Shown here piece after piece: positions 1-64,000 of a stretch of 64,000 nt of DNA. Positions within the stretch are counted from its first letter, which is position 1, and each line of letters starts with the position of its first letter. The position numbers were made by a program, and so were the translations under genes. A model generated the notes under the pieces. It did no database searches, had not been told where the DNA came from, and saw nothing but the letters and a program-made list of their open reading frames with translations. Source of the DNA: Okamejei kenojei (lineage: Eukaryota); contig CM069160.1 of NCBI GenBank assembly GCA_035221665.1, positions 15,314,001 through 15,378,000 on the forward strand, written 5' to 3'.

Positions 1-521
1 ATCTACGCACCAAAGATCCCATAGCGGAGCAATGATACTAGTGCGGAGATGGAAGCTGGTTACGGAAACATCCTCATAAAAATCAAAGATCTTTGGTAAA
101 AATCTTCTCCTCATTTTCTTTCTGCCTCTCTGCCTCACAATAAAAAGCAAAAAGGTGCGTATGTTCTTTCCACAGCGTCTGGGAAGTCTGGCCGGGATCA
201 GCATGGCTGGGATGCCAGGCTAAAGTTGCGGGGAGAATTGCAATGTATTTTTAACAGAATTATAATTTATTAACATATTAATCATTAACCAAAATATAAC
301 AATTATGAATTGACAAAATTATGAATTATGAATCTAACCATATATCACACCTACAAACTGTTCCCCCGCAATGCTGATTACACTGCGAGAGGGACATACA
401 AAGTCGGGTCGAGTTACTGAAATGGCCGAAGAAATGGCCCACGTTCAGCTCCATTGCGTACTACTCGTCAGCCCATTGGATTTAACAGGAGTGGACTATT
501 TTGCTCACTACAGGATCTTTG
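1..521. mobile_element. Same MITE, cut by the window edge
   Basis: TIR at 489-521, an extra internal TIR copy at 11-38, followed by TSD cttggga. Confidence 0.65.
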
Positions 522-1192
522 CTTGGGACTGTGTGACCCTCTGGAGAGTCTCTGCTTGAGCGAGGCCTAGAGGGTACAGTTGAACTGTAATTGCGCTTTG
601 TTAAAATAAAGATTAGTTGTTCAAGTGCCTGATTCAGTGTTTCTGACTGAAACTAGACTGGGGAGAAGCCTAGAACGAACAATTTACATGGTGACACATC
701 ATGTTAATACGATGTTAATAGAGACATTTAACAAGTGCTTAACAGTGACACCCCCACTGTCTTGTGGAAAGCGGAGATTTTAATTTTTTTTCACCGAAAT
801 TCAAAATCCAGATTACAAAACATGGGGGGGGATTGTCCCCCACCTCTCAAAACATGGGGGGGAGGGGGGGGGGGGGGGGGGGGGGACGCCCTCCAGGATT
901 TCATGCCTTCCTACACTGTAGATGCAACATGCCTTTGGATGTCGTTGCCTGAGGAAATACCTTGTTTTTAATCGACTAGTTTTATGGATCAGTCACATGT
1001 CTCTCTCACTCGATTTGATTGATTGAAGGATACAACATGGAAATCTAGTGACCATAAATACGGGCATTTGATAATAGTGTCTCATTCACTCACTCATTCA
1101 CTCACTCACTCATTTATTTTTTAACTTCTGTCGCGGGCTGTGGGTCTGATTTGCCCTCCCGCTGCCCTAGAGATAGCGGAGTGGTCACTTAC

Positions 1193-1522
1193 CGTTCACC
1201 GTGAGAAACGTCCCTGTCCCACATGCCTCGCTCATCATGGTTTTCACCTGACAGACATACAGACCGGAATCGTTAATCCGCACGTTATTCAATTGTATAG
1301 AAACGTCCATGTCTGTAGACGGTGCATCCGGCGCTTTGACACGACCTCTGTATTCTCCGGTATAATTGGAAACAGACATCCCGTTTGTGGCTCCCTTGAA
1401 CCAATTGTAGGCCCATATGTGATCCGTGGCGTTGTGACTACACGGGAGAATCACCGTGTCACCTTCAGTGGCCACAATGGTGGACGTGTCCTGAATGACC
1501 ACGATCTTCTCAGCGACAACAC
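1193..1522 (-). CDS. NCR3: V2 exon: second VJ-type Ig V domain (tandem duplicate of V1)
   Basis: 330 nt, phase 1-1, open frame, same splice sites as V1; translation GVVAEKIVVIQ...LPCSHNATDHIWAYNWFKG...DSGLYVCQV...CGTGTFLTVN. Confidence 0.85.
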
Positions 1523-2705
1523 CTGCGGGCGGCAAGCAAAGTCTACTTGGTACTTGGGACCCGCTGGTTACACGGTCCCTCACGGGCCCGACCAGAGACG
1601 TTGCCTGTCCATGTTCTCCAGAGATGCTCACTGGCCCGCTGAGCTACTCCAGCACTTTGTGTCCTCTTGTGTACAGTCACAGAGTGGCACCGCGTGGAAA
1701 CAGCCCCCCCCCCCCCCACCACCCCCCCCCCCAGCCCAACTTGCCCACACCGACCAACAATAGACAACAGGTGCAGGAGTAGGCCATTCGGCCCTTCGTA
1801 CCAATACCGCCATTCAATGTGATCATGGCTGATCATCCCCAATCAGTACCCAGTTCCTGCCTTCTCCCCATATCCCCTGACTCCGCTATCTTTAAGAGCC
1901 CTATCTAGCTCTCTCTTGAAAGCATCCAGAGAACCTGCCTCCACCTGCCTCCACCTCTGAGGCAGAGAATTCCACAGACTGAGGAAGAGAATTCCACATC
2001 CAACTTGCCGCATCTACACTATGTGACCCTCTGGAGTGTCTCTGCTTGAGCGAGGCCCAGAGGGCTTGATCAGGCAGATAGGAGGATCTAACCCGCGGTG
2101 GGATAGGTACAGTGGTTGAACTGTAATTGCGCTTCGTTAAAATAAAGATTAGTTGTTCAAGTGCTTGATTCAGTGTTTCTGACTGAAACTAGACTGGGGG
2201 GAAGCCTAGAACGAACAATTTACATGATGACACAGCATGATAATACGATGTTAATAAGACATTTAACAAGTGCTTAACAGTGACACCCCCACTGTCTTGT
2301 GGAAGCGGAGATTTTAATTTTTTTTTCACCGAAATTCAAAATCCAGATTACAAAACATGGGGGGGGGGGGGGGGAATGTCCCCCACCTCTCAAAACATGG
2401 GAGGGACGGGGGACACACACGCCCTCCAGGATTTCATGCCTTCCTACACTGTAGATGCGACATGCCTTTGGATGTGGTTGCCTGAGGAAATACCTTGTTT
2501 TTAATCGACTAGTTTTATGGATCAGTCACATGTCTTTCTCAGTCGATTTGATTGATTGAAGGATACAGCATGGAAATCTAGTGACCATAAATACGGGCAT
2601 TTGATAATAGCGTCTCATTCACTCACTCACTCATTTATTTTTTAACTTCTGTCGCGGGCTGATTCGCCCTCCCGCTGCCCTGGAGATAGCGGAGTGGTCA
2701 CTTAC

Positions 2706-3044
2706 CGTTCACAGTGAGATACGTCCCTGTCCCACATGCCTCGCTCGTCATAGTTTTCACCTGACAGACGTACAGACCGGAATCGTTAATCCGCACGTTA
2801 TTCAATTGCATAGAAGCGTCCATGTCTGTAGACGGTGCATCAGGCACTTTGAGTCTGAATACACGACCTCTGTATTCTCCGGTATAATTGGAAACAGACA
2901 TCCCGTTTGTGGCTCCCTTGAACCAACGGTTGGCCGATATGTGATCCGTGGCGTTGTGACTACACGGGAGAATCACCGTGTCACCTTCAGTGGCCGCAAT
3001 GGGGGACGGGTCCTGAATGACTGCGATCTTCTCAGCGACAACAC
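2706..3044 (-). CDS. NCR3: V1 exon: germline-joined VJ-type Ig V domain, NKp30/NCR3-like
   Basis: Boundaries ccgcAG|GT...aacg|GTAAGT, 339 nt, phase 1-1. Has B-strand Cys (LPCSHNA), C-strand Trp (WFKG), EYRGRV, DSGLYVC and a J-like GTGTYLTV in the same exon. The pattern resembles NKp30 (LPCSFNA, EFRGRL, GNGTRLVV). Confidence 0.85.
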
Positions 3045-3469
3045 CTGCGGGCGGCAAGCAAAGTCTACTTGGTACTTGGGACCCGCTGGTTACACGGTCC
3101 CTCACGGGCCCGACCAGAGACGTTGCCTGTCCATGTTCTCCCGAGATGCTGACCGGCCCGCTGAGCTACTCCAGCACTTTGTGTCCTCTTGTGTACAGTC
3201 ACAGAGTGACACAGCGTGGAAACAGCCTCCCCCCCCCCAGCCCAACTTGCCCACACCGACCAACAATAGACAATAGGTGCAGGAGAACCTATTTAAGAGC
3301 CCTATCTAGCTCTCTCTTGAAAGCATCCAGAGAACCTGCCTCCACCGCCCTCTGAGGCAGAGAATTCCACAGACTGAGGAAGAGAATTCCACATCCAACT
3401 TGCCGCATCTACACTAGTCCCACCTGGCCCATATCCCTACAAACCTATCCTGTCTATGTACCTGTCCAA

Positions 3470-3766
3470 GGCAGGTACAAAATGCTGGGGTAACTCTGCA
3501 GGACAGGCAGCATCTCTGGAGAGAAGGAATGGGCAACGTTTCGGGTCGAGACCCTTCTTCAGACTGGTGCCAGGGGAGGGGCCGGGACAGAGATAGAATG
3601 TAGTCGGAGGCAGTCAGACTGGTGGGACAACTGGGAAGGGGAGGGGATGGAGAGAGAGAAAGCAAGAGCTATCTGAAGTTAGAGAAGTCAATGTTCATAC
3701 CGCGGGGGTTTAAATTGCCCAAGCGAAATATGAAGGTGCTGCTCTTCCAATTTGCACTGGGCCACT
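3470..3766 (-). mobile_element. Penelope-derived short repeat with hammerhead-like core
   Basis: Minus strand agtCTGAAGAagggtctcgacccGAAACGTTgccc. Related fragments lie at 1590-1660, 3110-3180, 8285-8575, 26790-26870, 42545-42730, 47820-48055 and 50725-50825. Confidence 0.55.
3535..3562 (-). ncRNA. Putative minimal type I hammerhead ribozyme core
   Basis: CUGAAGA - stem II gggtc/gaccc - GAAAC-GUU; stem I is weak. Confidence 0.4.
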
Positions 3767-4330
3767 ATAGAAAATAGACAATAGACAATAGGTGCAGGAG
3801 TAGGCCATTCGGCCCTTCGAGCCAGCAACGCCATTCAACGTGATCATGGCTGATCATCCCCAATCAGTACCCCCTTCCTGTCTTCACCCCATATCCCCTG
3901 ACTCCGCTATCTTTAAGAGCCCTATCTAGCTCTCTCATGAAAGTATCCAGAGAACCGGCCTCCACCGCCCTCTGAGGCAGAGAATTCCACAGACTCACTA
4001 CTCTGTGAGAAAAAGTGTTTCCTCGTCTCCGTTCTAAATGGCTTATCCCTTATTCTTAAACTGTGTGGCCCCTGGTTCTGGACTACCCCAACATCGGGAA
4101 CATGTTTCCTGCCTCTAGCGTGTCCAAACCCTTAACAATCATAGATGTTTCAATTAGATATCCTCTCATCCGTCTAAACTCCAGAGTGTACAAGCCCAGC
4201 CGCTCCATTTCTCAGCATATGACAGTCCCGCCATCACGGGAATTAACCTTGTGAACCTATGCTATACTCCCTCAAATTAGGGGACCAAAACTGCACACAA
4301 TACTCCAGGGACCAAATACTGCACACAAGG
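3766..4330 (-). mobile_element. CR1 (HER1-like) LINE 3' fragment
   Basis: Typical CR1 3' end with (aatagac) tail repeats and gtaggccattcggcccttcga. Shorter copies at 1757-1980 and 3264-3375. Confidence 0.8.
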
Positions 4331-4494
4331 GGCGAAACCAATTTAGCCCAATGTACGGGATGTCCCGGCTAATACGGGACAGTTGGCAAAACGCTATTGC
4401 CACCCCACGCCTCCTCGCCACCCCTCACCACCTCCCCCCTCCTTCCCCTCTCTACCCAAGAGCGACCCCATTGAGAAACAGAAATCCAACTCAC

Positions 4495-4540
4495 CCGCGG
4501 CCACAGACAGGATCCACACAATGGCGCCTGGCCCCACCAT
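4495..4540 (-). CDS. NCR3: Leader (signal peptide) exon of NKp30/NCR3-like receptor
   Basis: Minus strand reads ccagtgATGgtggggccaggcgccattgtgtggatcctgtctgtggccgcgg|GTGAGT = MVGPGAIVWILSVAAG. It is 46 nt, has a good Kozak context and a consensus phase-1 donor. It splices in frame to the V exons to give MVGPGAIVWILSVAAGVVA/EKI. The symbol is a family-level assignment; orthology is not proven. Confidence 0.8.
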
Positions 4541-4789
4541 CACTGGATAAACCACACAGGGAAAATGGAAATTCAGCGACCAGCTCCTAAGCCCATCCCC
4601 CCCACCCCCCCACCCCTTCCCTCATCCACCATGGATTGAATTGCCATTAATTCAGCGTGCAAAAGAGCTGGGGGTGATGGAATTGTCGGCCATTTCATTC
4701 TCCGTACACCCAAACCACTCTCCACTGAGGCTAGTCGCGGCCCTCGTAAAAAACAATCAAAGTGCGCCAGATTGAATTAAGATATTCCA

Positions 4790-5030
4790 CGGGTTCCCTC
4801 CGACTGAAGAACGACCGCGGTTTGGGACCGCGTGGCTTTTTCTCCGGGATCTCCGGGATCTCCGGTTTCCGCCCACACTCCAAAGACCCATCGGTTCGTG
4901 GGTTAATTGGCTTGTGAGAAATGCACACTGTCCCCAGTGTGTGTGTAGGGTAGTGTTGGTGTGCGGGGAATCGCTGGTCGGCGCGGCCTCGAAGGGCCTG
5001 TTTCCGAGTTGTATGTCTGAACTAAACTTG
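4790..5030 (+). mobile_element. HE1-type V-SINE fragment
   Basis: V-domain core ctccggtttcc.cccacactccaaagac and CR1-like tail. Confidence 0.7.
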
Positions 5031-5149
5031 GGTTTTGTAATCGCTACCGGCCTGTCCAAAGCGGCCATTCACGGTCAGGGATCGGGCAGTCGATGCATTA
5101 GCCCATGTCGACGGACTGGCCCTTTCCAAGAGTATTTCGTTTAAAATGT

Positions 5150-7295
5150 TTTATTTATTATTATTGTTTTTTGTTAGAAGCATTGTACATACATTTTAAT
5201 CAAGATATGCAACATAATACATTTCGTGTACAACTTCTCTTTTTTTTTAAATTTTATACACTTTAACCTATAATAGAAAAAAAAGAGAAAGCAGAGAAGA
5301 ATGAGAATAGTGGTGAAGTGTAGTCCGCAGCGGTTGGCGTTAGATGAATGATGATGGTCAAGCAGACTGCGTGCTTGAGAATGTGAACAACAGAAAGAAA
5401 AGAAAGAAAAAAGAAAAAAAAACAAGGCCCCAAAGAGAAGAGGGCCTTAAGAAGGGAAAGGAAATAAGTAAAACATCCAAAGAAGGTAGAGCTAAAGAAA
5501 AAAGAAAGGGAATGTGCCTAACTCATTACCATTCACACCCATCACCTAGTTCTTAAACAATAACTTACTAGGGTTATGCTGCACCATATTATACTTCTAA
5601 CAAATCAATAAAAGGTGACCATATTCTTAAGGATTGTTCTTGTTTTCCTGCTAGAACGAGTCTCATTTCCTCGAGATGTAATATTTCCGACATATTTGTG
5701 ATCCACATTTTAAACGTTGGGATAGGAGCGTTTTTTCCAGAATTTAAGCATATGATTTTTTTGCCGTTATTCAACCATAGTTTAGGAAACATCTTTGAAA
5801 TATGGTTAGTTCAGAGCAGGCTTCCCTTGCTCCGAAGATAATTAATTCTGTGTTTGGGTCCAGTCTTAATTTAAATATTTTTGAAAAGCTTTCAAAAATG
5901 TCCTTCCAAAAATTCTGAAGTTTTGCACAGGGAACAAATGAGTGTGCTATTGTTGCCTCGTTAGTTAGGCACTTATCACAGAAGGGAGAGACTTTGGAAA
6001 TATTTTATTTAGTTTTGTTTTTGAGTAATATAATCTGTGTACAATTTTAAATTGGATCAGTGTATGTCTAACGTTATTCGAACATTTATATACATATGAC
6101 ATATAGTCTTCCCATCTGTCCTTGGGAATTTCTATAGCCAATTCTTGATCCCAATTCTTTTCTTATACCTTCTGTCGAAGGTATATCTATATTTAGAATA
6201 GTATTATAAAAATATGATGTTAAATGATCCAATTCTACTTGTCTATTCATGCCTTGCTCTAGAAGATCCAACTTCAAATTTTGATCATCTGGTGAGTGTT
6301 TTTTCACATAATCTCGGGTTTGTAAGTATCTAAAATATTGATTGTTTTCCAAATTGTATTTAAGCTGTAAGTCTTGGAATTGTAAACATTTTCCCTCTTC
6401 ATACAAATCTTCCCAAGTCTTAATTCCTAATCGTTCCCAGAGCGTGAACGTTTTGTCAATAGTCGATGGCTCAAACGCCGGGTTGTTAGCTGTCGATGAG
6501 AGAAGCGAAAGATTTCTTAATTTAAGGGAGGATTTTATTTGTCTCCAAATTCGTATTGTGCTGTGAATCATCGGGTTTCTCTTATATATTGTGCTCTTCA
6601 ATTTTATTGAGCAGAAAAGAATCGCTCCTATGTTAAAAGGAATGCAATCCTCCTTCTCCATTATTGTCCATTCTGCCTGTTGTGATGAACTATCCAACCA
6701 GTACATTATATTTTTAATGTTCACTGCCCAATAGTAGTACGTAAAATTGGGAAGTGTGTCCACCATATTCATAAATGTCTTCTTTGAATTCTATGGGATT
6801 TATAGTCCCACATGAAATTTGTAATGTATGAGTCAATTTTTTTAAATGAGTTTTTAAAGTATATATGTAGGTATTGCTTGGAATCAATAGAGTATTTGTG
6901 GAAGAAAAATCATTCTAATGGCATTTATTCTGCCTATTAAGGACATCGGTAGTGTTTTCCAAAATTGGATCGATGTTTGTAATTTAGTAAGTAAGGGCAG
7001 ATAATTTGCGTTAAATAGAGATTTATATTTTCTAGTAATTTGAAAACCCAAGCATTTAAATCTTTCTGTAGTAATTCTAAAAGGGTATTTTAAAAGATGT
7101 GTTTTATCGTCATTATTTCGCTTTTATTCCAATTTATTCTATATCCTGAAAAGGAACCAAATTCTTCTATTAAGTTTAATAGATTTGGTATGCTAATTTG
7201 TGATTTTGTAATATATAATAATACATCATCTGCATATAATGATATTTTATTATTAGAGTTTTATGTATTGTAACCGTGAATATTGGGGTGCATTC
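5150..7295 (-). mobile_element. L1-clade LINE, 5'-truncated (ORF2 C-terminal half, 3' UTR, A-rich tail); inverted copy at ~33560-35812
   Basis: ORF 6086-6772 has LPNFTYYYWA and QYFRYLQTRDY, typical of fish L1 ORF2; Cys/His C-terminal region downstream. Confidence 0.85.
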
Positions 7296-7302
7296 TAGAG
7301 TA

Positions 7303-7629
7303 TTTAGTTTGTTTTTAGTTTGAGAGATACAGCGCGGAAACAGGCCCTCGGCCCACCACCTCGCACACCTCGCACACCAACACTATCCTACACACACGAT
7401 CACCCCGCACACCAGCACTCTAAGGTCGATTTACAATTTTTACCAAAGCCAATTAACCTACAAATCTCTACGTCTTAGGAGTGTGTGGGGGGGAAACCGG
7501 GGCACCCGGAGTAAACCCATGCGGGTCACTGGGAGAACGAGCAAACTCCGTACAGACAGCGCCCGTGGTCAGGATTGAACCCGGGTCTGTGGCGCCGTGA
7601 GGCGGCAACTCTACCGCTGCGCCACCGTG
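7303..7629 (-). mobile_element. HE1-type tRNA-derived V-SINE, full length; inverted copy at ~33220-33550
   Basis: A box tggcgcagcgg, B box ggttcaatcc, V core and (aaact)n tail. Confidence 0.85.
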
Positions 7630-8024
7630 TCTCGCATAAAGATTCCCGGCATCTGCAGTCTTTTGTGTCTCCGAGATACAGCCACACAATGAATACAGTA
7701 CAGATGTCATTCTAAAGTCTACCTTTGTTAGAGTTGTGAGTCTTTCTCCCCTGCAGCGATCAAGCCTTGCTGGATGTACCTTGTATCTCCTGGTCGCGGC
7801 TCAAATCCGTCTCCTTTGTAGATGCCAACTGACTTTGCGTCCTCTCTCCAGCCTCCCCCCTCTCTCTCTCTCCATCCAATCTCACATCACACAACACGAG
7901 CGGGCTTGTAGGTTAATTGTCCCTGCTGTAAAATTGCCCCCGAGTGAGAAGATAGTGGTCGAGAAAGCGGGATAACACGAGGGACCTGTTTCCACGCTGT
8001 ATCTCTCAACTGAACTAGGAAGCG

Positions 8025-8088
8025 CTCTCTCGCTCTCTCTCCCTCTCTCTCTCTCTCTCTCACTCTCTCTCTCTCTCTCCCTCTCTCT
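8025..8088. repeat. (CT)n microsatellite
   Basis: Seen directly. Confidence 0.9.
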
Positions 8089-8394
8089 GACCGCCTGTAC
8101 AACAATAAGTAGACTTCGTGCGCTTGGGTCGCGGTTTGAGGAACCAGCACTGGCTCTATTTCCATGTCAGCGTGAACAGATCAGGCCGAGCGCGCTAGCG
8201 AGCAGCCGAAGTCAGAAGTGGCTATTTCTGATCTTTAAGCGAGAGTATTATTAGAGCGATATATAGCGCGGAAACAGGGCCACGGTAGACACAGGGTGCT
8301 GGAGTAACTCGGCGGCTCTTCAGTGTAAGTCAGCATCTGCAGTTCCTTCCTTCACATAAAGAATTGCAGATGCTGGTTTATACAAAAGATAGAC

Positions 8395-9570
8395 ACAGAG
8401 TACTGGAGTAACTCAGCGGGTCAGGCAGCATCTGTGGAGAACATGGATAGGTGACGTTTCACAGAGTGCTGGAGTAACTCAGCGGGTCAGGCAGCATCTG
8501 TGGAGAACATGGATAGGTGACGTTTCACAGAGTGCTGGAGTAACTCAACGGGTCAGGCAGCATCTGTGGAGAATCAATCAACCTTTATTGTCATCTTGCA
8601 AAGCAACAGTTGTCCAGTGCGAAATGAGAAGACTTTTCCCAGGGAATACCAGAGCATCGCACATAAAGCTTAAACATTTCACACATAAATAAAAATAATA
8701 AAAACAATCCAGTCCCTGATAAAAACAATACAACAGTTAAAAGTGCAGGTAAAAAAACCCAGCAACAAGTAAAAACATTCATAAATTGCCCAGGGCAGCT
8801 GATTTAAGTGGCCAGTGCCAGAGTTTCTTATTAAATTGTCAGTGCAAAAAAGCAGCAGCATCAGGTGGATGACTGTTTAGCAGCCTCACAGCCCGTGGAA
8901 GGAAGCTGTTTAATGCCTGGTTGTCCGGGCTTTGATGCTGCGGAATCTCTTGCCTGATGGCAGGAGATCCAGGTTTGTGTGGTGTGTGTGGGTGGGGGGG
9001 GGGGGGGGGGGGGGGGGCAGTCTGTCCTTTGCGATGCTCGGTGCTTTTTTCAGGCAGCGGCTCTGGAACAGTTCTTGTACCGAGGGCAGGGAGACGCCAA
9101 TGATCCTCTCTGCTCCCCTCACTACCCTCTGCAGAGCCTTTCCGTCTGAGCAGTTGCAGTTGGAGTACCGCATGTTAATGCAGGACGTGAGCACAGACTC
9201 CACCGTGCCCCTGTAAAAAATCCCGAGGATGTTGGCGGGGAGTGAGGCCTGTTTGAGTTTCCTCAGGTAGTGCAGTCGCTGATGGGCCCGTTTCACAATC
9301 CCAGTGTTGTTCCTGGAACAGGTGAGACTGACTGTGATTTGCACTCCGAGGGACTTTATGTTCCCCACTCTCTCTCTGGATAGGTGACGTTTCACAGAGT
9401 GCTGGAGTAACTCAGCGGGTCCGGCAGCATCTGTGGAGAACATGGATAGGTGACGTTTCACAGAGTGCTGGAGTAACTCAGCGGGTCAGGCAGCATCTGT
9501 GGAGAACATGGATAGGTGATGTTTCACAGAGTGCTGGAGTAACTCAGCGGGTCAGGCAGCATCTCTGGAG
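8395..9570. repeat. 66-bp tandem repeat (~6 units) interrupted by a Rex1 element
   Basis: Unit acagagtgctggagtaactcagcgggtcaggcagcatctgtggagaacatggataggtgacgtttc at 8395-8573 and 9378-9570. Confidence 0.85.
8572..9375 (-). mobile_element. Rex1/Babar-clade LINE 3' fragment
   Basis: KRAHQRLHYLRKLK...FYRGTVESVLT...LQRVVRGAERIIG...LLPSGKRFRSI; ends aataaaggtt(gatt)n. Confidence 0.85.
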
Positions 9571-10039
9571 GAAGGAGGATAGGCGACCTCTGTGGTCGGG
9601 ACGCTTCCGAATCTGCAAATCTGAAGAAGGGCGTCCACACGAAACATCGCCCCCCCCCCCCACACACACACACACATTGAAGTACATTAGCTAATGTCCA
9701 CATGGATTCAGACACAGTGGGGAAATTCTAAAAAACCACAAATGATTGTCGGATATTCTGACAGCACAGACATATTCACAGCCGTCTCTGACACGGATGC
9801 GATGTTATTAATAGACACATTCGCAATGTCAGAAATACATACAGTCGTTCACACAGTCTACTGAACCACTCACTCGAATTCGCAGTAGAACACGTAGTCC
9901 AGCCACTAACNNNNNNNNNNNNNNNNNNNNNNNNNNNNNNNNNNNNNNNNNNNNNNNNNNNNNNNNNNNNNNNNNNNNNNNNNNNNNNNNNNNNNNNNNN
10001 NNNNNNNNNNNNNNNNNNNNNNNNNNNNNNNNNNNNNNN

Positions 10040-10121
10040 CACACACAGTGCACACACACTCGCACACACATACACACACACACACACGCACGCACACACA
10101 CACACTCACACGCGCACACAC
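10040..10121. repeat. (CA)n microsatellite next to a gap
   Basis: Seen directly. Confidence 0.9.
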
Positions 10122-10379
10122 AGCTTTTATCACTGCATCGAGTGACAACGTGTTCCTCGGCAAAAACAAGCAGGGCAAATGTTTAATCAATAAGTCTGGG
10201 CGATTAGGGAAGAATTATTGACGGTGGGTGGGACGACCGATAGTTGCAATCTCTGACACACACTCACACACACACACACTGACTGATGCGACTGCAGAAG
10301 TAAAAATCCCCACAGCGTTGAACAAGTGATTAGACATGTTTGTATAAACCCCCAAGACATAGGGCGACACAGTAACGGT

Positions 10380-13343
10380 AAATAGTAAGATTAAACCGAG
10401 GAGTAACGATGAGGGATTACCCCCGCCTGGTGCTGGACACGGCATACCACAAGCAGCGGCATGAAAAACACAGACATAATAGCCAGTAAGAAGTAAGGCT
10501 CAACATAGATTTAGAACTACCAGACATTTATTTTATGAGGGTCGGGTCGTGGAGGGCACAATCCCTCATCGTTACTCCTCATAAATAAACGATCAAACTT
10601 CGACTGGTAAGTTCTTGTTTAATCTTTACTATTTTACTTCGGAGTCACGTGACACTACGTAAGATTTTGAAGCGTTTCACGACATACGACACTCTGTCAT
10701 TCAACACAGAATGAGCAAAATACACACATTTTTTCCCCAAACATTGCCTCAAGTTATGGAGATAAATTATTTCACATAATTAAAAGATGTAATGACCTCA
10801 CACACAAATATCAATTGATATATATAATTTGATGGTATGAACAAAGCAACAATTATAGAGAACCCAACACTCCGTGGAATCACACACCATGACTGGTTCC
10901 ATTTAATTTAATATTTATTTTACACCCTCCTGCGGCCTTGAATCTTTGCTCGAGCGGCTCATCCTGTGCCATTCCTGTGAAGTATTCACCTCCTTAACAG
11001 AGTGATTTTCCACATTTTCACTTTCCACTGAGTGTTATTCAATTTTTAACCAGCTAGAATACATTTCTCTAGAACATCAGTTTTTTACTGAACTAATGTG
11101 TTTTTTTTTTTATTGTGATAAGTAGTGCTGTCTCATCACCACAGAGACTCTTACACACATATCATCGATGTTCACACACACACACAATTTAAGGCCGACA
11201 GGATATGCTTATAGGGTTTACCTTGGTTTCAGCTCGGGCTTGGTCTGCTTTGTTTGGTAAATTATAACATATATGATAATGTAATCTGTATCCATATACA
11301 ATTATAACATAATATTTGCAGTGTTTGCACTCTTATATGATACAGCATTATTTCTTTCAATGTTAACTTTTTTTGAATCATTGATAGAATTGGCCATTGC
11401 AAAGCAATTCAGGACTATATTGATCTCCAGACATGTATTGAATTTTGGACACATATATATACATATATTTATATTCTACACATATATCCCTTTTCATTCA
11501 TATTACAAGAACCCATAATTTTCTTGGTTAGTATATTGTCCGTAAATAGGACGATAAACACTGGAAGCGAGCCCATTATTGGCATCAATTAGATACTCGA
11601 GAAAATGCAATGCACAAGGAACTCACATATATCTAAGATGACAAATAACACTGTATACAGACTTCAATTTCTTATAAAAATATTGTTTTTTTAAACTTAT
11701 TTCTGCAAATTGCAGTATAAAACTTCTTTATACCATAAATTATTTTATTGTTATGATGTTATATTATTTATTTAAACATTTCATAGACTTCTGTTGACCA
11801 TCAAACTGTTGTAACAACCTGCAGATAGTCACATATTTTCATGTCATGGATGCACTTTGTACAACAATAAATTACACACTATGAATCATCACAAGTGGTT
11901 CACACATCACTCAATATTTATGAAAACCATGATGATCCGTTTGGGCCACCAACAATGCCTCCGGCAGTGTCCTGCTACATTTTCATCAGACACTGCCCTA
12001 TCAGACAAAAATGAGGAACACACACATTTTTCCTCATGGAGAGAAACAGCATCCACCTTTCCTGTTCTTGGTTTACCCACGAGAACATTTGAAAGATCTT
12101 CTGTGATTTAATCTGTATACCAGATTAAACGTAGTATTCCATATTAATGACAATGTATTTTCCCCCTTAATTTGTTGTCTCCGATCACATTGTCTCTTCT
12201 TAGAGATAACAGCTGGACTAAAACACATAGAATATGCCACATACTGTTTACTCCAGGCCCATGATATTATTTTACGCTTATATGTGAGCCACACTCTCTC
12301 TGGTATTGTTCACCTTGATATGGACATGGACACTTCATAATAGAACAATCATATTTAATCCTCTCTTATACTTTAATAATTAATACAAAGGATTTGAGAA
12401 ATTTCTTAGGACAATCCATCAATTACCTGGTATTATTGTCAAGTCCCAACAAGAGACGTCAATCATTTTTATAGAAATAGAATTGAAATATGCCATTCTT
12501 ACCCAAATATTCACAGAAGCTGTACCATCATCTGTTAATATGGCTTCAGCTTGCAATAGTGCCTGCATATACAGCCCTTGTGAAAATCCCTTTTTTTTCC
12601 AGTTTTCTTTTTTATCCATTACTTTATAATGGGGTATTTGCATAAGCCTCTCACAAAGGCATTCACAATTCTTATAAAGCTTGTTTTCCTCTTTTGGAGC
12701 TTTATTTACTCTTTTCCTAAATGGCACTCCTTTTCTAATGGAGGGACAAAGTCTGTCAACAAAGCAATGAGACATATTTGTTCATGGAACAATTTTCCCA
12801 TCTCTTATGGTGCTGAATTTCTCCTAAATAAAGAATATAATTTATGACATTTTTGCATGCCTAACAACATAGGCTTTATGTGATGGGTCAGGTCCTTGCC
12901 TTTCAACAGGCTTGTAATTGCAGCACTAATTTGCAGCTGACTCTTTATAACTTCCAATTTAAATGTGATCAAGATAAACCCATGACCACCTCATTAATGC
13001 AAGTGTTGATCTTTTATCAGTACAATTGTTCTTCCAGTAAAACAAGCCTTGAAACTGGTTTTTATCCTTTAGACAATGTTTTAACTTGCACCGCTTGACC
13101 CATTTTAATAAATTTCAAGCACCTGTAATATTTGATTAACACTTTGTTAATAACAACTGTATTTCAATGTTGAAGATGTTTCCATTTTAATAAATTGTTC
13201 TTACACTGTGAAAGTGTATATAAAATGATGTTTTGTATGGTTTATACCATCAAATCCTTACACTGAGGTAATTTTATAATATATATATATATGTACGTAC
13301 CCCTTCTTTATTGGAGTTACTTTTGGGTGCAAACCTAAAATCA
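10380..13343 (-). mobile_element. DIRS1-like element, copy 1 (5'-truncated, damaged right terminus)
   Basis: Reverse-complement homologue of 18955-22180 with different flanks; ICR at ~10557-10665; deletions in the right end. Confidence 0.85.
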
Positions 13344-13414
13344 ATTAGGAGACCAAAACTGTGCAAAATACTCCAGATGTGGTCTCACCAGAGCCCAATA
13401 CAACTGCAAGTCGT

Positions 13415-13790
13415 TTTACCTTTATTTTAGTTTGTTTTTGTGTCCAGTTTGTGCGTTTACCATGGCGTCAGCAGTTCACAAACCAGAGCCTTTGGTGTTT
13501 GATGGCGACATCGCCAAGCGATGGGACATCTTTGATGAAGATTTCACTGTGTATGTGCATGCGTTGCACGCTGTAGTCGCTCCGGATGTTCGTGCCTCTA
13601 TTCTCCTTCACCTGGCAGGCACAGAGGCTGCTCGATGTGCCAGAAGATTTCATGATCAACCGGCCCAGTTCAATGCTGCTGATGTCCAGATTGTTCCGGC
13701 GGAATCCATTCAAGACCCTGAATGCCTGCCTCATCAGGTTCCAACAGCTATGGAGTTACGCATTCATCTTGTAATGGAGCGCGCCATGCA
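13415..13790 (+). mobile_element. Gypsy-type LTR retrotransposon gag N-terminal fragment; inverted copy at ~63270-63640
   Basis: MASAVHKPEPLVFDGDIAKRWDIFDEDF...ILLHLAGTEA resembles the P-L-F-G-N..W..F..LLH..G gag N-terminus. Confidence 0.6.
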
Positions 13791-13814
13791 ATTCATTCGG
13801 ACCAACCGGAGAAA

Positions 13815-13936
13815 AAACCCACGTGGGTCACGGGAGAAACGTACAAACTCCGCACAGACAGCTCCAGTGGTCAGGATTGAACCAGGATCTCCGGCGCTGT
13901 GAGGCAGCAACTCTACCGCTGCGCCACCGTGCCGCC
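13815..13936 (-). mobile_element. HE1-type SINE 5' part; inverted copy at 63116-63242
   Basis: A and B boxes plus start of the V core. Confidence 0.75.
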
Positions 13937-14121
13937 CTTAGGTTGACGTTGAGAGGGTCAACAAGTAACAGGAACCTGAAGGGCAACTTTATTCACACAT
14001 AGAATGGTGGGTGAGTGGAACAAGCTGCCAGAGGAGGTAGGTGAGGCAAGTCATAAGTGATAGGAGCAGAATTAGGCCATTCGGCCCATCTAGTCTACTC
14101 TGCCATTCAATCACGGCTGAT

Positions 14122-14404
14122 CACGGTGGGGCAGCGGTAGAGTTGCTGCCTCATAGCGCCGGACACCCGGGTTCGATCCCGATTACGGATGCTGTCTGTA
14201 CGGAGTTTGTACGTTCTCCCTGTGCTCTGCGAGTGTTTTCTCCGAGATCTTCGGGTTCCTCCCGCACTCCAAAGCCGTACAGATCTGTAGGTTAATTGGC
14301 TTGGTAAATGTGAAAATTGTCCCAAGTGGGTGTAGGGTGGTGTTAGTGTGGGGGGATCGCTGGTCGGCGCGGACCCGGTGGGCCGAAGGGCCTATTTCTG
14401 CGCT
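14122..14404 (+). mobile_element. HE1-type V-SINE; inverted copy at 62615-62929
   Basis: cacggtggggcagcggtagagttgctgcc...ggttcgatcc, V core and tail. Confidence 0.85.
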
Positions 14405-14989
14405 NNNNNNNNNNNNNNNNNNNNNNNNNNNNNNNNNNNNNNNNNNNNNNNNNNNNNNNNNNNNNNNNNNNNNNNNNNNNNNNNNNNNNNNNNNNNNNNN
14501 NNNNNNNNNNNNNNNNNNNNNNNNNNNNNNNNNNNNNNNNNNNNNNNNNNNNNNNNNNNNNNNNNNNNNNNNNNNNNNNNNNNNNNNNNNNNNNNNNNNN
14601 NNNNNNNNNNNNNNNNNNNNNNNNNNNNNNNNNNNNNNNNNNNNNNNNNNNNNNNNNNNNNNNNNNNNNNNNNNNNNNNNNNNNNNNNNNNNNNNNNNNN
14701 NNNNNNNNNNNNNNNNNNNNNNNNNNNNNNNNNNNNNNNNNNNNNNNNNNNNNNNNNNNNNNNNNNNNNNNNNNNNNNNNNNNNNNNNNNNNNNNNNNNN
14801 NNNNNNNNNNNNNNNNNNNNNNNNNNNNNNNNNNNNNNNNNNNNNNNNNNNNNNNNNNNNTAGGCAGCGTTCAACGTTCATGCCAATGACGTCACACATA
14901 TGTTCCCGAATCACATTTACATTAAAAAACTCAATTTTAATCAAATTCTTGAGGTTACATTTACAAAAATCATCGTGATTTTCATTGTG

Positions 14990-15400
14990 GGGGGGCGGGG
15001 GGAGGGGTTGGGGATATGGGGGAGGGGAGGAGGGGGGGGGCAGGGGCATTACAGGAAAGAGGAGGGGTTAGGGAGGGTAGAGCGGTTATGGAGGGAGGGA
15101 GTGACTGAGGGTAGGGGAGAAGGAGAGGGAGGGAGAGGTGAGGGAGGGAGTGGAGGAGGAGAGAAGAGGGGAAAGAAGAGGGAGGATGGGAGAGCTGGGG
15201 GATGAGGGGGGAATGGAGGAGGATTAGGGGTGGGAAAGGGGATTGGTGAGGTAATGGAGGAGGAGGATGGGGAAGAGGGGGGAGGGGAGGGTGGGGGTGA
15301 GGGGAGGAAGCATAGGAGGGTTGGTGGAGGGTGGGGAGAAGGGGGATAATGGAGGACTAGAGGACTGAAGAGGGAGAGTGTGATGCATTGGGGTGGATGA
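14990..15400 (+). repeat. Polypurine G-rich low-complexity tract; complement at 61430-61860
   Basis: Many GGG/GGA runs; G-quadruplex or triplex potential is inferred. Confidence 0.8.
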
Positions 15401-15431
15401 TTGCAACTTTCATGTGGTCCACCCTGTTCCG

Positions 15432-17248
15432 ACTGCTTGCTGCCTAATTGTTTGCCTCGCCTTTTTTAAAAAAAGTTTCTGTTCACAAAATAAATTTTGG
15501 TTGTCAGGTGGCTGTTTGCTGCACAATTGTTTGCCTCGCCTTTAAAAAAAAAAGTTTGTGTTCACAAAATGGATTTTGGTTGTCAGGTGGCTGCTTGCTG
15601 CCCAATTGTTTACCTCTCCTATTTTTCCAAATGTTTGTGTTCACAAAATGGATTTTGGTTGTCAGGTGGCTGCTTGCTGCCCAATTGTTTGTCTCGCCTT
15701 TTTAAAAAAAAGAGTTTGTGTTCACAAAATGAATTTTGGTTGTCAGGTGGCTGCTTGCTGCCCAATTGTTTTCCTTGCCTTTTTAAAAAAGAGTTTGTGT
15801 TCACAAAATGAATGTTGGTTGTCAGATGGCTGCTTGCTACCCAATTGTTTGACTCGCCTTTCTTTAAAAAAGTTTGTGTTCACAAAATGGATTTTGGTTG
15901 TCAGGTCGCTGTGGCCCAATTGTTTGCCTCGCCTTTTTGAAGAGTTTGTGTTCATAAAATGGATTTTGGTTGTCAGGTGACTGCGGCCCAATTGTTATGC
16001 CTCGCCTTTTTGAAGCGTTTGTGTTCACAAAATGGATTTGGTTGTCAGGTGGCTGCAGCACCCTCCCTTTTTAAATTTGTGTTGCACTCCTTGTTGCCCT
16101 CGCCTTTTTAAAAGCATGTGTCACTAAATGAATTTTTGGTTGTCACCAAATGAGGTTTGTGTTCACAAAAAAAAAAAAGGTTTGGATTTACGGGCCCAAT
16201 TATTTGCCTCACATTTCTTTTAACCAGTAGGTGGTCTGGCTGCTTGCTGCCCAATTGTTTGCCTTTTTTAAAGGAGTTGTGTTCACAAAATGGATTTGGG
16301 ATGGTAGGTGGCTGCTTGTTGCCCAATTGTTTGCCTCGCCTTTTTAAAAAGCATGTGTTCACAAAATGGATTTTGGTTGTCAGGTGGCTGCTTGCTGCAC
16401 AATTGTTTGCCTTGCCTTTTTAAAAAAAAAAAGTTTGTGTTCACAAAATGAATTTTAGGCTGTCAGGTGGCTACTTGCTGCCCAATTATTTGCCTCACAT
16501 TTCTTTTAACCAGTTCGAATTCACAAAATGAATTTTGTTTGTCAGGTGGCTGCTTGCTGCCCAATTGTTTGCCTCGCCTTTATAAAAAAAAGTTTTTGTT
16601 CACAAAATAAATTTTGGTGGTCAGGTGGTTGCTTGCTGCCCAATTGTTTGCCTTGCCTTAAAAAAAAAAAAGTTTGTGTTCACAAAATGGATTTTGGTTG
16701 TCAGGTGGCTGCTTGCTGCCCAATTGTTTGCCTCGCCTATTTAAAAAAGGTTTTCTGTTCACAAAATAAATTTTGGTTGTCAGGTGGCTGCTTGCTGCCC
16801 AATTGTTTGCCTCGCCTTTTTTTAAAAAAAAGTTTTCTGTTCAAAAAATTAATTTTGGTTGTCAGGTGGCTGCTTGCTGCACAATTGTTTGCCTCGCCTT
16901 TAAAAAAAAAAAGATTGTGTTCACCAAATGAATTTTGGTTGTCAGGTGACTGCTTGCTGCTCAATGTTTGCTTTGCCTATTTAAAAAAAAGTTTGTGTTT
17001 ACAAAAAAGGATTTGGGTTGGTAGGTGGCTGCTTGCTGAACAATTGTTTGCCTTGCCTTTAAAAAAAAAGTTTGTCATCACAAAATGAATTTTGGCTGTC
17101 AGGTGGCTGCTTGCTGCCCAATTGTTTACCTCGCCTTTTTTTCCAAAAGTTTGTGTTCACAATATGGATTTTGGTTGTCAGGTAGCTGTTTGCTTCCCAA
17201 TTGTTTGCCTCACCTTTTTAAAAAAAGAGTTTGTGTTCACAAAATTAA
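15432..17248 (+). repeat. 73-79-bp tandem satellite, left part
   Basis: Unit agtttgtgttcacaaaatggattttggttgtcaggtggctgcttgctgcccaattgtttgcctcgcctttttaaaaaa. Confidence 0.95.
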
Positions 17249-20200
17249 TTTTACTTCGGAGTCACGTGAGTGACTACGTGAAGAAGCCCCGCCTGGCGCT
17301 GGAACAGCATTACGTCGACGCTGACAGCAGAGCAAGAGCTGCAGAGTCAGCTCCTCGACAGCGGTAGGTACGGGCCCGCAGGTAAGTGCAGTGGAAAACA
17401 TTTTCCGTGGCTGGTATTGAATACCAGAATTTAAAACTAATTTAAAAGTAAAAAATAAGTAAAAGTTAAAATAAAAGGAAAATACTTTATATGAAAAACA
17501 ACGGAGTTTAAAAGAACGTCCTAAGGGGAGCGATCGGAACGGGAGATTACGGAGCCGGTTCCGATACCGGTGGCCGTCAAAATTACGTTAGAAAGATTTT
17601 TTAGTCGCTCCACAAACTTTTGCGCTTGGGGGGTGGGGGGGGGAAATTTTTAAAGTCAGAAAGGCCATAATTTAAAATTCAATAAAAGGCCTTCAGACTA
17701 AAAAAGCTTTATGGCTTGAAAAATTAATGGAAAAAAGATTCAAAAAATAAAAATAAAGTAAATAAAGAATTCAAGCCAAAAAATGGGTAAAGGCCCAAAA
17801 CAATTTCCTAACCTACCCCATAAAAGGGATTTCATATATTCTAATATATATGATGAAATATGGTGGGAATATCTACCTCATACTATTTGAAGGTAGTCTC
17901 CTTGAGGAAAAAAAATCAGGGAGTAACAAGGGCAGTAAAAATAAAATGGAAAACTGACCTTAAAAATGCACTGATAGTGGTGGCTGGTCATGAAGTACCC
18001 ACCACAGCTCCAGTAATATATATATATATATATAGTACAGGTGTACAACACCTGAATAAGAAGTGAGGCCATGGAAAATAACCATGGAAAACAAAATTAA
18101 TTGGTCTCTCACTAAAGCTGTTATGATTAAAACAGCAGAATAATATTAAAACTTTTTATGTTTTATTTAAGTACACTTCAGCACCAAATATATATAGAAG
18201 TGTACTAGGTTTGATACCTGAATGTATGAGTGAGGCCATGAAAAGTAAATATGGAAAAAAAAAAATAATTGGCCTCACCTAAAGCTGTTATGGTGAAACA
18301 GCAGAATATGATAAAACTTTTAAGTTTATAAAGATATCAACGGTGAATCCGGTATGATATCCATGTCTCAATTAGATGGAGATATAAGGAAATACGATTT
18401 TAAAAGTATTACAAACTGGTGCATGGTCATTTCCATTCAATGGAAAACAAATAAAATATTGTGCAAATAACCAATACATTTGAAGTAAAATTAATTGCCA
18501 TCAGTTTGTGGAGCTCAATGGAAGAAATATATAATATTTGGGACAAATTGCATCTAGATTTGCTGATCAATACAAATCAGGTTATGTTAAACTCTGATTA
18601 TTATGGAATAAAACTGCCTTATGATTATTCAAAATATTGATTACAAAAGAACAGATTATTGGTCTTTAAACTTTGGGGGGGGGGGGGGGGGAATTATTGA
18701 TCCAATGTAAAGATTTGATATTGGATCAAAACAAAGGCAGAAGTATGATAAATAAAACATATCAAACATAGCCTTATCCATATAATTGGAAAAAAAAAAG
18801 GCTTGAAGTAGGTTGAAGGGGTTGCAAACAAACTGTTACAAAATAAATTCATGAAATCTACGATTGTGGGGGATTACAGCTGTATTAAAACTAGGGACTA
18901 CAAAAAAATTGTAGAAAGGGATTGGTCACCTGTATAAGAAACCTTTAAAAATCTGATTTTAGATTTGCATCCAAAAGTAACTCCAATAAAGAAGGGGTAC
19001 GTACATATATATATATAATATATAAATAAAATTACCTCAGTGTATAAAGTTGTGATGGTATACCATACAAATATCATTGATATACACTTTCACAGTGTAA
19101 GAAACATTTTTATTAAAATGGAAAATCTTCAACATTGAAATGCAGTTGTTATCAAACAAGTGTTAATCAAATTATTACAGGTGCTTGAAATTAATTAAAA
19201 TGGGTCAAGCGGTTGCAAGTTAAAAACATTATCTAAAAAGGATTAAAACCAGTTCAAGGCCGTTAAACCAGAATACTGGAAGAAATATTGTACTGATAAA
19301 AGATCAACACTTGCATAATGAGGACATGGTCATGGTTTATCTTGATCACATTTAAATTGGAGGTTATAAAGAGTCAGCTGCAATTTAGTGCTGCCAATTA
19401 CAAGCCTGTTGAAAGGCAAGGACCCTGACCCATCACATAAAGCCTATGTTTTAGGCATTGCATAATATTCACAAATTAATATTCTGGTTTTAGGAGTAAT
19501 TCAGCACCATAAGAGATGGGAATTGTTCCATGATACAAATATGTCTCATTGCTTTGTTGACATATTTTGTCCCTCCATTAGAAAGGGCCTAGGTAAAAGA
19601 AATAAAGCTCCAAAAGGAGGAATACAAGAGCTTATAAGAATATGTATGCCTTTGTGAGAGGCTTATGCAAATACCAAATGATACATTATCATTATTAAAG
19701 TAATGGAAAAAAAAGGGGTTCACAAGCTGCTTCAACTATTAGCTATGCACGCTGTTGCAAGCTGAAGCAAGTATTAACAGATGATGGACAGCTTCTGTGT
19801 TATTTGGGTAAGATAAGAATATTATCTATTCTTATAAAAATAATTGATACGTCTCTTGTTGGGGACTATGGACAATTAATACCATGTAATTGCAAATGTA
19901 TTGTCCTAGAAAGAAATTTCTCCAAATATTTGTATTAATTATTTTGAAGTATAAGGAGTTATGGATTAAATATTGATTGTTCTATTATGGAAGTGTCCAT
20001 GTATATCAAGGTGAACAATACCACGGCAGTGGCATATATTAAATCACATAAGATAAGTAAAATAATAATCATGGGGTTATTGAGTAAACAGATGTGGCAT
20101 ATTCTAAAATGTTTAGTCCAGCTGTTTATCTCTAAGAAGAGACAATGTTATCGGAGACAAAAACAAATTAAGGGGGGGAAACTACATTGTCATTAATATG

Positions 20201-22180
20201 GATTACTTACGACAAAAATTAATCTGGTTGTATACAGATTAAATCACCGATCTTTCAAATGTTCTCGTGGGTAAACCAAGAACATGAAAGGTGGATGCTT
20301 TTCTCTCAATTAATGAGGAAAAATGTTCTTTTATGTTCCTCATTTTTGTTGATAGGGCAGTGTCTGATGAAAATGTAGCAGGACACTGCCAGAGGCATTT
20401 TGGTGACCAAAACGGATCTTCATGGTTTTCATAAATATTGAGTGATGTTGAACCACTTGTGAGCTGATTCATAGTTGCAGTAATTTATTGTTGTACAAAG
20501 GATCCATGACATGAAAATATGAATTGACTATCTGCAGGTTGACCAGACTATTATAACAGTTTGATGGTCAATGAAGTCTATGAATGTTTAAACTAATATA
20601 AAACATAACAATAAAATAATTATGTGTAAAGAAGTTGTTATACTGCAATTTTGCAGAAATAAGTTTTTTAAAAAAAAATAATTAAAAAAAAAAAGAAATT
20701 GGAAGTCTGTGTATACAGTAAAGTTATTTGTCATATTAGATATATGTGAGTTCCTTGTGGATTGCATTTTTTTCTGAGTATCTAATTGATAGAGCCAATA
20801 ATAGGGCTCAGAGTGTTTATCGTCCTATTTACGGACAATATACTAATCAAGAAATTATCGGGTTCATTCGTAATATCCCGATATGAAAAGGGATATATAT
20901 GTAGATATAAATATATATATATAATTCTGTCCCAAAATTGCAATACATTGTCTGGAGATCCTATATAGTCCTGAATTGCCTTAGGCAATGGACTCCAATT
21001 CTATTAATGATTCAAAAAAGTTAACTTTGAAAGTAATAATGCTGATGACTTTTTATCAATATAAGAGTGCAAACATTGCAAATATTACGTTATAATTGTA
21101 TATGGATACAGATTACATTATCATATATGTTTATGAATTTACCAAAAACAAAGCAGACCAAGAAGAGCTGAAACCAAGGTAAACCTATAAGCATATCCTG
21201 TCGGTCTTAAATTATGTGTGTGTGTGAACATTGATGAAATATGTTGAAGTAAGTAAGTAAGTCTCTGTGGTGATGAGACGCACTACTTATTACACACAAT
21301 ACACAATACATTACACACAATACAATTAAAACACATTAGGTTTCAGTAAAAACTGATGGTTCTAGAGAAATGTATTCTAGATGGTTAAAAATTGAATAAC
21401 ACTCAGTGGAACTAGACACTGAAATGTGGAAAATCACTCTGTTAAAGAGGTAGATACATTCACAGGAATGGCACAGGATGAGCGCACGAGCAAAGATGCA
21501 AGGCCACAGGAGGGTGTAAAATAAATATTAAATCAAATTGAACCAGTCATGGTGTCAGGATTGGACACAGAGTGTTGGGTTCTCTATAATCGTTGCTTTG
21601 TTCATACCATCAAATTATATATATCAATTGCTATATTTTGTGATTAAACCTGCCTTTCATTGGAAAGGGCATACTTTTATTCTTTATAACGTGATTAATT
21701 TTATCACATAACTTGAGGCAATGTTTTGGGGGAAAAAATAGGTGTTATTTTGCTCATTACTGTGTTGAATGAGCCGGGACTGTCGTATGGAACAAATTCT
21801 ACGACATAAAAAACACAGAAAGCTTCAAAATCTTCACGTAGTCACTCACGTGACTCTGAAGTAAAATAGTAAGATTTTAAACGAGAAATCTTACCAGTTC
21901 GAGTTTGATCGTTATTTTTTGAGGAGTAACGATGAGGGGATTACGTGCCCTCCATCCCGACCTCATAAAATAATTGATCATCTGGTAGTTCTAAATCTAT
22001 GTTGAGCCTTACTATCTTACTCCGGCTATTATGTTGTGTGTATTTCATTGCCGCTGTGCTTTGAAAGTATGCCGTTCAGCGCCAGGCGGGGCTTCTTCAC
22101 GTAATCCCTCATCGTTACTCCTCATTAAAATAACGATCAAACTTTGAACTGGTAAGTTCTCGTTTTAATCTTACTATTTT
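17249..22180 (+). mobile_element. DIRS1-like tyrosine-recombinase retrotransposon, copy 2: complete termini, decayed ORFs
   Basis: ITRs at ~17275-17310 and ~22069-22102. ICR 21831-21947 is complementary first to the left end, then to the right end, joined through AAAA. Flanked by tttt. Remnants: RT (KME ~19155; MVYLDH 19332-19349), RNase H (NNTTAVAYI ~20014), methyltransferase-like region (~20240-20400), YR (RVQTL ~21068, KQT ~21151, HSVK ~21435). Confidence 0.9.
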
Positions 22181-25100
22181 GGTTGTCAGGTGGCTGCTTG
22201 CTGCCCAATTGTTTACCTCGCTTTTTTTCCAAATGTTTGTGTTCGCGAATATGGATTTTGGTTGTCAGGTAGCTATTTGCTTCCCAATTGTTTGCCTCGC
22301 CTTTTTTAAAAAAGAGTTTGTGTTCACAAAATGAATTTTGGTTGTCAGGTGGCTGCTTGCTGCCCAATTGTTTGCCTCGCCTTTTTAAAAAAAGTTTATG
22401 TTCACAAAATGAATTTTGGTTGTCAGGTGGCTGCTTGCTGCCCAATTGTTTGCCTCGCCTTTTTAAAAAAGGTTTATGTTCACAAAATGAATTTTGGTTG
22501 TCAGGTGGCTGCTTGCTGCCAAATTGTTTGCCTCGCCTTTTTTAAAAAATGTTGTGTTCACAAAATGGTTTTTGGGTTGGTTGGGTTTCAATTGGCTGCG
22601 GGTCCCGAATTTGTTTGCCTGTTCGCCTTTTTGAAAGTTTGTGTTCATATAAAATGGATTTTGGTTGCAGGTGGACGGCGGCCCAATTGTTTTGCCTCGC
22701 CCTTTTAAAAGAGTTTGTGTTCACAAAATGGAATTTGGTTGTCAGGTGGCTGCGGCACAATTGTTTGCCTCACCTAAAAGAGTTTGTGTTCTCAAAATGG
22801 ATTTGGATTGGTAGGTGGGCTGCTTGCTGCCCAATTGTTTGCCTCGCCTTTTAAAAGTGAGTTTGTGTTCACAAAATGGAATTTGGTTGTCAGGTTGGCT
22901 GCGGCACAATTGTTTGCTCTCACCTTTTTAAAGAGTTTGTGTTCCACAAAATGGATTTGGATTGGTAGGTGGCTGCTTGCCTGCCCAATTGTTTGCCCGC
23001 TTTTTAAAGAGTTTGTTTCACAAAATGGATTTTGGTTGTCATTTTTGGCTGCTTGTTGCCCAATTGTTTGCCTCGCCTTTTTAAAAAAAAGTTTGTGTTC
23101 ACAAAATGGATTTTATTTGTCAGGTGGCTGCGGCAACAATTGTCTGCCTCGCCTTTTTAAAGAGTTGTATTCACAAAATAGATTTTTGTTGTCATTTGGC
23201 TGCTTGCTGCCCAATTGTTTGCTCGCCTTTTAAAAAAATGTTGTGTTTACAAAATGAATTTTTGTTGTCAGGTGGCTGTTTGCTGCCAAATTGTCTGCCT
23301 TACCTTTCTTTAAAAAAAAATCAGCTTGTGTTCACAAAAATGGATTTTGGAGTGACTGGCCCATTGTTTGGCCGAAGAGTTTTGGTGTTTAGGGATTTTG
23401 GATGACCCAATTGTTTGCTCGCCTTTTTAAAGAGTTTGAGTTCACAAAATGGGTTTTGGTTCGACAGGCGGCTGCGTCACAATTGTTTGCTCGCCTTTTT
23501 AAAGAGTTAGTGTTCACAAAAATGGATTTTGGTTGTAAGTCGGCTGCGGGCCCAATTCTTTGCCTTGCCCTTATAAAGAGTTTGTGTTCACAAAATGGAT
23601 TTTGGTTGTCAGGCGGCTGCGGCCCAATATTTGGTTTTGCTTCGCTTTTTAAGAGTATGTGTTCACAAAATGGATTTTGGTTGTCAGGTGACTGTGGTCC
23701 AATTGTTTGCCTCGCTTTTAAAGCGTTGTGTTCACAAAATGCACTTGGGTTGGCAGGTGGCTGCTTGCTTCCCAATTGTTTGCCTCGCTTTTTAAAAAGT
23801 TTGTGGTCAGAAAATTGATTTGGTTGTCAGCTGACTGCAACCTATTGTTTGCTCGCCTTTTTGAAGAGTTTGGGTTCACAAATGGATTTTGGTTCTCAGG
23901 CGGCTGCAGCCAATTGTTTTGCCTGCCTTTTTAAAAGTTGTGTTCACAAAATGGATTTGGTTTTCAGGTGGCTGTGGCCCAATTGTTGTCTCGCCTTTTT
24001 AAAGAGATTGTGTTCACAAGATGGATTTTGTTTGACAGGCGTCCATGGCCCAATTGTTTGTCTTGCCTTTTTAAAGAGGTTGTGTTCACAAATGGGTTTT
24101 GGTTGACAGGCCGCAGTGTCACATTTGTTTCCCTCGCCTTTTTAAAGAGTTGTGTTCACAAAATGAATTTTGGTTGTAAGGCGGCTGTGGCCCAATTGTT
24201 TTCCTCGCCTTTTTTAGAGAGTGAGCGGTTGTGTTCTCAATTGGATTTGGTTGTCAGGCGGCTGCGGCCCCAATTGTTTGCCTCACCTTTTTAGAGAGTA
24301 TGTGTTCACAAAAATGGTCTTTGGTTGTTAGGTGGCTGCGGACCAATTGGTTTGCCTCGCCTTTTTAAAGAGTTTGTGTTCACAAAATGGATTTTGGTTG
24401 TCAGGTGGCTGCTTGCTGCCCAATTGTTTGCCTCGCCTTTTTAAAAAAAAAAAGTTTGTGTTCACAATGGATTTTGGCTGTCGATGTCTGCGACCCATTG
24501 TTTGCCTCACCTTTTTAAAGAGTTTGTGTTCACAAAATAGATTTTGGTTGTCAGGTGGCTGCGGCACAATTGTTTGCCTCACCTTTTTAAAGAGTTTCTG
24601 TTCACAAAATGAATTTGGGTTGGCAGGTGGCTACCTGCTCCCCAATCGTTTCCCTCGCCTTTTTAAAAAGTTTGTGTTCACAAAATGATTTTTTGTTGTC
24701 AGGTGGCTGCTTGCTGCCCAATTGTGTGCCTCACCTTTTTTAAAAAAAAGTTTGTGTTCACATGAATTTTGGTTGTCATGAGGTGGCTGCGGCCCAATTG
24801 TTTGTCTCGCCTTTTTGAAGTGTTTGTATTCACAAAATGGATTTTGGTTGTCAGGTGACTGCGGCCCAATTGTTTGCCTCGCCTTTTTGAAGAGTTTGTG
24901 TTCACAAAATGGGTTTTGGTTGTAAGTGCGGCTGCGGCGCAATTATTCGCCTCGCCATTTTAAAGAGTTTGTGCTCACAAAATGGATTTTGGATGTCAGG
25001 CGGCTGCGGCCCAAATGTTTGTCTCGCCTTTTTAAAGAGTCTGTGTTCACAAAATTGATTTTGGTTGTCAAGTGGCTGCTGGCCAATTGTTTTCCTTGCC

Positions 25101-25947
25101 TTTTAAAATAAATGCTGTGTTCACAAAATGAGTTTTTGTTGTCAGGTGGCTGCTTGCTGCTCAATTGTTTGCCTCGCCTTTTTTAAAAAATGTTTGTGTT
25201 CATAAAATGAATTTTGGTTGACAGGTGTTGCTTGCAGCCCAAATGATTGGCTCGCCTTTTTGAAGAGTTTGTGTTCTCAAAATGGATTTTGGTTGGCAGG
25301 CGGCTGCGGCCCAATTGTTTCCCTCGCTTTTTTAAAGAGTTTGTGTTCACAAAATGGATTTTGATTGTCAGGTGGCTGCGGCCCAATTGTTTGCCTTGCC
25401 TTTTTAAAGAGTTTGTGCTCACAAAATGGATTTTGGTTGTCAGGTGGCTGCGGGCCAATAGTTTGCCTCGCCTTTTTTAAAAGTTTGTATTCACAAAATG
25501 GATTATGGTTGTCATTTGGCTGCCTGCTGCCCAATTGTTGCCTCGCCTTTTTAAAGAGTTTGTGTTCACAAAATGGATTTTGGTTGGCAGGTGGCTAGGG
25601 CCCAATTGTTGCCCTTGAGTTTTTAAAGAGTTTTTTTTGTTTTTTTTTCTTTACAAAATGGATTTAGGTTGTCAGGTGGCTGCGGCAAAACTGTTTGGCT
25701 CGCCTTTTTAAAACGGTTGCGTTCACAAAATGGATTTTGGTTGTCATTTGGCTGCTTGCTGCCCAAATGTTAGCCTCGCATTTAAAAAAAAATGTTGTGT
25801 TCACAAAATAAATTTTAGTTGTCAGGTTATTGCTTGCACCCAATTGTTTGCTCCACCTTTTTGAAGAGTTTGTGTATGCCCCCAAATATGGATTTTGGTT
25901 GTCTGGTGGCTGCGGCCCAAATTGTTTGCCTTGCCTTGGCTTTTAAA
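22181..25947 (+). repeat. 73-79-bp tandem satellite, right part
   Basis: Same unit, with a shorter gctgcggcccaattg variant; resumes exactly in register after the DIRS element. Confidence 0.95.
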
Positions 25948-26355
25948 TTCATGCAACAGTTGGCTTCCAGCATTCGGCCCGCAACACCATTCTAGCGCAA
26001 CAGAAAGCCCCCCCCCCCCCCCCCCCCCCCCTCCCCCCCCAACCTGGCAGCAATATTGGAATTGGTGGAAGGTGGAATATTGCGTTGGTGACCATTCTCC
26101 CCGTGTGATGATGCTGGGACCCAATGGGTTTCCACTTAGTTGGTTGATCATATATTTTACAGGTTATTTGCCATTTTGAACTTTGAAAACGTCGCAATTC
26201 GCGCTTAACACACTTGCCAGCCGCACCTGCCACAGTTGGGGGAGCGTTGCCGTGACTCAGTCACATGTGACCTGCGCAGTTGTGGGCTATGGCCCCGTCA
26301 GTGGTGGATATTGCATTGGGGGACGGGGCCCACACGGGTCCACAACTTGGTCAAG

Positions 26356-26670
26356 CCCACTCTGTCCAAGCCTTTTCACTATTCGGTACGTTTCAATGGG
26401 GTTCCCCCCTCTCCCTCATTCTTCTAAACTCCAGCGAGTACAGGCCCAGTGCCGTCAAACGAGAAGATGAGGAGGAATTTGCTTCAACCAGAGGGTGGTG
26501 AATCTGCTGAAAACGGAGATTGACAGGTTTTTGATTAGTAAAGGAGTCAGAGGTTACGGGGAGCAGGCAGGAGAAATGGGGTTGAGAGGGAACGAGAGAT
26601 GGTAGTGATTGAACAGCGGAATAGACTCGATGGGCTGAATGGCCAAATTCTGCTCCATGACTTAAGAACT
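26356..26670. mobile_element. Rearranged CR1 fragment (inverted 5' piece + 3' end); inverted copy at 56955-57259
   Basis: Minus-strand CR1 coding piece joined at ~26461 to a plus-strand CR1 3' end. Confidence 0.6.
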
Positions 26671-29600
26671 AATTTAAGCACAAATTCTTAACAGCGATTA
26701 GGATTAACTGAACAGCAACCAAAATGTCCACAAAAATCCAAGGCAATCTAACGGGTTGCTTGGCACATTAGATATCCGGTTTACGCTGAAGATAGACACC
26801 AAATGCTGGAGTAACTCAGCGGGCCAGCCAGCATCTCTGGAGGAAATGAAATGGGTGACGTTTCGGGTCAAGATGGATCGCAGAACAGGAGAAGAAAGGC
26901 AACTGGAGCTTAGTAAAACAAATATAACAGTTGGCCCTCAGAAAAATGCTGCCGAGCCATCCACAGGAAAACATAAACAAAATATTAGCTGCACTCAAAT
27001 ACAAATTAAACCAGTACTCTTAGCAAGAAATCAGTAGGGCATTTCAATTCACCATACCGCAAAATTCGGCGATGAACCCCATGAACTTTTAGCAAGGACT
27101 ACTTCGTAAATTAGAAAACGACCGTACCATACGTTAAAATCAGATCGGAAAAAAGGAGAACTGCTCTCACCACCAAAGATATCAATGAAAAGATTTCAAC
27201 TATTTTATCAAAGCCTCTACTCATCTCAAACAACAGCTGATTCAGTGACGATGCAGACTTTTCTGGAGAAGTGCAATCTTCCAACCCTCAGTGCGACTTT
27301 GAACATAAGGGATTGGGTTCAGAGATAACAGTAAAAGGAATTTCAGAGACCATTAAATCACTGAAACGGGGATAGAACTCCTGGCCCAGGACGGGCTCCT
27401 CAATAATGAAATTTTTACAAAAAATTTAACAATATCAGTTCTCCACGTCTACAATGCCTGTATACCCAGGCATTCAAGGAGCAGACTTTACCGCCAGACT
27501 CTAGCAGAATCAATTTAGCACATGAATCCGAAAAAAAGATACGAACCTTGAAGAGCCGGGGACCTTACAAAGCAATTGCCCTTTTAAATACGATCAGAAG
27601 ATTCTATTTGGGTATTCAAAATTACAAGAAAAATACAAAGCATATTTACAAATTTTATGCCTTCATTAAATAAACTCAACACGTGTTTAAATTCTGGAAA
27701 ACTTCTGTTATCATCAATAGGCAGATAAACGCTATAAAAATGATCTTTTTTCCACAAATATTATACCTATTTCAATCTATACATTTATATATACCAAAAC
27801 ACTTCTTAAAAAACTAGGACTTCCATAATACCAAATTTTATCTGAGATAATGATCACACCAGGATTAAAAGAAAACATTTGTGCAAACCAAAAGACATTG
27901 GGGGACTTTCACTTCCGAAACTTTTGGTTTATTTATTTGGGCAGTGCATATTAAGAATATAATTTAATGTTGGACAGTTCTACCCAACAGAAGATGGATA
28001 AGAATGGAGGAAAGAGGACTGGTTCTCCTTGTAATTTGGAGTGATCCTCTTCTTCCCCGAGATAAAACTGTACAACAAATATATAAGAATACCCAATTAA
28101 CACATGATACAATAAGAATTTGGAAAACAAATAAAATTATCCTTTAATTAAGACACCTAGCATTGTTAATGCCAATAGTGAATAATCTTCATTTAAATCA
28201 TCTCTTATGATAAAACATCTAATCAACGGGAAAATAATGGGAATTAAAAGGTCAGGGATATGTATGAAATGGGAAATCTGTTATCATTCCAACAATTACC
28301 AATTAAATTTAAATTGAAAAATAACCAATATTTTAAATATCTTCAGATCTGCGAACTTCATGAAAAAATACATACAATGTTTTCAAAACATATTTTAGAT
28401 CCACTGGAAGGAAGTAATGAACATTATATGCTGACTCTCAGAAAATTAAATATCATATTATATAATAGTATTGCTAAATATAGATTTACATCGACAGAGG
28501 CACTTAGAGAAGAATGGGAATGGAGAATTAATGATAAAATTACGAAGGAAACTGTGGGAAAAGTATTTTGATATATATACACACAACTGTTCGATTAATG
28601 TAAGACATTAATTAAATTCAATTTAAAATTTTACATAGATTATATTACTCAAACAAATTGAATAAATTCTATCCAAACTTCCCCATTTGTGATAAATGTC
28701 TATCCAAAATGCAAACTATAAAACACACTCTTTTGTCTCCTGCATAAAACTTATTAAATTTGGCGTTATATTTTGAAATATTACAAAATTATTTAGATAT
28801 AACGGAACTTAATACTGAAATTATTATATTTTGGAGTAATGGCAGATGGGAATAGTAATTGAAATATCTCAAAATATATTCTTTAATTATGGGTTAATAA
28901 TGGCAAAAAAACTTATACTGTAATTTATGGCCACCTACACATTCAACGCTTAAAATGTGGATTTCAAACATGTTGGACACGCACATCTTGAGGAATGCGA
29001 TTCCTCCTAATAGATAATAAATCAGACCAATTGTTAAACGAGTTGGTCTCCATTTGTCAATTTTTGGAAGGCATATGGTGCGACAAAAACCGTAGAAGCT
29101 AACTGTTCAGGATTGGTTAGGGGATGGTCACGAGTATAGTAACCTAATCTCCTTAATCTCTTACTTTCTTCTCTTTTTCTTTCTCAACTTTCTTCTTTCA
29201 CACGTTTATCTTTCTACACACTATAAAAAAATAAAATTAAATTTTAAAAAAAAAAAAAAATCGGGAAAAAAGATAGAAGAATCGCTTGAAGAGCCGGGGA
29301 CTTACAGAGCCAATTTCCCTTTTTAAATACTTGATCAGAGATTCTAACCAAGACCTTGGCTCGTCGACTCAGCTCGTCATTGGCAAACTTGTACACTCAG
29401 ATCAAACTGTGTTTCATAGCCACACGACATCCTTTCAAATAATCTGAGACAGGCGGTTTATATAATTTACGCTCACTGAATAACGAATGAAGACCTCACC
29501 AATCATTGTACGGACACGGCAAAAGCTTTCGACCAAGTTGAATGGTCTTATCTTTCCACAGTACTGGAAAAATTCCAATTAGGCGAAGACTCATCTTCAT

Positions 29601-31951
29601 GGGTGAAGCTTCTATATACTAACCGAGTGCCAGAATATTAAACCATCCCAAAACACTTGCATTTAAATTTTCTATTCAGGGGCAATAGCAACAAGGATGC
29701 GATTTCTCCCATGCTATTTTGATTAGCCATAGAAACCACTTGCTGAGGAGTATCAAAGTCCACCCAGCATAATGGATACAATACGAAACTTCACTATTAA
29801 CAAAAATTTCCCTTTAAGCAGGACCGGAAGCACTATTATACATTACTAACCCCGAACCAGTATCCAAATTTAATATCCACTATAGACCCGATTCAGCACC
29901 TTCTCTGGCTACAGAATTAATTGAATAAAAAAGCAAAATGATGCCAGTAAATGAACAAGACATACCTGGCTCAACCGTTCGCTTTTAGAATTTGTAACTT
30001 ACAATTCAGCTCTCTTGGGGTTATGTTACCAAGGAAATATTCCCTCCTGTTCAAAAGATGCCCCTCAATTTAATCTTTAAAACTTCATACTATATTCAAA
30101 ATTTTTTGGAAAACGCTGCCTTATTTCCCTCATGGACACATTGAAATGTCTTAAGATGACCATTCTCCGCAGCTTTGATATTATTTCAGACAGTACCGAT
30201 GCATCTTCCAAATCTTTCTTTAAAAAAAGGATTCCTGATTGTTACTACTCATTTGGGACTACAAAAGCCACTGAATACACAAACAACACTTGTGCAAATC
30301 AAAGAGAATGGTAGGATTAGCCTTCCCCAATTTCCTCTCTTACTACTGGGCAACGAATATTAAAACATAATCTTCAGGTTGGATGATTCACACCAATCAG
30401 GCCAACTGGTAAAAAAATGGAAAGAGAACATTGCTTACCTTTTCCATAGGGCTTACTCATGCACCGATTTTCATGTCAGTCTCCCATATCTGAATAGTCA
30501 ATGTTTGATCAATACCTAATATACATGGTACTATTTGTATCTGCCGCAAGGGACCTGGATAGGCTCGGTGAGTGGGCAAAATCCATGGCAGATGCAGTTA
30601 TAATGGGGGGTAATATGAGGTTATCCACTTTGGTGGCAACAAAAACAGGAGGGTAAGACTTTTATCTGAATGGTGGCTAATTAGGAAAAAACATGGAGAT
30701 GCACGAGACCAGGGTGTCATGGTTCACCAATTCATGAAAGTAGGATGCAGGGGCAGCAGGCAGTGGTATGTTAGCATTCATAGCGAAAGGATTTGAGTTA
30801 GGAGGCAGGGAGGTTCTTACTGCAGTTGTACAGGGTTTTGGTGAGACCACACTGGAATATTGCGTACAGTTTGGTCTCCAAATCTGTGAGGAATTCATTC
30901 CCTTGCCATTTAGAGGGGGTACAGAGAGGTTACCAGATGATTACTGGGATGGCAGGACTTTTATATGAGGAAGATGGATAGATTGCGCTTGTATTCGCTG
31001 GGAATTTAGAAGATTGATGGTGGTCTTATGAAAACTTACAAAATTCTTAAGGGGTTGGATAGGGGGCCGTGATGCAGGAAGATTGTTCCAATGTTGGGAG
31101 GTCTGAACAAGGGGTGACAGTCTAAGGATAAGGGGAAGGAATTCCTTGGACCGAGATGAGGAAAACATTTTTTCACTCAAGGAGTGGTGAGTCTCTGGAA
31201 TTCTCTGCCACAGAAGATAGTGAGGCCAGTTCATTGGCTATATTTAAGAGGGTTAGATGTGGGCCTTGTGGCTAAGGAATTGGGAAGGGGTTATGAGGAA
31301 GTGCGGTACAGGTATACTGAGTTGGATGATCAGCAATGTTCCATATTGAATGGCAGTGCAGGCTCGAAGGGCCGAATGGATACTCCTGCATCTATTTTCT
31401 ATGGTTTCTATATCTATGTTTTCTATTTGGAAACAGTGAAGCTCTGTCTCAAATGAGAGGACAGTCTCCTTTATACTATTGCAAAAATCCCTATTTCAAC
31501 CTTACTTTAGATGGTGTTTTCACCTATGAGAACAAAGGGATCAACATTGGGAGACAATTACAGAAGGGGGACTTTTTATCTTCCAGAGTTGCCGGAATAT
31601 CGATAAGATACCAATTAGTTTTTTTCAGATATCTTAGGTTAGGGCTGTGTAAAAAACATAATGCAAGACTGCAACACTGTAAGTCCAGATAAACTCGATG
31701 ATGTTTGAATAGATATGCAGTACGGTAGTTGATATTTGCATTTCCAATGTTCTTCAAACCTCAAACACCCCTCAACTGAGGTTTACAGGCATGCATGGGA
31801 AGAAGAGATGGGTCAACAAATCTCCCATGATAAATGGGCCGAATGCTTACTATATATCCATACTTGCTCCATAAATGCAGGACATAGCCTGTACAGGTCA
31901 AGTGCTGCACAGGTTATACTTCTCCAAAAACCGAACTGAACAAAATATCCC
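26670..31951 (+). mobile_element. Nested L1 elements: host L1 (26670-27605 and 29261-31951) with a second L1 3' fragment (27606-29260)
   Basis: ORF2 remnants, poly(A) at 29224-29260; noisy mirror of 50390-56950. Confidence 0.8.
30544..31427 (+). mobile_element. CR1 LINE 3' fragment inserted in L1 (absent from the paralogue)
   Basis: LEYCVQF and SLWNSLPQ motifs, (ttctat)-type tail; the empty site reads tatttgtatctggaaacag on the minus strand at ~51532-51550. Confidence 0.85.
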
Positions 31952-32451
31952 NNNNNNNNNNNNNNNNNNNNNNNNNNNNNNNNNNNNNNNNNNNNNNNNN
32001 NNNNNNNNNNNNNNNNNNNNNNNNNNNNNNNNNNNNNNNNNNNNNNNNNNNNNNNNNNNNNNNNNNNNNNNNNNNNNNNNNNNNNNNNNNNNNNNNNNNN
32101 NNNNNNNNNNNNNNNNNNNNNNNNNNNNNNNNNNNNNNNNNNNNNNNNNNNNNNNNNNNNNNNNNNNNNNNNNNNNNNNNNNNNNNNNNNNNNNNNNNNN
32201 NNNNNNNNNNNNNNNNNNNNNNNNNNNNNNNNNNNNNNNNNNNNNNNNNNNNNNNNNNNNNNNNNNNNNNNNNNNNNNNNNNNNNNNNNNNNNNNNNNNN
32301 NNNNNNNNNNNNNNNNNNNNNNNNNNNNNNNNNNNNNNNNNNNNNNNNNNNNNNNNNNNNNNNNNNNNNNNNNNNNNNNNNNNNNNNNNNNNNNNNNNNN
32401 NNNNNNNNNNNNNNNNNNNNNNNNNNNNNNNNNNNNNNNNNNNNNNNNNNN
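31952..32451. other. Scaffold gap of exactly 500 N (other gaps: 9911-10039, 14405-14860, 62077-62347, 62396-62614)
   Basis: Counted directly; the round size suggests an arbitrary join between contigs. Confidence 0.9.
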
Positions 32452-35400
32452 GAGGGGTGGATTTAATGATTATATTGGATGGTGGGTTGTTGTTAGGATT
32501 TGTGATGTATGTATAGGTTGTAGATAGAATGAAAAGGTGTAGTAAGTGGAAAAGGTGGAAGAGATTGTGTTAGAGATATGTTTTCGATAGATTTTGTGAT
32601 ATTTGTGAAAGGAGGTATGAGAGGATAGATTGAGAGAGAGAATGTTAGGGGATAGATGTATTGGTTATGTAGAATGTGATTGAAATTTTAAGGGGGATAA
32701 TTAGCACGAAGGACTTCTTATTGTTGTACTGGTGGTCTGAGGAGGAGAGAGAGATAGAGTGAGAGAGAGAGAGAGAGAAGGGAGATAGAGCGAGATGCGC
32801 TCGTAGTTCAGTCGAGAGATACAGCGTGGAAACAGGTCCCTCGTGTTTATCCCGCCTTTCTCGACCACTATCTTCCTCCACTCGGGGGGCTCGGGGGCAA
32901 TTTTAACCAAGCACGGACAATTAACCTACAAGCCGCATACCCACGTGTTGTGTGATGTGAGATTGGATGGAGAGAGAGAGAGGGGAGGCCTGGAGACAGG
33001 ACGCAAAGTCAGTAGGCATCTACAAAGGAGACGGATTTGAAGCCGCGAACCAAGGAGATACAAGGTACAATCCAGCAAGGCTTGAACGCTGGCGGGGAGA
33101 AGACACACAACTCTAACAAAGGTAGACCTTTAGAATTACATCTGTGCTGTATTCATATGTGTGGCTGTATCTCGAGACATACAAAAGACTGCAGACGCCG
33201 GAATTCTTTATGCGAGACACGACGTGGCGCAGCGGTAAGTTGCCGCCTCAATGGTCGCCAAAGACCCGGTTCAATCCTGACACTGGGCGCTGTCTGTACG
33301 AGTTTGCTCTTCTCCCAGTGACGCGACAGCGCATGGGTATACTCCGGGAGCCCCGGTTTCCCCCCCACACCACCAAAGACGTAGAGATTTGTAGGTTAAT
33401 GCATTTGGGTAAAAATTAGTAAATCGACTTTAGAGTGCTGGTGGTGCCGGGTGATCGGTGTGTAGATAGTGTAGTGTGCGAGGTGTGCGAGGTGGTGGGC
33501 GCCGATGGGCCTGTTTCCGCGCTGTATCTCTCAAACAAAAAACAAACTAAATCTCTAGAAATGCACGCCAATATTCACGGATACAATACAATAAAACTCT
33601 ATAATCAAATATCATTATACCAGATGATGTAATTATTATATAATTACAAAATCAAACTTAGCATACCAAATCTATTAACCTTAATAGAAGAATTTGGTTC
33701 CTTTTCAGGATAAAGAATAAATTGTAATAAAAGCGAAATAATGAAAGGGGACGATAAAACACATCTTTTAAAATACCCTTTAGAATTACTACAGAAAGAT
33801 TTAAATGCTGGGTTCTCAAATTATACTAAAAATATAAATCTCTATTAACGCAAATTATCAGCCCCTTACTTACTAAATTACAAACAACGAATCCAATTTT
33901 GAAAACACTAACCGATGTCCTTAATAGGCATAATCAAATGCCATTAGAATGATTTTTCTTCACAAATACTCTATTGGATTCCAAGCAAAACCTACATATA
34001 TACTTTTAAAAAACTCATTTAAAAAAATTGACATTCTTACATTACAAATTTCATGTGGGACTATACATCCCCATAAATTCAAGAAGACATTTATGAATAT
34101 TTGGGGGACAACCCTTCCCAATTTTTACGTACTACTATTGGGCAGTGAACATTAACAATATAATGTACTGGTTGATAGTTTTCATCATAACAGGCAGAAA
34201 TGGACTATAATGGAGAAGGAAGATTGCACTCCTTTGAACATAGGAGCGATCCTTTTCTGCCCAATAAAAATTGAAGAACACAATATATAAGAGAAACCCC
34301 GAAGATTCACAGCACAAATACGAATTTGGAGACAAATAAAATCCTCCCTTAAATTAACGACATCTTATAACCTGTTATGTTACGCTTCTCTCATCGACAG
34401 CTACAACCCCGGCGGTTTGACCATCGCTATTGACAAAAAACGTTGTCACGCATCTGGAACGATAGGAATTAAGACCTGGGAAATTTGTATGAAAGAAGAA
34501 AAATGGTTTACAATTTCCAAGACTTACACTTAAATACAAATTTGGAAAACAATCACTATTTAGATACTTACAAACCCGAATTATGGTGAAAAAAACAAAC
34601 ACTCACCAGATATCAAAATTTGAAGTTGGATCTACTAAGAGCAAGGCATGAATAGCAATCGAATGGATCATTTTAACATCATATAATTATAATACAATTC
34701 TTAACATTATAGATATACCTCGACAGAAGGTATAAGAGAATGAATTGGGATCTATGATTTTCTATAGAAATTCCCAAGGACAGATTGGGGAAAGACATAT
34801 GTCATATGTAATAAAATTCGAATAACGTTAGACAACACTGATCCAATTTAAAATTGTACACAGATTAATATTAACTCCAAAAACTAACTAATATAAAATA
34901 TTTCCAAACGTCCTCTGTCTCCCCTTCCTGTGATAAGTGCCTAACTAACCGAGGAACATAGCACACTCATTTGTTTCCCTGTGCCAAAACTTCAGAATTT
35001 TTGGCAGGACATTTTGAAAAGCTTTTCAAAAAATTTAAATTAAATGACTGAACACCAACTACCGAATTAATTATTATCTCGGAGCAAGGGAACTGCTCTG
35101 AACTAACCAATATTTCAAAGAAGTTTCCCTATCTATTGTTGAATTAACGGCAAAAAAAATCATAGCTAAATAAATCTGGAAAAAACGCTCAAATTATCCC
35201 AACGTTTTAAAATGTGGATCACAAATATGTCGGAATATTACATCTCGAGGAATGAGACTCGATTCATAGTAGGAAAACCATAACAATTCTTAAGATAAGG
35301 TCGCCTTTTAATTGATTTGTAAGAAGTAAAATATGGTGCAAGCATAAAACCCTAGTACGTTATTGTTTAAGAACTAGGTGATGGGTATGAATGGTATATG

Positions 35401-36390
35401 TGTTAGGCACATTCCATTTCTTTTTTCTTTAAGCCTCTAACCTTCTTTGGATGTTTTAACTTATTTCCATTCCCTTCTTAAGCCCTCATCTCTTGGGGGC
35501 CTTGTATTTTTTTTTTCTTTTTTCTTTCTTTTTCTATCTTTCTGTTGTTCCTTCTCAAGCTCACGCATTCCTGCTTGACCATCAATCATTCATCTAACTC
35601 CAACCGCGGCCGACTACAACTTCACCACTATTCTCTAATTCTCCTCTGCTTTCTCCCTCTTATGGTTTTCTATTATTGGTTAAATTGTATAACATTTAAA
35701 AAAAAAAGAGAAGTTGTACAACGAATGTATTTGGTTGCATATCTTGATTCAGATGTATGTACAATGCTTCTAACAAAAAAAAAATAATAAAATAAAACAT
35801 TATAAAAACAAAACGAAATACTCTTGGAAAGGGTCAGTCCGTCATACATGGCCAATGCATCGCTGCCCGCTCCCTGACCGAGACTGGCCGCTTTGGACAG
35901 GCCGGTAGCCGATTACAAAACCCAGTTTAAGTTCAGTACAACAACGTCGGAACAGTGCAGCCCTTCGAGAGGCCGCGCCGACCAAGAGCGATACCCTCGC
36001 ACACCAACCACTACCCTACACACAACACACACACTGGGACATTGTATACATATTCACACAAGAGAGCCATTTAACCCACAGAACCGATGGGTCTGTGAGT
36101 GTGGGCGGAAACCGGAGAATTCCCGGAGAAAAGCCACGCGGGACCCAAAAACCGCGGTCGCATCCGATGGGACCCGGGTCTCCAGGCGCTGCGGAGGCCG
36201 CGACTAACCACCTGCCTCAAGTTGGGTGACGGAGAATACAAATCCCAATTCCCACACCCCCCAGCCTTTGGCAGGTCGGGTCCGCGAATGATCATCCGAG
36301 GAATTAAGGGGTGTTGGGGGTGTGGGGGGGATGGGCTTAGGGAGCTGTCGCGCTGAATTTTTCATTTTTTTCCCTGTGAGAGTTTTAACC

Positions 36391-36442
36391 ATGATTGGTG
36401 GGCCCGGCGCCATTTGTGTGATCCTGTCTGTGGGGCCGCGGG
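36391..36442 (+). pseudogene. Leader exon, second gene copy (indel-damaged or mis-sequenced)
   Basis: Reverse-complement match to 4495-4540 (atgattggtgggcccggcgccatttgtgtgatcctgtctgtgggg) with indels. Confidence 0.55.
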
Positions 36443-38457
36443 GAGATGGATTTCTGTTTCTCAATGGCATGGGGTCGCTCTTTGGAAGAAGGGGAAGGAG
36501 TGGTGGGGGGGGAGGTAGTGAGGGTGGGCGAGTAGGCGTGGGGGGCAATAGCGTTTTTGGCAACTGTCCCGTATTAGAAGCCGGGACATCCCGTACACGT
36601 ACATTGGGCTAAATTGGTTTCGCCCCTTGTGTGCAGTAATTTGGGTCCCTGGAGAGTAATTGTGTGCATTTTTGGTCCCCTAATTTGAGGGAGTAATAGC
36701 AAATAGGTTCACAAGGGATAAAGCACATGCCTACTGCCCGCCCCCTAGATGGCGGGACTGTCGTATCTGAGAGAATGGAGCGGCTGGGGGGGCTTGTACA
36801 TCTATACTCTGGAGTATAGACGGATAGAGGATATCCAAATTGAAAACACCTCTAATTATTGTTATAAAGAAGGGTTTGGACACGCTAGAGCAGGAAACAT
36901 TTTTCCCGATGTTGGGGTAGTCCAGAACACAAGGGGGCCACACAGTTTAAGATAAAGAGAAAAGAAGCCATTTAGGAACGGGAGAACGAGGAAACAACTT
37001 TTTTTTTTTCTTCTCTCATGAGTTTAATAGTGAGTCTGATGAATTCGCTTACGCTGCCTCAGAAGGCCGGTGGAGAGCCGGTTCTCTGGATACTTTCAAG
37101 AGAGGAGCAAATGCATAAAGATAGCGAGAGTCAAGGGGATATGGGGTGAAAGACAGGAAGGGGTAACTGAATGGGGATGAAATCCAGATCCTTGATCCAC
37201 TTTGAATGGCATGCTGGTTCCGAAAAGGGGCCGAATGAAAAAAAATGGCCTACCCTAAACTCCTGTGCACCTATTGTCTATTGTCTATTTTCTATAGTGG
37301 CCCAGTGCAAATTGGGGAAGAGCAGCAACTTCAACTTCATATTGTTTTTTCCGCTTTGGGCAAATTTAAAAAAAAAAAAACCCCCGCCAGCGGAATGAAA
37401 CATTGAAATTCACTAATATTCAGATAGCACTCATCTCTTTTTGCTCTATTTTAGCACTTTTTTTCTCATTCATGCTTTCTCTTACTCTCTCTCTATCCTC
37501 TCCCCTTCCCCTCCTCTCCCAATCTCCTCTCTTCCTTCCCCTCTCCTTTTCTTCTTGTTGCATACCCCTTCCCCCCCATCTTTTCCTCCTCTCCCCTTTC
37601 CCTTCACCTCTCTCTCCCTCCCCTCTCTCTATCCTCTCCTTTTTCTCTCTCTCCATTTACCCCCTCCCCCTTCCCATTAGTGCCACCAACCAGTCCTGGA
37701 CTGTTCTCCGACTACATTCTAAATCTTTGGCTCCCCGGCCCACCCCCGGGCCGCCGGCCCCCCGGGGCCCCTCCCCCTGGGCACCAGTTCTGAAGAAGGT
37801 CCTCGAACCCCCGGACTCGACCCGAAAAACGGGGTCGCCCATTTCCTTCTCTCCCAGAGATGCTGCGCCTTGTCCAGCAGAGTTACCTTTAACCCCCAAG
37901 CATTATGTACTCTGCACTTGGACAGGTACATATAACAGGATAAAGTTTTGTAGGGATTTGGGCCAGGCGGGACTTAGTGTAGAATCGGCAAAGTTGGATG
38001 AGTAATTTCTCTTTCTCATCTCTTTATTCTTCTCTTTCCCCTTTCCTCTTACCCTCTCATACTTCCCCTCAGTCTGAGGAATTCACGATGCGGCAAGTTG
38101 ATGTGGAATTCTCTTCCCAGTCTGGGGAACTTCTCTGCCCAGAGGGCGGTGGAGGCAGGTTCCTCTGGATGCTTCAAGAGAGAGCTTGATAGGGCTCTTA
38201 CAAAGGTTCTCCTGCCACCAATTGTCTATTGTTTGGTCAGGTGTGGGCAAGTTGGGGGGGCAGGGGGGGGGGGGAGGCTGTTTCCTCGCTGTGTCTACAC
38301 TCTGTGGACCTGTACACAAGAGGACGTCAAAGTGCTGGAGTAGCTCAGCGGGCCGGTCAGCATCTCGGAGAACATGGACAGGCAACGTCTCAGGTCGGGC
38401 CGTAGGGACCGAGTAACCACGGGTCCCAAGACCAAGTAGCCTTGCTTGCCGCCCCAG

Positions 38458-38805
38458 GGTGTTGTCGCTGAGAAGATCGCAGTCATTCAGACACCTCCCC
38501 CATTGCGCCACTGAAGGTGACACGGTGATTCTCCCGTGAATTCACACCAACGCCCACGGACACATATCGGCCAACCGTTGTTCAAGGGAGCCACAAAAAG
38601 GGATGTCTGTTTTCCAATTATACGGATATACAGAGGACGAGTATTTCAACTCATCAAAGTGCCTGAAAGCACCGTCTACAGACATGGACGCTTCTATCAA
38701 TTTGAATAAGCGTGCGGATTAACGATTCCGGTCTGTACAATCTGTCAGGTGAAAACTATGACGAGCCGGGGCTTGTGGGACAGGGACGTATCTCACTGTG
38801 GAATG
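38458..38805 (+). pseudogene. V1 exon, second gene copy (frameshifted as assembled)
   Basis: Reverse-complement match to 2706-3044 with many 1-bp indels; probably consensus error rather than a true pseudogene. Confidence 0.7.
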
Positions 38806-39991
38806 GTAAAGTGACCACTCCGCTATCTCCAGGCAGCGGGATGGCGAATCAGACCCACAGCCCGCGACAGAAGTAAAAAAATAAATGAATGATGAGTGAA
38901 TGAGACGCTATTATCAAATGCCCGTATTATATGGTCACTAGAATACCATGCTGTAACCTTCCAAACAATCAATCGACTGATAAAGACATGTGACTGATCT
39001 AAAACTAGTCGAATAATAACAAGGTATTTCCTCAGGCAACCACATACAAAGTCAAGTCGCATCTATTATGTAGGAAGTCATGAATCCTGGAGGGCGTGTG
39101 TGTCCCCCGTCCTCCCCATGTATTTGAGAGGTGGGGGACTCCCCTCCCCCTCCACCCCCATGTTTTGTAATCTGATTTTGAATTTCGGATAGAGAAAAAA
39201 AAAATTAAAATCTCCGCTTCCACCAGACAGTGGGGGGTCACAGTTAAGCCTTGTTAAATGTCTTATACATCGTATTATCAATGCTGTGCATCATGTAAAT
39301 TGTTCGTTCTAGCTTCCCCCCCAGTCTAGTTTCAGTCATAAACAACTGAATCAAGCACCTTGAACCAACTAATCTTTATTTTAATACGAAGCGCATACAG
39401 TTTTCAACCTCTGTACCTACTCACCGCGGGTAGATCCTCCTATCTGCCTGATCAACCCTCTGGCCCTCGCTCAAGCAGAGACACTCCAAGGGTCACATAT
39501 GGTAGATGCGGCAAGTTGATGTGGAAATTCTCTTCTCAGTCTGTGGAATTCTCTGCTCAGAGGTGGAGGCAGTGGGAGGCAGTTCTCTGGATGCTTTCAA
39601 GAGAGAGCTAGATAGGGCTCATATTAAAGATAGCGAGTCAGGGGATAAGGGGGAGAGGCAGGAACTGTACTGATGGGAGTGATCACCATGATCAACATTG
39701 ATAGCGGAATGGTACGAAGGGCCCGAATGGGCCTACTTCCTGCAACCTGTTTTATATTGTTGGTCGTGTGGGCAAGTTGGCTGGGGGGGGAGGTGGGGGG
39801 GGGGGGGCTGTTTCAACGCCGGTGCACTCTGTGACAGTACACAAGAGGGACACAAAGTGCTGGAGTAGCTCAGCGGGCCACAGTGAGCATCTCTGAGAAC
39901 ATGGACAGGCCAAACGTCACTGTTCGGCCCGTAGGACCGAGTAACCAGCGGTCCCCAAGTACCAAGTAGACTTTGTCATGCCGCCCGCAAG

Positions 39992-40322
39992 GTGTTTTCT
40001 CTGAGAAAGATCGTGGGTCATTTCAGGACACGTCCACCATTGTGGCCACTGAAGGTGACACGTGATTCTCGCCGTGTCGTCACAACGCCACTGATCACAT
40101 ATGGCCTACAATTTGGTTCAAGGGAGCCACAAACGGGGGATGTCTGTTTCAATATAACCGAGAATACAGAGGTCGTGTCAAAGCGCCCGGATGCACCGCT
40201 ACAGACCAGGACGTTCTATACCAATTGAATAACGTGCTGATTAATGATTCCGGTCTGTATGTCTTCAGGTGAAAACTATGATGACGAGGCAAGTGGTACG
40301 GAACGTTTCTCACGGTGAAACG
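39992..40322 (+). pseudogene. V2 exon, second gene copy (frameshifted as assembled)
   Basis: Reverse-complement match to 1193-1522; ends ...cg|gtaagt; scattered indels. Confidence 0.7.
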
Positions 40323-40827
40323 GTAAGTGACCACGTTCCGCTATCTCCAGGGCAGCGGGAGGGGCAAATCAGACTCCACAGCCCGCGACAGAAGTTAAAA
40401 AATAAATGAGTGAGTGATGTAATGACGTGAGTGAATGAGACACTAATTATCAAAAGCCCTTATTTAAGGTCTCTATAATATCCATGTTGTATCCTTCTCA
40501 ATCAATCAAAATCGAGTGAGAGAGACATGTACAGATCATAAAGAACTAGTCGATTAAAACAAGGAATCTCCTCAGGCAACGACATCCAAGCATGTTGCAT
40601 CTACATTGTAGGAAGGCATGAAATCCTGGAGGCGTCCCCCCCTCCCCCCCGTCCCCCCCATGTTTTGAGAGGTGGGGACAAATCCCCTCCCATGTTTTGT
40701 AATCTGGATTTTGAATTTCGGTGAAAAAAAATAAAAATCTCCGCTTTCCACAAGACAGTGGGGGTGTCATGTTAAGCACTTGTTAAATGTCTCAATTAAC
40801 ATAGTAATAACATGAATGAGGTCACCA

Positions 40828-42233
40828 TGTAAATTTTCGTCTAAGGCTACCCCCAGTCTAAGTTTCAGCAGAAACATGAATCAGGCACTTGAAACAACTA
40901 ATCTTTATTTTAACAAAGCGCAATACAGTTCAACAGTAACCCTCTAGGCCTCGCTCAAGCAGAGACTCTCCAGAGGTCACACATCCCCAAGCAAAAGATC
41001 CGGTAGTGAGCAAAATTGTCCACTCCTGTTAAAACCCATGGGCTGACGAGTAGTACGCAAAGGAGCCAACGTGGACCATTTCCTTCGGCCATTTTCAGTA
41101 ACTCGACCCGACTTTGTATTTCCCTGCTCCGCAGTGTAATCAGCATTGCTGTGGAACAGTTTTTTGTAGGTGTGATATATGGTTAGATTCAATAATTCAT
41201 AATTTTGTCATATTCATAATTGTTATATTTTGGTTATAATGATTAATATGTTAATAAATTATAATTCTGTTAAAAAATTTGGATTGCAATTCTCCCCGCA
41301 ACTTTTAGCCTGGCATCCCAGCCATGCTGATCCCGGCCAGACTTCCCAGACGCTGTGGAAAGAAAATACGCACCTTTTTGCTTTTATTGTGAGGCCGAGA
41401 GGCAGAAAGAAAATGAGGAAGAAGATTTTTACCAAGATCTTTGATTTTTTATGAGGATGTTTCCGTAACCAGCTTCCATCTCCGCACTAGTATCATTGCT
41501 TCCGCTATTGGATCTTTGGTGCGTAGATGGAAGCCGGTTATGGAAATGGGACCGATTGATTACCCATGACTACTGTCTGCCCATGACTCTACTACGTCTT
41601 TTTCGTCGAGTGGACTATCTTGTTCGCTATAGGATCTTTGTCCCAAGCGCTCTCCCCCCCCCCCCCTCCCTCTCCCAGAAGGTCGATGCGGGGCCTAGCG
41701 CAGCAGACTTTTATATGTCCCGGGACCTCGATGGGCCGAACCAAACGAGGGTGGTATCTTAATAATCCAATTACGGATATCGATTACCTACAACATAACA
41801 GACATTTCCCTAAACCCAATAATACAGCGGCTAAAACAATGTATTCAAACCGAACTTCTCAAGGAAGCCAACTTCAAAAACATTTTCCCTGATCTGCAAG
41901 AAACCCGGACAAGGCTCAATACCTCATACAATCAACACTCGGCATACCCAAACATTATTTACAATTAATTACAATGTGTATGTCTGGTTTGCAGAGCCAT
42001 CCAATCCTTTCAAAATGAATTTTGCATTTAATTGACAGGGTCTGCAGATGTTATAATCTTTCTTGCAACTTGTGAAAATCTAGCTCTAGACACACTGCCC
42101 ATCTCATCCACTCCGCAAAGCTTGTCCCAACCCTGCAGAGAGAAATTCCAAATTGACAAAATCTCCCAGCAGCCCTGAAGCTTTTACCCCATTTTAATGT
42201 CCTATCCTCTCAAAATTTTGGCCAGGATTAACA
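40828..42233 (-). mobile_element. Solo LTR (~750 bp plus inserted MITE); 3' parts also at 529-688, 2022-2224 and ~39293-39500
   Basis: Minus strand starts TGTTAA and ends TTTACA, with a TATAAAA box at ~41709-41715 and AATAAA near the 3' end (605-610 in the clean copy). Confidence 0.55.
40992..41640. mobile_element. MITE with ~33-bp TIRs and 7-bp TSD (P-element-like); partial copy at 1-521
   Basis: TIRs caaagatcctatagcgaacaagatagtccactc and caaagatcctgtagtgagcaaaatagtccactc (second read from the cleaner copy at 489-521). TSD tcccaag at 41641-41647 matches cttggga at 522-528. Confidence 0.7.
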
Positions 42234-42809
42234 GGGGTGTCACTGTTTAAGCACACTTGTTAAATGTCTCTATTAACATCGTATTAACATGATGTGTCAA
42301 CAATTGTGGTTTGAAAATGTTCACGATGCGGGTAAGAATTACCATTTTGAACTAATTGGATGTATAGGTGGATGGAAAGATTTTAAACTAGTATCAGATT
42401 TCAATGGGTTTATGGTTATTAAGGATATCCAGTCAAATGGTTTTTCCTGGGTGGCTTGCAGGTAAGTCCCTCATCTAAGTCACTCATGTTATTTAGTAAT
42501 TTTCGTCCCATTCTCATCATCCTTTCTCTCTCTCAGAAGGAATATTGACGTTCAGGTCGAGACCCTTCTTTTTCAGAAGACTGACCTTCAAGACTGAAGA
42601 AGGATCTCGACCAGAAACATCGCCCATTCCTTCTCTCCATAGAATACTACTGTCTCAGTCCCCCGCTGAGTTTCTTTCTCCCTCATTTTGTGTCTAAAAC
42701 CTTCGATATCACAAGCATCTGCAGTTCTTTCTTTAAATTTAATAGTTTTTTAATGGAGCGGAAAAAAAAAATTCACAGTACCATCTGATGTATAGCATTA
42801 CATTTTCCT

Positions 42810-43630
42810 CCAATTTGTTTTATTTTTATAAATAATAATAATAATAATATAAACAAAAAACAAATTAATCCTAACCCACCCCTACCCTCCCCTAAATGCC
42901 TTGGCCTGATTTTATTCATTTATTCAAATGCCTATAGCAAATATTACAAAATCAATGCTGTGTTACATCACAATAGATAAATTTTGAACTTATAATACAA
43001 AATAAAAGGCAGATCCCCACTTAATGTCCACGAGTGCCCTCAGTCAACATGTAGTTCCTTTAGACCCTCAAAGTAGGATAAAAAGGGTTCCCCATTTCAA
43101 AAAAACTTCCCCATTTCCCACAGACCCCCTCAAATGTGAATTTAAAATCTTTTCTAACCTTAAAAAAATATTACGACGTCTTCCAAGCCCAAGCAGACAG
43201 GTCGGCAGATGGAAGGACTGTTAGATTTCCAGATCATCAGAGATTCCCTCCTACAGGCCAAAAGAAATAAATGATTGGTAAAATGTAATGATATCAGACT
43301 GGGTTGTATTTAAACCCAAGGTTTTTATCAGCCATCCAACACCAAATACAGCTACAAGCGGGCAAGGTCTCACTTGGCTGGTCATCATAATCCCAAGGAC
43401 TTTTTCAATTCAACTGATGGTTTTTAAAAAAACCACATGCCCATAGTTAACAGATTGGGGCAAGAACCCTAATGCATGAGCTAGATTGGCTGAGAGAACG
43501 AGAGCCACAACCTCTGTACAAGCCAAGCGTCCGTCCCTGTATAATGTTAGCAAGCCTGGCTTTGCTTAAATGAACCCTGTTAAAACTTTAAATTGTATGA
43601 GCCCCACACTAGCACATGATGAAGAGAGTG
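42810..43630 (-). mobile_element. L1-clade 3' fragment
   Basis: IQFKV.NRVH-like motif at ~43570-43600 followed by degenerate C-terminal region and 3' UTR. Confidence 0.55.
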
Positions 43631-43776
43631 GACTTTCTTTTCTTTCTTAAACGAGAAGGAATGGGTGGATGATTTGAACGTTGAACAAAGAAACAGCGTT
43701 GAGTTTACTCCACGTTTAGAGTGTTTATCTTCGTCCACCAGCGGGCATGATGCTCTGCTTCATATCTATTTCGCAA

Positions 43777-44070
43777 GCTGGAAGAACAGATCTTCACCGT
43801 GAAATCAAGCCAGTCCAGAAAGACGCGGAATGAGGGGCCAAGCTGTCCTCATGAGCTGTACCCACAATGCCAATCGCTCTAGAGGTGCCAGCGAGTACAG
43901 CTGGCACAAGGATGGCAAATAATTCTCCAATGAAACTCAGGATAATGTCAGGCCGTGTGATCGGGCCCCGATCCGCAAGATGACTCATATCACCCTTCTA
44001 TACAACTGGAGGCTGAGAGGCCAGAGTGAATCTGGAGATACTACTGCAAGTGCTTGTCAAGGTACTATAG
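43777..44070 (+). pseudogene. V3 exon, first (garbled) copy
   Basis: Near-identical to 44895-45150 over caagctgtcctcatga...ggccgtgt. Preceded by a possible acceptor (ctatttcgcaag); the 3' part dissolves into pentamer-repeat-like noise. Confidence 0.5.
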
Positions 44071-44894
44071 ATGGACTCGAGAGTCTAGTCAAGCATGAAG
44101 GAGAGTCTAGTGTTCTTGTGATAGGTCAAAGTCTGCCAGTATGTCAAGTCTAACGGTCATGACAGGTGCATGTGTCATGTTTAGTCATCAGTGTAATACG
44201 GTCATGTCAAGTATAGTCAAGTCGTGGAGTCATGTCAGTCATGTCCAGTCTAGTGCATAGAGAGAATAAGTATTTGTCAAGTCATGTCTAGTCAAGTCAT
44301 GTCATCTAGTCATGTCAAGTCATGTCAGGTCAAGTATTCAAGTCAAGTCATGTCAAGTCTAGTCATGTCTAGTCATGGTCAAGTCTAGTCAAGTCTAGTC
44401 AAGTCTAATGAAAGTCGTCAAGTCATGTCAAGTCTAGTCATGTCTTATAGTCAAGTCAACGTCAAGTCAAGTCTAGTCTAGGCATGCCCCCCCCCGCGCC
44501 CCCCCAAGTCTCGTCATGTCAAGTAAGTCTAGTTTCATTCAATGTCAAGTCAAGTCTAGTCATAAAGTCGAGGCTTGTGTCAGTCCAGCACCCTTTGTGG
44601 GCCAACTCCAGAAGCACACGGGCCAACTCTTCATTCACCAGCCACGGCCGAGTCGGTCAAGGATTGTTGCCGTCGGGTATTTGTTCATATTTATGTCTCT
44701 TAATTTGGAGCCATAATTTTGTCTTCTTATTTGGGAATGGGAAAGTTGGCAATCCCTATGCCGGAGTGGAGTAGACAAATAGGTGCAGGTAGTAAGGCCA
44801 TATGTCCCTTCGAGCTAGCACCTAAATTCAATTGTCATCATGGCTGTCATCCCAATCAGTACCCCCCCGTTCCTCCCAATCAGTACGCCCACCG

Positions 44895-45212
44895 TTCTTC
44901 ACCACGAGAAGCAAGGCCAGTCCAGAAAAAGTCCGGTATGAGGGCCAAGCTGTCCTCATGACTTGTACCCACAATGCCAATCGCTCTAGAGGTGCCAGCG
45001 AGTACAGCTGGCACAAGGATGGCAAACAAGTCTCCAATGAAACTCAGGAGTACGCAGGCCGTGTAATCAGGCCGCTCCAAATGACTCTTTCAAAACACTT
45101 CTTACCACTGGTGGATGTGGGCAGTTGACTCTGGAGATGATACTGCAGGTGCGGATAGAAGGAGTCGGTGAGGCCGAGGCAGAAGGCGTGAGTCTGGAAG
45201 TGAACGGGACAG
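44895..45212 (+). CDS. V3 exon: divergent third NKp30-like V domain (frameshifts as assembled)
   Basis: Reads EGQAVLMTCTHNANRSRGASEYSWHKDGKQVSNETQEYAGRV, then after indels gactctgga (DSG), tactgc (YC) and VRIEGVGEAEAEGVSLEVNGT, ending gggacag|GTGAGT (phase 1). Confidence 0.7.
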
Positions 45213-45253
45213 GTGAGTGGTTTATCAGTGTATACGGGCAGCGTCCGTGGAGA

Positions 45254-46040
45254 AGTCAAGTCATGTCAAGTCTAGTCAAGTCTACTCATGTCATGTCAAG
45301 TCTAGTCATGTCATATCAAGTCATGTCAATGTTTAAGTCAAGTCATGCAAGTCATGTCAAGTCATGTCAAGTCAAGTCCTAGTCAAGTCAAGTCATGTCA
45401 AGTCTAGTCAAGTCTAGTCATGTCTAGTCAAGTCTAGTCAAGTCTAATGAAGTCGTCAAGTCATGTCAAGTCTAGTCAAGTCTAGTCAAGTCATGTCAAG
45501 TCATGTCAAGTCTAGTCATGTCTAATGAAGTCGTCAAGTAATGGCAGTCTAGTCATGTTAGTCAAGTCATGTCAAGTCTATGTCAAGTCTAGTCATGTCT
45601 AGTCATGTCAAGTCATGTCATGTCAAGTCATGTCAAGTCATGTCAAGTCAAGTCTAGTCATGTCAAGTCTAGTCAAGTCTAGTCAGGTCATGTCAAGTCA
45701 TGTCAAGTCTAGTCAAGTCTAATGAAGTCGTCAAGTCATGTCAAGTCTAGTCAAGTCATGTCAAGTCATGTCAAGTCATGTCAAGTCTAGTCATGTCTAG
45801 TCATGTCAAGTCATGTCATGTCAAGTCATGTCAAGTCATGTCAAGTCAAGTCTAGTCATGTCAAGTCTAGTCAAGTCTAGTCAGGTCATGTCAAGTCATG
45901 TCAAGTCTAGTCAAGTCTAATGAAGTCGTCAAGTCATGTCAAGTCTAGTCATGTCTAGTCAAGTCACGTCAAGTCAAGTCTAGTCTAGTCATGTCAAGTC
46001 ATGTCAAGTCTAGTCATGTCAAGTCAAGTCTAGTCAGGTC
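45254..46040. repeat. Pentanucleotide array of GTCAA/GTCAT/GTCTA variants; noisy copy at ~44080-44570
   Basis: Seen directly; contains a 198-bp higher-order duplication. Confidence 0.95.
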
Positions 46041-46179
46041 ATTGGCTTTGTGTGCAGTCCAGCAACCGGGCCAACTCTATCATTTCACCCTGCCACGGCC
46101 GAGTCGTCTACGGATTGCCGTCGGATTGGTTCCATATGGTTGTCTCTATTTGGGAATTGGGAAAGTTGCATTCCTAGGA

Positions 46180-47060
46180 GATAGTAGACATAGGTGCAGT
46201 GTAGGCATATGGCCTTCGAGCAAAGCCACCTACATTCAATTTCATCATGGCTGTTCATCCCCAATCAGTACCGTTTCCTGCCTTCTCCACCCATTTTCAC
46301 TTGATCCGCTGTTTTAAGAGCCCTATCAAGCTCTCTCTTCGAATGGATCCAGGAGAACTGGCCTCCAACGCCTTGAGGAGAGAATTCCACAGACTCAATC
46401 TGGGTGAAAAATGGTTTCCCTTCTCGGTTCTAAATGCTTACCCCCTGAATTCTTAAAACTGTGGCCCCTGGTTTCTGGACTCCCCCCAACATTGGGAACA
46501 TGTTTCCTGCCTCTAGCGTGTCCAAACCCTTAATAATCTTATAAGTTGCAATAAGGATTCCCTTCATCCTTCTCAAGCTCCAGAGTATACTAGCCCTGCC
46601 ACTCCGGCAAAGCCTGTAGATTGGTAACACCCAGCTCTAATTGGCTCGTGGAGTCTTAGTCACACGGGGAGGACAACCATCAATAAGGTCGAGTGGAAAT
46701 GGGCCACAAATTGCCAGAGTAAACTGGAGTATAGGGAAGAGTTGGTGATCTAGGATTGCATGGTGCATGTTAATTTAGTGTATAGTCACAATTAGATTAT
46801 GGTGACCAAATCAGCCTTTGGCACGTTGGCCTTCATCAGTCAGATGTATTGTGTATAAAAGTTGGGGATGTCATGTTGCAGTTGTATAAAGACGTTTGTA
46901 TGAGACCGCATTTAGATATTGTGTTCAGTTCTGGGCACCATGTTATAGGAAGATGTTTTCAAGCTGGAGGGGTACGGGGAAGATTTACCAGGATGTTGCC
47001 AGGACTAGACGTGATGAGCTATAGGGAAAGGTGTGTGTAGGCTGGACTCTACATGTTCTT
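46180..47060. mobile_element. Two CR1 fragments (46180-46600 minus; ~46690-47060 plus)
   Basis: LIATYKIIKGLD and RPHLD..RFTRMLPGL motifs. Confidence 0.7.
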
Positions 47061-47079
47061 CCTGTTCTGAGGGTGGGGA

Positions 47080-47480
47080 TAAAAATCCAGGATTTTTGAA
47101 ATTTTTTGAAAAAAATATATTAAAATCTCCGCTTTCGCAGACATTGGGGGGGTGTCACTGTTTAAGCGCTTGTTAAATGTATCTATTAACATCATCTTAA
47201 CACGATGTGTCACAAATTGTGTTTTCACCTTCAAGTATTACTGAAGGTATTCACGGAGAATTTATTAAAGTTGTCTGATGCGGGTACAATTACCATTTGA
47301 ACTATTTGGATTGTCTGGTCTGGTTGGGAAAGGATTTAAACGGGTATCAGATTTAAATAGTTAGGTCATTATGGGATCCGGTCAAACGGGTGGGTGTCCT
47401 GGCTGGGCGAGCCTTACAGGAAGTCCCTCATTCAACGGTTACTCACGTTATTTAGTATGTTTTTCCCCTCACTCTCTCTC
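47080..47480. repeat. Unclassified dispersed repeat (also 689-900, 2225-2435, 42234-42530)
   Basis: Shared aaaatctccgctttc...ggggtgtcactg...gatgtgtcac sequence; superfamily not determined. Confidence 0.5.
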
Positions 47481-48154
47481 TCCCCCCTCCAAGGTTGGTT
47501 CTTCTGTTTGCCTTTATTTGCTTCAGTTTTATTTGTTTAAGTGTTATTTATCACATTGTAACTTTTGAAAGATTCAAGCGGGAATCACACGCTGAGTGTG
47601 TCTTTGCTTACTGAATAAAGTATTTACAATATAAAAAATACAAGAAAAATGTTTTAAAAAAAACGACGTACAGGTTTGTAGGCTAATTGGCTTGGTATAA
47701 TTCTAAATCGTCCCTAGTGTGCAGGGATTACTGGTCCGCACAGACTCGGTGGGCCGAATGTTCTGTCTCTCTGCTGCACCTCAGAACTAAGCTAAACTAA
47801 CATTTAGCCTATAGGTGAACCTCCCTGTTTCAGGTCATCTGTTGCCAGCTCAGATTTATCCTGGTCTTTTCTTGCTTCCAGTGCCACCCTCCCCACCCCT
47901 TCCTCAACAATCAGTCTGAAGAAGGGTCCCGACCTGAAATACGTCACCTACCCATTTTCTCAGTGGTGCTGTCCATGCCTGTCCCTCACTGAGTTACTTA
48001 CTCAGGACAATGTTGTGCCTATCTTTGGGTTTAAAAAACCAGCATCTGCAGTTCATTTTACATCACAATGATAAACTGTTCAGATCTGCCTGCATTTACC
48101 TGTGTGCTGGACTGACATTGAGGGGCCGAATGGGCCTGTTGTTTTGTGTTGCAG

Positions 48155-48301
48155 GTTTCTGAGCTGTTTGTCTTCTCCACTCTGGGAAGATAATTAAAAG
48201 TGCCACCATTCGCCTGCGGATCCTGGCATTGTTGGTCGCGTTGGAAGGATGCATCCTTCTCGTCATAATGCTCCTCGTCAGGCAATCCCGCAGAGACAAA
48301 C
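48155..48301 (+). CDS. Stalk/transmembrane exon of the NKp30-like receptor
   Basis: Acceptor gttttgtgttgcAG|, donor c|GTAAG, 147 nt, phase 1-1. Encodes KSATIRLRILALLVALEGCILLVIMLLVRQSRRDK (hydrophobic run then basic stop-transfer). An in-frame TGA at 48160-48162 may be an indel error. Confidence 0.65.
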
Positions 48302-48449
48302 GTAAGGACAATGAGCTATTTAACTCTCTGACCAGACGAACTGGGTGGGTCAGTGTGTCTCACACTATCCATATTCCCTCTGGGACTGGATGGGACAGTG
48401 TGTCACACACTATGGTTTGTGTAACTAGAGGGTGTGATCTATCGGGAGA

Positions 48450-48862
48450 GGTTGAGCAGGCTGGGACTCAATTCCTTCGAGCGCAGGAGGATGAGGGGTG
48501 ATCGTATAGAGGTGTGTAAAATCATGAGAGGAATAGATTGGGAGTCTCTTGCCCAGAGTTGGGGAATTGAGGACCAGAGGACATGAGTTCAAGGTGAAGG
48601 GGAAAAGATTTAACAGGAATCTGATGGGTAACTTTTTCACACAAAGGGTGGTGGGTGTATGGAGCAAGCTGCTAGAGGAGGTAGTTGAGGCTGGGACTAT
48701 CCCAACGTTTAAGAAACAGTTGGACAGGTACATAGATAGGACAGGTTTGGAGGGATATGGACAAAGCGTAGGCAGGTGGGACCAGTGTAGCTGGGACATG
48801 TTGGCCGGTCTGGGCAAGTTAGGCCAAAGGGCCTGTTTCCATACTGTATCACTCTATGACTC
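48450..48862 (+). mobile_element. CR1 LINE 3' fragment
   Basis: RTRGHEFKV...FFTQRVVGVWSKL...FKKQLDRY and actctatg tail. Confidence 0.85.
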
Positions 48863-49091
48863 TAATATGACTCTAATTAGATGATTGGATTTTTGTTTTC
48901 TCACATAATGCCAGAAATTGAGGGGAGACCTTATGGGATATAGAACAGAGAATAATTTAGCACATGAATGGGCCCTTAGTTCGGCCCACAATGTTTGTGA
49001 CAAGTATGATGCCTGGTTAAAATGGTTCCATCTGCCTGTTCCTTGTGTATCTAATAATATATTTTCTCGTTTTATCTCCATTCTTTCACAG

Positions 49092-49110
49092 GTACTAATC
49101 TGGATCAAAG
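49092..49110 (+). CDS. Candidate cytoplasmic micro-exon
   Basis: Long pyrimidine tract + cAG| gtactaatctggatcaaag |GTGGGT; in phase with the TM exon it reads RTNLDQ. Confidence 0.3.
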
Positions 49111-49149
49111 GTGGGTGGTTGCTACACACTTTAGCATTCAGTTTAACAT

Positions 49150-49520
49150 TCCCCTCTTTCTCCCTCTCCCATCAGGCAAGAGGTACAGAAGTGTGTGAAA
49201 ACGCACACCTCCAGATTCAGGGACCGTTTCTTCCCAGCTGTTCAGGCAACTGAACCTCTCATCGGGGCTACCACAACCAGAGAGAGCAGTGCTGAACTCC
49301 TATCTACCCCATTGGCGACACTCGGACAAAGCCCTTGAGCGGGCTTGCTGGCTTTTACTTTGCATCTGAACCTCATTCTATTACCATGTATCTGTACACT
49401 GTAAATTGGGTGGTTTGTTTGTAATCATGTGTTGCCTTTCTGCTGACTGGTTAGCAGGCGGCAAAAAAGCTTTTAACCTGTTCCTCAGTACATGTGACCA
49501 ATAAACTGAACTGAACTAAG
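49150..49520 (+). mobile_element. Rex1-clade 3' end
   Basis: LPSGKRYRS-like coding, aataaa(ctgaa)n tail. Confidence 0.7.
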
Positions 49521-49719
49521 GGGATGGTATAATTGTTGTGTAAAAGGGTACATGCAGAGATAATTGTTCTCTCTTTTGACACCATGCTGCTGGAAGTAAC
49601 TCCAACGGGTTCAGGGCAGCATCTCTGGAGGAAAGGAAAGTAATAGGTGACATTTCAGGTTGCGATCCATCCTTTGGTTTTAATGTTTTTATTGGAAGAA
49701 TTTGTTACAATTCTTCTGC

Positions 49720-50302
49720 AGTTGTCCTGAGCCCTAGTGAGGCCACACCTGGGTATGTCTGAGCAGTTTTGGTCTCCTAATTTTGAGGAAGCACATTCTT
49801 GCTAATTGAGGGAGTGCAGCGTAGGTTTCACCAGGTTAATTCCCGGGATGGCGGAACTGTCATATGCTGAGAAAATGGAGCAGCTGGGCTTGTACACACT
49901 GGAGTTTAGAAGGATGAGAGGGTATCTCATTAAAACGTATGACATTGTTAAGGGCTTGGCCACACTAGAAGAAGGAAACATGTTCCCGATGTTGGGGGAG
50001 TCCAGAACCAGGGGCCCCTGTTTGAGAATAAGGAGTAGGCCATTTAGAACGGAGACAAGGAAACACTTTTTCTCACAGAGAGTTGATGAGTCTGTGGAAT
50101 TCTCTGCCTCAAATGGTGGTGGAGGCCGGTTCTCTGGATGCTTTCAAGAGAGAGCTATATAGTGCTCTTAAAAATAGCGGTGTCAGGGGATATGGGGAGA
50201 AGGCAGGAACGGGGTACTGATTGTGGATGATCAGCCATGATCACATTGAATGGCGGTGCTGGCTCGAAGGGCCAAATGGCCTACTCCTGCACCTATTGTC
50301 TA
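49720..50302 (+). mobile_element. CR1 (HER1-like) LINE 3' fragment
   Basis: FTRLIPGM..LGLYTLEFRRMRG..RTRG..FFSQRV. Confidence 0.85.
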
Positions 50303-50389
50303 CAAAAAACTTGACAATTTTACAGCTCAGAGAACAGCTTCAATTTTAACAAAAAGCACATTCAATTAAAAAGAGAGAAGAAAAAAAAG

Positions 50390-53300
50390 AAAAAAGAAAA
50401 GAGGGTAGATATACCCGTTGACCCAGCCAAACGCCATGCTCAGACCTGCGAGTAATTTCAAATATGTGCTTACAAATATTGTTTTATTCAAAATCAATAA
50501 AGTGACCATATTTTTTAAAATTTGACCTCATTTATCATTCAAGATAAACCTATTTCTCTCTAGATGTCATTTCTGTAATCCACATCTTCATTGGAGGGAC
50601 TTCTGCATTTTTTCAGAATTTAAGTATGAGTTTTTTTGCTGATATTAGTCCATAGGCGACAAAGTGTCACTGAAAAAGTCAATTTACTACATGCCTCTGA
50701 TATTCCCAGTATTATCAGTTTTGAGGGTACACCAAATGCTGGAGAAACTCAGCGGGTGCAGCAGCATCTATGGAGCGAGGGAGATAGGCAACGTTTCAGG
50801 CCAAAACCCTTTTTCAGACTGATGGGGGGGGGGGGGGGGAAAGTTTTGAGTCTGGCTCTAATGGGACTTTCAGTACATTGGAGAGGACGCTGAATACTTC
50901 AGTCCAAAAACGTTCTATTTTTGTACAAAGTACAAAACTGTGGGTTAAAGTGGCGTCTTGGAACTGACACTTGTCGCAGAGAGGGGAAACACTGGGGGAT
51001 ATTTTGTTCAGTTCGGTTTTGGAGAAGTATAACCTGTGCAGCACTTTGACCTGTATCAGGCAATGTCTGGCATTTATGGAGCAAGTATGGATATATTGTA
51101 AGCTCTCGTCCCATATATCATGTGAGATTTGTTGACCCATCTCATTTTCCCATGCATGCCTGTAAACCTCAGATGATGGGGTGTTGATGTTTTGAAGGAC
51201 ATTGTAAATGTAGGATATAAACTTCTGTATCTGCATGTCTATTCAAACATTCATCAAGTTTATCTGGACTTGCAGTGTTGTAGTCTTGCATGTATGTTTT
51301 TGCATATTTCCTAACCTGAAGATATCTGAAAAAACTATTAGTATCAAATCGTATTTCTCCTGCAACTCATGGAAGGAGGGAAATGTCCCCTTCTGACAAA
51401 GGTCTCCCACAGTGTTGATTCCTTTGTCCTTCCATTGGGTGAAAACACCATATAAAGTAGAGGGTTTGAAATAGGGATTGTTTGCAATAGGAAGAAGGAG
51501 ACGTGTCTCTCAATTTGAGACTGAGCTTCAACTGTTTCCAGATACAAATAGTACCATGTATTATAGGGTTATGATCATACATTGACTTATTCAGGGATAT
51601 TGGAGACAGGACAATCGAGCCTATGGAGAAAGGCAAGCAATCTTCTCTTTCCATTTTTAGCCAGTTGGCCTCCTGAAGATTATGGTTTTAATATTCGTTG
51701 CCCAGTAGTAAGAGAGGAAATTGGGTAAGGCTATTCCTCCAATCTCTTTGGAATTGCACGTGTTGTTTGTGTATTCGGTGGCTTTTGAAGTCCCAAATGA
51801 AGTTAGTAACAATGGAATCCATTTTTTTAAAAGAAAGATTTGGGAAGATATATCGGTACTGTCTGAAATAAATATCAAAGCTGTGGGAGAAAGGTCATCT
51901 TTAAGAGATTCAATGTGTCAAGGAGGGAAATAGGCAGCGTTTTCCAAAATTGAATATAAGTATGAAGTTTTAAGATTAATGGAGGGGAATCTGTTTTGAA
52001 CAGGAGGGAATATTTCTTGGTAACATAAACTCCAAGATATCTGAATTTGTCAGTTACAATTCGAAAAGGGAACTGTTGGAGCCGGGTGATGTCTTGTTCA
52101 TTTATTGGCATCATTTTGCTTTTATTCCAATTAATTCTGTAGCCAGAGAAGGTGCCAAATTTGTCTATAGTGGATAGTAAATTTGGGATACTAGTTCGAG
52201 GGTTAGTAATGTATAACAGTGCATCGTCTGCATAAAGGGAAATGTTGTTAATAGTATGTGTAGTATTGTATCCATATATGTCTGGGTGGGGGACCTGATA
52301 CTCTCAGCAAGTGGTTCTATAGCTAATGCAAATAGCATCGGGGTGAGAGCGCATCCTTGTTTATTGCCCCTGAATAGGTAAAATTTAGATGAAAGTGTTT
52401 GGTTGGTTAATGTTCTGGCGCTCGGGTTAGTATATAGAAGCTTCACCCATAAGATGAATCTTCGCCTAATTGGAATTTTGCCAGCACTGTGGAAAGATAA
52501 GACCATTCAACTTGGTCGAAAGCTATTTCCGTGTCCAGTGCGATGATTGTGAGGTCTTCGTTCGGTATTCTGTGTGAGTAAATTATATTAAACCGCCGGC
52601 TCAGATTAAAGAAAGAGTGTCGTTTGGGTATGAACCCAGTTTTATCTGAGTGTACAAGTTTGCCAATGACTAGGCTGAGTCTACGAGCCAGGGTCTTGGC
52701 TAGAATCTTCTGATCAGTATTTAAAGGGGAAATTGCTCTGTAAGGTCCCGGTTCTTCAAGGTTCTTATCTTTTTTTGGAATTTTTTATTTTTTTAATTTT
52801 TTTTATTTAATTTTATTTTTTTTTATAGTGTGAAAAAAGTGTGAAAGAAGAAAGTTGAGAAAGAAAAAGAAAAAAGAAAGAAAAAGAGTAGAAAGTAAGA
52901 GATTAAGGAGATCGTTATCTATATTCTTGACCATCCCTCACCCAATCCTGAAACAGTTGGCTTCTACGGTTTTGTTGCACCAAATGCTTCCAAAAAAATC
53001 GACAAATGGAGACCAACTCGTTAAAAATTGGTCTGATTTGTCTATTAGGAGGAATCGCATTTCCTCAAGATGTGCAGTGTCCAACATGTTTGAAATCCAC
53101 AATTTAAGTGTTGGTATGGCTGTATTTTTCCAAAAGTTATTTTTTTGCCGTTATTAACCCATAATTAAAAAATAAATTTTGAGATGAGTTCAATTTATTC
53201 CCATCTGCCATTACTCCAAATATAATCATTTCAGTATTAAGTTCCATTTTAATCTTAAATAATTTTGTAAATATTTTAAAAATATCACTCCAGGGTTTAT

Positions 53301-56300
53301 AAAGTTTTATGCAGGAGACAAAAGAGTGTGTTATAGTTGCATTTTGGGATAGACATTTATCACAAATGGGGGAAGTATGTGGATAGAATTTATTCAATCT
53401 AGTTTTTGAGTAATATGTTTGCAAATACACAGGACTAGATGTTAAAAATCCAAGGTGCCAAATATCAATTTACTCCCAATGGTGATGGGAGCCTTCTGCA
53501 CTCACCTATGCTCCTCCGATGTTGAGAAAGGCTAGGCAGACACGTCATTGAGGTTATCAAGTGGGCACCTACTTTCATCAACGTTTGGCTGATTGAACCC
53601 ACGACGTCTCCAGTAGGCTCAGCGGTGCATTCTGGCGTCCCAGAACCACCCCCCTCTGCATCTGTCTAGTCGGTTATTTGGGAGACCAAATGGGGCCTTT
53701 CCTCTTCAGCCAGAGCCACTGGCTACTCCGCTCTGCTACCCGTGATGTTTCTTTGATGGCCTGGCGTAGGGCTTGTCCGCTGATCCCCAGGTTCCTTATC
53801 AGTATTAAAGTAGATGTTGCCACAATCCTCTGACATCCAACTTCTACCGGGCAGATCTTAGCTCTCCAGCCCCGCTGTTCTGCCTCCGCTGCAAGCTCTG
53901 TATATCGCAGTTTCTTTTCTTTCGAAGGCTTCCTGCACAGCATCCTCCCAAGGGACTGTGAGCTCCACAAAGTACACCATACGCTGACAGTTCGACCAGG
54001 AGCACAAGATCAGGCCTCAAGTTAGTGATGGCTATTTCTGATGGAACTGTAAGCCGTTGGTCCACATCCACCAGCATCTGGCAATCCCGGGCTGCCTCCA
54101 GCTGTCCAAGCCTGGCCCTTGGTGAATTTTCTATTGCCTTTGCTCCCCCACCCCCCCCCCCCCGAACAAAGGCAATTGTCTTAACTGGGTTGGTTGTTCT
54201 GGGCGGCAAGGCATTGCTGGCTGTATCCTCCTGCGTTACAGAGTCGCTGCCAGGCAGTTTGAGCACTTGATTATGTCTCCAGGTGTACCGTCCTTGGGAG
54301 AGGCTTTACTTTACACCCAGTGAGATATGCCTAAGTGTGGCTGGTGTTGAACACAGGGGGGCATGATGGATCTTCGCCCATCCATTGGTTGAGATGTTTT
54401 GGGCTAGGAAGGACATCCTAGGTTGCCCGAATGAGGAAACTTATCCTGCTCGCCTCCATCTCCCACATGTCCTTCCAACTGATCTTCCTCTTTTCCACAC
54501 TCTCCCATCTCATCCACTGGCCCTGTTTAGCTTGCGACACAGCCGTGGCACACCTGCTCAACTCCTCCTGTCGGCGGACTTCGTCCGCGACCAACTTCCG
54601 GCGCTCCAGTGATGATGCCTTGTTCCAGCAAGGTCGCTTTCCGTCAAGCCCCAAGCCACTTCTTCCATGTTGGATTTGCCCTACAATGTCGCCTTGCTGG
54701 AGAGCAGATTTGGCCTGCTGTGTCGCATTCTTAGCCATCCACTTCTTTCCTGTTGCCAGGGTTGGAGCAGCTGCTCGGATGACAGGGTCCCTTGATTCTG
54801 CCAGGGTCATCTCTAGTCTGACTTTAGTGCACTTGTACTCCTCTGTGAGACTAGAGAGAGGCAGCTGGAGTACCCCCTGACCGTACAGGCCTACGCTGCT
54901 CAGGCACCGAGGAACACCTAACCACTTTCTCACGAAAGAGATGATTGAGGGTGATGTCATACATTGTTAGTGGCCACATATTTGGATAGAATTTATTCAA
55001 TCTAGTTTTTGAGTAATATAATCTATGTAAAATTTTAAATTGAATTTAATTATGTCTTACATTAATCGAACATTTGTGTATATATATCAAATACTTTTCC
55101 CATGTTTCCTTCGTAATTTTTATCATTAATTCTCGTTTCCATTCTTCTCTAAGTGCCTCTGTCGATGGTAAATCTATATTTAAAGTACTATTATACAAGT
55201 ATGATATTAATTTCTGTGAGTCCGCCTTAATGTTCATTACTTCTTCCAGTGGATCTAAAGTTAAGTTTTGATATCTTTGTATGTATTTCTTCATGAAGTC
55301 GCAGATCTGAAGATATTTAAAATATTCGTTATTTTTCAGTTTAAATTTTAATTGTAATTGTTAGAATGATAACAGATTTCCCATTTCATACATATCCCCG
55401 ATCCTTTTAATTCCCATTCTTTGCCATTGATTATATGTTTTATCAATAAGATATGGTTTAAATGAAGGATTATTCACTATTGGCATTAAAAATGATAGGT
55501 TTCTTAATTTTAAGGATAATTTGATTTGTTTCCAAATTCTTATTGTATCATGTATAATTGGGTTATTCTTATATATTGTGTTGTTCAATTTTATCGGTGA
55601 GAAGAGGATCACTCCAATATTACAAGGAGAACAATCCTCTTTCTCCATTCTTATCCATTCTGTCTGTTGGGTAGAACTGTCCAACCAGTAAATTATATTC
55701 TTAATATGCACTGCCCAATAATAATACAAAACGTTCGGAAGTGAAAATCCCCCAATGTCTTTTGGTTTGCACAAATGTTTTCTTTGAATTCTGTGCGATC
55801 TATAATCCCAGATAAAATTGGTAATATTGGAGTCCAGTTTTTTTGTCGTTTTTTGGTATATATAATGGTATAGATTGAAATAGGTATAATATTTGTGGAA
55901 AAAATATAATTTTTTCAGCGTTTATTCTGCCTATTAATGATAACGGAAGTGTTTTCCAGAATTTAATCGTGTTGAGTTTATTGAATAAAGGCATAAAATT
56001 AGCATTAAATAATGCTTTGTATTTTGTAGTAATTTGAATACCCAAATAGAATCTTCAGATCACTATTTAAAAGGGCAATTGCTCTATAAGGTCCCGGCTC
56101 TTCAAGGTTTGTATCTTTTTTCGGAATTAATGTGATAATTGATTCTGCTAGAGTCTGCGGTAAAGTCTGCTCCTTGAACGCCTGAGTATACAGGCATTGT
56201 AGACATGGGGAACTTATATTGTTAAATGTTTTGTAAAATTCATTATTGAGCCCATTTGGGCCAGGAGTTTGTCCACTTTTCAGTGATTTAATGGTCTCTG

Positions 56301-56950
56301 AAATGTCCTTTACTGTTATCTCTGAACCCAATCCTTATGTTCAGTCTCACTGAGGGTTGGAAGATTGCACTTCTCCAGAAAAGTCAGCATCGTCACTGAA
56401 TCGGCTGTTGTTTGAGATGAGTAGAGGCTTTGATAAAATAGTTGAAATCTTTCATTGATATCTTTGGGCAGTGAGAGCAGTTCTCCTTTTTCCGATCTGA
56501 TTTTATGTATGGTACGGTCGTTTTCTAATTGGCGAAGTAGTCTTGCTAAACGTTCATGGGGTTTATCGCCAAATTTTGCTTGGTGAATTGAAATGCCCTA
56601 TTGATGCTTGCTGAGAATATCTGGTTTAATTTGTATTTGAGTGCAGCTATTTTGTTATGTTTTCCTGTGGATGGCTCGGCAGCATTTTCTGAGGCCAACT
56701 GTTTTATTTGTTTTTCTAGCTCTAGTGGCCTTTCTTCTCCTGTTCTGCGATCCATATTTGACCCGAAACATCACCCATTCCATTTCCCCAGAGATGCTGG
56801 CTGGCCCGCTGAGTTACTCCAGCATTTGGTGTCTATCTTCAGTGTAAACCAGATATCTAATGTGCCAAGCAACCCGTTAGATTGCCTTGGATTTTGTGGA
56901 CACTTTGGTTGCTGACCAGTTCATTCTGTTTGTTGTAAGAATTTGCTTTC
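50390..56950 (-). mobile_element. Nested L1 elements (host 56048-56950 and 50390-52782; inserted L1 52783-56047)
   Basis: ORF2 pieces TPGPNG, LIPKKD, QGCALTPMLFALAIEPLA, GGFSLPN..YYWA, PLCDKC; poly(T) at 52783-52824. Confidence 0.85.
53417..54982 (-). mobile_element. Hero-like non-LTR retrotransposon (restriction-like endonuclease type), 5'-truncated, 37-bp TSD
   Basis: RKWLGVPRCLSSVGLYG, QQGDIVGQIQHGRSGLG, Zn-knuckle region, NLRPDLVL, KKLRYTELA..GW..PVEVG; direct repeats at 53380-53416 and 54983-55019. Confidence 0.8.
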
Positions 56951-57259
56951 ATTAGTTCATAAGTCATTGGAGCAGAATTTGGCCATTCAGCCCATCGAGT
57001 CTATTCCACCGTTCAATCATGACCGATCTCTCTTCCCTCTCAACCCCATTCTCCTGCCTGCTCCCCGTAACCTTTGACTCCTTTACTAATCAAGAACCTG
57101 TCAATCTCCGTTTCAGCAGATTCACCACCCTCTGGTTGAAGAAATTCCTCCTCATCTCGTTTGACGGCACTGGGCCTGTACTCGCTGGTGTTTAGAAGAA
57201 TGAGGGAGGGGAAACCCCATTGAAATGTACCGAATAGTGAAAGGCTTGGACAGAGTGGA

Positions 57260-60200
57260 CTAGACCAAGTGTGGACCCGTTGGTCCCCGTCCCCCAACGC
57301 AATATTCCACCACTGACCCATAGCCCACAACTGCGCAGGTCACATAGTGACACGAGTCACGGCAACACTCCCCCAACTGTGCAGGTGCGGCCGGCAAGTG
57401 TGAGCGCGATTGCGACATTTTCAAAGTTCAAAATGGCAATAACCTGTAAAATATATGATCAACTAAACTAAGTGGGACGCATTGGGTCCCAGCATCACAC
57501 GGGGGGGCTGGTCACCAACGCAATATTCCACCTCTCCACCAATTCCAATATTGCTTGCCAGTGGGGGGGGGCCCTTTCTGTTGCGCTAGAATGGGTGTTG
57601 CGGGCCGAAGGCTGGAAGCCAACTGTTGCAATGATTTTAAAAGCCAAGGCAAGGGAAATAATTTGGCCGCAGCCACTAGACAACCTCTTCAAAAAGGTGA
57701 GGCAAACAATTGGGCAGCAAGCACTCACCTGACAACTAAAATTCATTTTGTGAACACAACATTTTTTTTTAAATGCGAGGCAAACAATTGGGCAGCAAGC
57801 AGCCAAATGACAACCAAAATCCATTTTGTGAACACAAACTTTTTAAAAAGGCGAGGCAAACAATTGGGCCGCAGCCACCTGACAACCAAAATCCATTTTG
57901 TGAACAAAAACTTTTTTTAAAGGCGAGGCAAACAATTGGGCCGCAGCCACCTGACAACCAAAATCCATTTTGTGAACACAAACTCTTTAAAAAGGCAAGG
58001 CAAACAATTGGGCCGCAGCCGCCTGCCAACCAAAATCCATTTTGTGAACACAAACTCTTTAAAAAGGCGAGACAAACAATTGGGCCACAGCCGCCTGCCC
58101 ACAAAAACCATTTTGTGAATACAAACTCTTTAAAAAGGTGAGGCAACAATTGGGCAGCAAGCAGCCAAATGACAACTAAAATCCATTTTGTGAACACAAA
58201 CTTTTAAAAAAGGTGAGGCAAACTAATGGGCCGCAGTCACCTGACAACCAAAATCCATTTTGTGAATACAAACACTTAAAAAGGTGAGGCAAACAATGGG
58301 GCCGCAGCCATTCTACAGCCAAAATCCATTTTGTGAACACAAACTTTTTTTTAAAAAGGCAAGCAGCCATCTCACAACCAAAATCCATTTTGTAAACACA
58401 AACTTTTTAAAAAAGCTAGGCAAACAATTGGGAAGCAAGCAGCCACCTGCCAACCCAAATCCATTTTGTGAACACAAACTCTTTAAAAAGGCGAGGCCAA
58501 CAATTGGTCAGCAGCCACCTGACAACCAAAATCCATTTTGTGAACACATACTCTTTAAAACGACGAGGCAAACAATTGGGCTGCAGCCGCCTGAGAACCA
58601 AAATCCATTTTGTGAACACAAACATTTTAAAAAGGCGAGGCAAACAATTGGGAAGCAAGCAGCCACCTGCCAACCCAAGTCCATTTTGTGAACACAAACT
58701 CTTTAAAAAGGCGAGGCAAACAATTGGGCTACGGATGCCTGTCAACCAAAATCCATTTTGTGAACACAAACTCTTCAAAAAGACGAGCCAAACAATTGGG
58801 CCGCAGTCACCTGACAACCAAAATCCATTTTGTGAACACAAACACTTCAAAAAGGCAAGACAAACAATTGGGCCGCCGCCACCTGAGAACCAAAGTCCAT
58901 TTTGGAAACACAAACTTTTTTCTAAAAAGGCGAGGCAAATAATTGGGCAGCAAGCAGCCTCATGACAACAAAAATTCATTTTGTGAACACAAACTCTTTT
59001 TCAAAAAGGCGAGGCAAACAATTGGCAGCAAGCAGCCACCTTATAACCAAAATTCATTTTGTGAACACAAGGTTTTTTTAAAAAAAGGTGAGGCAGACAA
59101 TTTGACAGCAAACAGCCACCTGACAACAAAAATTCATTTTGTGAACACAAACATTTTTTTAAAAAGGCGAAAACAATTGGGCAGCAAGCAGCCACCCGAC
59201 AACCAAAATTCATTTTGTGAAAACAAACTTTTTTTTAAAAAGGCGAGGCAAACAATTGGGCAGCAAGCAGCCAAATTACAACAAAAATCCATTTTGTGAA
59301 TACAAACTCTTTAAAAAGGCGAGGCAAACAATTGGTGCTGCAGCCACCTGACAAATAAAATCCATTTTGTGAACACAAACTTTTTTTAAAAAAGGCGAGG
59401 CAAACAATTGGGCAGCAAGCAGCCAAATGACAACCAAAATCCATTTTGTGAACACATGCTTTTGAAAAAGGCGAGGCAAACAATTGGGCAACAAGCAGCC
59501 ACCTACCAACCCAAATCCATTTTGTGAACACAAATTCTTTAAAAAAAGGTGAGGCAAACAATTGGGCCGCAGCCGCCTTACAACCAAAATACATTTTGTG
59601 AACACAAACTCTTCAAAAAGGCGAGGCAAACAATTGGGCCGCAGCCACCTGACAACCAAATTCCATTTTGTGAACACAAACTCTTTTAAAAGGCGAGGCA
59701 AACAATTGGGCAGCAAGCAGCCACCTGACAGCCAAAATTCATTTTGTGATGACAAACTTTTTTTTTTAAAAGGCAACGCAAACAATTGTTCAGCAAGCAG
59801 CCACCTACCAACACAAATCTATTTTGTGAACACAAACTCTTTAAAAAGGCGAGGCAAACAATTGTGCCACCTGACAACCAAAATTTATTTTGTGAACACA
59901 AACTCTTCAAAATGGCAAGGCAAAGCAATTAGGCAGCCACCTACCAACCCAAATCCTTTTTGTGAACACAAACCTTTTTTTAAATAGGTGAAGCAAACAT
60001 TGGGCAGCATGCAGCCACCAGACAACCAAAATTCATTTTGTGAACACAAACATTTTTTTTTTTTTTAAAGGCAAGGCGAACAATTGGGCAGCAAGCAACC
60101 ACCTGACAACCAAAATTTATTTTGTGAACAGAAACCTTTTTTTAAAAAGGCGAGGCAAACAATTGGGCAGCAAGCAGCCACCTGACAACCAAAATCCATT

Positions 60201-62076
60201 TTGTGAACACATGCTTTTTAAAAAGGCGAGGCAAACAATTGTGCAACAAGCAGCCACCTACCATCCCAAATCCATTTTGTGAACACAAACTCTTTAAAAA
60301 AGGCGAGGCAAACAATTGTGCCGCAGACCCCACTTGATAACCAAATTCCATTTTGTGAACACAAACTCTTTTAAAAGGCGAGGCAAACAATTGGGCCGCA
60401 GCCACCTGACAACCAAAATCCATTTTGTGAACACAAACTCTTTAAAAAGGTGAGGCAAACAATTGGGCCGCAGCCGCCTTACAACCAAAATACATTTTGT
60501 GAACACAAACGCTTCAAAAAGGCGAGGCAAACAATTGGGCCGCAGCCACCTGACAACCAAAATACATTTTGCGAACATAAACTTTTTTTAAAAAGGCGAG
60601 GCAAACAATTGGGCAGCAAACAGCCACCTGACAGCCAAAATCCGTATTGTGAACACAAACCTTTGGAAAAAAAGGCGAGGTAAACAATTGGGCAGCAAGC
60701 AGCCACCTGACAACCAAAATTCATTTTGGGAACTCAAAATGGTTAAAAGAAATGCGAGGCAAATAATTGGGCAGCAAGCAGCCACCTGACAGCCAAAATT
60801 CATTTTGTGATGACATACATTTTTTTTTAAAAGGCAAGGCAAACAATTGTTCAGCAAGCAGCCACCTACCAACACAAATCTTTTTTGTGAACACAAACTC
60901 TTTAAAAAGGCGAGGCAAACAATTGTGTCAACCAAAATTTATTTTGTGAACACAAACTCTTCAAAATGGCAAGGCAAATAATTAGGCAGCAAGCAGCCAC
61001 CTACCAACCCAAATCCTTTTTGTGAACACAAACTTTTTTTTAAATAGGCGAAGCAAACATTGGCCAGCAAGCAGCCACCAGACAACCAAAATTCATTTTG
61101 TGAACACAAACTTTTTTTTTTAAAGGCAAGGCAAACAATTGGGCAGCAAGCAACCACCTGACAACCAAAATTTATTTTGTGAACAGAAACCTTTTTTTTA
61201 AAGGCGTGGCAAACAATTGGGCAGCAAGCAGCCACCTGACAAACAAAATTCATTTTGTGAATTCAAACTGGTTAAAAGAACTGCAAGGCAAATAATTGGG
61301 CAGCAAGTAGCCACCTGACAGCCTAAAATTCATTTTGTGAATACAAACTTTAAAAAAAAAGGCGAGGCAAACAATTAGGCAGCAAGCAGTCGAAACAGGG
61401 TGGACAACATGAAGGTTGCAATCATCCACCCCAATGCATCACACTCTCTCTCTTCAGTTCTCTCGTCCTCCATTAATCCCCCTCTCCCCACCCTCCTCCA
61501 CCCTCCTCTGCTTCCTCCCCTCACCCCCACCCTCCCCTCCCCCCTTCTTCCCCTCCCTCCTCCATTACCTCGGCCATCCCCCTTACCTACCCCTATCCTC
61601 CTCCATATCCCCCTCATCCCCAGCACTCCCATACTCCCTCTTCTTTCCCCTCTTCTCTCCCTCCTCCAACCCCTCCCCTCTCTCCCTCTCCTTTCCCCTA
61701 CCCTCAGTCACATCACCTCCCTCCATAACCGCTCTACCCTCCCTATCCCCTTCCTCTTTTCTGTAATGCCCCGAATGCCCCCCCCTCCTCGCGCCCCCAC
61801 TCCTCACCCCTCCCCCATACCCACCCCCGAATCTTCCCCCCATCCTCCTTGACCGCCCCCCTTTCATGCGGGTTATGAAAATAACGCATGATTTTGCACC
61901 CGTAAATGTAACCTCAAGAATTTGATGAGAGGATCGAAATTGAGTTTTTGAGATATGTATGTAAATGACCCTGATTCGGGAAAAACAATACCGTCAACCG
62001 TGACGTCATTGTGGATGACGCTCGACCGCTACGCCACCCCCTAAATGATCCTCCCCCCCCTAGCCGGGGGACACAG
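57260..62076 (-). mobile_element. Helitron-like element, paralogous copy without DIRS
   Basis: Hairpin ggacc-cgtt-ggtcc (57273-57286) lies 9 nt from terminal CTAG (57263-57260), which is followed by T. Confidence 0.65.
57635..61392 (-). repeat. 73-79-bp satellite array, uninterrupted copy
   Basis: Reverse complement of the 15432-25947 unit. Confidence 0.95.
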
Positions 62077-63707
62077 NNNNNNNNNNNNNNNNNNNNNNNN
62101 NNNNNNNNNNNNNNNNNNNNNNNNNNNNNNNNNNNNNNNNNNNNNNNNNNNNNNNNNNNNNNNNNNNNNNNNNNNNNNNNNNNNNNNNNNNNNNNNNNNN
62201 NNNNNNNNNNNNNNNNNNNNNNNNNNNNNNNNNNNNNNNNNNNNNNNNNNNNNNNNNNNNNNNNNNNNNNNNNNNNNNNNNNNNNNNNNNNNNNNNNNNN
62301 NNNNNNNNNNNNNNNNNNNNNNNNNNNNNNNNNNNNNNNNNNNNNNNGGGGTGTGGTGAGGGGGTGTGTGTGTGTGAGGGGGTGTGTGTGTGTGANNNNN
62401 NNNNNNNNNNNNNNNNNNNNNNNNNNNNNNNNNNNNNNNNNNNNNNNNNNNNNNNNNNNNNNNNNNNNNNNNNNNNNNNNNNNNNNNNNNNNNNNNNNNN
62501 NNNNNNNNNNNNNNNNNNNNNNNNNNNNNNNNNNNNNNNNNNNNNNNNNNNNNNNNNNNNNNNNNNNNNNNNNNNNNNNNNNNNNNNNNNNNNNNNNNNN
62601 NNNNNNNNNNNNNNAGATTTACAGCGCGGAAACAGGCCCTTCGGCCCACCGGGTCCGCGCCGACCAGCGATCCCCCCACACTAACACCACCCTACACCCA
62701 CTTGGGACAATTTTCACATTTACCAAGCCAATTAACCTACAGATCTGTACGGCTTTGGAGTGCGGGAGGAACCGAAGATTGTTCTCTGGTGGGAAAAAGA
62801 AGAAAACACTCGCAGAGCACAGGGGAGAAGTACAAACTCCGTACAGACTGCATCCGTAATCGGGATCGAACCCGGGTTTTTTGTTGTCCGGGCGCTATGA
62901 GGCAGCAACTCTACCGCTGCCCCACCGTGATCAGCCGTGATTGAATGGCAGAGTAGACTAGATGGGCCGAATGGCCTAATTCTGCTCTATCACTTATAGG
63001 GACTTGCCGCACCTACCTCCTCTTGGCAGCTTGTTCCACTCACCCACCATTCTATGTGTGAATAAAGTTGCCTTCAGGTTCCTGTTATTCGTTTACCTCT
63101 CAACGTCAACCTAAGGGTGGCACGGTGGCGCAGCGGTAGAGTTGCTGCCTCACAGCGCCGGAGATCCTGGTTCAATCCTGACCACTGGAGCTGTCTGTGC
63201 GGAGTTTGTACGTTTCTCCCCGTGACCCACGTGGGTTTTCTCTGGTTGGTCCGAATGAATTCCATGGCGCTCCCATTACAAGATGAATGCGTAACTCCCA
63301 TAGCTGTTGGAACCTGATGAGCAGGCATTCAGGGTCTTGAATAGATTCAGCTGGAACAATCTGGACATCAGCAGCATTGAACTGGGCCGGTTGATCATGA
63401 AATCTTCTGGCACATCGAGCAGCCTCTGTGCCTTGCCAGGTGAAGGAGAATAGAGGCACGAACATCCGGAGCGACTACAGCGTGCAACGCATGCACATAC
63501 ACAGTGAAATCTTCATCAAAGATGTCCCATCGCTTGGCGATGTCGCCATCAAACACCAAAGGCTCTGGTTTGTGAACTGCTGACGCCATGGTAAACGCAC
63601 AAACTGGACACAAAAACAAACTAAAATAAAGGTAAAACGACTTGCAGTTGTATTGGGCTCTGGTGAGACCACATCTGGAGTATTTTGCACAGTTTTGGTC
63701 TCCTAAT

Positions 63708-64000
63708 TGATTTTAGGTTTGCACCCAAAAGTAACTCCAATAAAGAAGGGGTACGTACATATATATATATATATTATATAAAATTACCTCAGTGTAAGGA
63801 TTTGATGGTATAAACCATACAAAACATCATTTTATATACACTTTCACAGTGTAAGAACAATTTATTAAAATGGAAACATCTTCAACATTGAAATACAGTT
63901 GTTATTAACAAAGTGTTAATCAAATATTACAGGTGCTTGAAATTTATTAAAATGGGTCAAGCGGTGCAAGTTAAAACATTGTCTAAAGGATTAAAACCAG
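63708..64000 (+). mobile_element. DIRS copy 1 paralogue (runs off window)
   Basis: Near-identical reverse complement of 13055-13343, with the same CR1 junction. Confidence 0.85.

Follow-up and report, generated by a model that had tools for sequence, protein, structure and literature searches.

The 64,000-nucleotide stretch of Okamejei kenojei DNA analysed here (the window; contig CM069160.1 of assembly GCA_035221665.1, positions 15,314,001 to 15,378,000) cuts through a short cluster in which NKp30/NCR3-like receptor genes follow one another head to tail. The left half of the window belongs to a 35-kb contig, M, that scaffolding has likely set backwards. On the whole we consider it probable that M lies backwards within this cluster, that its gene and the noisy gene R1 in the first part of the right contig are one and the same, and that two haplotypes have been merged in one scaffold.

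Inverted halves and redundant contigs

The initial annotation described the halves of the window as inverted, permuted copies of each other, and self-BLAST bears this out: 1-3409 is the reverse complement of 41528-38087, 3731-8121 of 37333-32704, 13055-14404 of 64000-62623, 25938-28677 of 57645-54981, 28642-30543 of 53416-51539 and 31420-31951 of 51548-50996. Identity is 80-96% with numerous short indels, or 89-99% for substitutions only, and inverted matches of at least 500 bp cover 20,401 of the 31,951 left-half bases and 19,374 of the 31,549 in the right half, far more than chance. The join between the halves is, as had been stated, exactly 500 N (31952-32451). The predicted continuation before position 1 is also there: 0 to -2329 (negative coordinates lie upstream) is the reverse complement of 41529-44050, and a V2 exon at -2071..-2431 corresponds to the reverse complement of 44891-45248; beyond these the contig stops at another 500-N run. 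The second large block drawn as common to both halves is matched only in part; 17253-22175 has no collinear right-half partner, and at 53416-54981 there is ~1.6 kb that the left half lacks. Circular permutation is merely what any window cut through a tandem array gives.

Contig M (35,135 bp, minus strand, -3183..31951, with 1..31951 in the window) has 500-N gaps on both sides, the upstream one at -3683..-3184, 3.2 kb before position 1, and is oriented opposite to both neighbours. Besides the central run at 31952-32451, the scaffold carries four 500-N runs, at -136822, -3683 (the upstream gap of M), 177722 and 235194. From -72 kb to +104 kb every receptor copy except M is on the plus strand, as is every V exon from -68 to +78 kb apart from those of M. 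Reversed matches in the two adjoining contigs account for 34,333 of the 34,550 non-N bases of M (99.4%), at a divergence of about 1-5%, and the unmatched remainder is a 215-bp degenerate end. M is bounded by contig ends beside gaps and is redundant with its neighbours, as a false duplication would be, redundancy being something that tandem paralogy would give likewise. Because this gap-bounded 35-kb piece was most likely put in the wrong way round, and probably represents the adjoining gene assembled a second time, the inversion in the window is most likely an ordinary scaffolding or assembly error. Such misorientation had already been suspected, and the gaps on both sides, the strands of the neighbours and the redundancy of M support it. 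The passages of PMC9292758 cited here note that 3d-dna and SALSA2 insert 500 N by default and describe poor orientation of short sequences by Hi-C; the fixed 500-N spacer gives the present case a likeness to such misoriented short contigs.

The scaffold holds an internal control, namely a second reversed redundant contig. Contig H (57 kb, 178222-235193) is gap-bounded and reversed, and copies ~73.4-140.6 kb, mostly non-array flank, at 95-99% substitution identity. It differs from the right contig at 349 of 18,358 clean sites (1.9%), in the same range as M and its partners. Across the gap at -136.8 kb there is yet another reversed duplicate, the third.

One gene assembled twice or two paralogues

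The gene carried by the unit begins with a leader exon and one or two V1 exons, followed by V2 and a transmembrane (TM) exon. In M, on the minus strand, the leader exon (4495..4540; 15 codons and a phase-1 donor) is similar to the N-terminal part of the Mobula homologue P0003; of two other candidates, one at 8782 lies inside a LINE-like repeat and one at 8165 was set aside in favour of 4540. V1a (2706..3044) is an intact VJ-type Ig V domain with phase-1 boundaries, and V1b (1193..1522), its tandem 1.5-kb duplicate, is also intact, has its best PDB matches in human NKp30 and carries a 9-bp deletion present too in R1 V1b and in R2, a gene that lies at 73-104 kb, beyond the right-contig spacer. 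On the plus strand, R1 comprises an approximate, noisy leader (36390..36440), a V1a (38460..38806) whose frame is interrupted by numerous indels of 1-3 bp that are probably sequencing-read errors, a noisy V1b (39993..40324) with the 9-bp deletion and most M-specific bases, and a noisy V2 (43790..44055) followed by an AAGTC satellite (44125-44486). A second, 5'-truncated V2 copy (44894..45213), followed by AAGTC satellite at 45253-46042, is either a true exon duplication or a read-join artefact. The R1 TM exon (48185..48301) encodes two arginines at the outer edge and a mid-helix glutamate, and a candidate cytoplasmic mini-exon of 19 nt (49092..49110, plus strand) is conserved in R1, R2, H, the upstream gene U1 and a more distant paralogue, F.

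The spacers are rich in repeats. That of M contains an inverted copy of a dispersed high-copy element, Y (10398..13343), element Y itself (18954..22123; 2464 candidates in the genome assembly) and plus-strand arrays of a 79-bp satellite (15433..17252) and a 72-79-bp satellite (22176..25937). Y and an insertion of 4.9 kb in the upstream unit have matching ends; by their motifs both are putatively DIRS-like. In the right contig the corresponding spacer B (50996..64000, with R2 beyond) holds LINE reverse-transcriptase fragments (51878-52784) and a single satellite array (57680-61389).

Read-level noise is complementary between the M and right-contig copies. At the start of its spacer B (25938..31951) M shows the noise of raw reads, with 33-60 private short indels per kb where the upstream and right-contig copies have 0-12. 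The start of the right contig (32452..46500, plus strand) is equally raw, with 30-66 per kb over 32.5-44.4 kb where the corresponding part of M has 0-7, and for its first ~250 bp the unit offers no match. Since contig ends are noisy anyway, noise alone is no proof of redundancy. M and R1 also have in common a ~570-bp intron deletion and the 9-bp V1b deletion, both absent from U1, and between 3300 and -2400 the two have the same base at 21 of 27 informative sites. Upstream of 3300 only 18 of 38 such sites in R1 match M, 18 match U1 and 2 match neither, which speaks against a single copy. Overall the large indels are common to M and R1, and informative sites are split, 39 being M-like and 24 U1-like. 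We favour one gene assembled twice over sister paralogues as the more probable reading. A proposed continuation of R1's V2-duplication junction by the last bases of M was set aside; the local score of 32 (28 of 2000 shuffles) followed a post hoc choice, and global alignment favoured ordinary continuation (152 versus 133).

A less likely reading, to which we give roughly one chance in four, is that M, though misoriented, is an additional unit that truly exists in the array and arose by recent duplication as a sister of R1, so that the window holds two true paralogues. M would then be a hybrid of neighbouring units formed by unequal crossing-over, with conversion tracts. In its favour, R1 differs from M and equals U1 over a tract of ~2.7 kb at about 6682-3937 (M coordinates), which a single copy would not be expected to show unless reads had been mixed in one consensus. 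The M gene is also preceded by a full spacer B of its own, which U1 lacks, and the M spacer is a mosaic with no single partner, U-like by 64:29 at 31951-25938 and R-like by 25:9 at 15432-13343, as unequal crossing-over would produce; multi-V and duplicated-exon forms are moreover known among the homologues (P0001-P0003). Against it, R1 is of raw-read quality exactly where M is polished, M contributes almost no sequence of its own, and an unpurged reversed haplotig sits on the same scaffold.

Read as one gene assembled twice, M and R1 resemble the false duplications and polishing artefacts of long-read assemblies set out in the passages of Rhie et al. 2021 (PMC8081667) cited here. As in the heterotype and homotype false duplications described there, redundant copies of about read length lie at contig boundaries beside a gap, and the copies are of unequal consensus quality, with frameshifts in the unpolished one. 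The present case differs in lying over a real tandem gene cluster, where it is difficult to tell alleles from paralogues and both from redundant copies.

Probable haplotypes and the extent of the cluster

The contigs can be ordered by what they have in common. On the upstream contig, gene U2 has a leader and a V1 exon cut by the gap, and H lacks a leader and has V1, V2 and TM. Since a ~30-bp duplication and a ~27-31-bp deletion are common to U2 and H (and absent from the V1 copies Ma, Mb, U1a, U0 and F), the upstream contig is continued by H and not by M. Haplotype 1 would thus consist of the upstream contig (genes U0, U1 and the start of U2) followed by the flipped H, and haplotype 2 of the flipped M, which would overlap the right contig, giving gene M/R1 followed by R2 and flank. 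The true cluster would have three genes on one haplotype and perhaps four on the other, having grown by unequal crossing-over and exon duplication. That a 35-kb unit is instead inverted in the genome, with the assembly broken at both breakpoints, is very improbable: assemblies do break at inverted repeats, and opposite-strand copies exist on the scaffold, since gene F (+497-502 kb, ~430 kb downstream) is on the minus strand with no gap in the 50 kb examined there, but both boundaries of M fall exactly in fixed-length 500-N runs, its ends fade into read-end noise mid-unit (on the left in mid-V1 exon) with no orientation-switch junction seen against its neighbours, H continues the upstream contig, and reversed redundant contigs recur at other gaps.

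The array is real but short, each haplotype probably having 3-4 genes at intervals of 21-46 kb. Head-to-tail units with a single receptor gene apiece had been proposed, and this holds. The fixed unit of 36-41 kb does not, leader-exon spacing being 21.1, 46.0 and 36.7 kb; the units vary in size as well as in their number of exons, and the window's two gene copies may be a single gene assembled twice. Genome-wide we find 7 leader exons, 5 on the plus strand and 2 on the minus strand (M, and F at +502 kb), and 11 V1 matches. Suspicion of the assembled copy number was justified, some of the 7 leaders being probably allelic or redundant; a scaffold that holds both haplotypes and reversed redundant contigs makes such counts untrustworthy, and the frameshifted "pseudogene" at 36-48 kb is not to be trusted either. 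The inversion itself has little biology and serves as a warning about assembly. In an outside sequencing run both the 9-bp-deleted and undeleted V1 forms are present. Short-read contig depth over V1 was 62 for a shared piece and 4-48 for variant pieces, uncalibrated and from a run with only 0.46 of the words, and was left out of copy-number estimates; contigs placed on 500-9000 were swamped by repeats. Presumed RNA runs gave only thin coverage of parts of a diverged V1 exon, which included intronic sequence and showed no splice joints, and offer no evidence on expression.

A possible paired-receptor family

The unit gene is an elasmobranch NKp30/NCR3-like gene, predicted to encode a type I receptor. 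Exons 2706-3044 and 1193-1522 each encode a single-exon VJ-type V-set domain with a J-like GxGT strand. NKp30 supplies the top 4 PDB sequences for V1, by a small margin over antibody and other Ig matches, and 4 of 5 V2 matches at E<=1e-7. All 15 of 15 MHC_I matches fall on this scaffold, at 1.6-8.5 Mb, about 7 Mb from the window at 15.3 Mb. Homologues in RefSeq (Mobula hypostoma XP_062903900 and XP_062903898; Heterodontus francisci XP_067865380-81, named NCR3-like) were found by full HMMER search, two word-index protein searches having given none, and nurse shark NCR3 genes (MT914154-61) are cited in a passage of PMC12227049. Like this elasmobranch family, the present genes have non-rearranging VJ-type V exons, an MHC class I scaffold and several copies, and Mobula P0003 has the same leader-V1-V2-TM layout, with 55% identity to V1b. 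They differ in the tandem doubling of V1 in U1, M and R1, and their closest homologues are mostly auto-named "uncharacterized" or given other Ig names.

Human NKp30, the best solved-structure match for V1 and V2, is described in the passages of PMC6514059 cited here as a single-domain receptor with no tail motif that signals via a TM arginine and CD3zeta/FcRgamma. The TM arginine recurs here (one in U0, two each in U1, R1 and F, none in R2/H). In contrast to the human receptor, the products here would be receptors of type I membrane topology carrying 1-3 VJ-type V domains that do not rearrange, and a mid-TM glutamate; the window genes have V1a, V1b and V2, and only U0 and F are of V1-TM form. 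One member, R2/H, further differs in lacking the TM arginine and having candidate tyrosine-motif tail exons. Its exon-like stretches IYLPM, IQYAII and GYDEL, at +95.4, +101.2 and +103.8 kb, match homologue tails, and the latter two have no copy in other units. They were missed by tblastn with homologue tails and located by HMM and motif scans (HMM E only 0.1-0.5); motif, order and occurrence in both R and H support them as candidates.

Genes with an arginine TM and no tail exons beside one arginine-free gene with ITIM-like tail exons form a paired-receptor pattern, and near-identical ectodomains combined with either a charged TM or an ITIM-type tail are found among the predicted exons. The arginine copies are predicted to signal via an ITAM adaptor and the terminal arginine-free copy via its own tyrosine motifs. 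We tentatively suggest, as a possibility somewhat short of even, that beneath the assembly error there is a paired-receptor locus of KIR/LILR style, derived in a ray or shark from the ancient VJ domain of NKp30, with a terminal inhibitory tyrosine-tail gene and arginine-TM activating genes that differ in gene and V-exon number between one animal's two haplotypes. In the open literature we found no paper on a paired NKp30-like cluster; the main shark NCR3 papers lay outside that search, and one may be in print. For comparative immunology the cluster has modest interest. Should the split between arginine-TM and tyrosine-tail copies and the haplotype difference in copy number be true, NKp30, a single activating gene in humans, would have given rise in cartilaginous fish to a paired-receptor family that varies.

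Mirrored halves of the window

The mirror structure of the window is most likely a known assembly error overlying a known gene family. The initial annotation had read the two halves as inverted, circularly permuted copies of a receptor gene unit, possibly misoriented in scaffolding; that observation is confirmed and its interpretation supported. Self-comparison of the window recovered the inverted, permuted match where it had been placed, at 80-96% identity (89-99% with indels set aside), matches of at least 500 bp spanning 20,401 of the 31,951 bases in the left half and 19,374 of the 31,549 in the right half, and the N run between the halves is indeed 500 long. Upstream of position 1 (negative coordinates), the sequence is the reverse complement of X, the right-half segment from 41.5 to 51 kb (0 to -2329 equals 41529-44050), as had been expected. 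Since a second 500-N run, at -3683 to -3184, ends this X-matching sequence, the left half is part of a 35,135-bp contig, here called M. The proposed scheme A-U-B-X needs correction: nothing in the right half is collinear with 17253-22175, and the right half has an additional 1.6 kb at 53.4-55.0 kb; a fixed unit of ~36-41 kb does not survive, the leader-to-leader distances being 21.1, 46.0 and 36.7 kb.

A shark NCR3 family has reportedly been treated by Kinlein et al. 2021. For a paired NCR3 cluster in elasmobranchs we found no paper, a weak negative from a search that did not cover the core shark NCR3 literature.

Relation of the left contig to its neighbours

We think it fairly likely that M is a mixed consensus, a duplicate of R1, the first gene copy on the right contig. 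M and R1 both lack ~570 bp of intron and 9 bp of the V-domain exon V1b, two deletions that U1, a copy on the upstream contig, does not have, and in the V exons R1 shares M's state at 21 of 27 informative sites (such counts, here and below, exclude sites where a copy is not cleanly aligned; R1: 56 of 121). At 32.5-44.4 kb private short indels number 30-66 per kb in R1 and 0-7 in M, while at 26-32 kb they number 33-60 in M and 0-12 in the U and R copies; this complementary noise agrees with a dovetail duplication in which one copy attracts the reads, a situation that an excerpt of PMC8081667 describes. Of the 38 informative sites upstream of 3300, R1 has the base of M at 18 and that of U1 at another 18. 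R1 also carries a U1-like tract near 6682-3937, and the spacer of M is a mosaic, first U-like (64:29) and then R-like (25:9). This equal likeness and the mosaic speak against the duplicate reading and would suit M as a true hybrid sister unit, which we nonetheless consider rather unlikely. Nor does the divergence of M require paralogy, because contig H differs from the right contig at 349 of 18,358 clean sites, a level in the range also found between M and its partners. The M spacer starts within the 3' portion of a different unit, so that, unless M is chimeric there, haplotype 2 would have one unit more than haplotype 1.

H (178222-235193; 57 kb), the next gap-bounded contig after M, repeats about 73.4-140.6 kb from end to end in reverse, a stretch largely beyond the array. 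It is most likely a flipped haplotig left unpurged, and it would also complete U2, the truncated gene of the upstream contig. H begins shortly ahead of V1 and has no leader; U2 does have one and breaks off within V1. The two share a pair of changes of ~30 bp each, a duplication and a deletion, absent from the V1 exons of M (Ma, Mb), U1 (U1a), U0, which is also a copy on the upstream contig, and the distal copy F; R2, the second gene of the right contig, is rearranged at this site. Because the two are complementary and share these indels, the upstream contig most likely runs on into flipped H, not M, and we infer that U2 plus H is the allele of R2. A third reversed duplicate lies beside the 500-N gap at -136822 (-147.7k to -136.9k against -124.6k to -113.9k).

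The inversion of the left half is probably not real. From -72 to +104 kb all receptor exons except those of M are on the + strand, and 34,333 of M's 34,550 non-N bases are found reversed in neighbouring contigs. Five 500-N runs occur in the about 435 kb examined, and contig ends fade mid-unit into unalignable read-end sequence. According to excerpts of PMC9292758, 3d-dna and SALSA2 insert 500 N by default, and Hi-C orientation of short pieces is unreliable. That the genome itself carries the inversion is highly improbable.

Receptor genes and their spacers

The minus strand of M carries two intact V-set exons (3044-2706 and 1522-1193), a leader exon with a phase-1 donor at 4540-4495 and, beyond the window start in the X-matching stretch, a V2 exon at -2071 to -2431. 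The leader has seven matches genome-wide and resembles the N-terminal start of the Mobula homologue P0003, whose leader-V1-V2-TM (transmembrane) order is the same as here. Human NKp30 is the top solved-structure match of V2 and also of V1, for which the margin over other Ig domains is small, and Heterodontus homologues carry the name NCR3-like. The window's scaffold also bears all 15 MHC class I matches, at 1.6-8.5 Mb, which agrees with excerpts of PMC10751288 and PMC12227049 that describe NKp30/NCR3 as a VJ gene linked to the MHC.

The layout is V1-TM in U0 and F, V1a-V1b-V2 in U1, M and R1, and V1-V2-TM in R2 and H. F is a distinct V1-TM paralogue on the minus strand at 497-502 kb, with no gap across 476-526 kb. 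At about -43.9k the V2 exon of U1 merges into an AAGTC satellite; some 75 bp, comprising the last strand of the exon and its splice donor, are missing through a real deletion or an assembly slip. At 43790-46042 R1 has V2 and satellite two times, the second V2 without an acceptor; since P0001, a homologue from Mobula, contains four V2-type domains, this doubling could by analogy be real. Three remoter V-domain matches of 31-34% identity, 0.7-1 Mb upstream (G000:C30:14357367, 14580569 and 14609852), are possibly other NCR3 subtypes; in this numbering the window spans 15314001-15378000.

The spacers contain LINE fragments, a 72-79-bp satellite and a dispersed repeat, Y. Satellite arrays lie at 15433-17252 and 22176-25937 in M and at 57680-61389 in the right contig; the single array of the latter, against two with unique sequence between them in M and the upstream spacer, suggests deletion or collapse through the satellite. 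Copies of Y occur in the window at 10398-13343 and 18954-22123, and the upstream spacer alone has a 4.9-kb insertion (-22066 to -17177) whose end matches Y. Its motifs make this insertion a candidate DIRS-like element.

A predicted pairing of receptors

The outer TM edge bears one or two Arg in U0, U1, R1 and F and Leu in R2/H, and a mid-helix Glu is present in every one of these TM exons. Downstream of the Arg-free R2 TM lie exon-like stretches with tyrosine motifs, IYLPM (+95.4 kb), IQYAII (+101.2 kb) and GYDEL (+103.8 kb), which match tails of ray and shark homologues and have copies in H; by BLAST, the latter two recur in H only and are absent from the Arg-TM units. Arg-TM units set against an Arg-free R2 with candidate tyrosine-motif exons would resemble a paired-receptor pattern. 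Human NKp30 pairs with CD3zeta/FcRgamma, according to an excerpt of PMC6514059. By analogy, the tandem units may encode activating-type receptors pairing with the same adaptors, the terminal gene being a predicted inhibitory-type partner, and unequal crossing-over, conversion and exon duplication may vary both gene number and domain number.

Follow-up and report, generated by a model that had tools for sequence, protein, structure and literature searches.

Does a cluster of germline V exons in the skate Okamejei kenojei encode a receptor that carries several V domains in series, or one in which splicing chooses among them? The window analyzed here (the whole stretch of 64,000 nucleotides, positions 15,314,001 to 15,378,000 of contig CM069160.1) contains only repeats and an NCR3-like gene, and no flanking MHC genes were visible within it. 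We consider it likely that its product is a type I membrane protein, a member of the NCR3 receptor family of elasmobranchs with the serial layout VA-VA-VB-TM, its VA exons having arisen by recent tandem duplication. To our knowledge, NCR3/NKp30 is the one NK-cell receptor that can be traced across jawed vertebrates. Its VJ exon has been discussed as a relic of a pre-RAG antigen-receptor ancestor.

Leader exon and VJ-type V exons

The clean sequence, on the minus strand, holds a leader exon and two VA exons only. The leader exon (4540-4495, minus strand, 46 nt, phase 1) opens with ATG, codes for MVGPGAIVWILSVAA and one further base that begins a Gly codon, and closes with GCGG, followed by the donor GTGAGT (G/GTGAGT, the slash marking the exon end). 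At an equal offset, the leader peptide aligns with the N termini of the batoid homologs P0003, P0160, and P0159 (GAIVWILSVAA versus GAILWLLTVSS). The first and second VJ-type V exons, termed V1 and V2 in an initial annotation of this DNA, are referred to here as VA1 (3044-2706, minus strand, 339 nt, GTGTYLTV) and VA2 (1522-1193, minus strand, 330 nt, GTGTFLTV). Both are phase 1-1 and open over 110 codons, begin with (G)VVAEK, end in GTGT(Y/F)LTVN(G), and run directly into a consensus GTAAGT donor. Their acceptors (...gcccgcag) and donors (AACG/GTAAGT) are intact and identical, the intron between them measures 1183 nt, and both introns of the clean sequence are GT-AG. Pfam V-set matches were obtained for VA1 (E 5e-11) and VA2 (E 5.6e-11), and all family-invariant residues are retained in both (C27, W40, R60, D87, Y91, C93, and the G-x-G-T motif). 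The sequence thus bears out the initial annotation in its description of a 46-nt phase-1 leader and two open phase 1-1 V exons, each with GTGT(Y/F)LTV and a donor; the limits given for the gene, 1193 and 4540, are exact exon ends.

Assignment to the NCR3/NKp30 family

Searches and fold predictions were run exon by exon. The best phmmer match of VA2 in the PDB was NCR3 (E 1e-9), and a profile of the family, run against the same database, matched NKp30 with an E value of 6e-26 and 94.7 bits, compared to 70 bits for SIRP-alpha. Likewise, the AlphaFold model of VA1 (pLDDT 85.6) retrieved NKp30 (3noi) as the top Foldseek match, at 32 to 34% identity. An exhaustive HMMER search returned, as named single-V relatives, the nurse-shark NCR3 proteins QTT61898 and QTT61904, frog NCR3, and lungfish NCR3-like, while the nearest proteins of all were batoid RefSeq models. 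A word-index search of proteins using the V exon as query gave no match, within length limits that leave out relatives of 400 to 600 aa. In the domain tree, VA1 and VA2 are sisters (support 100/99) and nest within the VA clade of batoids (100/97), in one tree with nurse-shark NCR3, and the VB domains form a clade separate from VA.

Taken together, sequence, family profile, and predicted fold place the VA domains in the NCR3/NKp30 family. The NKp30-like assignment that had been proposed for the locus therefore holds, with NKp30 the top solved structure by all three approaches and the nearest single-V relatives named NCR3, as does the expectation that the V domains would group with NCR3-like sequences. 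The V exons have the form seen in that family, a non-rearranging VJ-type V-set domain in one exon, whose germline J-like G-x-G-T-x-L-x-V is immediately followed by a donor. The single-V ectodomain of mammalian NKp30 was not found; two VA exons lie in series here, with one or more VB exons downstream in a duplicate copy. Other assignments were rejected: SIRP, which scores about 25 bits below NKp30 in the profile comparison and would call for C1-set exons after V; pIgR-like, on the profile and fold matches; and a germline-joined Ig light chain or TCR V, as the top relatives are NCR3 and the next exon is another V rather than C. No exon of the C1 set turned up, the Ig exons downstream being V-like.

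VB and TM exons in an inverted duplicate

The exons expected to follow VA2 are known only from a noisy duplicate elsewhere in the window. An inverted, error-laden copy of window positions 1-8121 occupies 32704-41528 (plus strand), in a contig bounded by N runs at 31952-32451 and 62077-62347, two of five N gaps in the window. It contains copies of the leader (about 36391-36442), VA1 (about 38458-38805), and VA2 (about 39992-40322), all on the plus strand, both V exons being broken by frameshifts and stops. Across 3.5 kb, it shows 154 gap openings and 156 substitutions, just 41 of which are transitions. Private substitutions number 95 to 99 per unit in the noisy copy versus 6 to 12 in the clean copy, the transition share is one-third, and 1-nt indels amount to about 4%, a pattern that points to sequencing error rather than evolution. 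The inverted copy is probably an unpolished duplicate contig, the same locus having been assembled twice. On the same grounds (rate asymmetry, transition share, and 1-nt indels), a second intact gene and an ordinary pseudogene were both rejected, and the "second gene copy" of the initial annotation, which has 1-nt indels throughout and a frame-broken third V exon besides the two broken VA exons, most likely has to be given up. The locus thus carries a warning that its neighboring "second copy" is probably an assembly artifact.

A VB-type, membrane-proximal V exon (V3 in the initial annotation) lies at 44884-45212 (plus strand) and ends in ...LEVNGT G/GTGAGT. Its reading frame stays open through the first half and then breaks at least twice. 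The exon matches domain 2 of Mobula P0003 at 50% identity (E 3.5e-12), and this match carries on in another frame at 45083-45214. The TM exon (IIKSATIRLRILALLVALEGCILLVIMLLVRQSRRDK), at about 48190-48301 (plus strand), has its 3' end at a GTAAG donor and an uncertain 5' end. It aligns to the TM segment that directly follows the last V domain in P0003, P0159, P0160, P0161, P0002, and P0034. In this error-laden sequence the TM carries a mid-membrane Glu and two Arg residues near its start, the Glu aligning with Glu in Heterodontus members and with Gln in rays. VB and TM thus occur in the expected order, though solely in the noisy duplicate. The claim that this copy adds a divergent V3 and a TM exon stands insofar as both exons exist; however, V3 is frame-broken there. 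A second VB-like fragment, overlooked previously, is located at about 43790-44060 (plus strand), which puts it about 1.1 kb upstream from V3. The fragment contains an in-frame stop and is truncated, satellite-like sequence replacing its 3' part. Cytoplasmic tail exons were not found in the window by tblastn with six homologs, a search that short exons in noisy sequence would escape. The VB and TM exons of the clean copy would be expected just before the start of the window.

Tandem duplication of the VA exon

VA1 and VA2 belong to a tandem duplication of 1.52 kb whose copies have diverged by about 5.5%. One unit (573-1779) comprises VA2 and its flanks, about 620 nt on the downstream side and about 260 nt on the upstream side, and lacks the leader; the other (2106-3285) carries VA1. 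The two are 90.5% identical and differ by 48 substitutions, of which 28 are transitions, and by 10 gaps. A recent, lineage-specific event would have copied the VA exon together with its splice sites, without the leader.

Since the window is mis-assembled elsewhere, as the error-laden inverted duplicate and the five N gaps attest, two diverged alleles or paralogs might have been stacked in one contig to give a false V-V tandem, and many variant bases were indeed seen over VA1 in DNA runs of other individuals. However, both units recur in the independently assembled noisy contig, in equal order and with their diagnostic differences (59 columns in which the two VA1 units agree with each other but differ from the two agreeing VA2 units), which argues that the tandem arrangement is physical. 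The divergence between the units also looks biological (58% transitions and long indels), and other batoids have VA-VA duplications as well. We regard an assembly artifact as very improbable.

A physical duplication may still be a dead one. Either one of the VA exons or the gene as a whole could be an unused, neutral product of unequal crossing-over within a cluster rich in repeats, absent from the mature mRNA. VA1 and VA2 differ with a dN/dS of 0.64, and their exon divergence (5.5%) equals that of the intron (5.4%), so there is no sign of constraint on both VA exons, and one of them could be an unused new copy. Protein searches gave no close skate protein. In two putative RNA runs, short contigs about 94% identical were present over VA1, including intron bases, while none covered VA2; the two putative RNA and two DNA runs together yielded nothing but short contigs, in which splice joints occurred in repeats alone and none fell on the gene. 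On the other hand, both reading frames are open over their full length, the splice sites are intact, and all family-invariant residues are kept. The sole exon indel between them is 9 nt long and in frame, whereas the flanking indels range from 1 to 16 nt. There is accordingly little chance, in our estimation, that a dead duplicate accounts for the locus.

Serial inclusion or exon choice

In the serial reading that we prefer, the ectodomain would consist of non-rearranging VJ-type V domains strung together, each from its own exon. A split leader would come first, then a pair of membrane-distal VA exons, next one or perhaps two membrane-proximal VB exons, and last TM. Serial inclusion as the default follows from both VA exons being symmetric (phase 1-1), and the default product would be VA-VA-VB-TM, as in annotated Mobula and Hemitrygon models. 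We infer that both VA exons are spliced in; the distal V domains would bind ligand, and signaling may proceed, by analogy with orthologs whose tails contain ITIM-like IQYAVI/IHYAVI motifs, through a tyrosine-motif tail. The three-V receptor proposed initially is supported in its L-V-V-V-TM layout by the exons and by RefSeq relatives, but its VB and TM parts occur only in low-quality sequence.

The initial annotation had further suggested that the leader could splice to either V exon, giving diversity by exon choice. The leader would then join VA1 or VA2, or one VA exon would be skipped, yielding regulated V-V-V and V-V isoforms with differing distal domains. The identical acceptors and donors of VA1 and VA2 are strong, and because both exons are symmetric, every exon combination stays in frame. 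The encoded domains differ at 13 residues; 3 of these cluster at positions 36 to 39 (the CDR1/C-strand region), and another lies in the FG loop. Furthermore, VA2 lies between runs of G (30 nt, 855-885) and C (1704-1733) that pair in the predicted pre-mRNA fold so as to enclose it, which could favor skipping. However, these runs are simple, repeat-borne tracts, and nothing enforces exclusivity: the intron between VA1 and VA2 measures 1183 nt, both introns are GT-AG, and including both exons leaves the frame unshifted. The duplication, only about 5% diverged, is also young for an evolved selector system. Moreover, the models P0159, P0161, P0162, and P0002 carry both duplicated VA domains in series, and in the horn shark Heterodontus each of the three isoform models (P0002, P0151, and P0152) retains three V domains, the variation being in their tails alone.

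The GVVAEK start, on which the suggestion of exon choice was based, is indeed present on both V exons, but it is explained as a residue of whole-exon duplication. In P0159, P0161, and P0162, which have the layout VA-VA-VB(-TM), domain 2 opens with IGAEKFVVIQ, like a post-leader start, and yet sits in series. An internal V domain that retains the leader-end motif in a serial arrangement is a feature of the Heterodontus models as well as those of Mobula and Hemitrygon. Exon choice is therefore unlikely. A variant in which the V-domain number of elasmobranch NCR3-like receptors evolves rapidly (1 to 5 V between species) by repeated tandem exon duplication and the skate VA duplicate is included alternatively seems to us somewhat less plausible again; the complementary G and C runs bracketing VA2 would perhaps help in that case, and one gene would give rise to receptors with different distal V domains or reach.

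Significance

Serial inclusion is not a new design, as stingrays, manta rays, and sharks have annotated receptors with several V domains; it is the skate gene that is new. The locus alone is a modest gain, adding a skate member and a dated VA duplication that, judging from the tree, would be either independent of those in other batoids or homogenized. The wider point is that rays, skates, and some sharks carry two to five VJ domains through repeated exon duplication, a germline route to altered receptor architecture. The analysis also marks as NCR3 kin a set of misnamed RefSeq models (auto-named pIgR-like, turtle-like, or SIRP-like).

Comparison with known receptors

The multi-V relatives in RefSeq are computed gene models, and those of batoids are, as far as could be checked, unstudied; they are auto-named pIgR-like, "uncharacterized," or SIRP-like. 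A leader-V-V-V-TM layout is found in models of Mobula, Hemitrygon, and Heterodontus, including P0159 (Mobula hypostoma LOC134346461, XP model, 467 aa) and P0161 (Hemitrygon akajei, VA-VA-VB[-TM]). The number of V domains among the batoid models is 2, 3, or 5 and changes by tandem exon duplication. Thus, Mobula hypostoma P0003 (XP_062903900) is VA-VB-TM, with 52 to 56% identity to the window V exons, and P0001 (XP_062903898) has one VA and four VB domains. The skate locus shares with these models a homologous leader, VA distal domains (at that same identity), and the leader-end motif on the internal copy of the duplicated VA exon, as well as, to judge from the noisy duplicate, a VB proximal domain and a homologous TM. 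It differs in that VA1 and VA2 group as sisters, and both have Cys where the family has Tyr, just before the G-x-G-T motif.

Shark NCR3, described from nurse shark (Kinlein et al. 2021, Immunogenetics 73:333, as cited in PMC12272517 and PMC12227049), belongs to a divergent elasmobranch multigene family. Like the window domains, with which it shares a tree, it has a non-rearranging VJ-type V exon; the two members retrieved, QTT61898 and QTT61904, are single-V proteins of 213 and 170 aa. The SIRP family, the second-best structural and profile match, likewise has a VJ-type distal V domain, but the skate V exons are followed by further V domains and not by C1-set exons.

Mammalian NKp30 (3noi, 3pv6, and 6yjp) remains the best match in sequence, profile, and fold. 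In common with the window domains, it has a glycosylation site, CS-N-A-[ST], that follows the first Cys, along with the VSN-x-T-x-E[YF]RGR and D-x-x-x-Y-x-C motifs and the J-like G-x-G-T-x-L-x-V. The ectodomain of mammalian NKp30 is a single V domain; its tail is short, and an arginine in its TM couples it to CD3-zeta/FcR-gamma. In contrast, the skate locus has several V domains and, in the noisy copy only, a TM Glu, and its orthologs have long tails with tyrosine motifs.

Leader and V exons in the clean sequence

A 46-nt leader exon missed by the ORF track lies on the minus strand (4540-4495). It opens with ATG, codes for MVGPGAIVWILSVAA and one further base, and ends at the donor G/GTGAGT (slash, splice site). 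This exon is real, as its peptide and the N-termini of the nearest homologs align at matching offsets (GAIVWILSVAA versus GAILWLLTVSS). Two open phase 1-1 V exons follow on the same strand, VA1 (3044-2706, 339 nt) and VA2 (1522-1193, 330 nt), which have the same acceptor (...gcccgcag) and donor (AACG/GTAAGT), start with (G)VVAEK, end with the J-like GTGT(Y/F)LTVN(G) and are each matched by Pfam V-set (E 5e-11). All three exons had been proposed in the initial annotation, whose limits (1193 and 4540) coincide exactly with exon ends.

Cys codons are located directly before GTGT on the minus strand at 1223-1225 (VA2) and 2736-2738 (VA1). In the family alignment, the residue before the J-like motif is Cys in both VA domains (SEACGTGT) and Tyr in nearly all relatives (EEYGAGT); this unpaired FG-loop Cys could form an interchain disulfide. 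DNA contigs of other individuals (runs X1 and X5) carry many variant bases across VA1 (2706-3044), e.g., at 2747, 2751, 2809, 2927, and 2936, and the window's base was wholly absent at some variant positions. Either VA1 is highly variable between individuals, or close paralogs of it exist.

Tandem duplication of the VA exon

VA2 and VA1 lie in direct repeats (573-1779 and 2106-3285; spacing, 1.52 kb) that differ by 48 substitutions (28 transitions) and 10 gaps of 1 to 16 nt, a pattern that looks biological in character. As each unit contains the V exon with its splice sites and no leader, the second V exon cannot be a separate gene. The encoded domains are 89% identical (13 residue differences and a 9-nt in-frame indel; dN/dS, 0.64), and neither has lost any residue that is invariant across the family alignment. 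Divergence in the exon (5.5%) equals that in the flanks (5.4%), so that neither constraint nor its loss could yet be visible in copies this young. VA1 and VA2 are thus a young tandem duplication. The V exon of each unit also lies between two homopolymer runs, of G on its downstream side and of C on its upstream side (plus strand; 855-885, 1704-1733, 2358-2379, and 3229-3240).

Inverted copy of the locus

Positions 1-8121 are repeated in inverted orientation at 41528-32704, described in the initial annotation as a second gene copy. In 3.5 kb of alignment, the copies are separated by 156 substitutions (only 41 transitions) and 154 gap openings, almost always of a single nt. When both tandem units of each copy were aligned four ways, 59 columns retained the old unit-1 versus unit-2 differences in both copies, while private substitutions numbered 6 and 12 in the clean units versus 99 and 95 in the inverted units, the latter comprising one-third transitions and accompanied by approximately 50 private indel columns per unit. 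Equal-age paralogy of the copies was ruled out, as the private-substitution rates are too unequal. The second copy is best regarded as an assembly problem. Its sequence is of raw-read quality, and hardly any of its differences from the clean copy are true divergence. This copy is part of a separate contig (32452-62076) with N runs at both ends and probably represents the same locus, or its allele, assembled redundantly as an unpolished contig; otherwise, it would be a real, very recent inverted duplicate that polishing missed. Noise in this contig is patchy and ended by 49.8 kb. Between 32452 and 47000, above all at 32704-41528, approximately 4% 1-nt indels and 8% random-looking substitutions were observed against the clean inverted twin (1-8121). 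Given this raw-read quality, calls of ORF decay or pseudogenes in 32452-47000 are suspect.

Further exons are found in this contig, 3' of both VA copies. A membrane-proximal, VB-type exon (V3 of the initial annotation; ~44884-45212) shares 50% identity with Mobula VB (E 3.5e-12); its remainder, up to ...LEVNGT/GTGAGT, is read in other frames. A transmembrane (TM) exon (~48190-48301) lies 3' of V3, and its peptide aligns to the TM segment of all homologs, which sits directly after their last V domain. V3 and the TM exon are present as annotated, but the frame of V3 is broken, by breaks that may be either sequence error or real, and a further VB-like fragment (~43790-44060), which contains a stop, had been missed. 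Short-unit 'gtcaagtcatgtcaagtctagtc'-type satellite (44100-44560 and 45250-46040) flanks both VB-like exons and stands in for the 3' part of the upstream fragment. No cytoplasmic tail exons were found in the window. A clean VB/TM counterpart should lie 2 to 7 kb before the window start.

Other repeats were also observed. Two DIRS-like copies (10398-13343 and 18954-22123) are inverted relative to one another and 82% identical. Their 3.2-kb alignment contains 205 mismatches and 161 gap openings, an indel-rich pattern like that of the noisy inverted duplicate, and sequence error may account in part for the decayed ORFs and shared lesions of these two copies. Further large inverted matches (82 to 95%) pair 22194-31951 with 61389-50996 and 13055-17252 with 64000-59000. 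The window's second half can be read as its first half, inverted and circularly permuted, consistent with head-to-head scaffolding of redundant contigs from a single repeat-rich locus. Long satellite arrays (period, ~72 to 79 bp; 15433-17252, 22176-25937, and 57680-61389) yield long spurious ORFs in several frames.

Multi-V relatives and exon choice

An exhaustive HMMER protein search returned 830 matches, the top ones being multi-V RefSeq models from elasmobranchs. Layouts were read from these predicted proteins (P-numbers denote individual models). Mobula hypostoma has VA-VB-TM-tail (XP_062903900, P0003), leader-VA-VA-VB-TM-tail (LOC134346461, P0159), and VA plus four VB (XP_062903898, P0001). 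Hemitrygon akajei P0161 reads VA-VA-VB-TM, the partial Mobula birostris P0162 VA-VA-VB..., and Hypanus sabinus P0160 VA-VB-TM-tail; Heterodontus francisci models P0002, P0151, and P0152 have three V domains and Scyliorhinus canicula P0007 has two. In the domain tree, VA1 and VA2 were sisters (100/99) within a batoid VA clade (100/97), separated from the Myliobatiformes sequences by a long branch, as befits a skate. VB domains formed their own clade (100/99), and the shark proximal domains (Heterodontus D3 and Scyliorhinus D2) grouped as a pair. A distal plus a proximal V is thus an old layout, to which individual lineages add copies of either exon type.

The initial annotation had proposed that, since VA1 and VA2 both begin with the last residues of the signal peptide, the leader could splice to either one, which would generate isoform diversity. 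The second VA domain of P0159, P0161, and P0162 starts with IGAEKFVVIQ, the residues following the leader in domain 1, and Heterodontus domain 2 starts with SNAEKFTVIQ. In this family, an internal start of this type is therefore what whole-exon duplication normally leaves, with the copies arranged in series. Exon choice is unsupported. The G run (855-885) and C run (1704-1733) bracketing VA2 pair over 30 nt (90% complementary) in the predicted pre-mRNA fold, closing a loop around the exon that could favor skipping, but these simple, repeat-borne tracts were given little weight. The anatomy does not make the two exons mutually exclusive (inter-exon intron, 1183 nt; both introns GT-AG; both exons symmetric), and the cytoplasmic tail is the only part in which the three Heterodontus isoform models vary. 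One search of sequencing runs identified none that was confirmed as RNA and contained the gene. Reads from two RNA-guessed and two DNA runs placed over the gene yielded only short contigs, which covered VA1 at ~94% identity (22 intron bases included), left VA2 uncovered in the RNA-guessed runs, contained no joints across the gene and have no bearing on any splice form.

Family assignment and comparison with known receptors

Searches and folding were done with each V exon singly. Human NKp30 was the top phmmer match in PDB (E 1e-9), with antibody V domains barely behind. A family profile built from the window V exons and eleven relatives gave clear separation (NKp30, E 6e-26 and 94.7 bits; SIRP-alpha, 70 bits). 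The AlphaFold model of VA1 (pLDDT 85.6) retrieved NKp30 (3noi; 32 to 34% identity) as the best Foldseek match. Single-V matches looked up among the best 150 of the 830 were mostly named NCR3, including nurse-shark QTT61898 and QTT61904, frog NCR3, and lungfish and horn-shark NCR3-like proteins. The nurse-shark pair belongs to the set of Kinlein et al. 2021, as cited in PMC12227049 and PMC12272517. The NKp30/NCR3-like assignment made initially is upheld.

Overall, mammalian NKp30 is the best match to these V exons by sequence, profile, and fold, while SIRP is the runner-up in profile score and close behind in the fold search. Mobula P0159 and Hemitrygon P0161 have the VA-VA-VB-TM order, with an internal VA start like that of the leader-adjacent domain 1. 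A several-V receptor is supported by this homology but not as a new design, since, judging from the predicted models, the several-V NKp30-like architecture is already present in elasmobranch RefSeq genes.

What the first reader, a model, noticed from the sequence alone, without database searches (positions are those of the whole stretch)
17249..22180. DIRS element with intact cis termini and fully decayed ORFs that appears recently inserted
Seen: the ITRs and ICR remain almost perfectly complementary to both ends, while RT, RNase H and YR survive only as short scattered motifs (YLDH where YLDD is expected, HSVK where HSTR is expected). It sits at the tttt of a satellite monomer (cacaaaattaa-tttt-ggttgtcagg), which resumes in register, and it is absent from the paralogous array at 57635-61392. 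Known: DIRS1 elements replicate through an ICR-templated circle and integrate by tyrosine recombinase at T-runs. Inferred: a near-full-length non-autonomous DIRS lineage mobilised in trans, with selection only on its termini.
Basis: partly seen in the sequence, partly recalled or inferred. Interest (0 to 1): 0.8.

Follow-up and report, generated by a model that had tools for sequence, protein, structure and literature searches.

The report
Non-coding DIRS retrotransposon copy in satellite
This is a 4.9-kb DIRS-type retrotransposon that keeps its end-joining signals but encodes no proteins, descends from an ancestor that was already non-coding, and so was probably copied by enzymes from other elements; this kind is known, and the claim of a recent insertion is not established.

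Summary
The element is real, at 17253-22180 on the + strand (4928 nt). It has the full DIRS1-type end architecture. There are short inverted terminal repeats. An internal complementary region (ICR, 21831-21947) reads as the circle junction: right end, ATTTT, left end. The left end matches the ICR 31/32. The right end matches about 90% (3 mismatches, 5 indels), so "almost perfect" is overstated.

ATTTT flanks both sides, and the satellite monomer resumes in register with no duplication.

The interior has 93-97 stops per frame. No protein homology is detectable by Pfam, word search or HMMER against 1.84 billion proteins, so the RT, RNase H and YR "motifs" remain unverified.

The key new result concerns a second, independent, 5'-truncated copy at 10375-13343 (-). 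It shares 62-70% of copy 1's stop codons in all three frames, and it shares a decayed U2 snRNA fragment. Their common ancestor was therefore already non-coding, which supports a non-autonomous lineage.

"Recently inserted" is not shown. The internal mismatches (~3% substitutions) equal the divergence of the inverted duplication (2.3%). The two satellite arrays are not collinear, so absence from the other array says little.

First readers of this scan noted the same pattern in other windows of this genome. Non-autonomous DIRS elements are known (TOC1).

The parts
17248..17252 (.). ATTTT of the satellite target, left copy of the 5-nt core shared by the target and the element's circle junction
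   Evidence: ATTTT precedes the left end, ends the right end, and is written as AAAAT at 21863-21867 in the ICR
17253..17284 (+). Left terminus (L), complementary to the first part of the ICR; it also folds into a small hairpin of its own
   Evidence: 31/32 complementary to 21831-21862; 0 matches expected by chance
17253..17310 (+). Left inverted terminal repeat
   Evidence: aligns with the reverse complement of 22069-22131 (57 of 65 columns, with the ATTTT core included in the aligned span 17248-17310); inner 36 columns have 1 mismatch and 1 gap
17311..17640 (+). CpG-rich 5' leader (CpG observed/expected about 1.0-1.7), with a splice-donor-like CAG|GTAAGT at 17379-17387; candidate cis-acting region
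   Evidence: CpG profile; RNA fold z -3.4; sequence
17641..21780 (+). AT-rich non-coding interior (A 0.38, T 0.30, G 0.18, C 0.13; CpG o/e 0.13-0.34) with 93-97 stops per frame. It contains the strings YLDH 19338-19349, NNTTAVAYI 20014-20040 and HSVK 21435-21446
   Evidence: no protein family or homologue found
19788..19887 (+). Decayed copy of the 5' ~100 nt of U2 snRNA inside the interior, shared with copy 2
   Evidence: Rfam RF00004, 25.1 bits, below the gathering score of 46; E 0.038 over the element; the same segment in copy 2
21831..21947 (+). Internal complementary region: L' 21831-21862, AAAAT core 21863-21867, R' 21868-21947. Its reverse complement reads as the circle junction: right end, ATTTT, left end
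   Evidence: (minus-strand DNA of 21820-22180 folds as a long panhandle, z -14.1)
22069..22131 (+). Right inverted terminal repeat
22098..22180 (+). Right terminus (R), complementary to ICR R'; it ends in ATTTT (22176-22180)
   Evidence: (78 of 87 columns)
10375..13343 (-). Copy 2: an older, 5'-truncated relative with its own ICR (about 10560-10660) and a deleted right end (about 10375-10440), at an unrelated site. It matches copy 1 positions 1702-4871
63708..64000 (+). Copy 3: the paralogue of copy 2 in the other arm of an inverted segmental duplication, truncated at the same base
15433..17252 (+). Satellite array (79-nt monomers) to the left of the insertion
22181..25937 (+). Satellite array to the right of the insertion (79-nt, then 72-nt monomers)
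57680..61389 (-). Inverted paralogous satellite array without the element

Best explanation
Copy 1 (17253-22180) belongs to a non-autonomous DIRS1-type retrotransposon lineage.

Shown here:
- It has the complete cis apparatus of a DIRS1-like element: inverted terminal repeats, and an ICR lying just inside the right repeat. The first 32 nt of the ICR pair with the left end and the remaining ~85 nt pair with the right end. On a single-stranded cDNA the two ends would therefore be held side by side.
- It has no coding capacity.
- That loss predates its divergence from an independently inserted relative.

Inferred:
- A transcript of a non-coding source copy was reverse-transcribed by proteins of coding DIRS elements elsewhere in the genome.
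- The cDNA was closed into a circle at the ICR-defined junction (...CTTACT-ATTTT-ACTTCGG...).
- A tyrosine recombinase supplied in trans recombined the junction's ATTTT with an identical ATTTT in a satellite monomer. This left the core on both sides and no target duplication.
- The insertion is moderately young, about the age of the local inverted duplication or younger. It is not demonstrably recent.
For: Architecture. This matches the published DIRS-1 layout, in which the first 33 nt of the ICR correspond to the left end and the remaining 55 to the right end (PMC7192593). It also matches integration at a short NTT/TTT junction sequence without target duplication (PMC3266345).

No ORFs: (93-97 stops per frame in the interior, against 119 expected from base composition).

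The ancestor was already non-coding. Shared stops with copy 2 number 45/73, 48/69 and 44/71 in the three frames. Every 300-nt window has at least one shared stop in every frame. The longest interval free of shared stops is 333 nt.

A shared decayed U2 fragment.

The two copies are independent insertions. Their flanks differ, and copy 2 has its own ICR and right end. They are 13% diverged.

The insertion is clean and in register, with a 5-nt core.

Trans action of the DIRS-1 reverse transcriptase, and the ICR being essential, are experimental results in Dictyostelium (PMC7192593).

Leads only, not tested: several first-reader notes describe 4.8-4.9-kb DIRS copies with preserved ends and ruined interiors, and DIRS copies with ORFs, elsewhere in this genome.
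Against: - Only two independent loci could be compared, and only over the 3' two-thirds, because copy 2 lacks positions 1-1701.
- No partner with matching ends was seen.
- The right end/ICR match is only about 90% with 5 indels, so this particular copy may no longer be mobilisable.
- The 3' end is not better conserved than the interior between copies 1 and 2, so selection on the termini is not demonstrated.
- That the interior derives from DIRS genes rests on three short strings in the expected order. No search gave a significant protein match.
Confidence: 0.7

Rival explanations
1. An ordinary autonomous DIRS copy that inserted intact and decayed where it sits. The ends look good only because they are short.
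For: The ends are not perfect: about 90% on the right, with 5 indels. Copy 1's internal pairs show about as much substitution (about 3.3%) as the local duplication (2.3%). Some stops are private to copy 1: 21-28 per frame.
Against: About two-thirds of its stops in all three frames sit at the same columns in an independently inserted copy that is 13% diverged. The shared U2 fragment lies inside the former coding region. About 3% of divergence in place cannot by itself produce 93-97 stops per frame, near the 119 expected from base composition.
Confidence: 0.07
2. A non-autonomous element whose good ends are not maintained by selection. Instead they are renewed by recombination or template switching with a coding DIRS during reverse transcription, giving a chimera of a decayed interior and borrowed ends.
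For: There are sharp composition boundaries at about 17640 and about 21650: CpG o/e is about 1-1.7 outside and 0.13-0.34 inside. The 3' end diverges from copy 2 at least as much as the interior does, as expected if ends are swapped between subfamilies.
Against: No coding partner is available for comparison. The composition contrast could be native to DIRS elements, with CpG-rich promoter and leader regions and an A-rich body. Copy 2 shows the same contrast.
Confidence: 0.15
3. On timing only: the element was already in the satellite before the inverted duplication and was later lost from the other arm by unequal exchange between monomers. It would then be neither recent nor arm-specific by insertion.
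For: The arrays differ by about 23 monomers and are not collinear. The reconstituted site matches its own array better (85-90%) than the other arm (84-86%), which shows homogenisation after the duplication. The internal pairs of the element are as diverged as the arms.
Against: Five substitutions in about 152 nt is a weak clock. Some end/ICR mismatches may be inherited rather than acquired after insertion. CpG o/e of at least 1 in the ends fits a fairly young copy, although copy 2, which predates the duplication, also keeps about 1.07.
Confidence: 0.3
4. Assembly or read error created the broken frames.
For: Many 1-3-nt indels and long G and A runs.
Against: The stops are shared by a second copy. 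Copies 2 and 3 agree closely with each other. The ends and the flanking satellite read cleanly.
Confidence: 0.02

Closest known systems
DIRS-1 of Dictyostelium discoideum (founding DIRS1-like element)
   Same: Inverted terminal repeats that differ at their outer ends. An ICR just inside the right repeat, whose first ~32-33 nt pair with the left end and the rest with the right end. A similar size (4.8 kb against 4.9 kb). Integration without target duplication (PMC7192593).
   Different: DIRS-1 encodes GAG, RT/RNase H and YR, and its ICR match is exact. This copy encodes nothing, its right-end match is about 90%, and its ITRs are much shorter (about 60 nt against about 330).
Vertebrate DIRS1-like families (XtDIRS2/3, DIRS-37_XT of Xenopus; TnDIRS1 of Tetraodon)
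   Same: Short ITRs with a few substitutions or indels between left and right. An ICR made of two parts. TTT/NTT at both ends with AAA at the junction (PMC3266345, PMC9210276). Here the core is (A)TTTT.
   Different: Those reference elements are 5.6-6.2 kb with three ORFs. In Xenopus 36 of 75 families show some degeneration of terminal repeats and/or ORF domains (PMC9210276). Here even the common ancestor of two copies lacks frames.
TOC1 of Chlamydomonas reinhardtii
   Same: A DIRS-order retrotransposon described as non-autonomous yet mobile (PMC9940879). It is the same kind of parasite-of-a-parasite.
   Different: Different kingdom and terminal arrangement. No sequence relation was tested.
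LARDs such as Dasheng (partner RIRE2) among LTR retrotransposons
   Same: Large, near-full-length non-coding derivatives that keep only cis signals and depend on a coding partner (cited in PMC9210276's reference list; the rest is my own knowledge).
   Different: They have direct LTRs, DDE integrase and target duplications. The element here is of the tyrosine-recombinase type.

Membership tests
DIRS1-like retrotransposons (order DIRS) | Inverted terminal repeats | tested here: met
   17253-17310 against 22069-22131; the inner core is 27/27 perfect
DIRS1-like retrotransposons (order DIRS) | Internal complementary region next to the right repeat, complementary to the outer left end and the outer right end, placed adjacent | tested here: met
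   21831-21862 pairs with the left end (31/32); 21863-21947 pairs with the right end (78/87 columns); panhandle fold z -14
DIRS1-like retrotransposons (order DIRS) | No target-site duplication; the same short T-rich sequence at both borders and at the circle junction | tested here: met
   ATTTT at 17248-17252 and 22176-22180, AAAAT at 21863-21867; the satellite monomer continues in register
DIRS1-like retrotransposons (order DIRS) | Encodes RT/RNase H (often with a methyltransferase-like domain) and a tyrosine recombinase | tested here: not met
   no ORF over 82 codons; no Pfam family and no homologue. Only the strings YLDH, NNTTAVAYI and HSVK occur in the expected order, recognised from memory, which is a lead and not a test
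Non-autonomous DIRS derivative (as TOC1) | Coding capacity already absent in the ancestor of separate insertions | tested here: met
   for element positions 1702-4924 only: shared stops in all frames in every 300-nt window. Shared U2 fragment
Non-autonomous DIRS derivative (as TOC1) | Several independent insertions with complete ends | tested here: inconclusive
   Two independent loci in the window, but copy 2 is 5'-truncated. More full-length copies are reported only in untested notes
Non-autonomous DIRS derivative (as TOC1) | A coding partner with matching ends in the same genome | not testable with these tools
   The rest of the genome cannot be read. Notes mention DIRS copies with pol and YR frames elsewhere
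Non-autonomous DIRS derivative (as TOC1) | Evidence of mobility (polymorphic insertions, transcripts, cDNA) | not testable with these tools
One search lists possible RNA runs holding 0.15 of the words, unverified

The most novel reading that the evidence does not exclude
The family is a currently or recently active vertebrate DIRS parasite that has kept its full ~4.9-kb length through long non-coding evolution. This would imply that length or RNA structure of the interior matters for copying, beyond the ~390 nt at the 5' end and ~530 nt at the 3' end. It would make the family a natural map of the minimal cis requirements of DIRS retrotransposition. The transversion-rich differences between copies (Ti:Tv 100:154, against 20:11 for in-place divergence) would then record replication errors of the DIRS machinery rather than genomic decay.
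Probability: 0.15. Interest if true: 0.55.

Novelty: new member of a known kind. Interest (0 to 1): 0.35.

Why it matters
DIRS elements are the least understood retrotransposon order, and their replication model rests mostly on one amoeba element. A vertebrate lineage that spreads without any genes of its own shows which parts are needed in cis: the ends, the ICR and perhaps the CpG-rich leader. It also shows that the DIRS proteins work in trans in animals too. For annotation, it warns that "dead-looking" DIRS copies with good ends need not be old. The concept is already established (TOC1, and Xenopus DIRS families with degenerate ORF domains or terminal repeats), so this is a well-documented example and not a new principle.

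Tried and rejected
- Pfam on ten stop-free pieces of the interior at E up to 10 gave only two chance hits, DUF5978 and TPK_catalytic.
- The word-based protein search with the 82-aa piece found no candidate.
- phmmer of the same piece against 1.84 billion representatives gave 0 hits.
- An exact look-up of ten ORFs of copies 1 and 2 in the 15-billion protein collection found none.
- The metagenome scan with the 22-nt left-end pattern gave one contig, unrelated beyond the 22-mer and taken as chance.
- Pfam on 16 larger ORFs of the window gave no DIRS reference protein. It found only Ig V-set exons, an ALKBH8_N hit and a weak zf-RVT hit.
- I looked for an orthologous empty site in the other array. 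No unique match exists.
- I tested whether CpGs in the 3' end are better shared between copies than interior CpGs. They are not: 8/21 against 11/22.
- I considered single-strand deaminase hypermutation of the cDNA with duplex-protected ends. I rejected it for three reasons. The + strand is C-poor rather than G-poor. The differences between copies are transversion-rich. The CpG-rich zones extend well beyond the duplex-forming segments.
- I used 22176 as the right border and corrected it to 22180. The four bases do not change any result.
Full report
**1. What is there**

Reading 16800-22700 shows a 79-nt satellite interrupted after ...CACAAAATTAATTTT (ending at 17252). The interruption begins ACTTCGGAGTCACGTG... 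and ends ...AATCTTACTATTTT at 22180. After that the satellite goes on with GGTTGTCAGG.

Joining the two flanks in a script gives a monomer that aligns to the satellite consensus with no gap at the join. The insertion is therefore clean and in register. ATTTT is present on both sides (17248-17252 and 22176-22180). I first took 22176 as the border, following the tandem-repeat table, and corrected it to 22180.

**2. Cis architecture**

The repeat finder, pattern searches (0 matches expected by chance) and pairwise alignments give the following.

- Left end 17253-17284 is complementary to 21831-21862, 31/32. The one mismatch is CGG against CAG, a CpG transition.
- Right end 22098-22180 is complementary to 21863-21947 in 78 of 87 columns (3 mismatches, 6 gap columns in 5 events).
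- Left repeat 17253-17310 pairs with right repeat 22069-22131. The alignment (which also takes in the ATTTT core, 17248-17310) has 57 of 65 columns matching. The core TACGTGAAGAAGCCCCGCCTGGCGCT is perfect.

Read in reverse complement, the ICR spells ...CTTACT-ATTTT-ACTTCAG..., that is right end, core, left end: the circle junction. The minus-strand DNA of 21820-22180 folds into a long panhandle (-92.7 kcal/mol, z -14.1), with the left-end-binding segment directly beside it.

This is the layout described for DIRS-1: the first 33 nt of the ICR correspond to the left end, the other 55 to the right end, and the ICR is essential for retrotransposition (PMC7192593). The ATTTT core fits the rule that DIRS1-like elements begin and end with an NTT/TTT trinucleotide complementary to the junction, and integrate by recombination with an identical genomic sequence without target duplication (PMC3266345).

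It is overstated for the right end.

**3. Interior**

Each frame of the element has 105-113 stops, and the longest open piece is 82 codons. In the interior (17641-21780) there are 93-97 stops per frame, against 119 expected from base composition alone.

The strings YLDH, NNTTAVAYI and HSVK are present in the order RT, RNase H, YR. I recognise them from memory as DIRS-like, but no search supports this:

- Pfam on ten pieces found nothing relevant.
- The word search found no candidate.
- phmmer against 1.84 billion representatives found nothing.

The statement that the interior is a decayed pol/YR region therefore remains an inference.

**4. Relatives in the window**

BLAST of the element against the window finds copy 2 at 10398-13343 on the minus strand. 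It matches element positions 1702-4871 (82% with gaps; 86-87% over ungapped columns). It has its own ICR and a right end carrying deletions, next to unrelated flanks.

BLAST also finds copy 3 at 63708-64000. Copies 2 and 3 are truncated at the same base and are nearly identical. They lie in the two arms of an inverted segmental duplication: 13055-14404 against 64000-62623, with 31 substitutions in 1343 sites (2.3%) and Ti:Tv 20:11. Copy 2 therefore predates that duplication and is an insertion independent of copy 1.

**5. Was the ancestor coding?**

I used a reference-free test. If the common ancestor of copies 1 and 2 had an open frame, stops in that frame should be private to one copy.

Instead, 45/73, 48/69 and 44/71 of copy 1's stops in frames 1-3 are stops at the same aligned columns in copy 2. 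Every 300-nt window has at least one shared stop in every frame. The longest stretch without a shared stop is 333 nt.

Both copies also carry the same decayed 5' domain of U2 snRNA. Copy 1's fragment is at 19788-19887 (Rfam U2, 25.1 bits, below the gathering score). Copy 2's segment appears, although Rfam did not call it.

The coding capacity over the 3' two-thirds was thus lost before the two insertions separated. At least one of them was copied from a non-coding source. This is the main support for a non-autonomous lineage. It agrees with note s1-880148 on this window, and I tested that claim here.

Trans action of the DIRS-1 reverse transcriptase on a truncated element has been shown experimentally (PMC7192593).

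**6. Are the ends under selection?**

CpG observed/expected is about 1.0-1.7 in 17253-17640 and about 0.9-1.3 in 21650-22180. In the interior it is 0.13-0.34, with GC 0.31. Copy 2 shows the same contrast. The window background is 0.54.

This shows that the ends have not decayed much where they sit. It could also be a native property of DIRS elements, with a CpG-rich promoter and leader and an A-rich body.

Between copies 1 and 2 the 3' end is not better conserved than the interior, and CpGs are not better shared there. Selection on the termini is plausible but not demonstrated. Renewal of the ends by recombination with a coding element is an open alternative.

**7. Age**

If the end/ICR and ITR pairs were exact at insertion, copy 1 has since gained 5 substitutions in about 152 compared positions (3.3%), three of them at CpG sites, and 6 indel events. 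That is no less than the 2.3% between the arms of the duplication.

The two satellite arrays have about 72 and about 49 monomers and are not collinear. The reconstituted empty site matches the other array at 84-86%, but other places in its own array at 85-90%. The arrays have therefore been homogenised separately.

Absence from 57680-61389 therefore does not date the insertion, and loss by unequal exchange is not excluded. "Recently inserted" is unproven. "About as old as the duplication, or younger" is what the data allow.

**8. An unexplained detail**

The differences between copies 1 and 2 in columns far from gaps are transversion-rich (Ti:Tv 100:154). The arms, which diverged in place, give 20:11. 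This may reflect alignment noise in AT-rich sequence, or a different mutation process during copying. I could not decide between these.

**9. Other data**

The run search found DNA contig runs of one organism holding 0.27 of the sampled words. It also found small runs guessed to be RNA holding 0.15.

First readers of this scan noted the same pattern (good ends, ruined AT-rich interior, 4.8-4.9 kb) in several other windows of this genome. A follow-up described a many-copy DIRS family carrying a U2 fragment. These are leads, apart from the parts I re-tested.

**10. Comparison and verdict**

The element meets every cis criterion of a DIRS1-like element. It fails the coding criterion, so it is a DIRS derivative and not an autonomous member.

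Non-autonomous DIRS elements are known: TOC1 (PMC9940879). In Xenopus, 36 of 75 DIRS-like families show some degeneration of terminal repeats and/or ORF domains (PMC9210276).

This is a new member of a known kind, of moderate interest.

Noticed in passing
window 19788-19887 (copy 1) and about 12440-12525 minus strand (copy 2): A decayed 5' ~100 nt of U2 snRNA sits inside the element interior and is shared by both copies (Rfam U2, 25.1 bits, below the gathering score of 46). This links them to the U2-carrying DIRS family of note s1-880319.
   Followed up: partly
window 13055-25937 against 64000-57680: A large inverted segmental duplication. Its unique part is 97.7% identical by substitutions. 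It carries copy 2/copy 3, a GA-rich tract and the satellite arrays, which have since diverged in monomer number (about 72 against about 49).
   Followed up: partly
window 1185-1631 (-), 2698-3105 (-), with inverted counterparts near 38087-41528: ORFs with immunoglobulin V-set domains (Pfam E 1e-10) in tandem and inverted duplicates. The window lies in an Ig-superfamily gene cluster.
   Followed up: no
window 17379-17387: Consensus splice-donor-like CAG|GTAAGT in the CpG-rich 5' leader of the element. This may relate to the notes proposing spliced expression of DIRS genes in this genome.
   Followed up: no
window 18024-18156 and 18188-18321: An internal direct duplication of about 133 nt (78% identical) in the 5' interior. 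There are also two similar long G-runs at 17626-17651 and 18673-18698.
   Followed up: no
copy 1 against copy 2 (alignment of 18954-22176 with 13343-10370): The substitution spectrum between the copies is transversion-rich (Ti:Tv 100:154). The duplication arms give 20:11. Unexplained.
   Followed up: partly
window 8394-8573 and 9377-9570: Two short arrays of the same 66-nt tandem repeat (97-98% matches) flank an ORF (8910-9461, minus strand) with a Pfam ALKBH8_N match.
   Followed up: no
window 44276-46041: Long (GTCAA)n/(AAGTC)n pentanucleotide arrays.
   Followed up: no
window 13432-13902 (+): A 156-aa ORF directly beside the truncation point of copy 2, with no Pfam match. It is possibly part of the element that truncated copies 2 and 3.
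   Followed up: no
L001 803-824: A metagenome contig shares only the 22-nt left-end pattern and nothing else. I took it as a chance match.
   Followed up: yes
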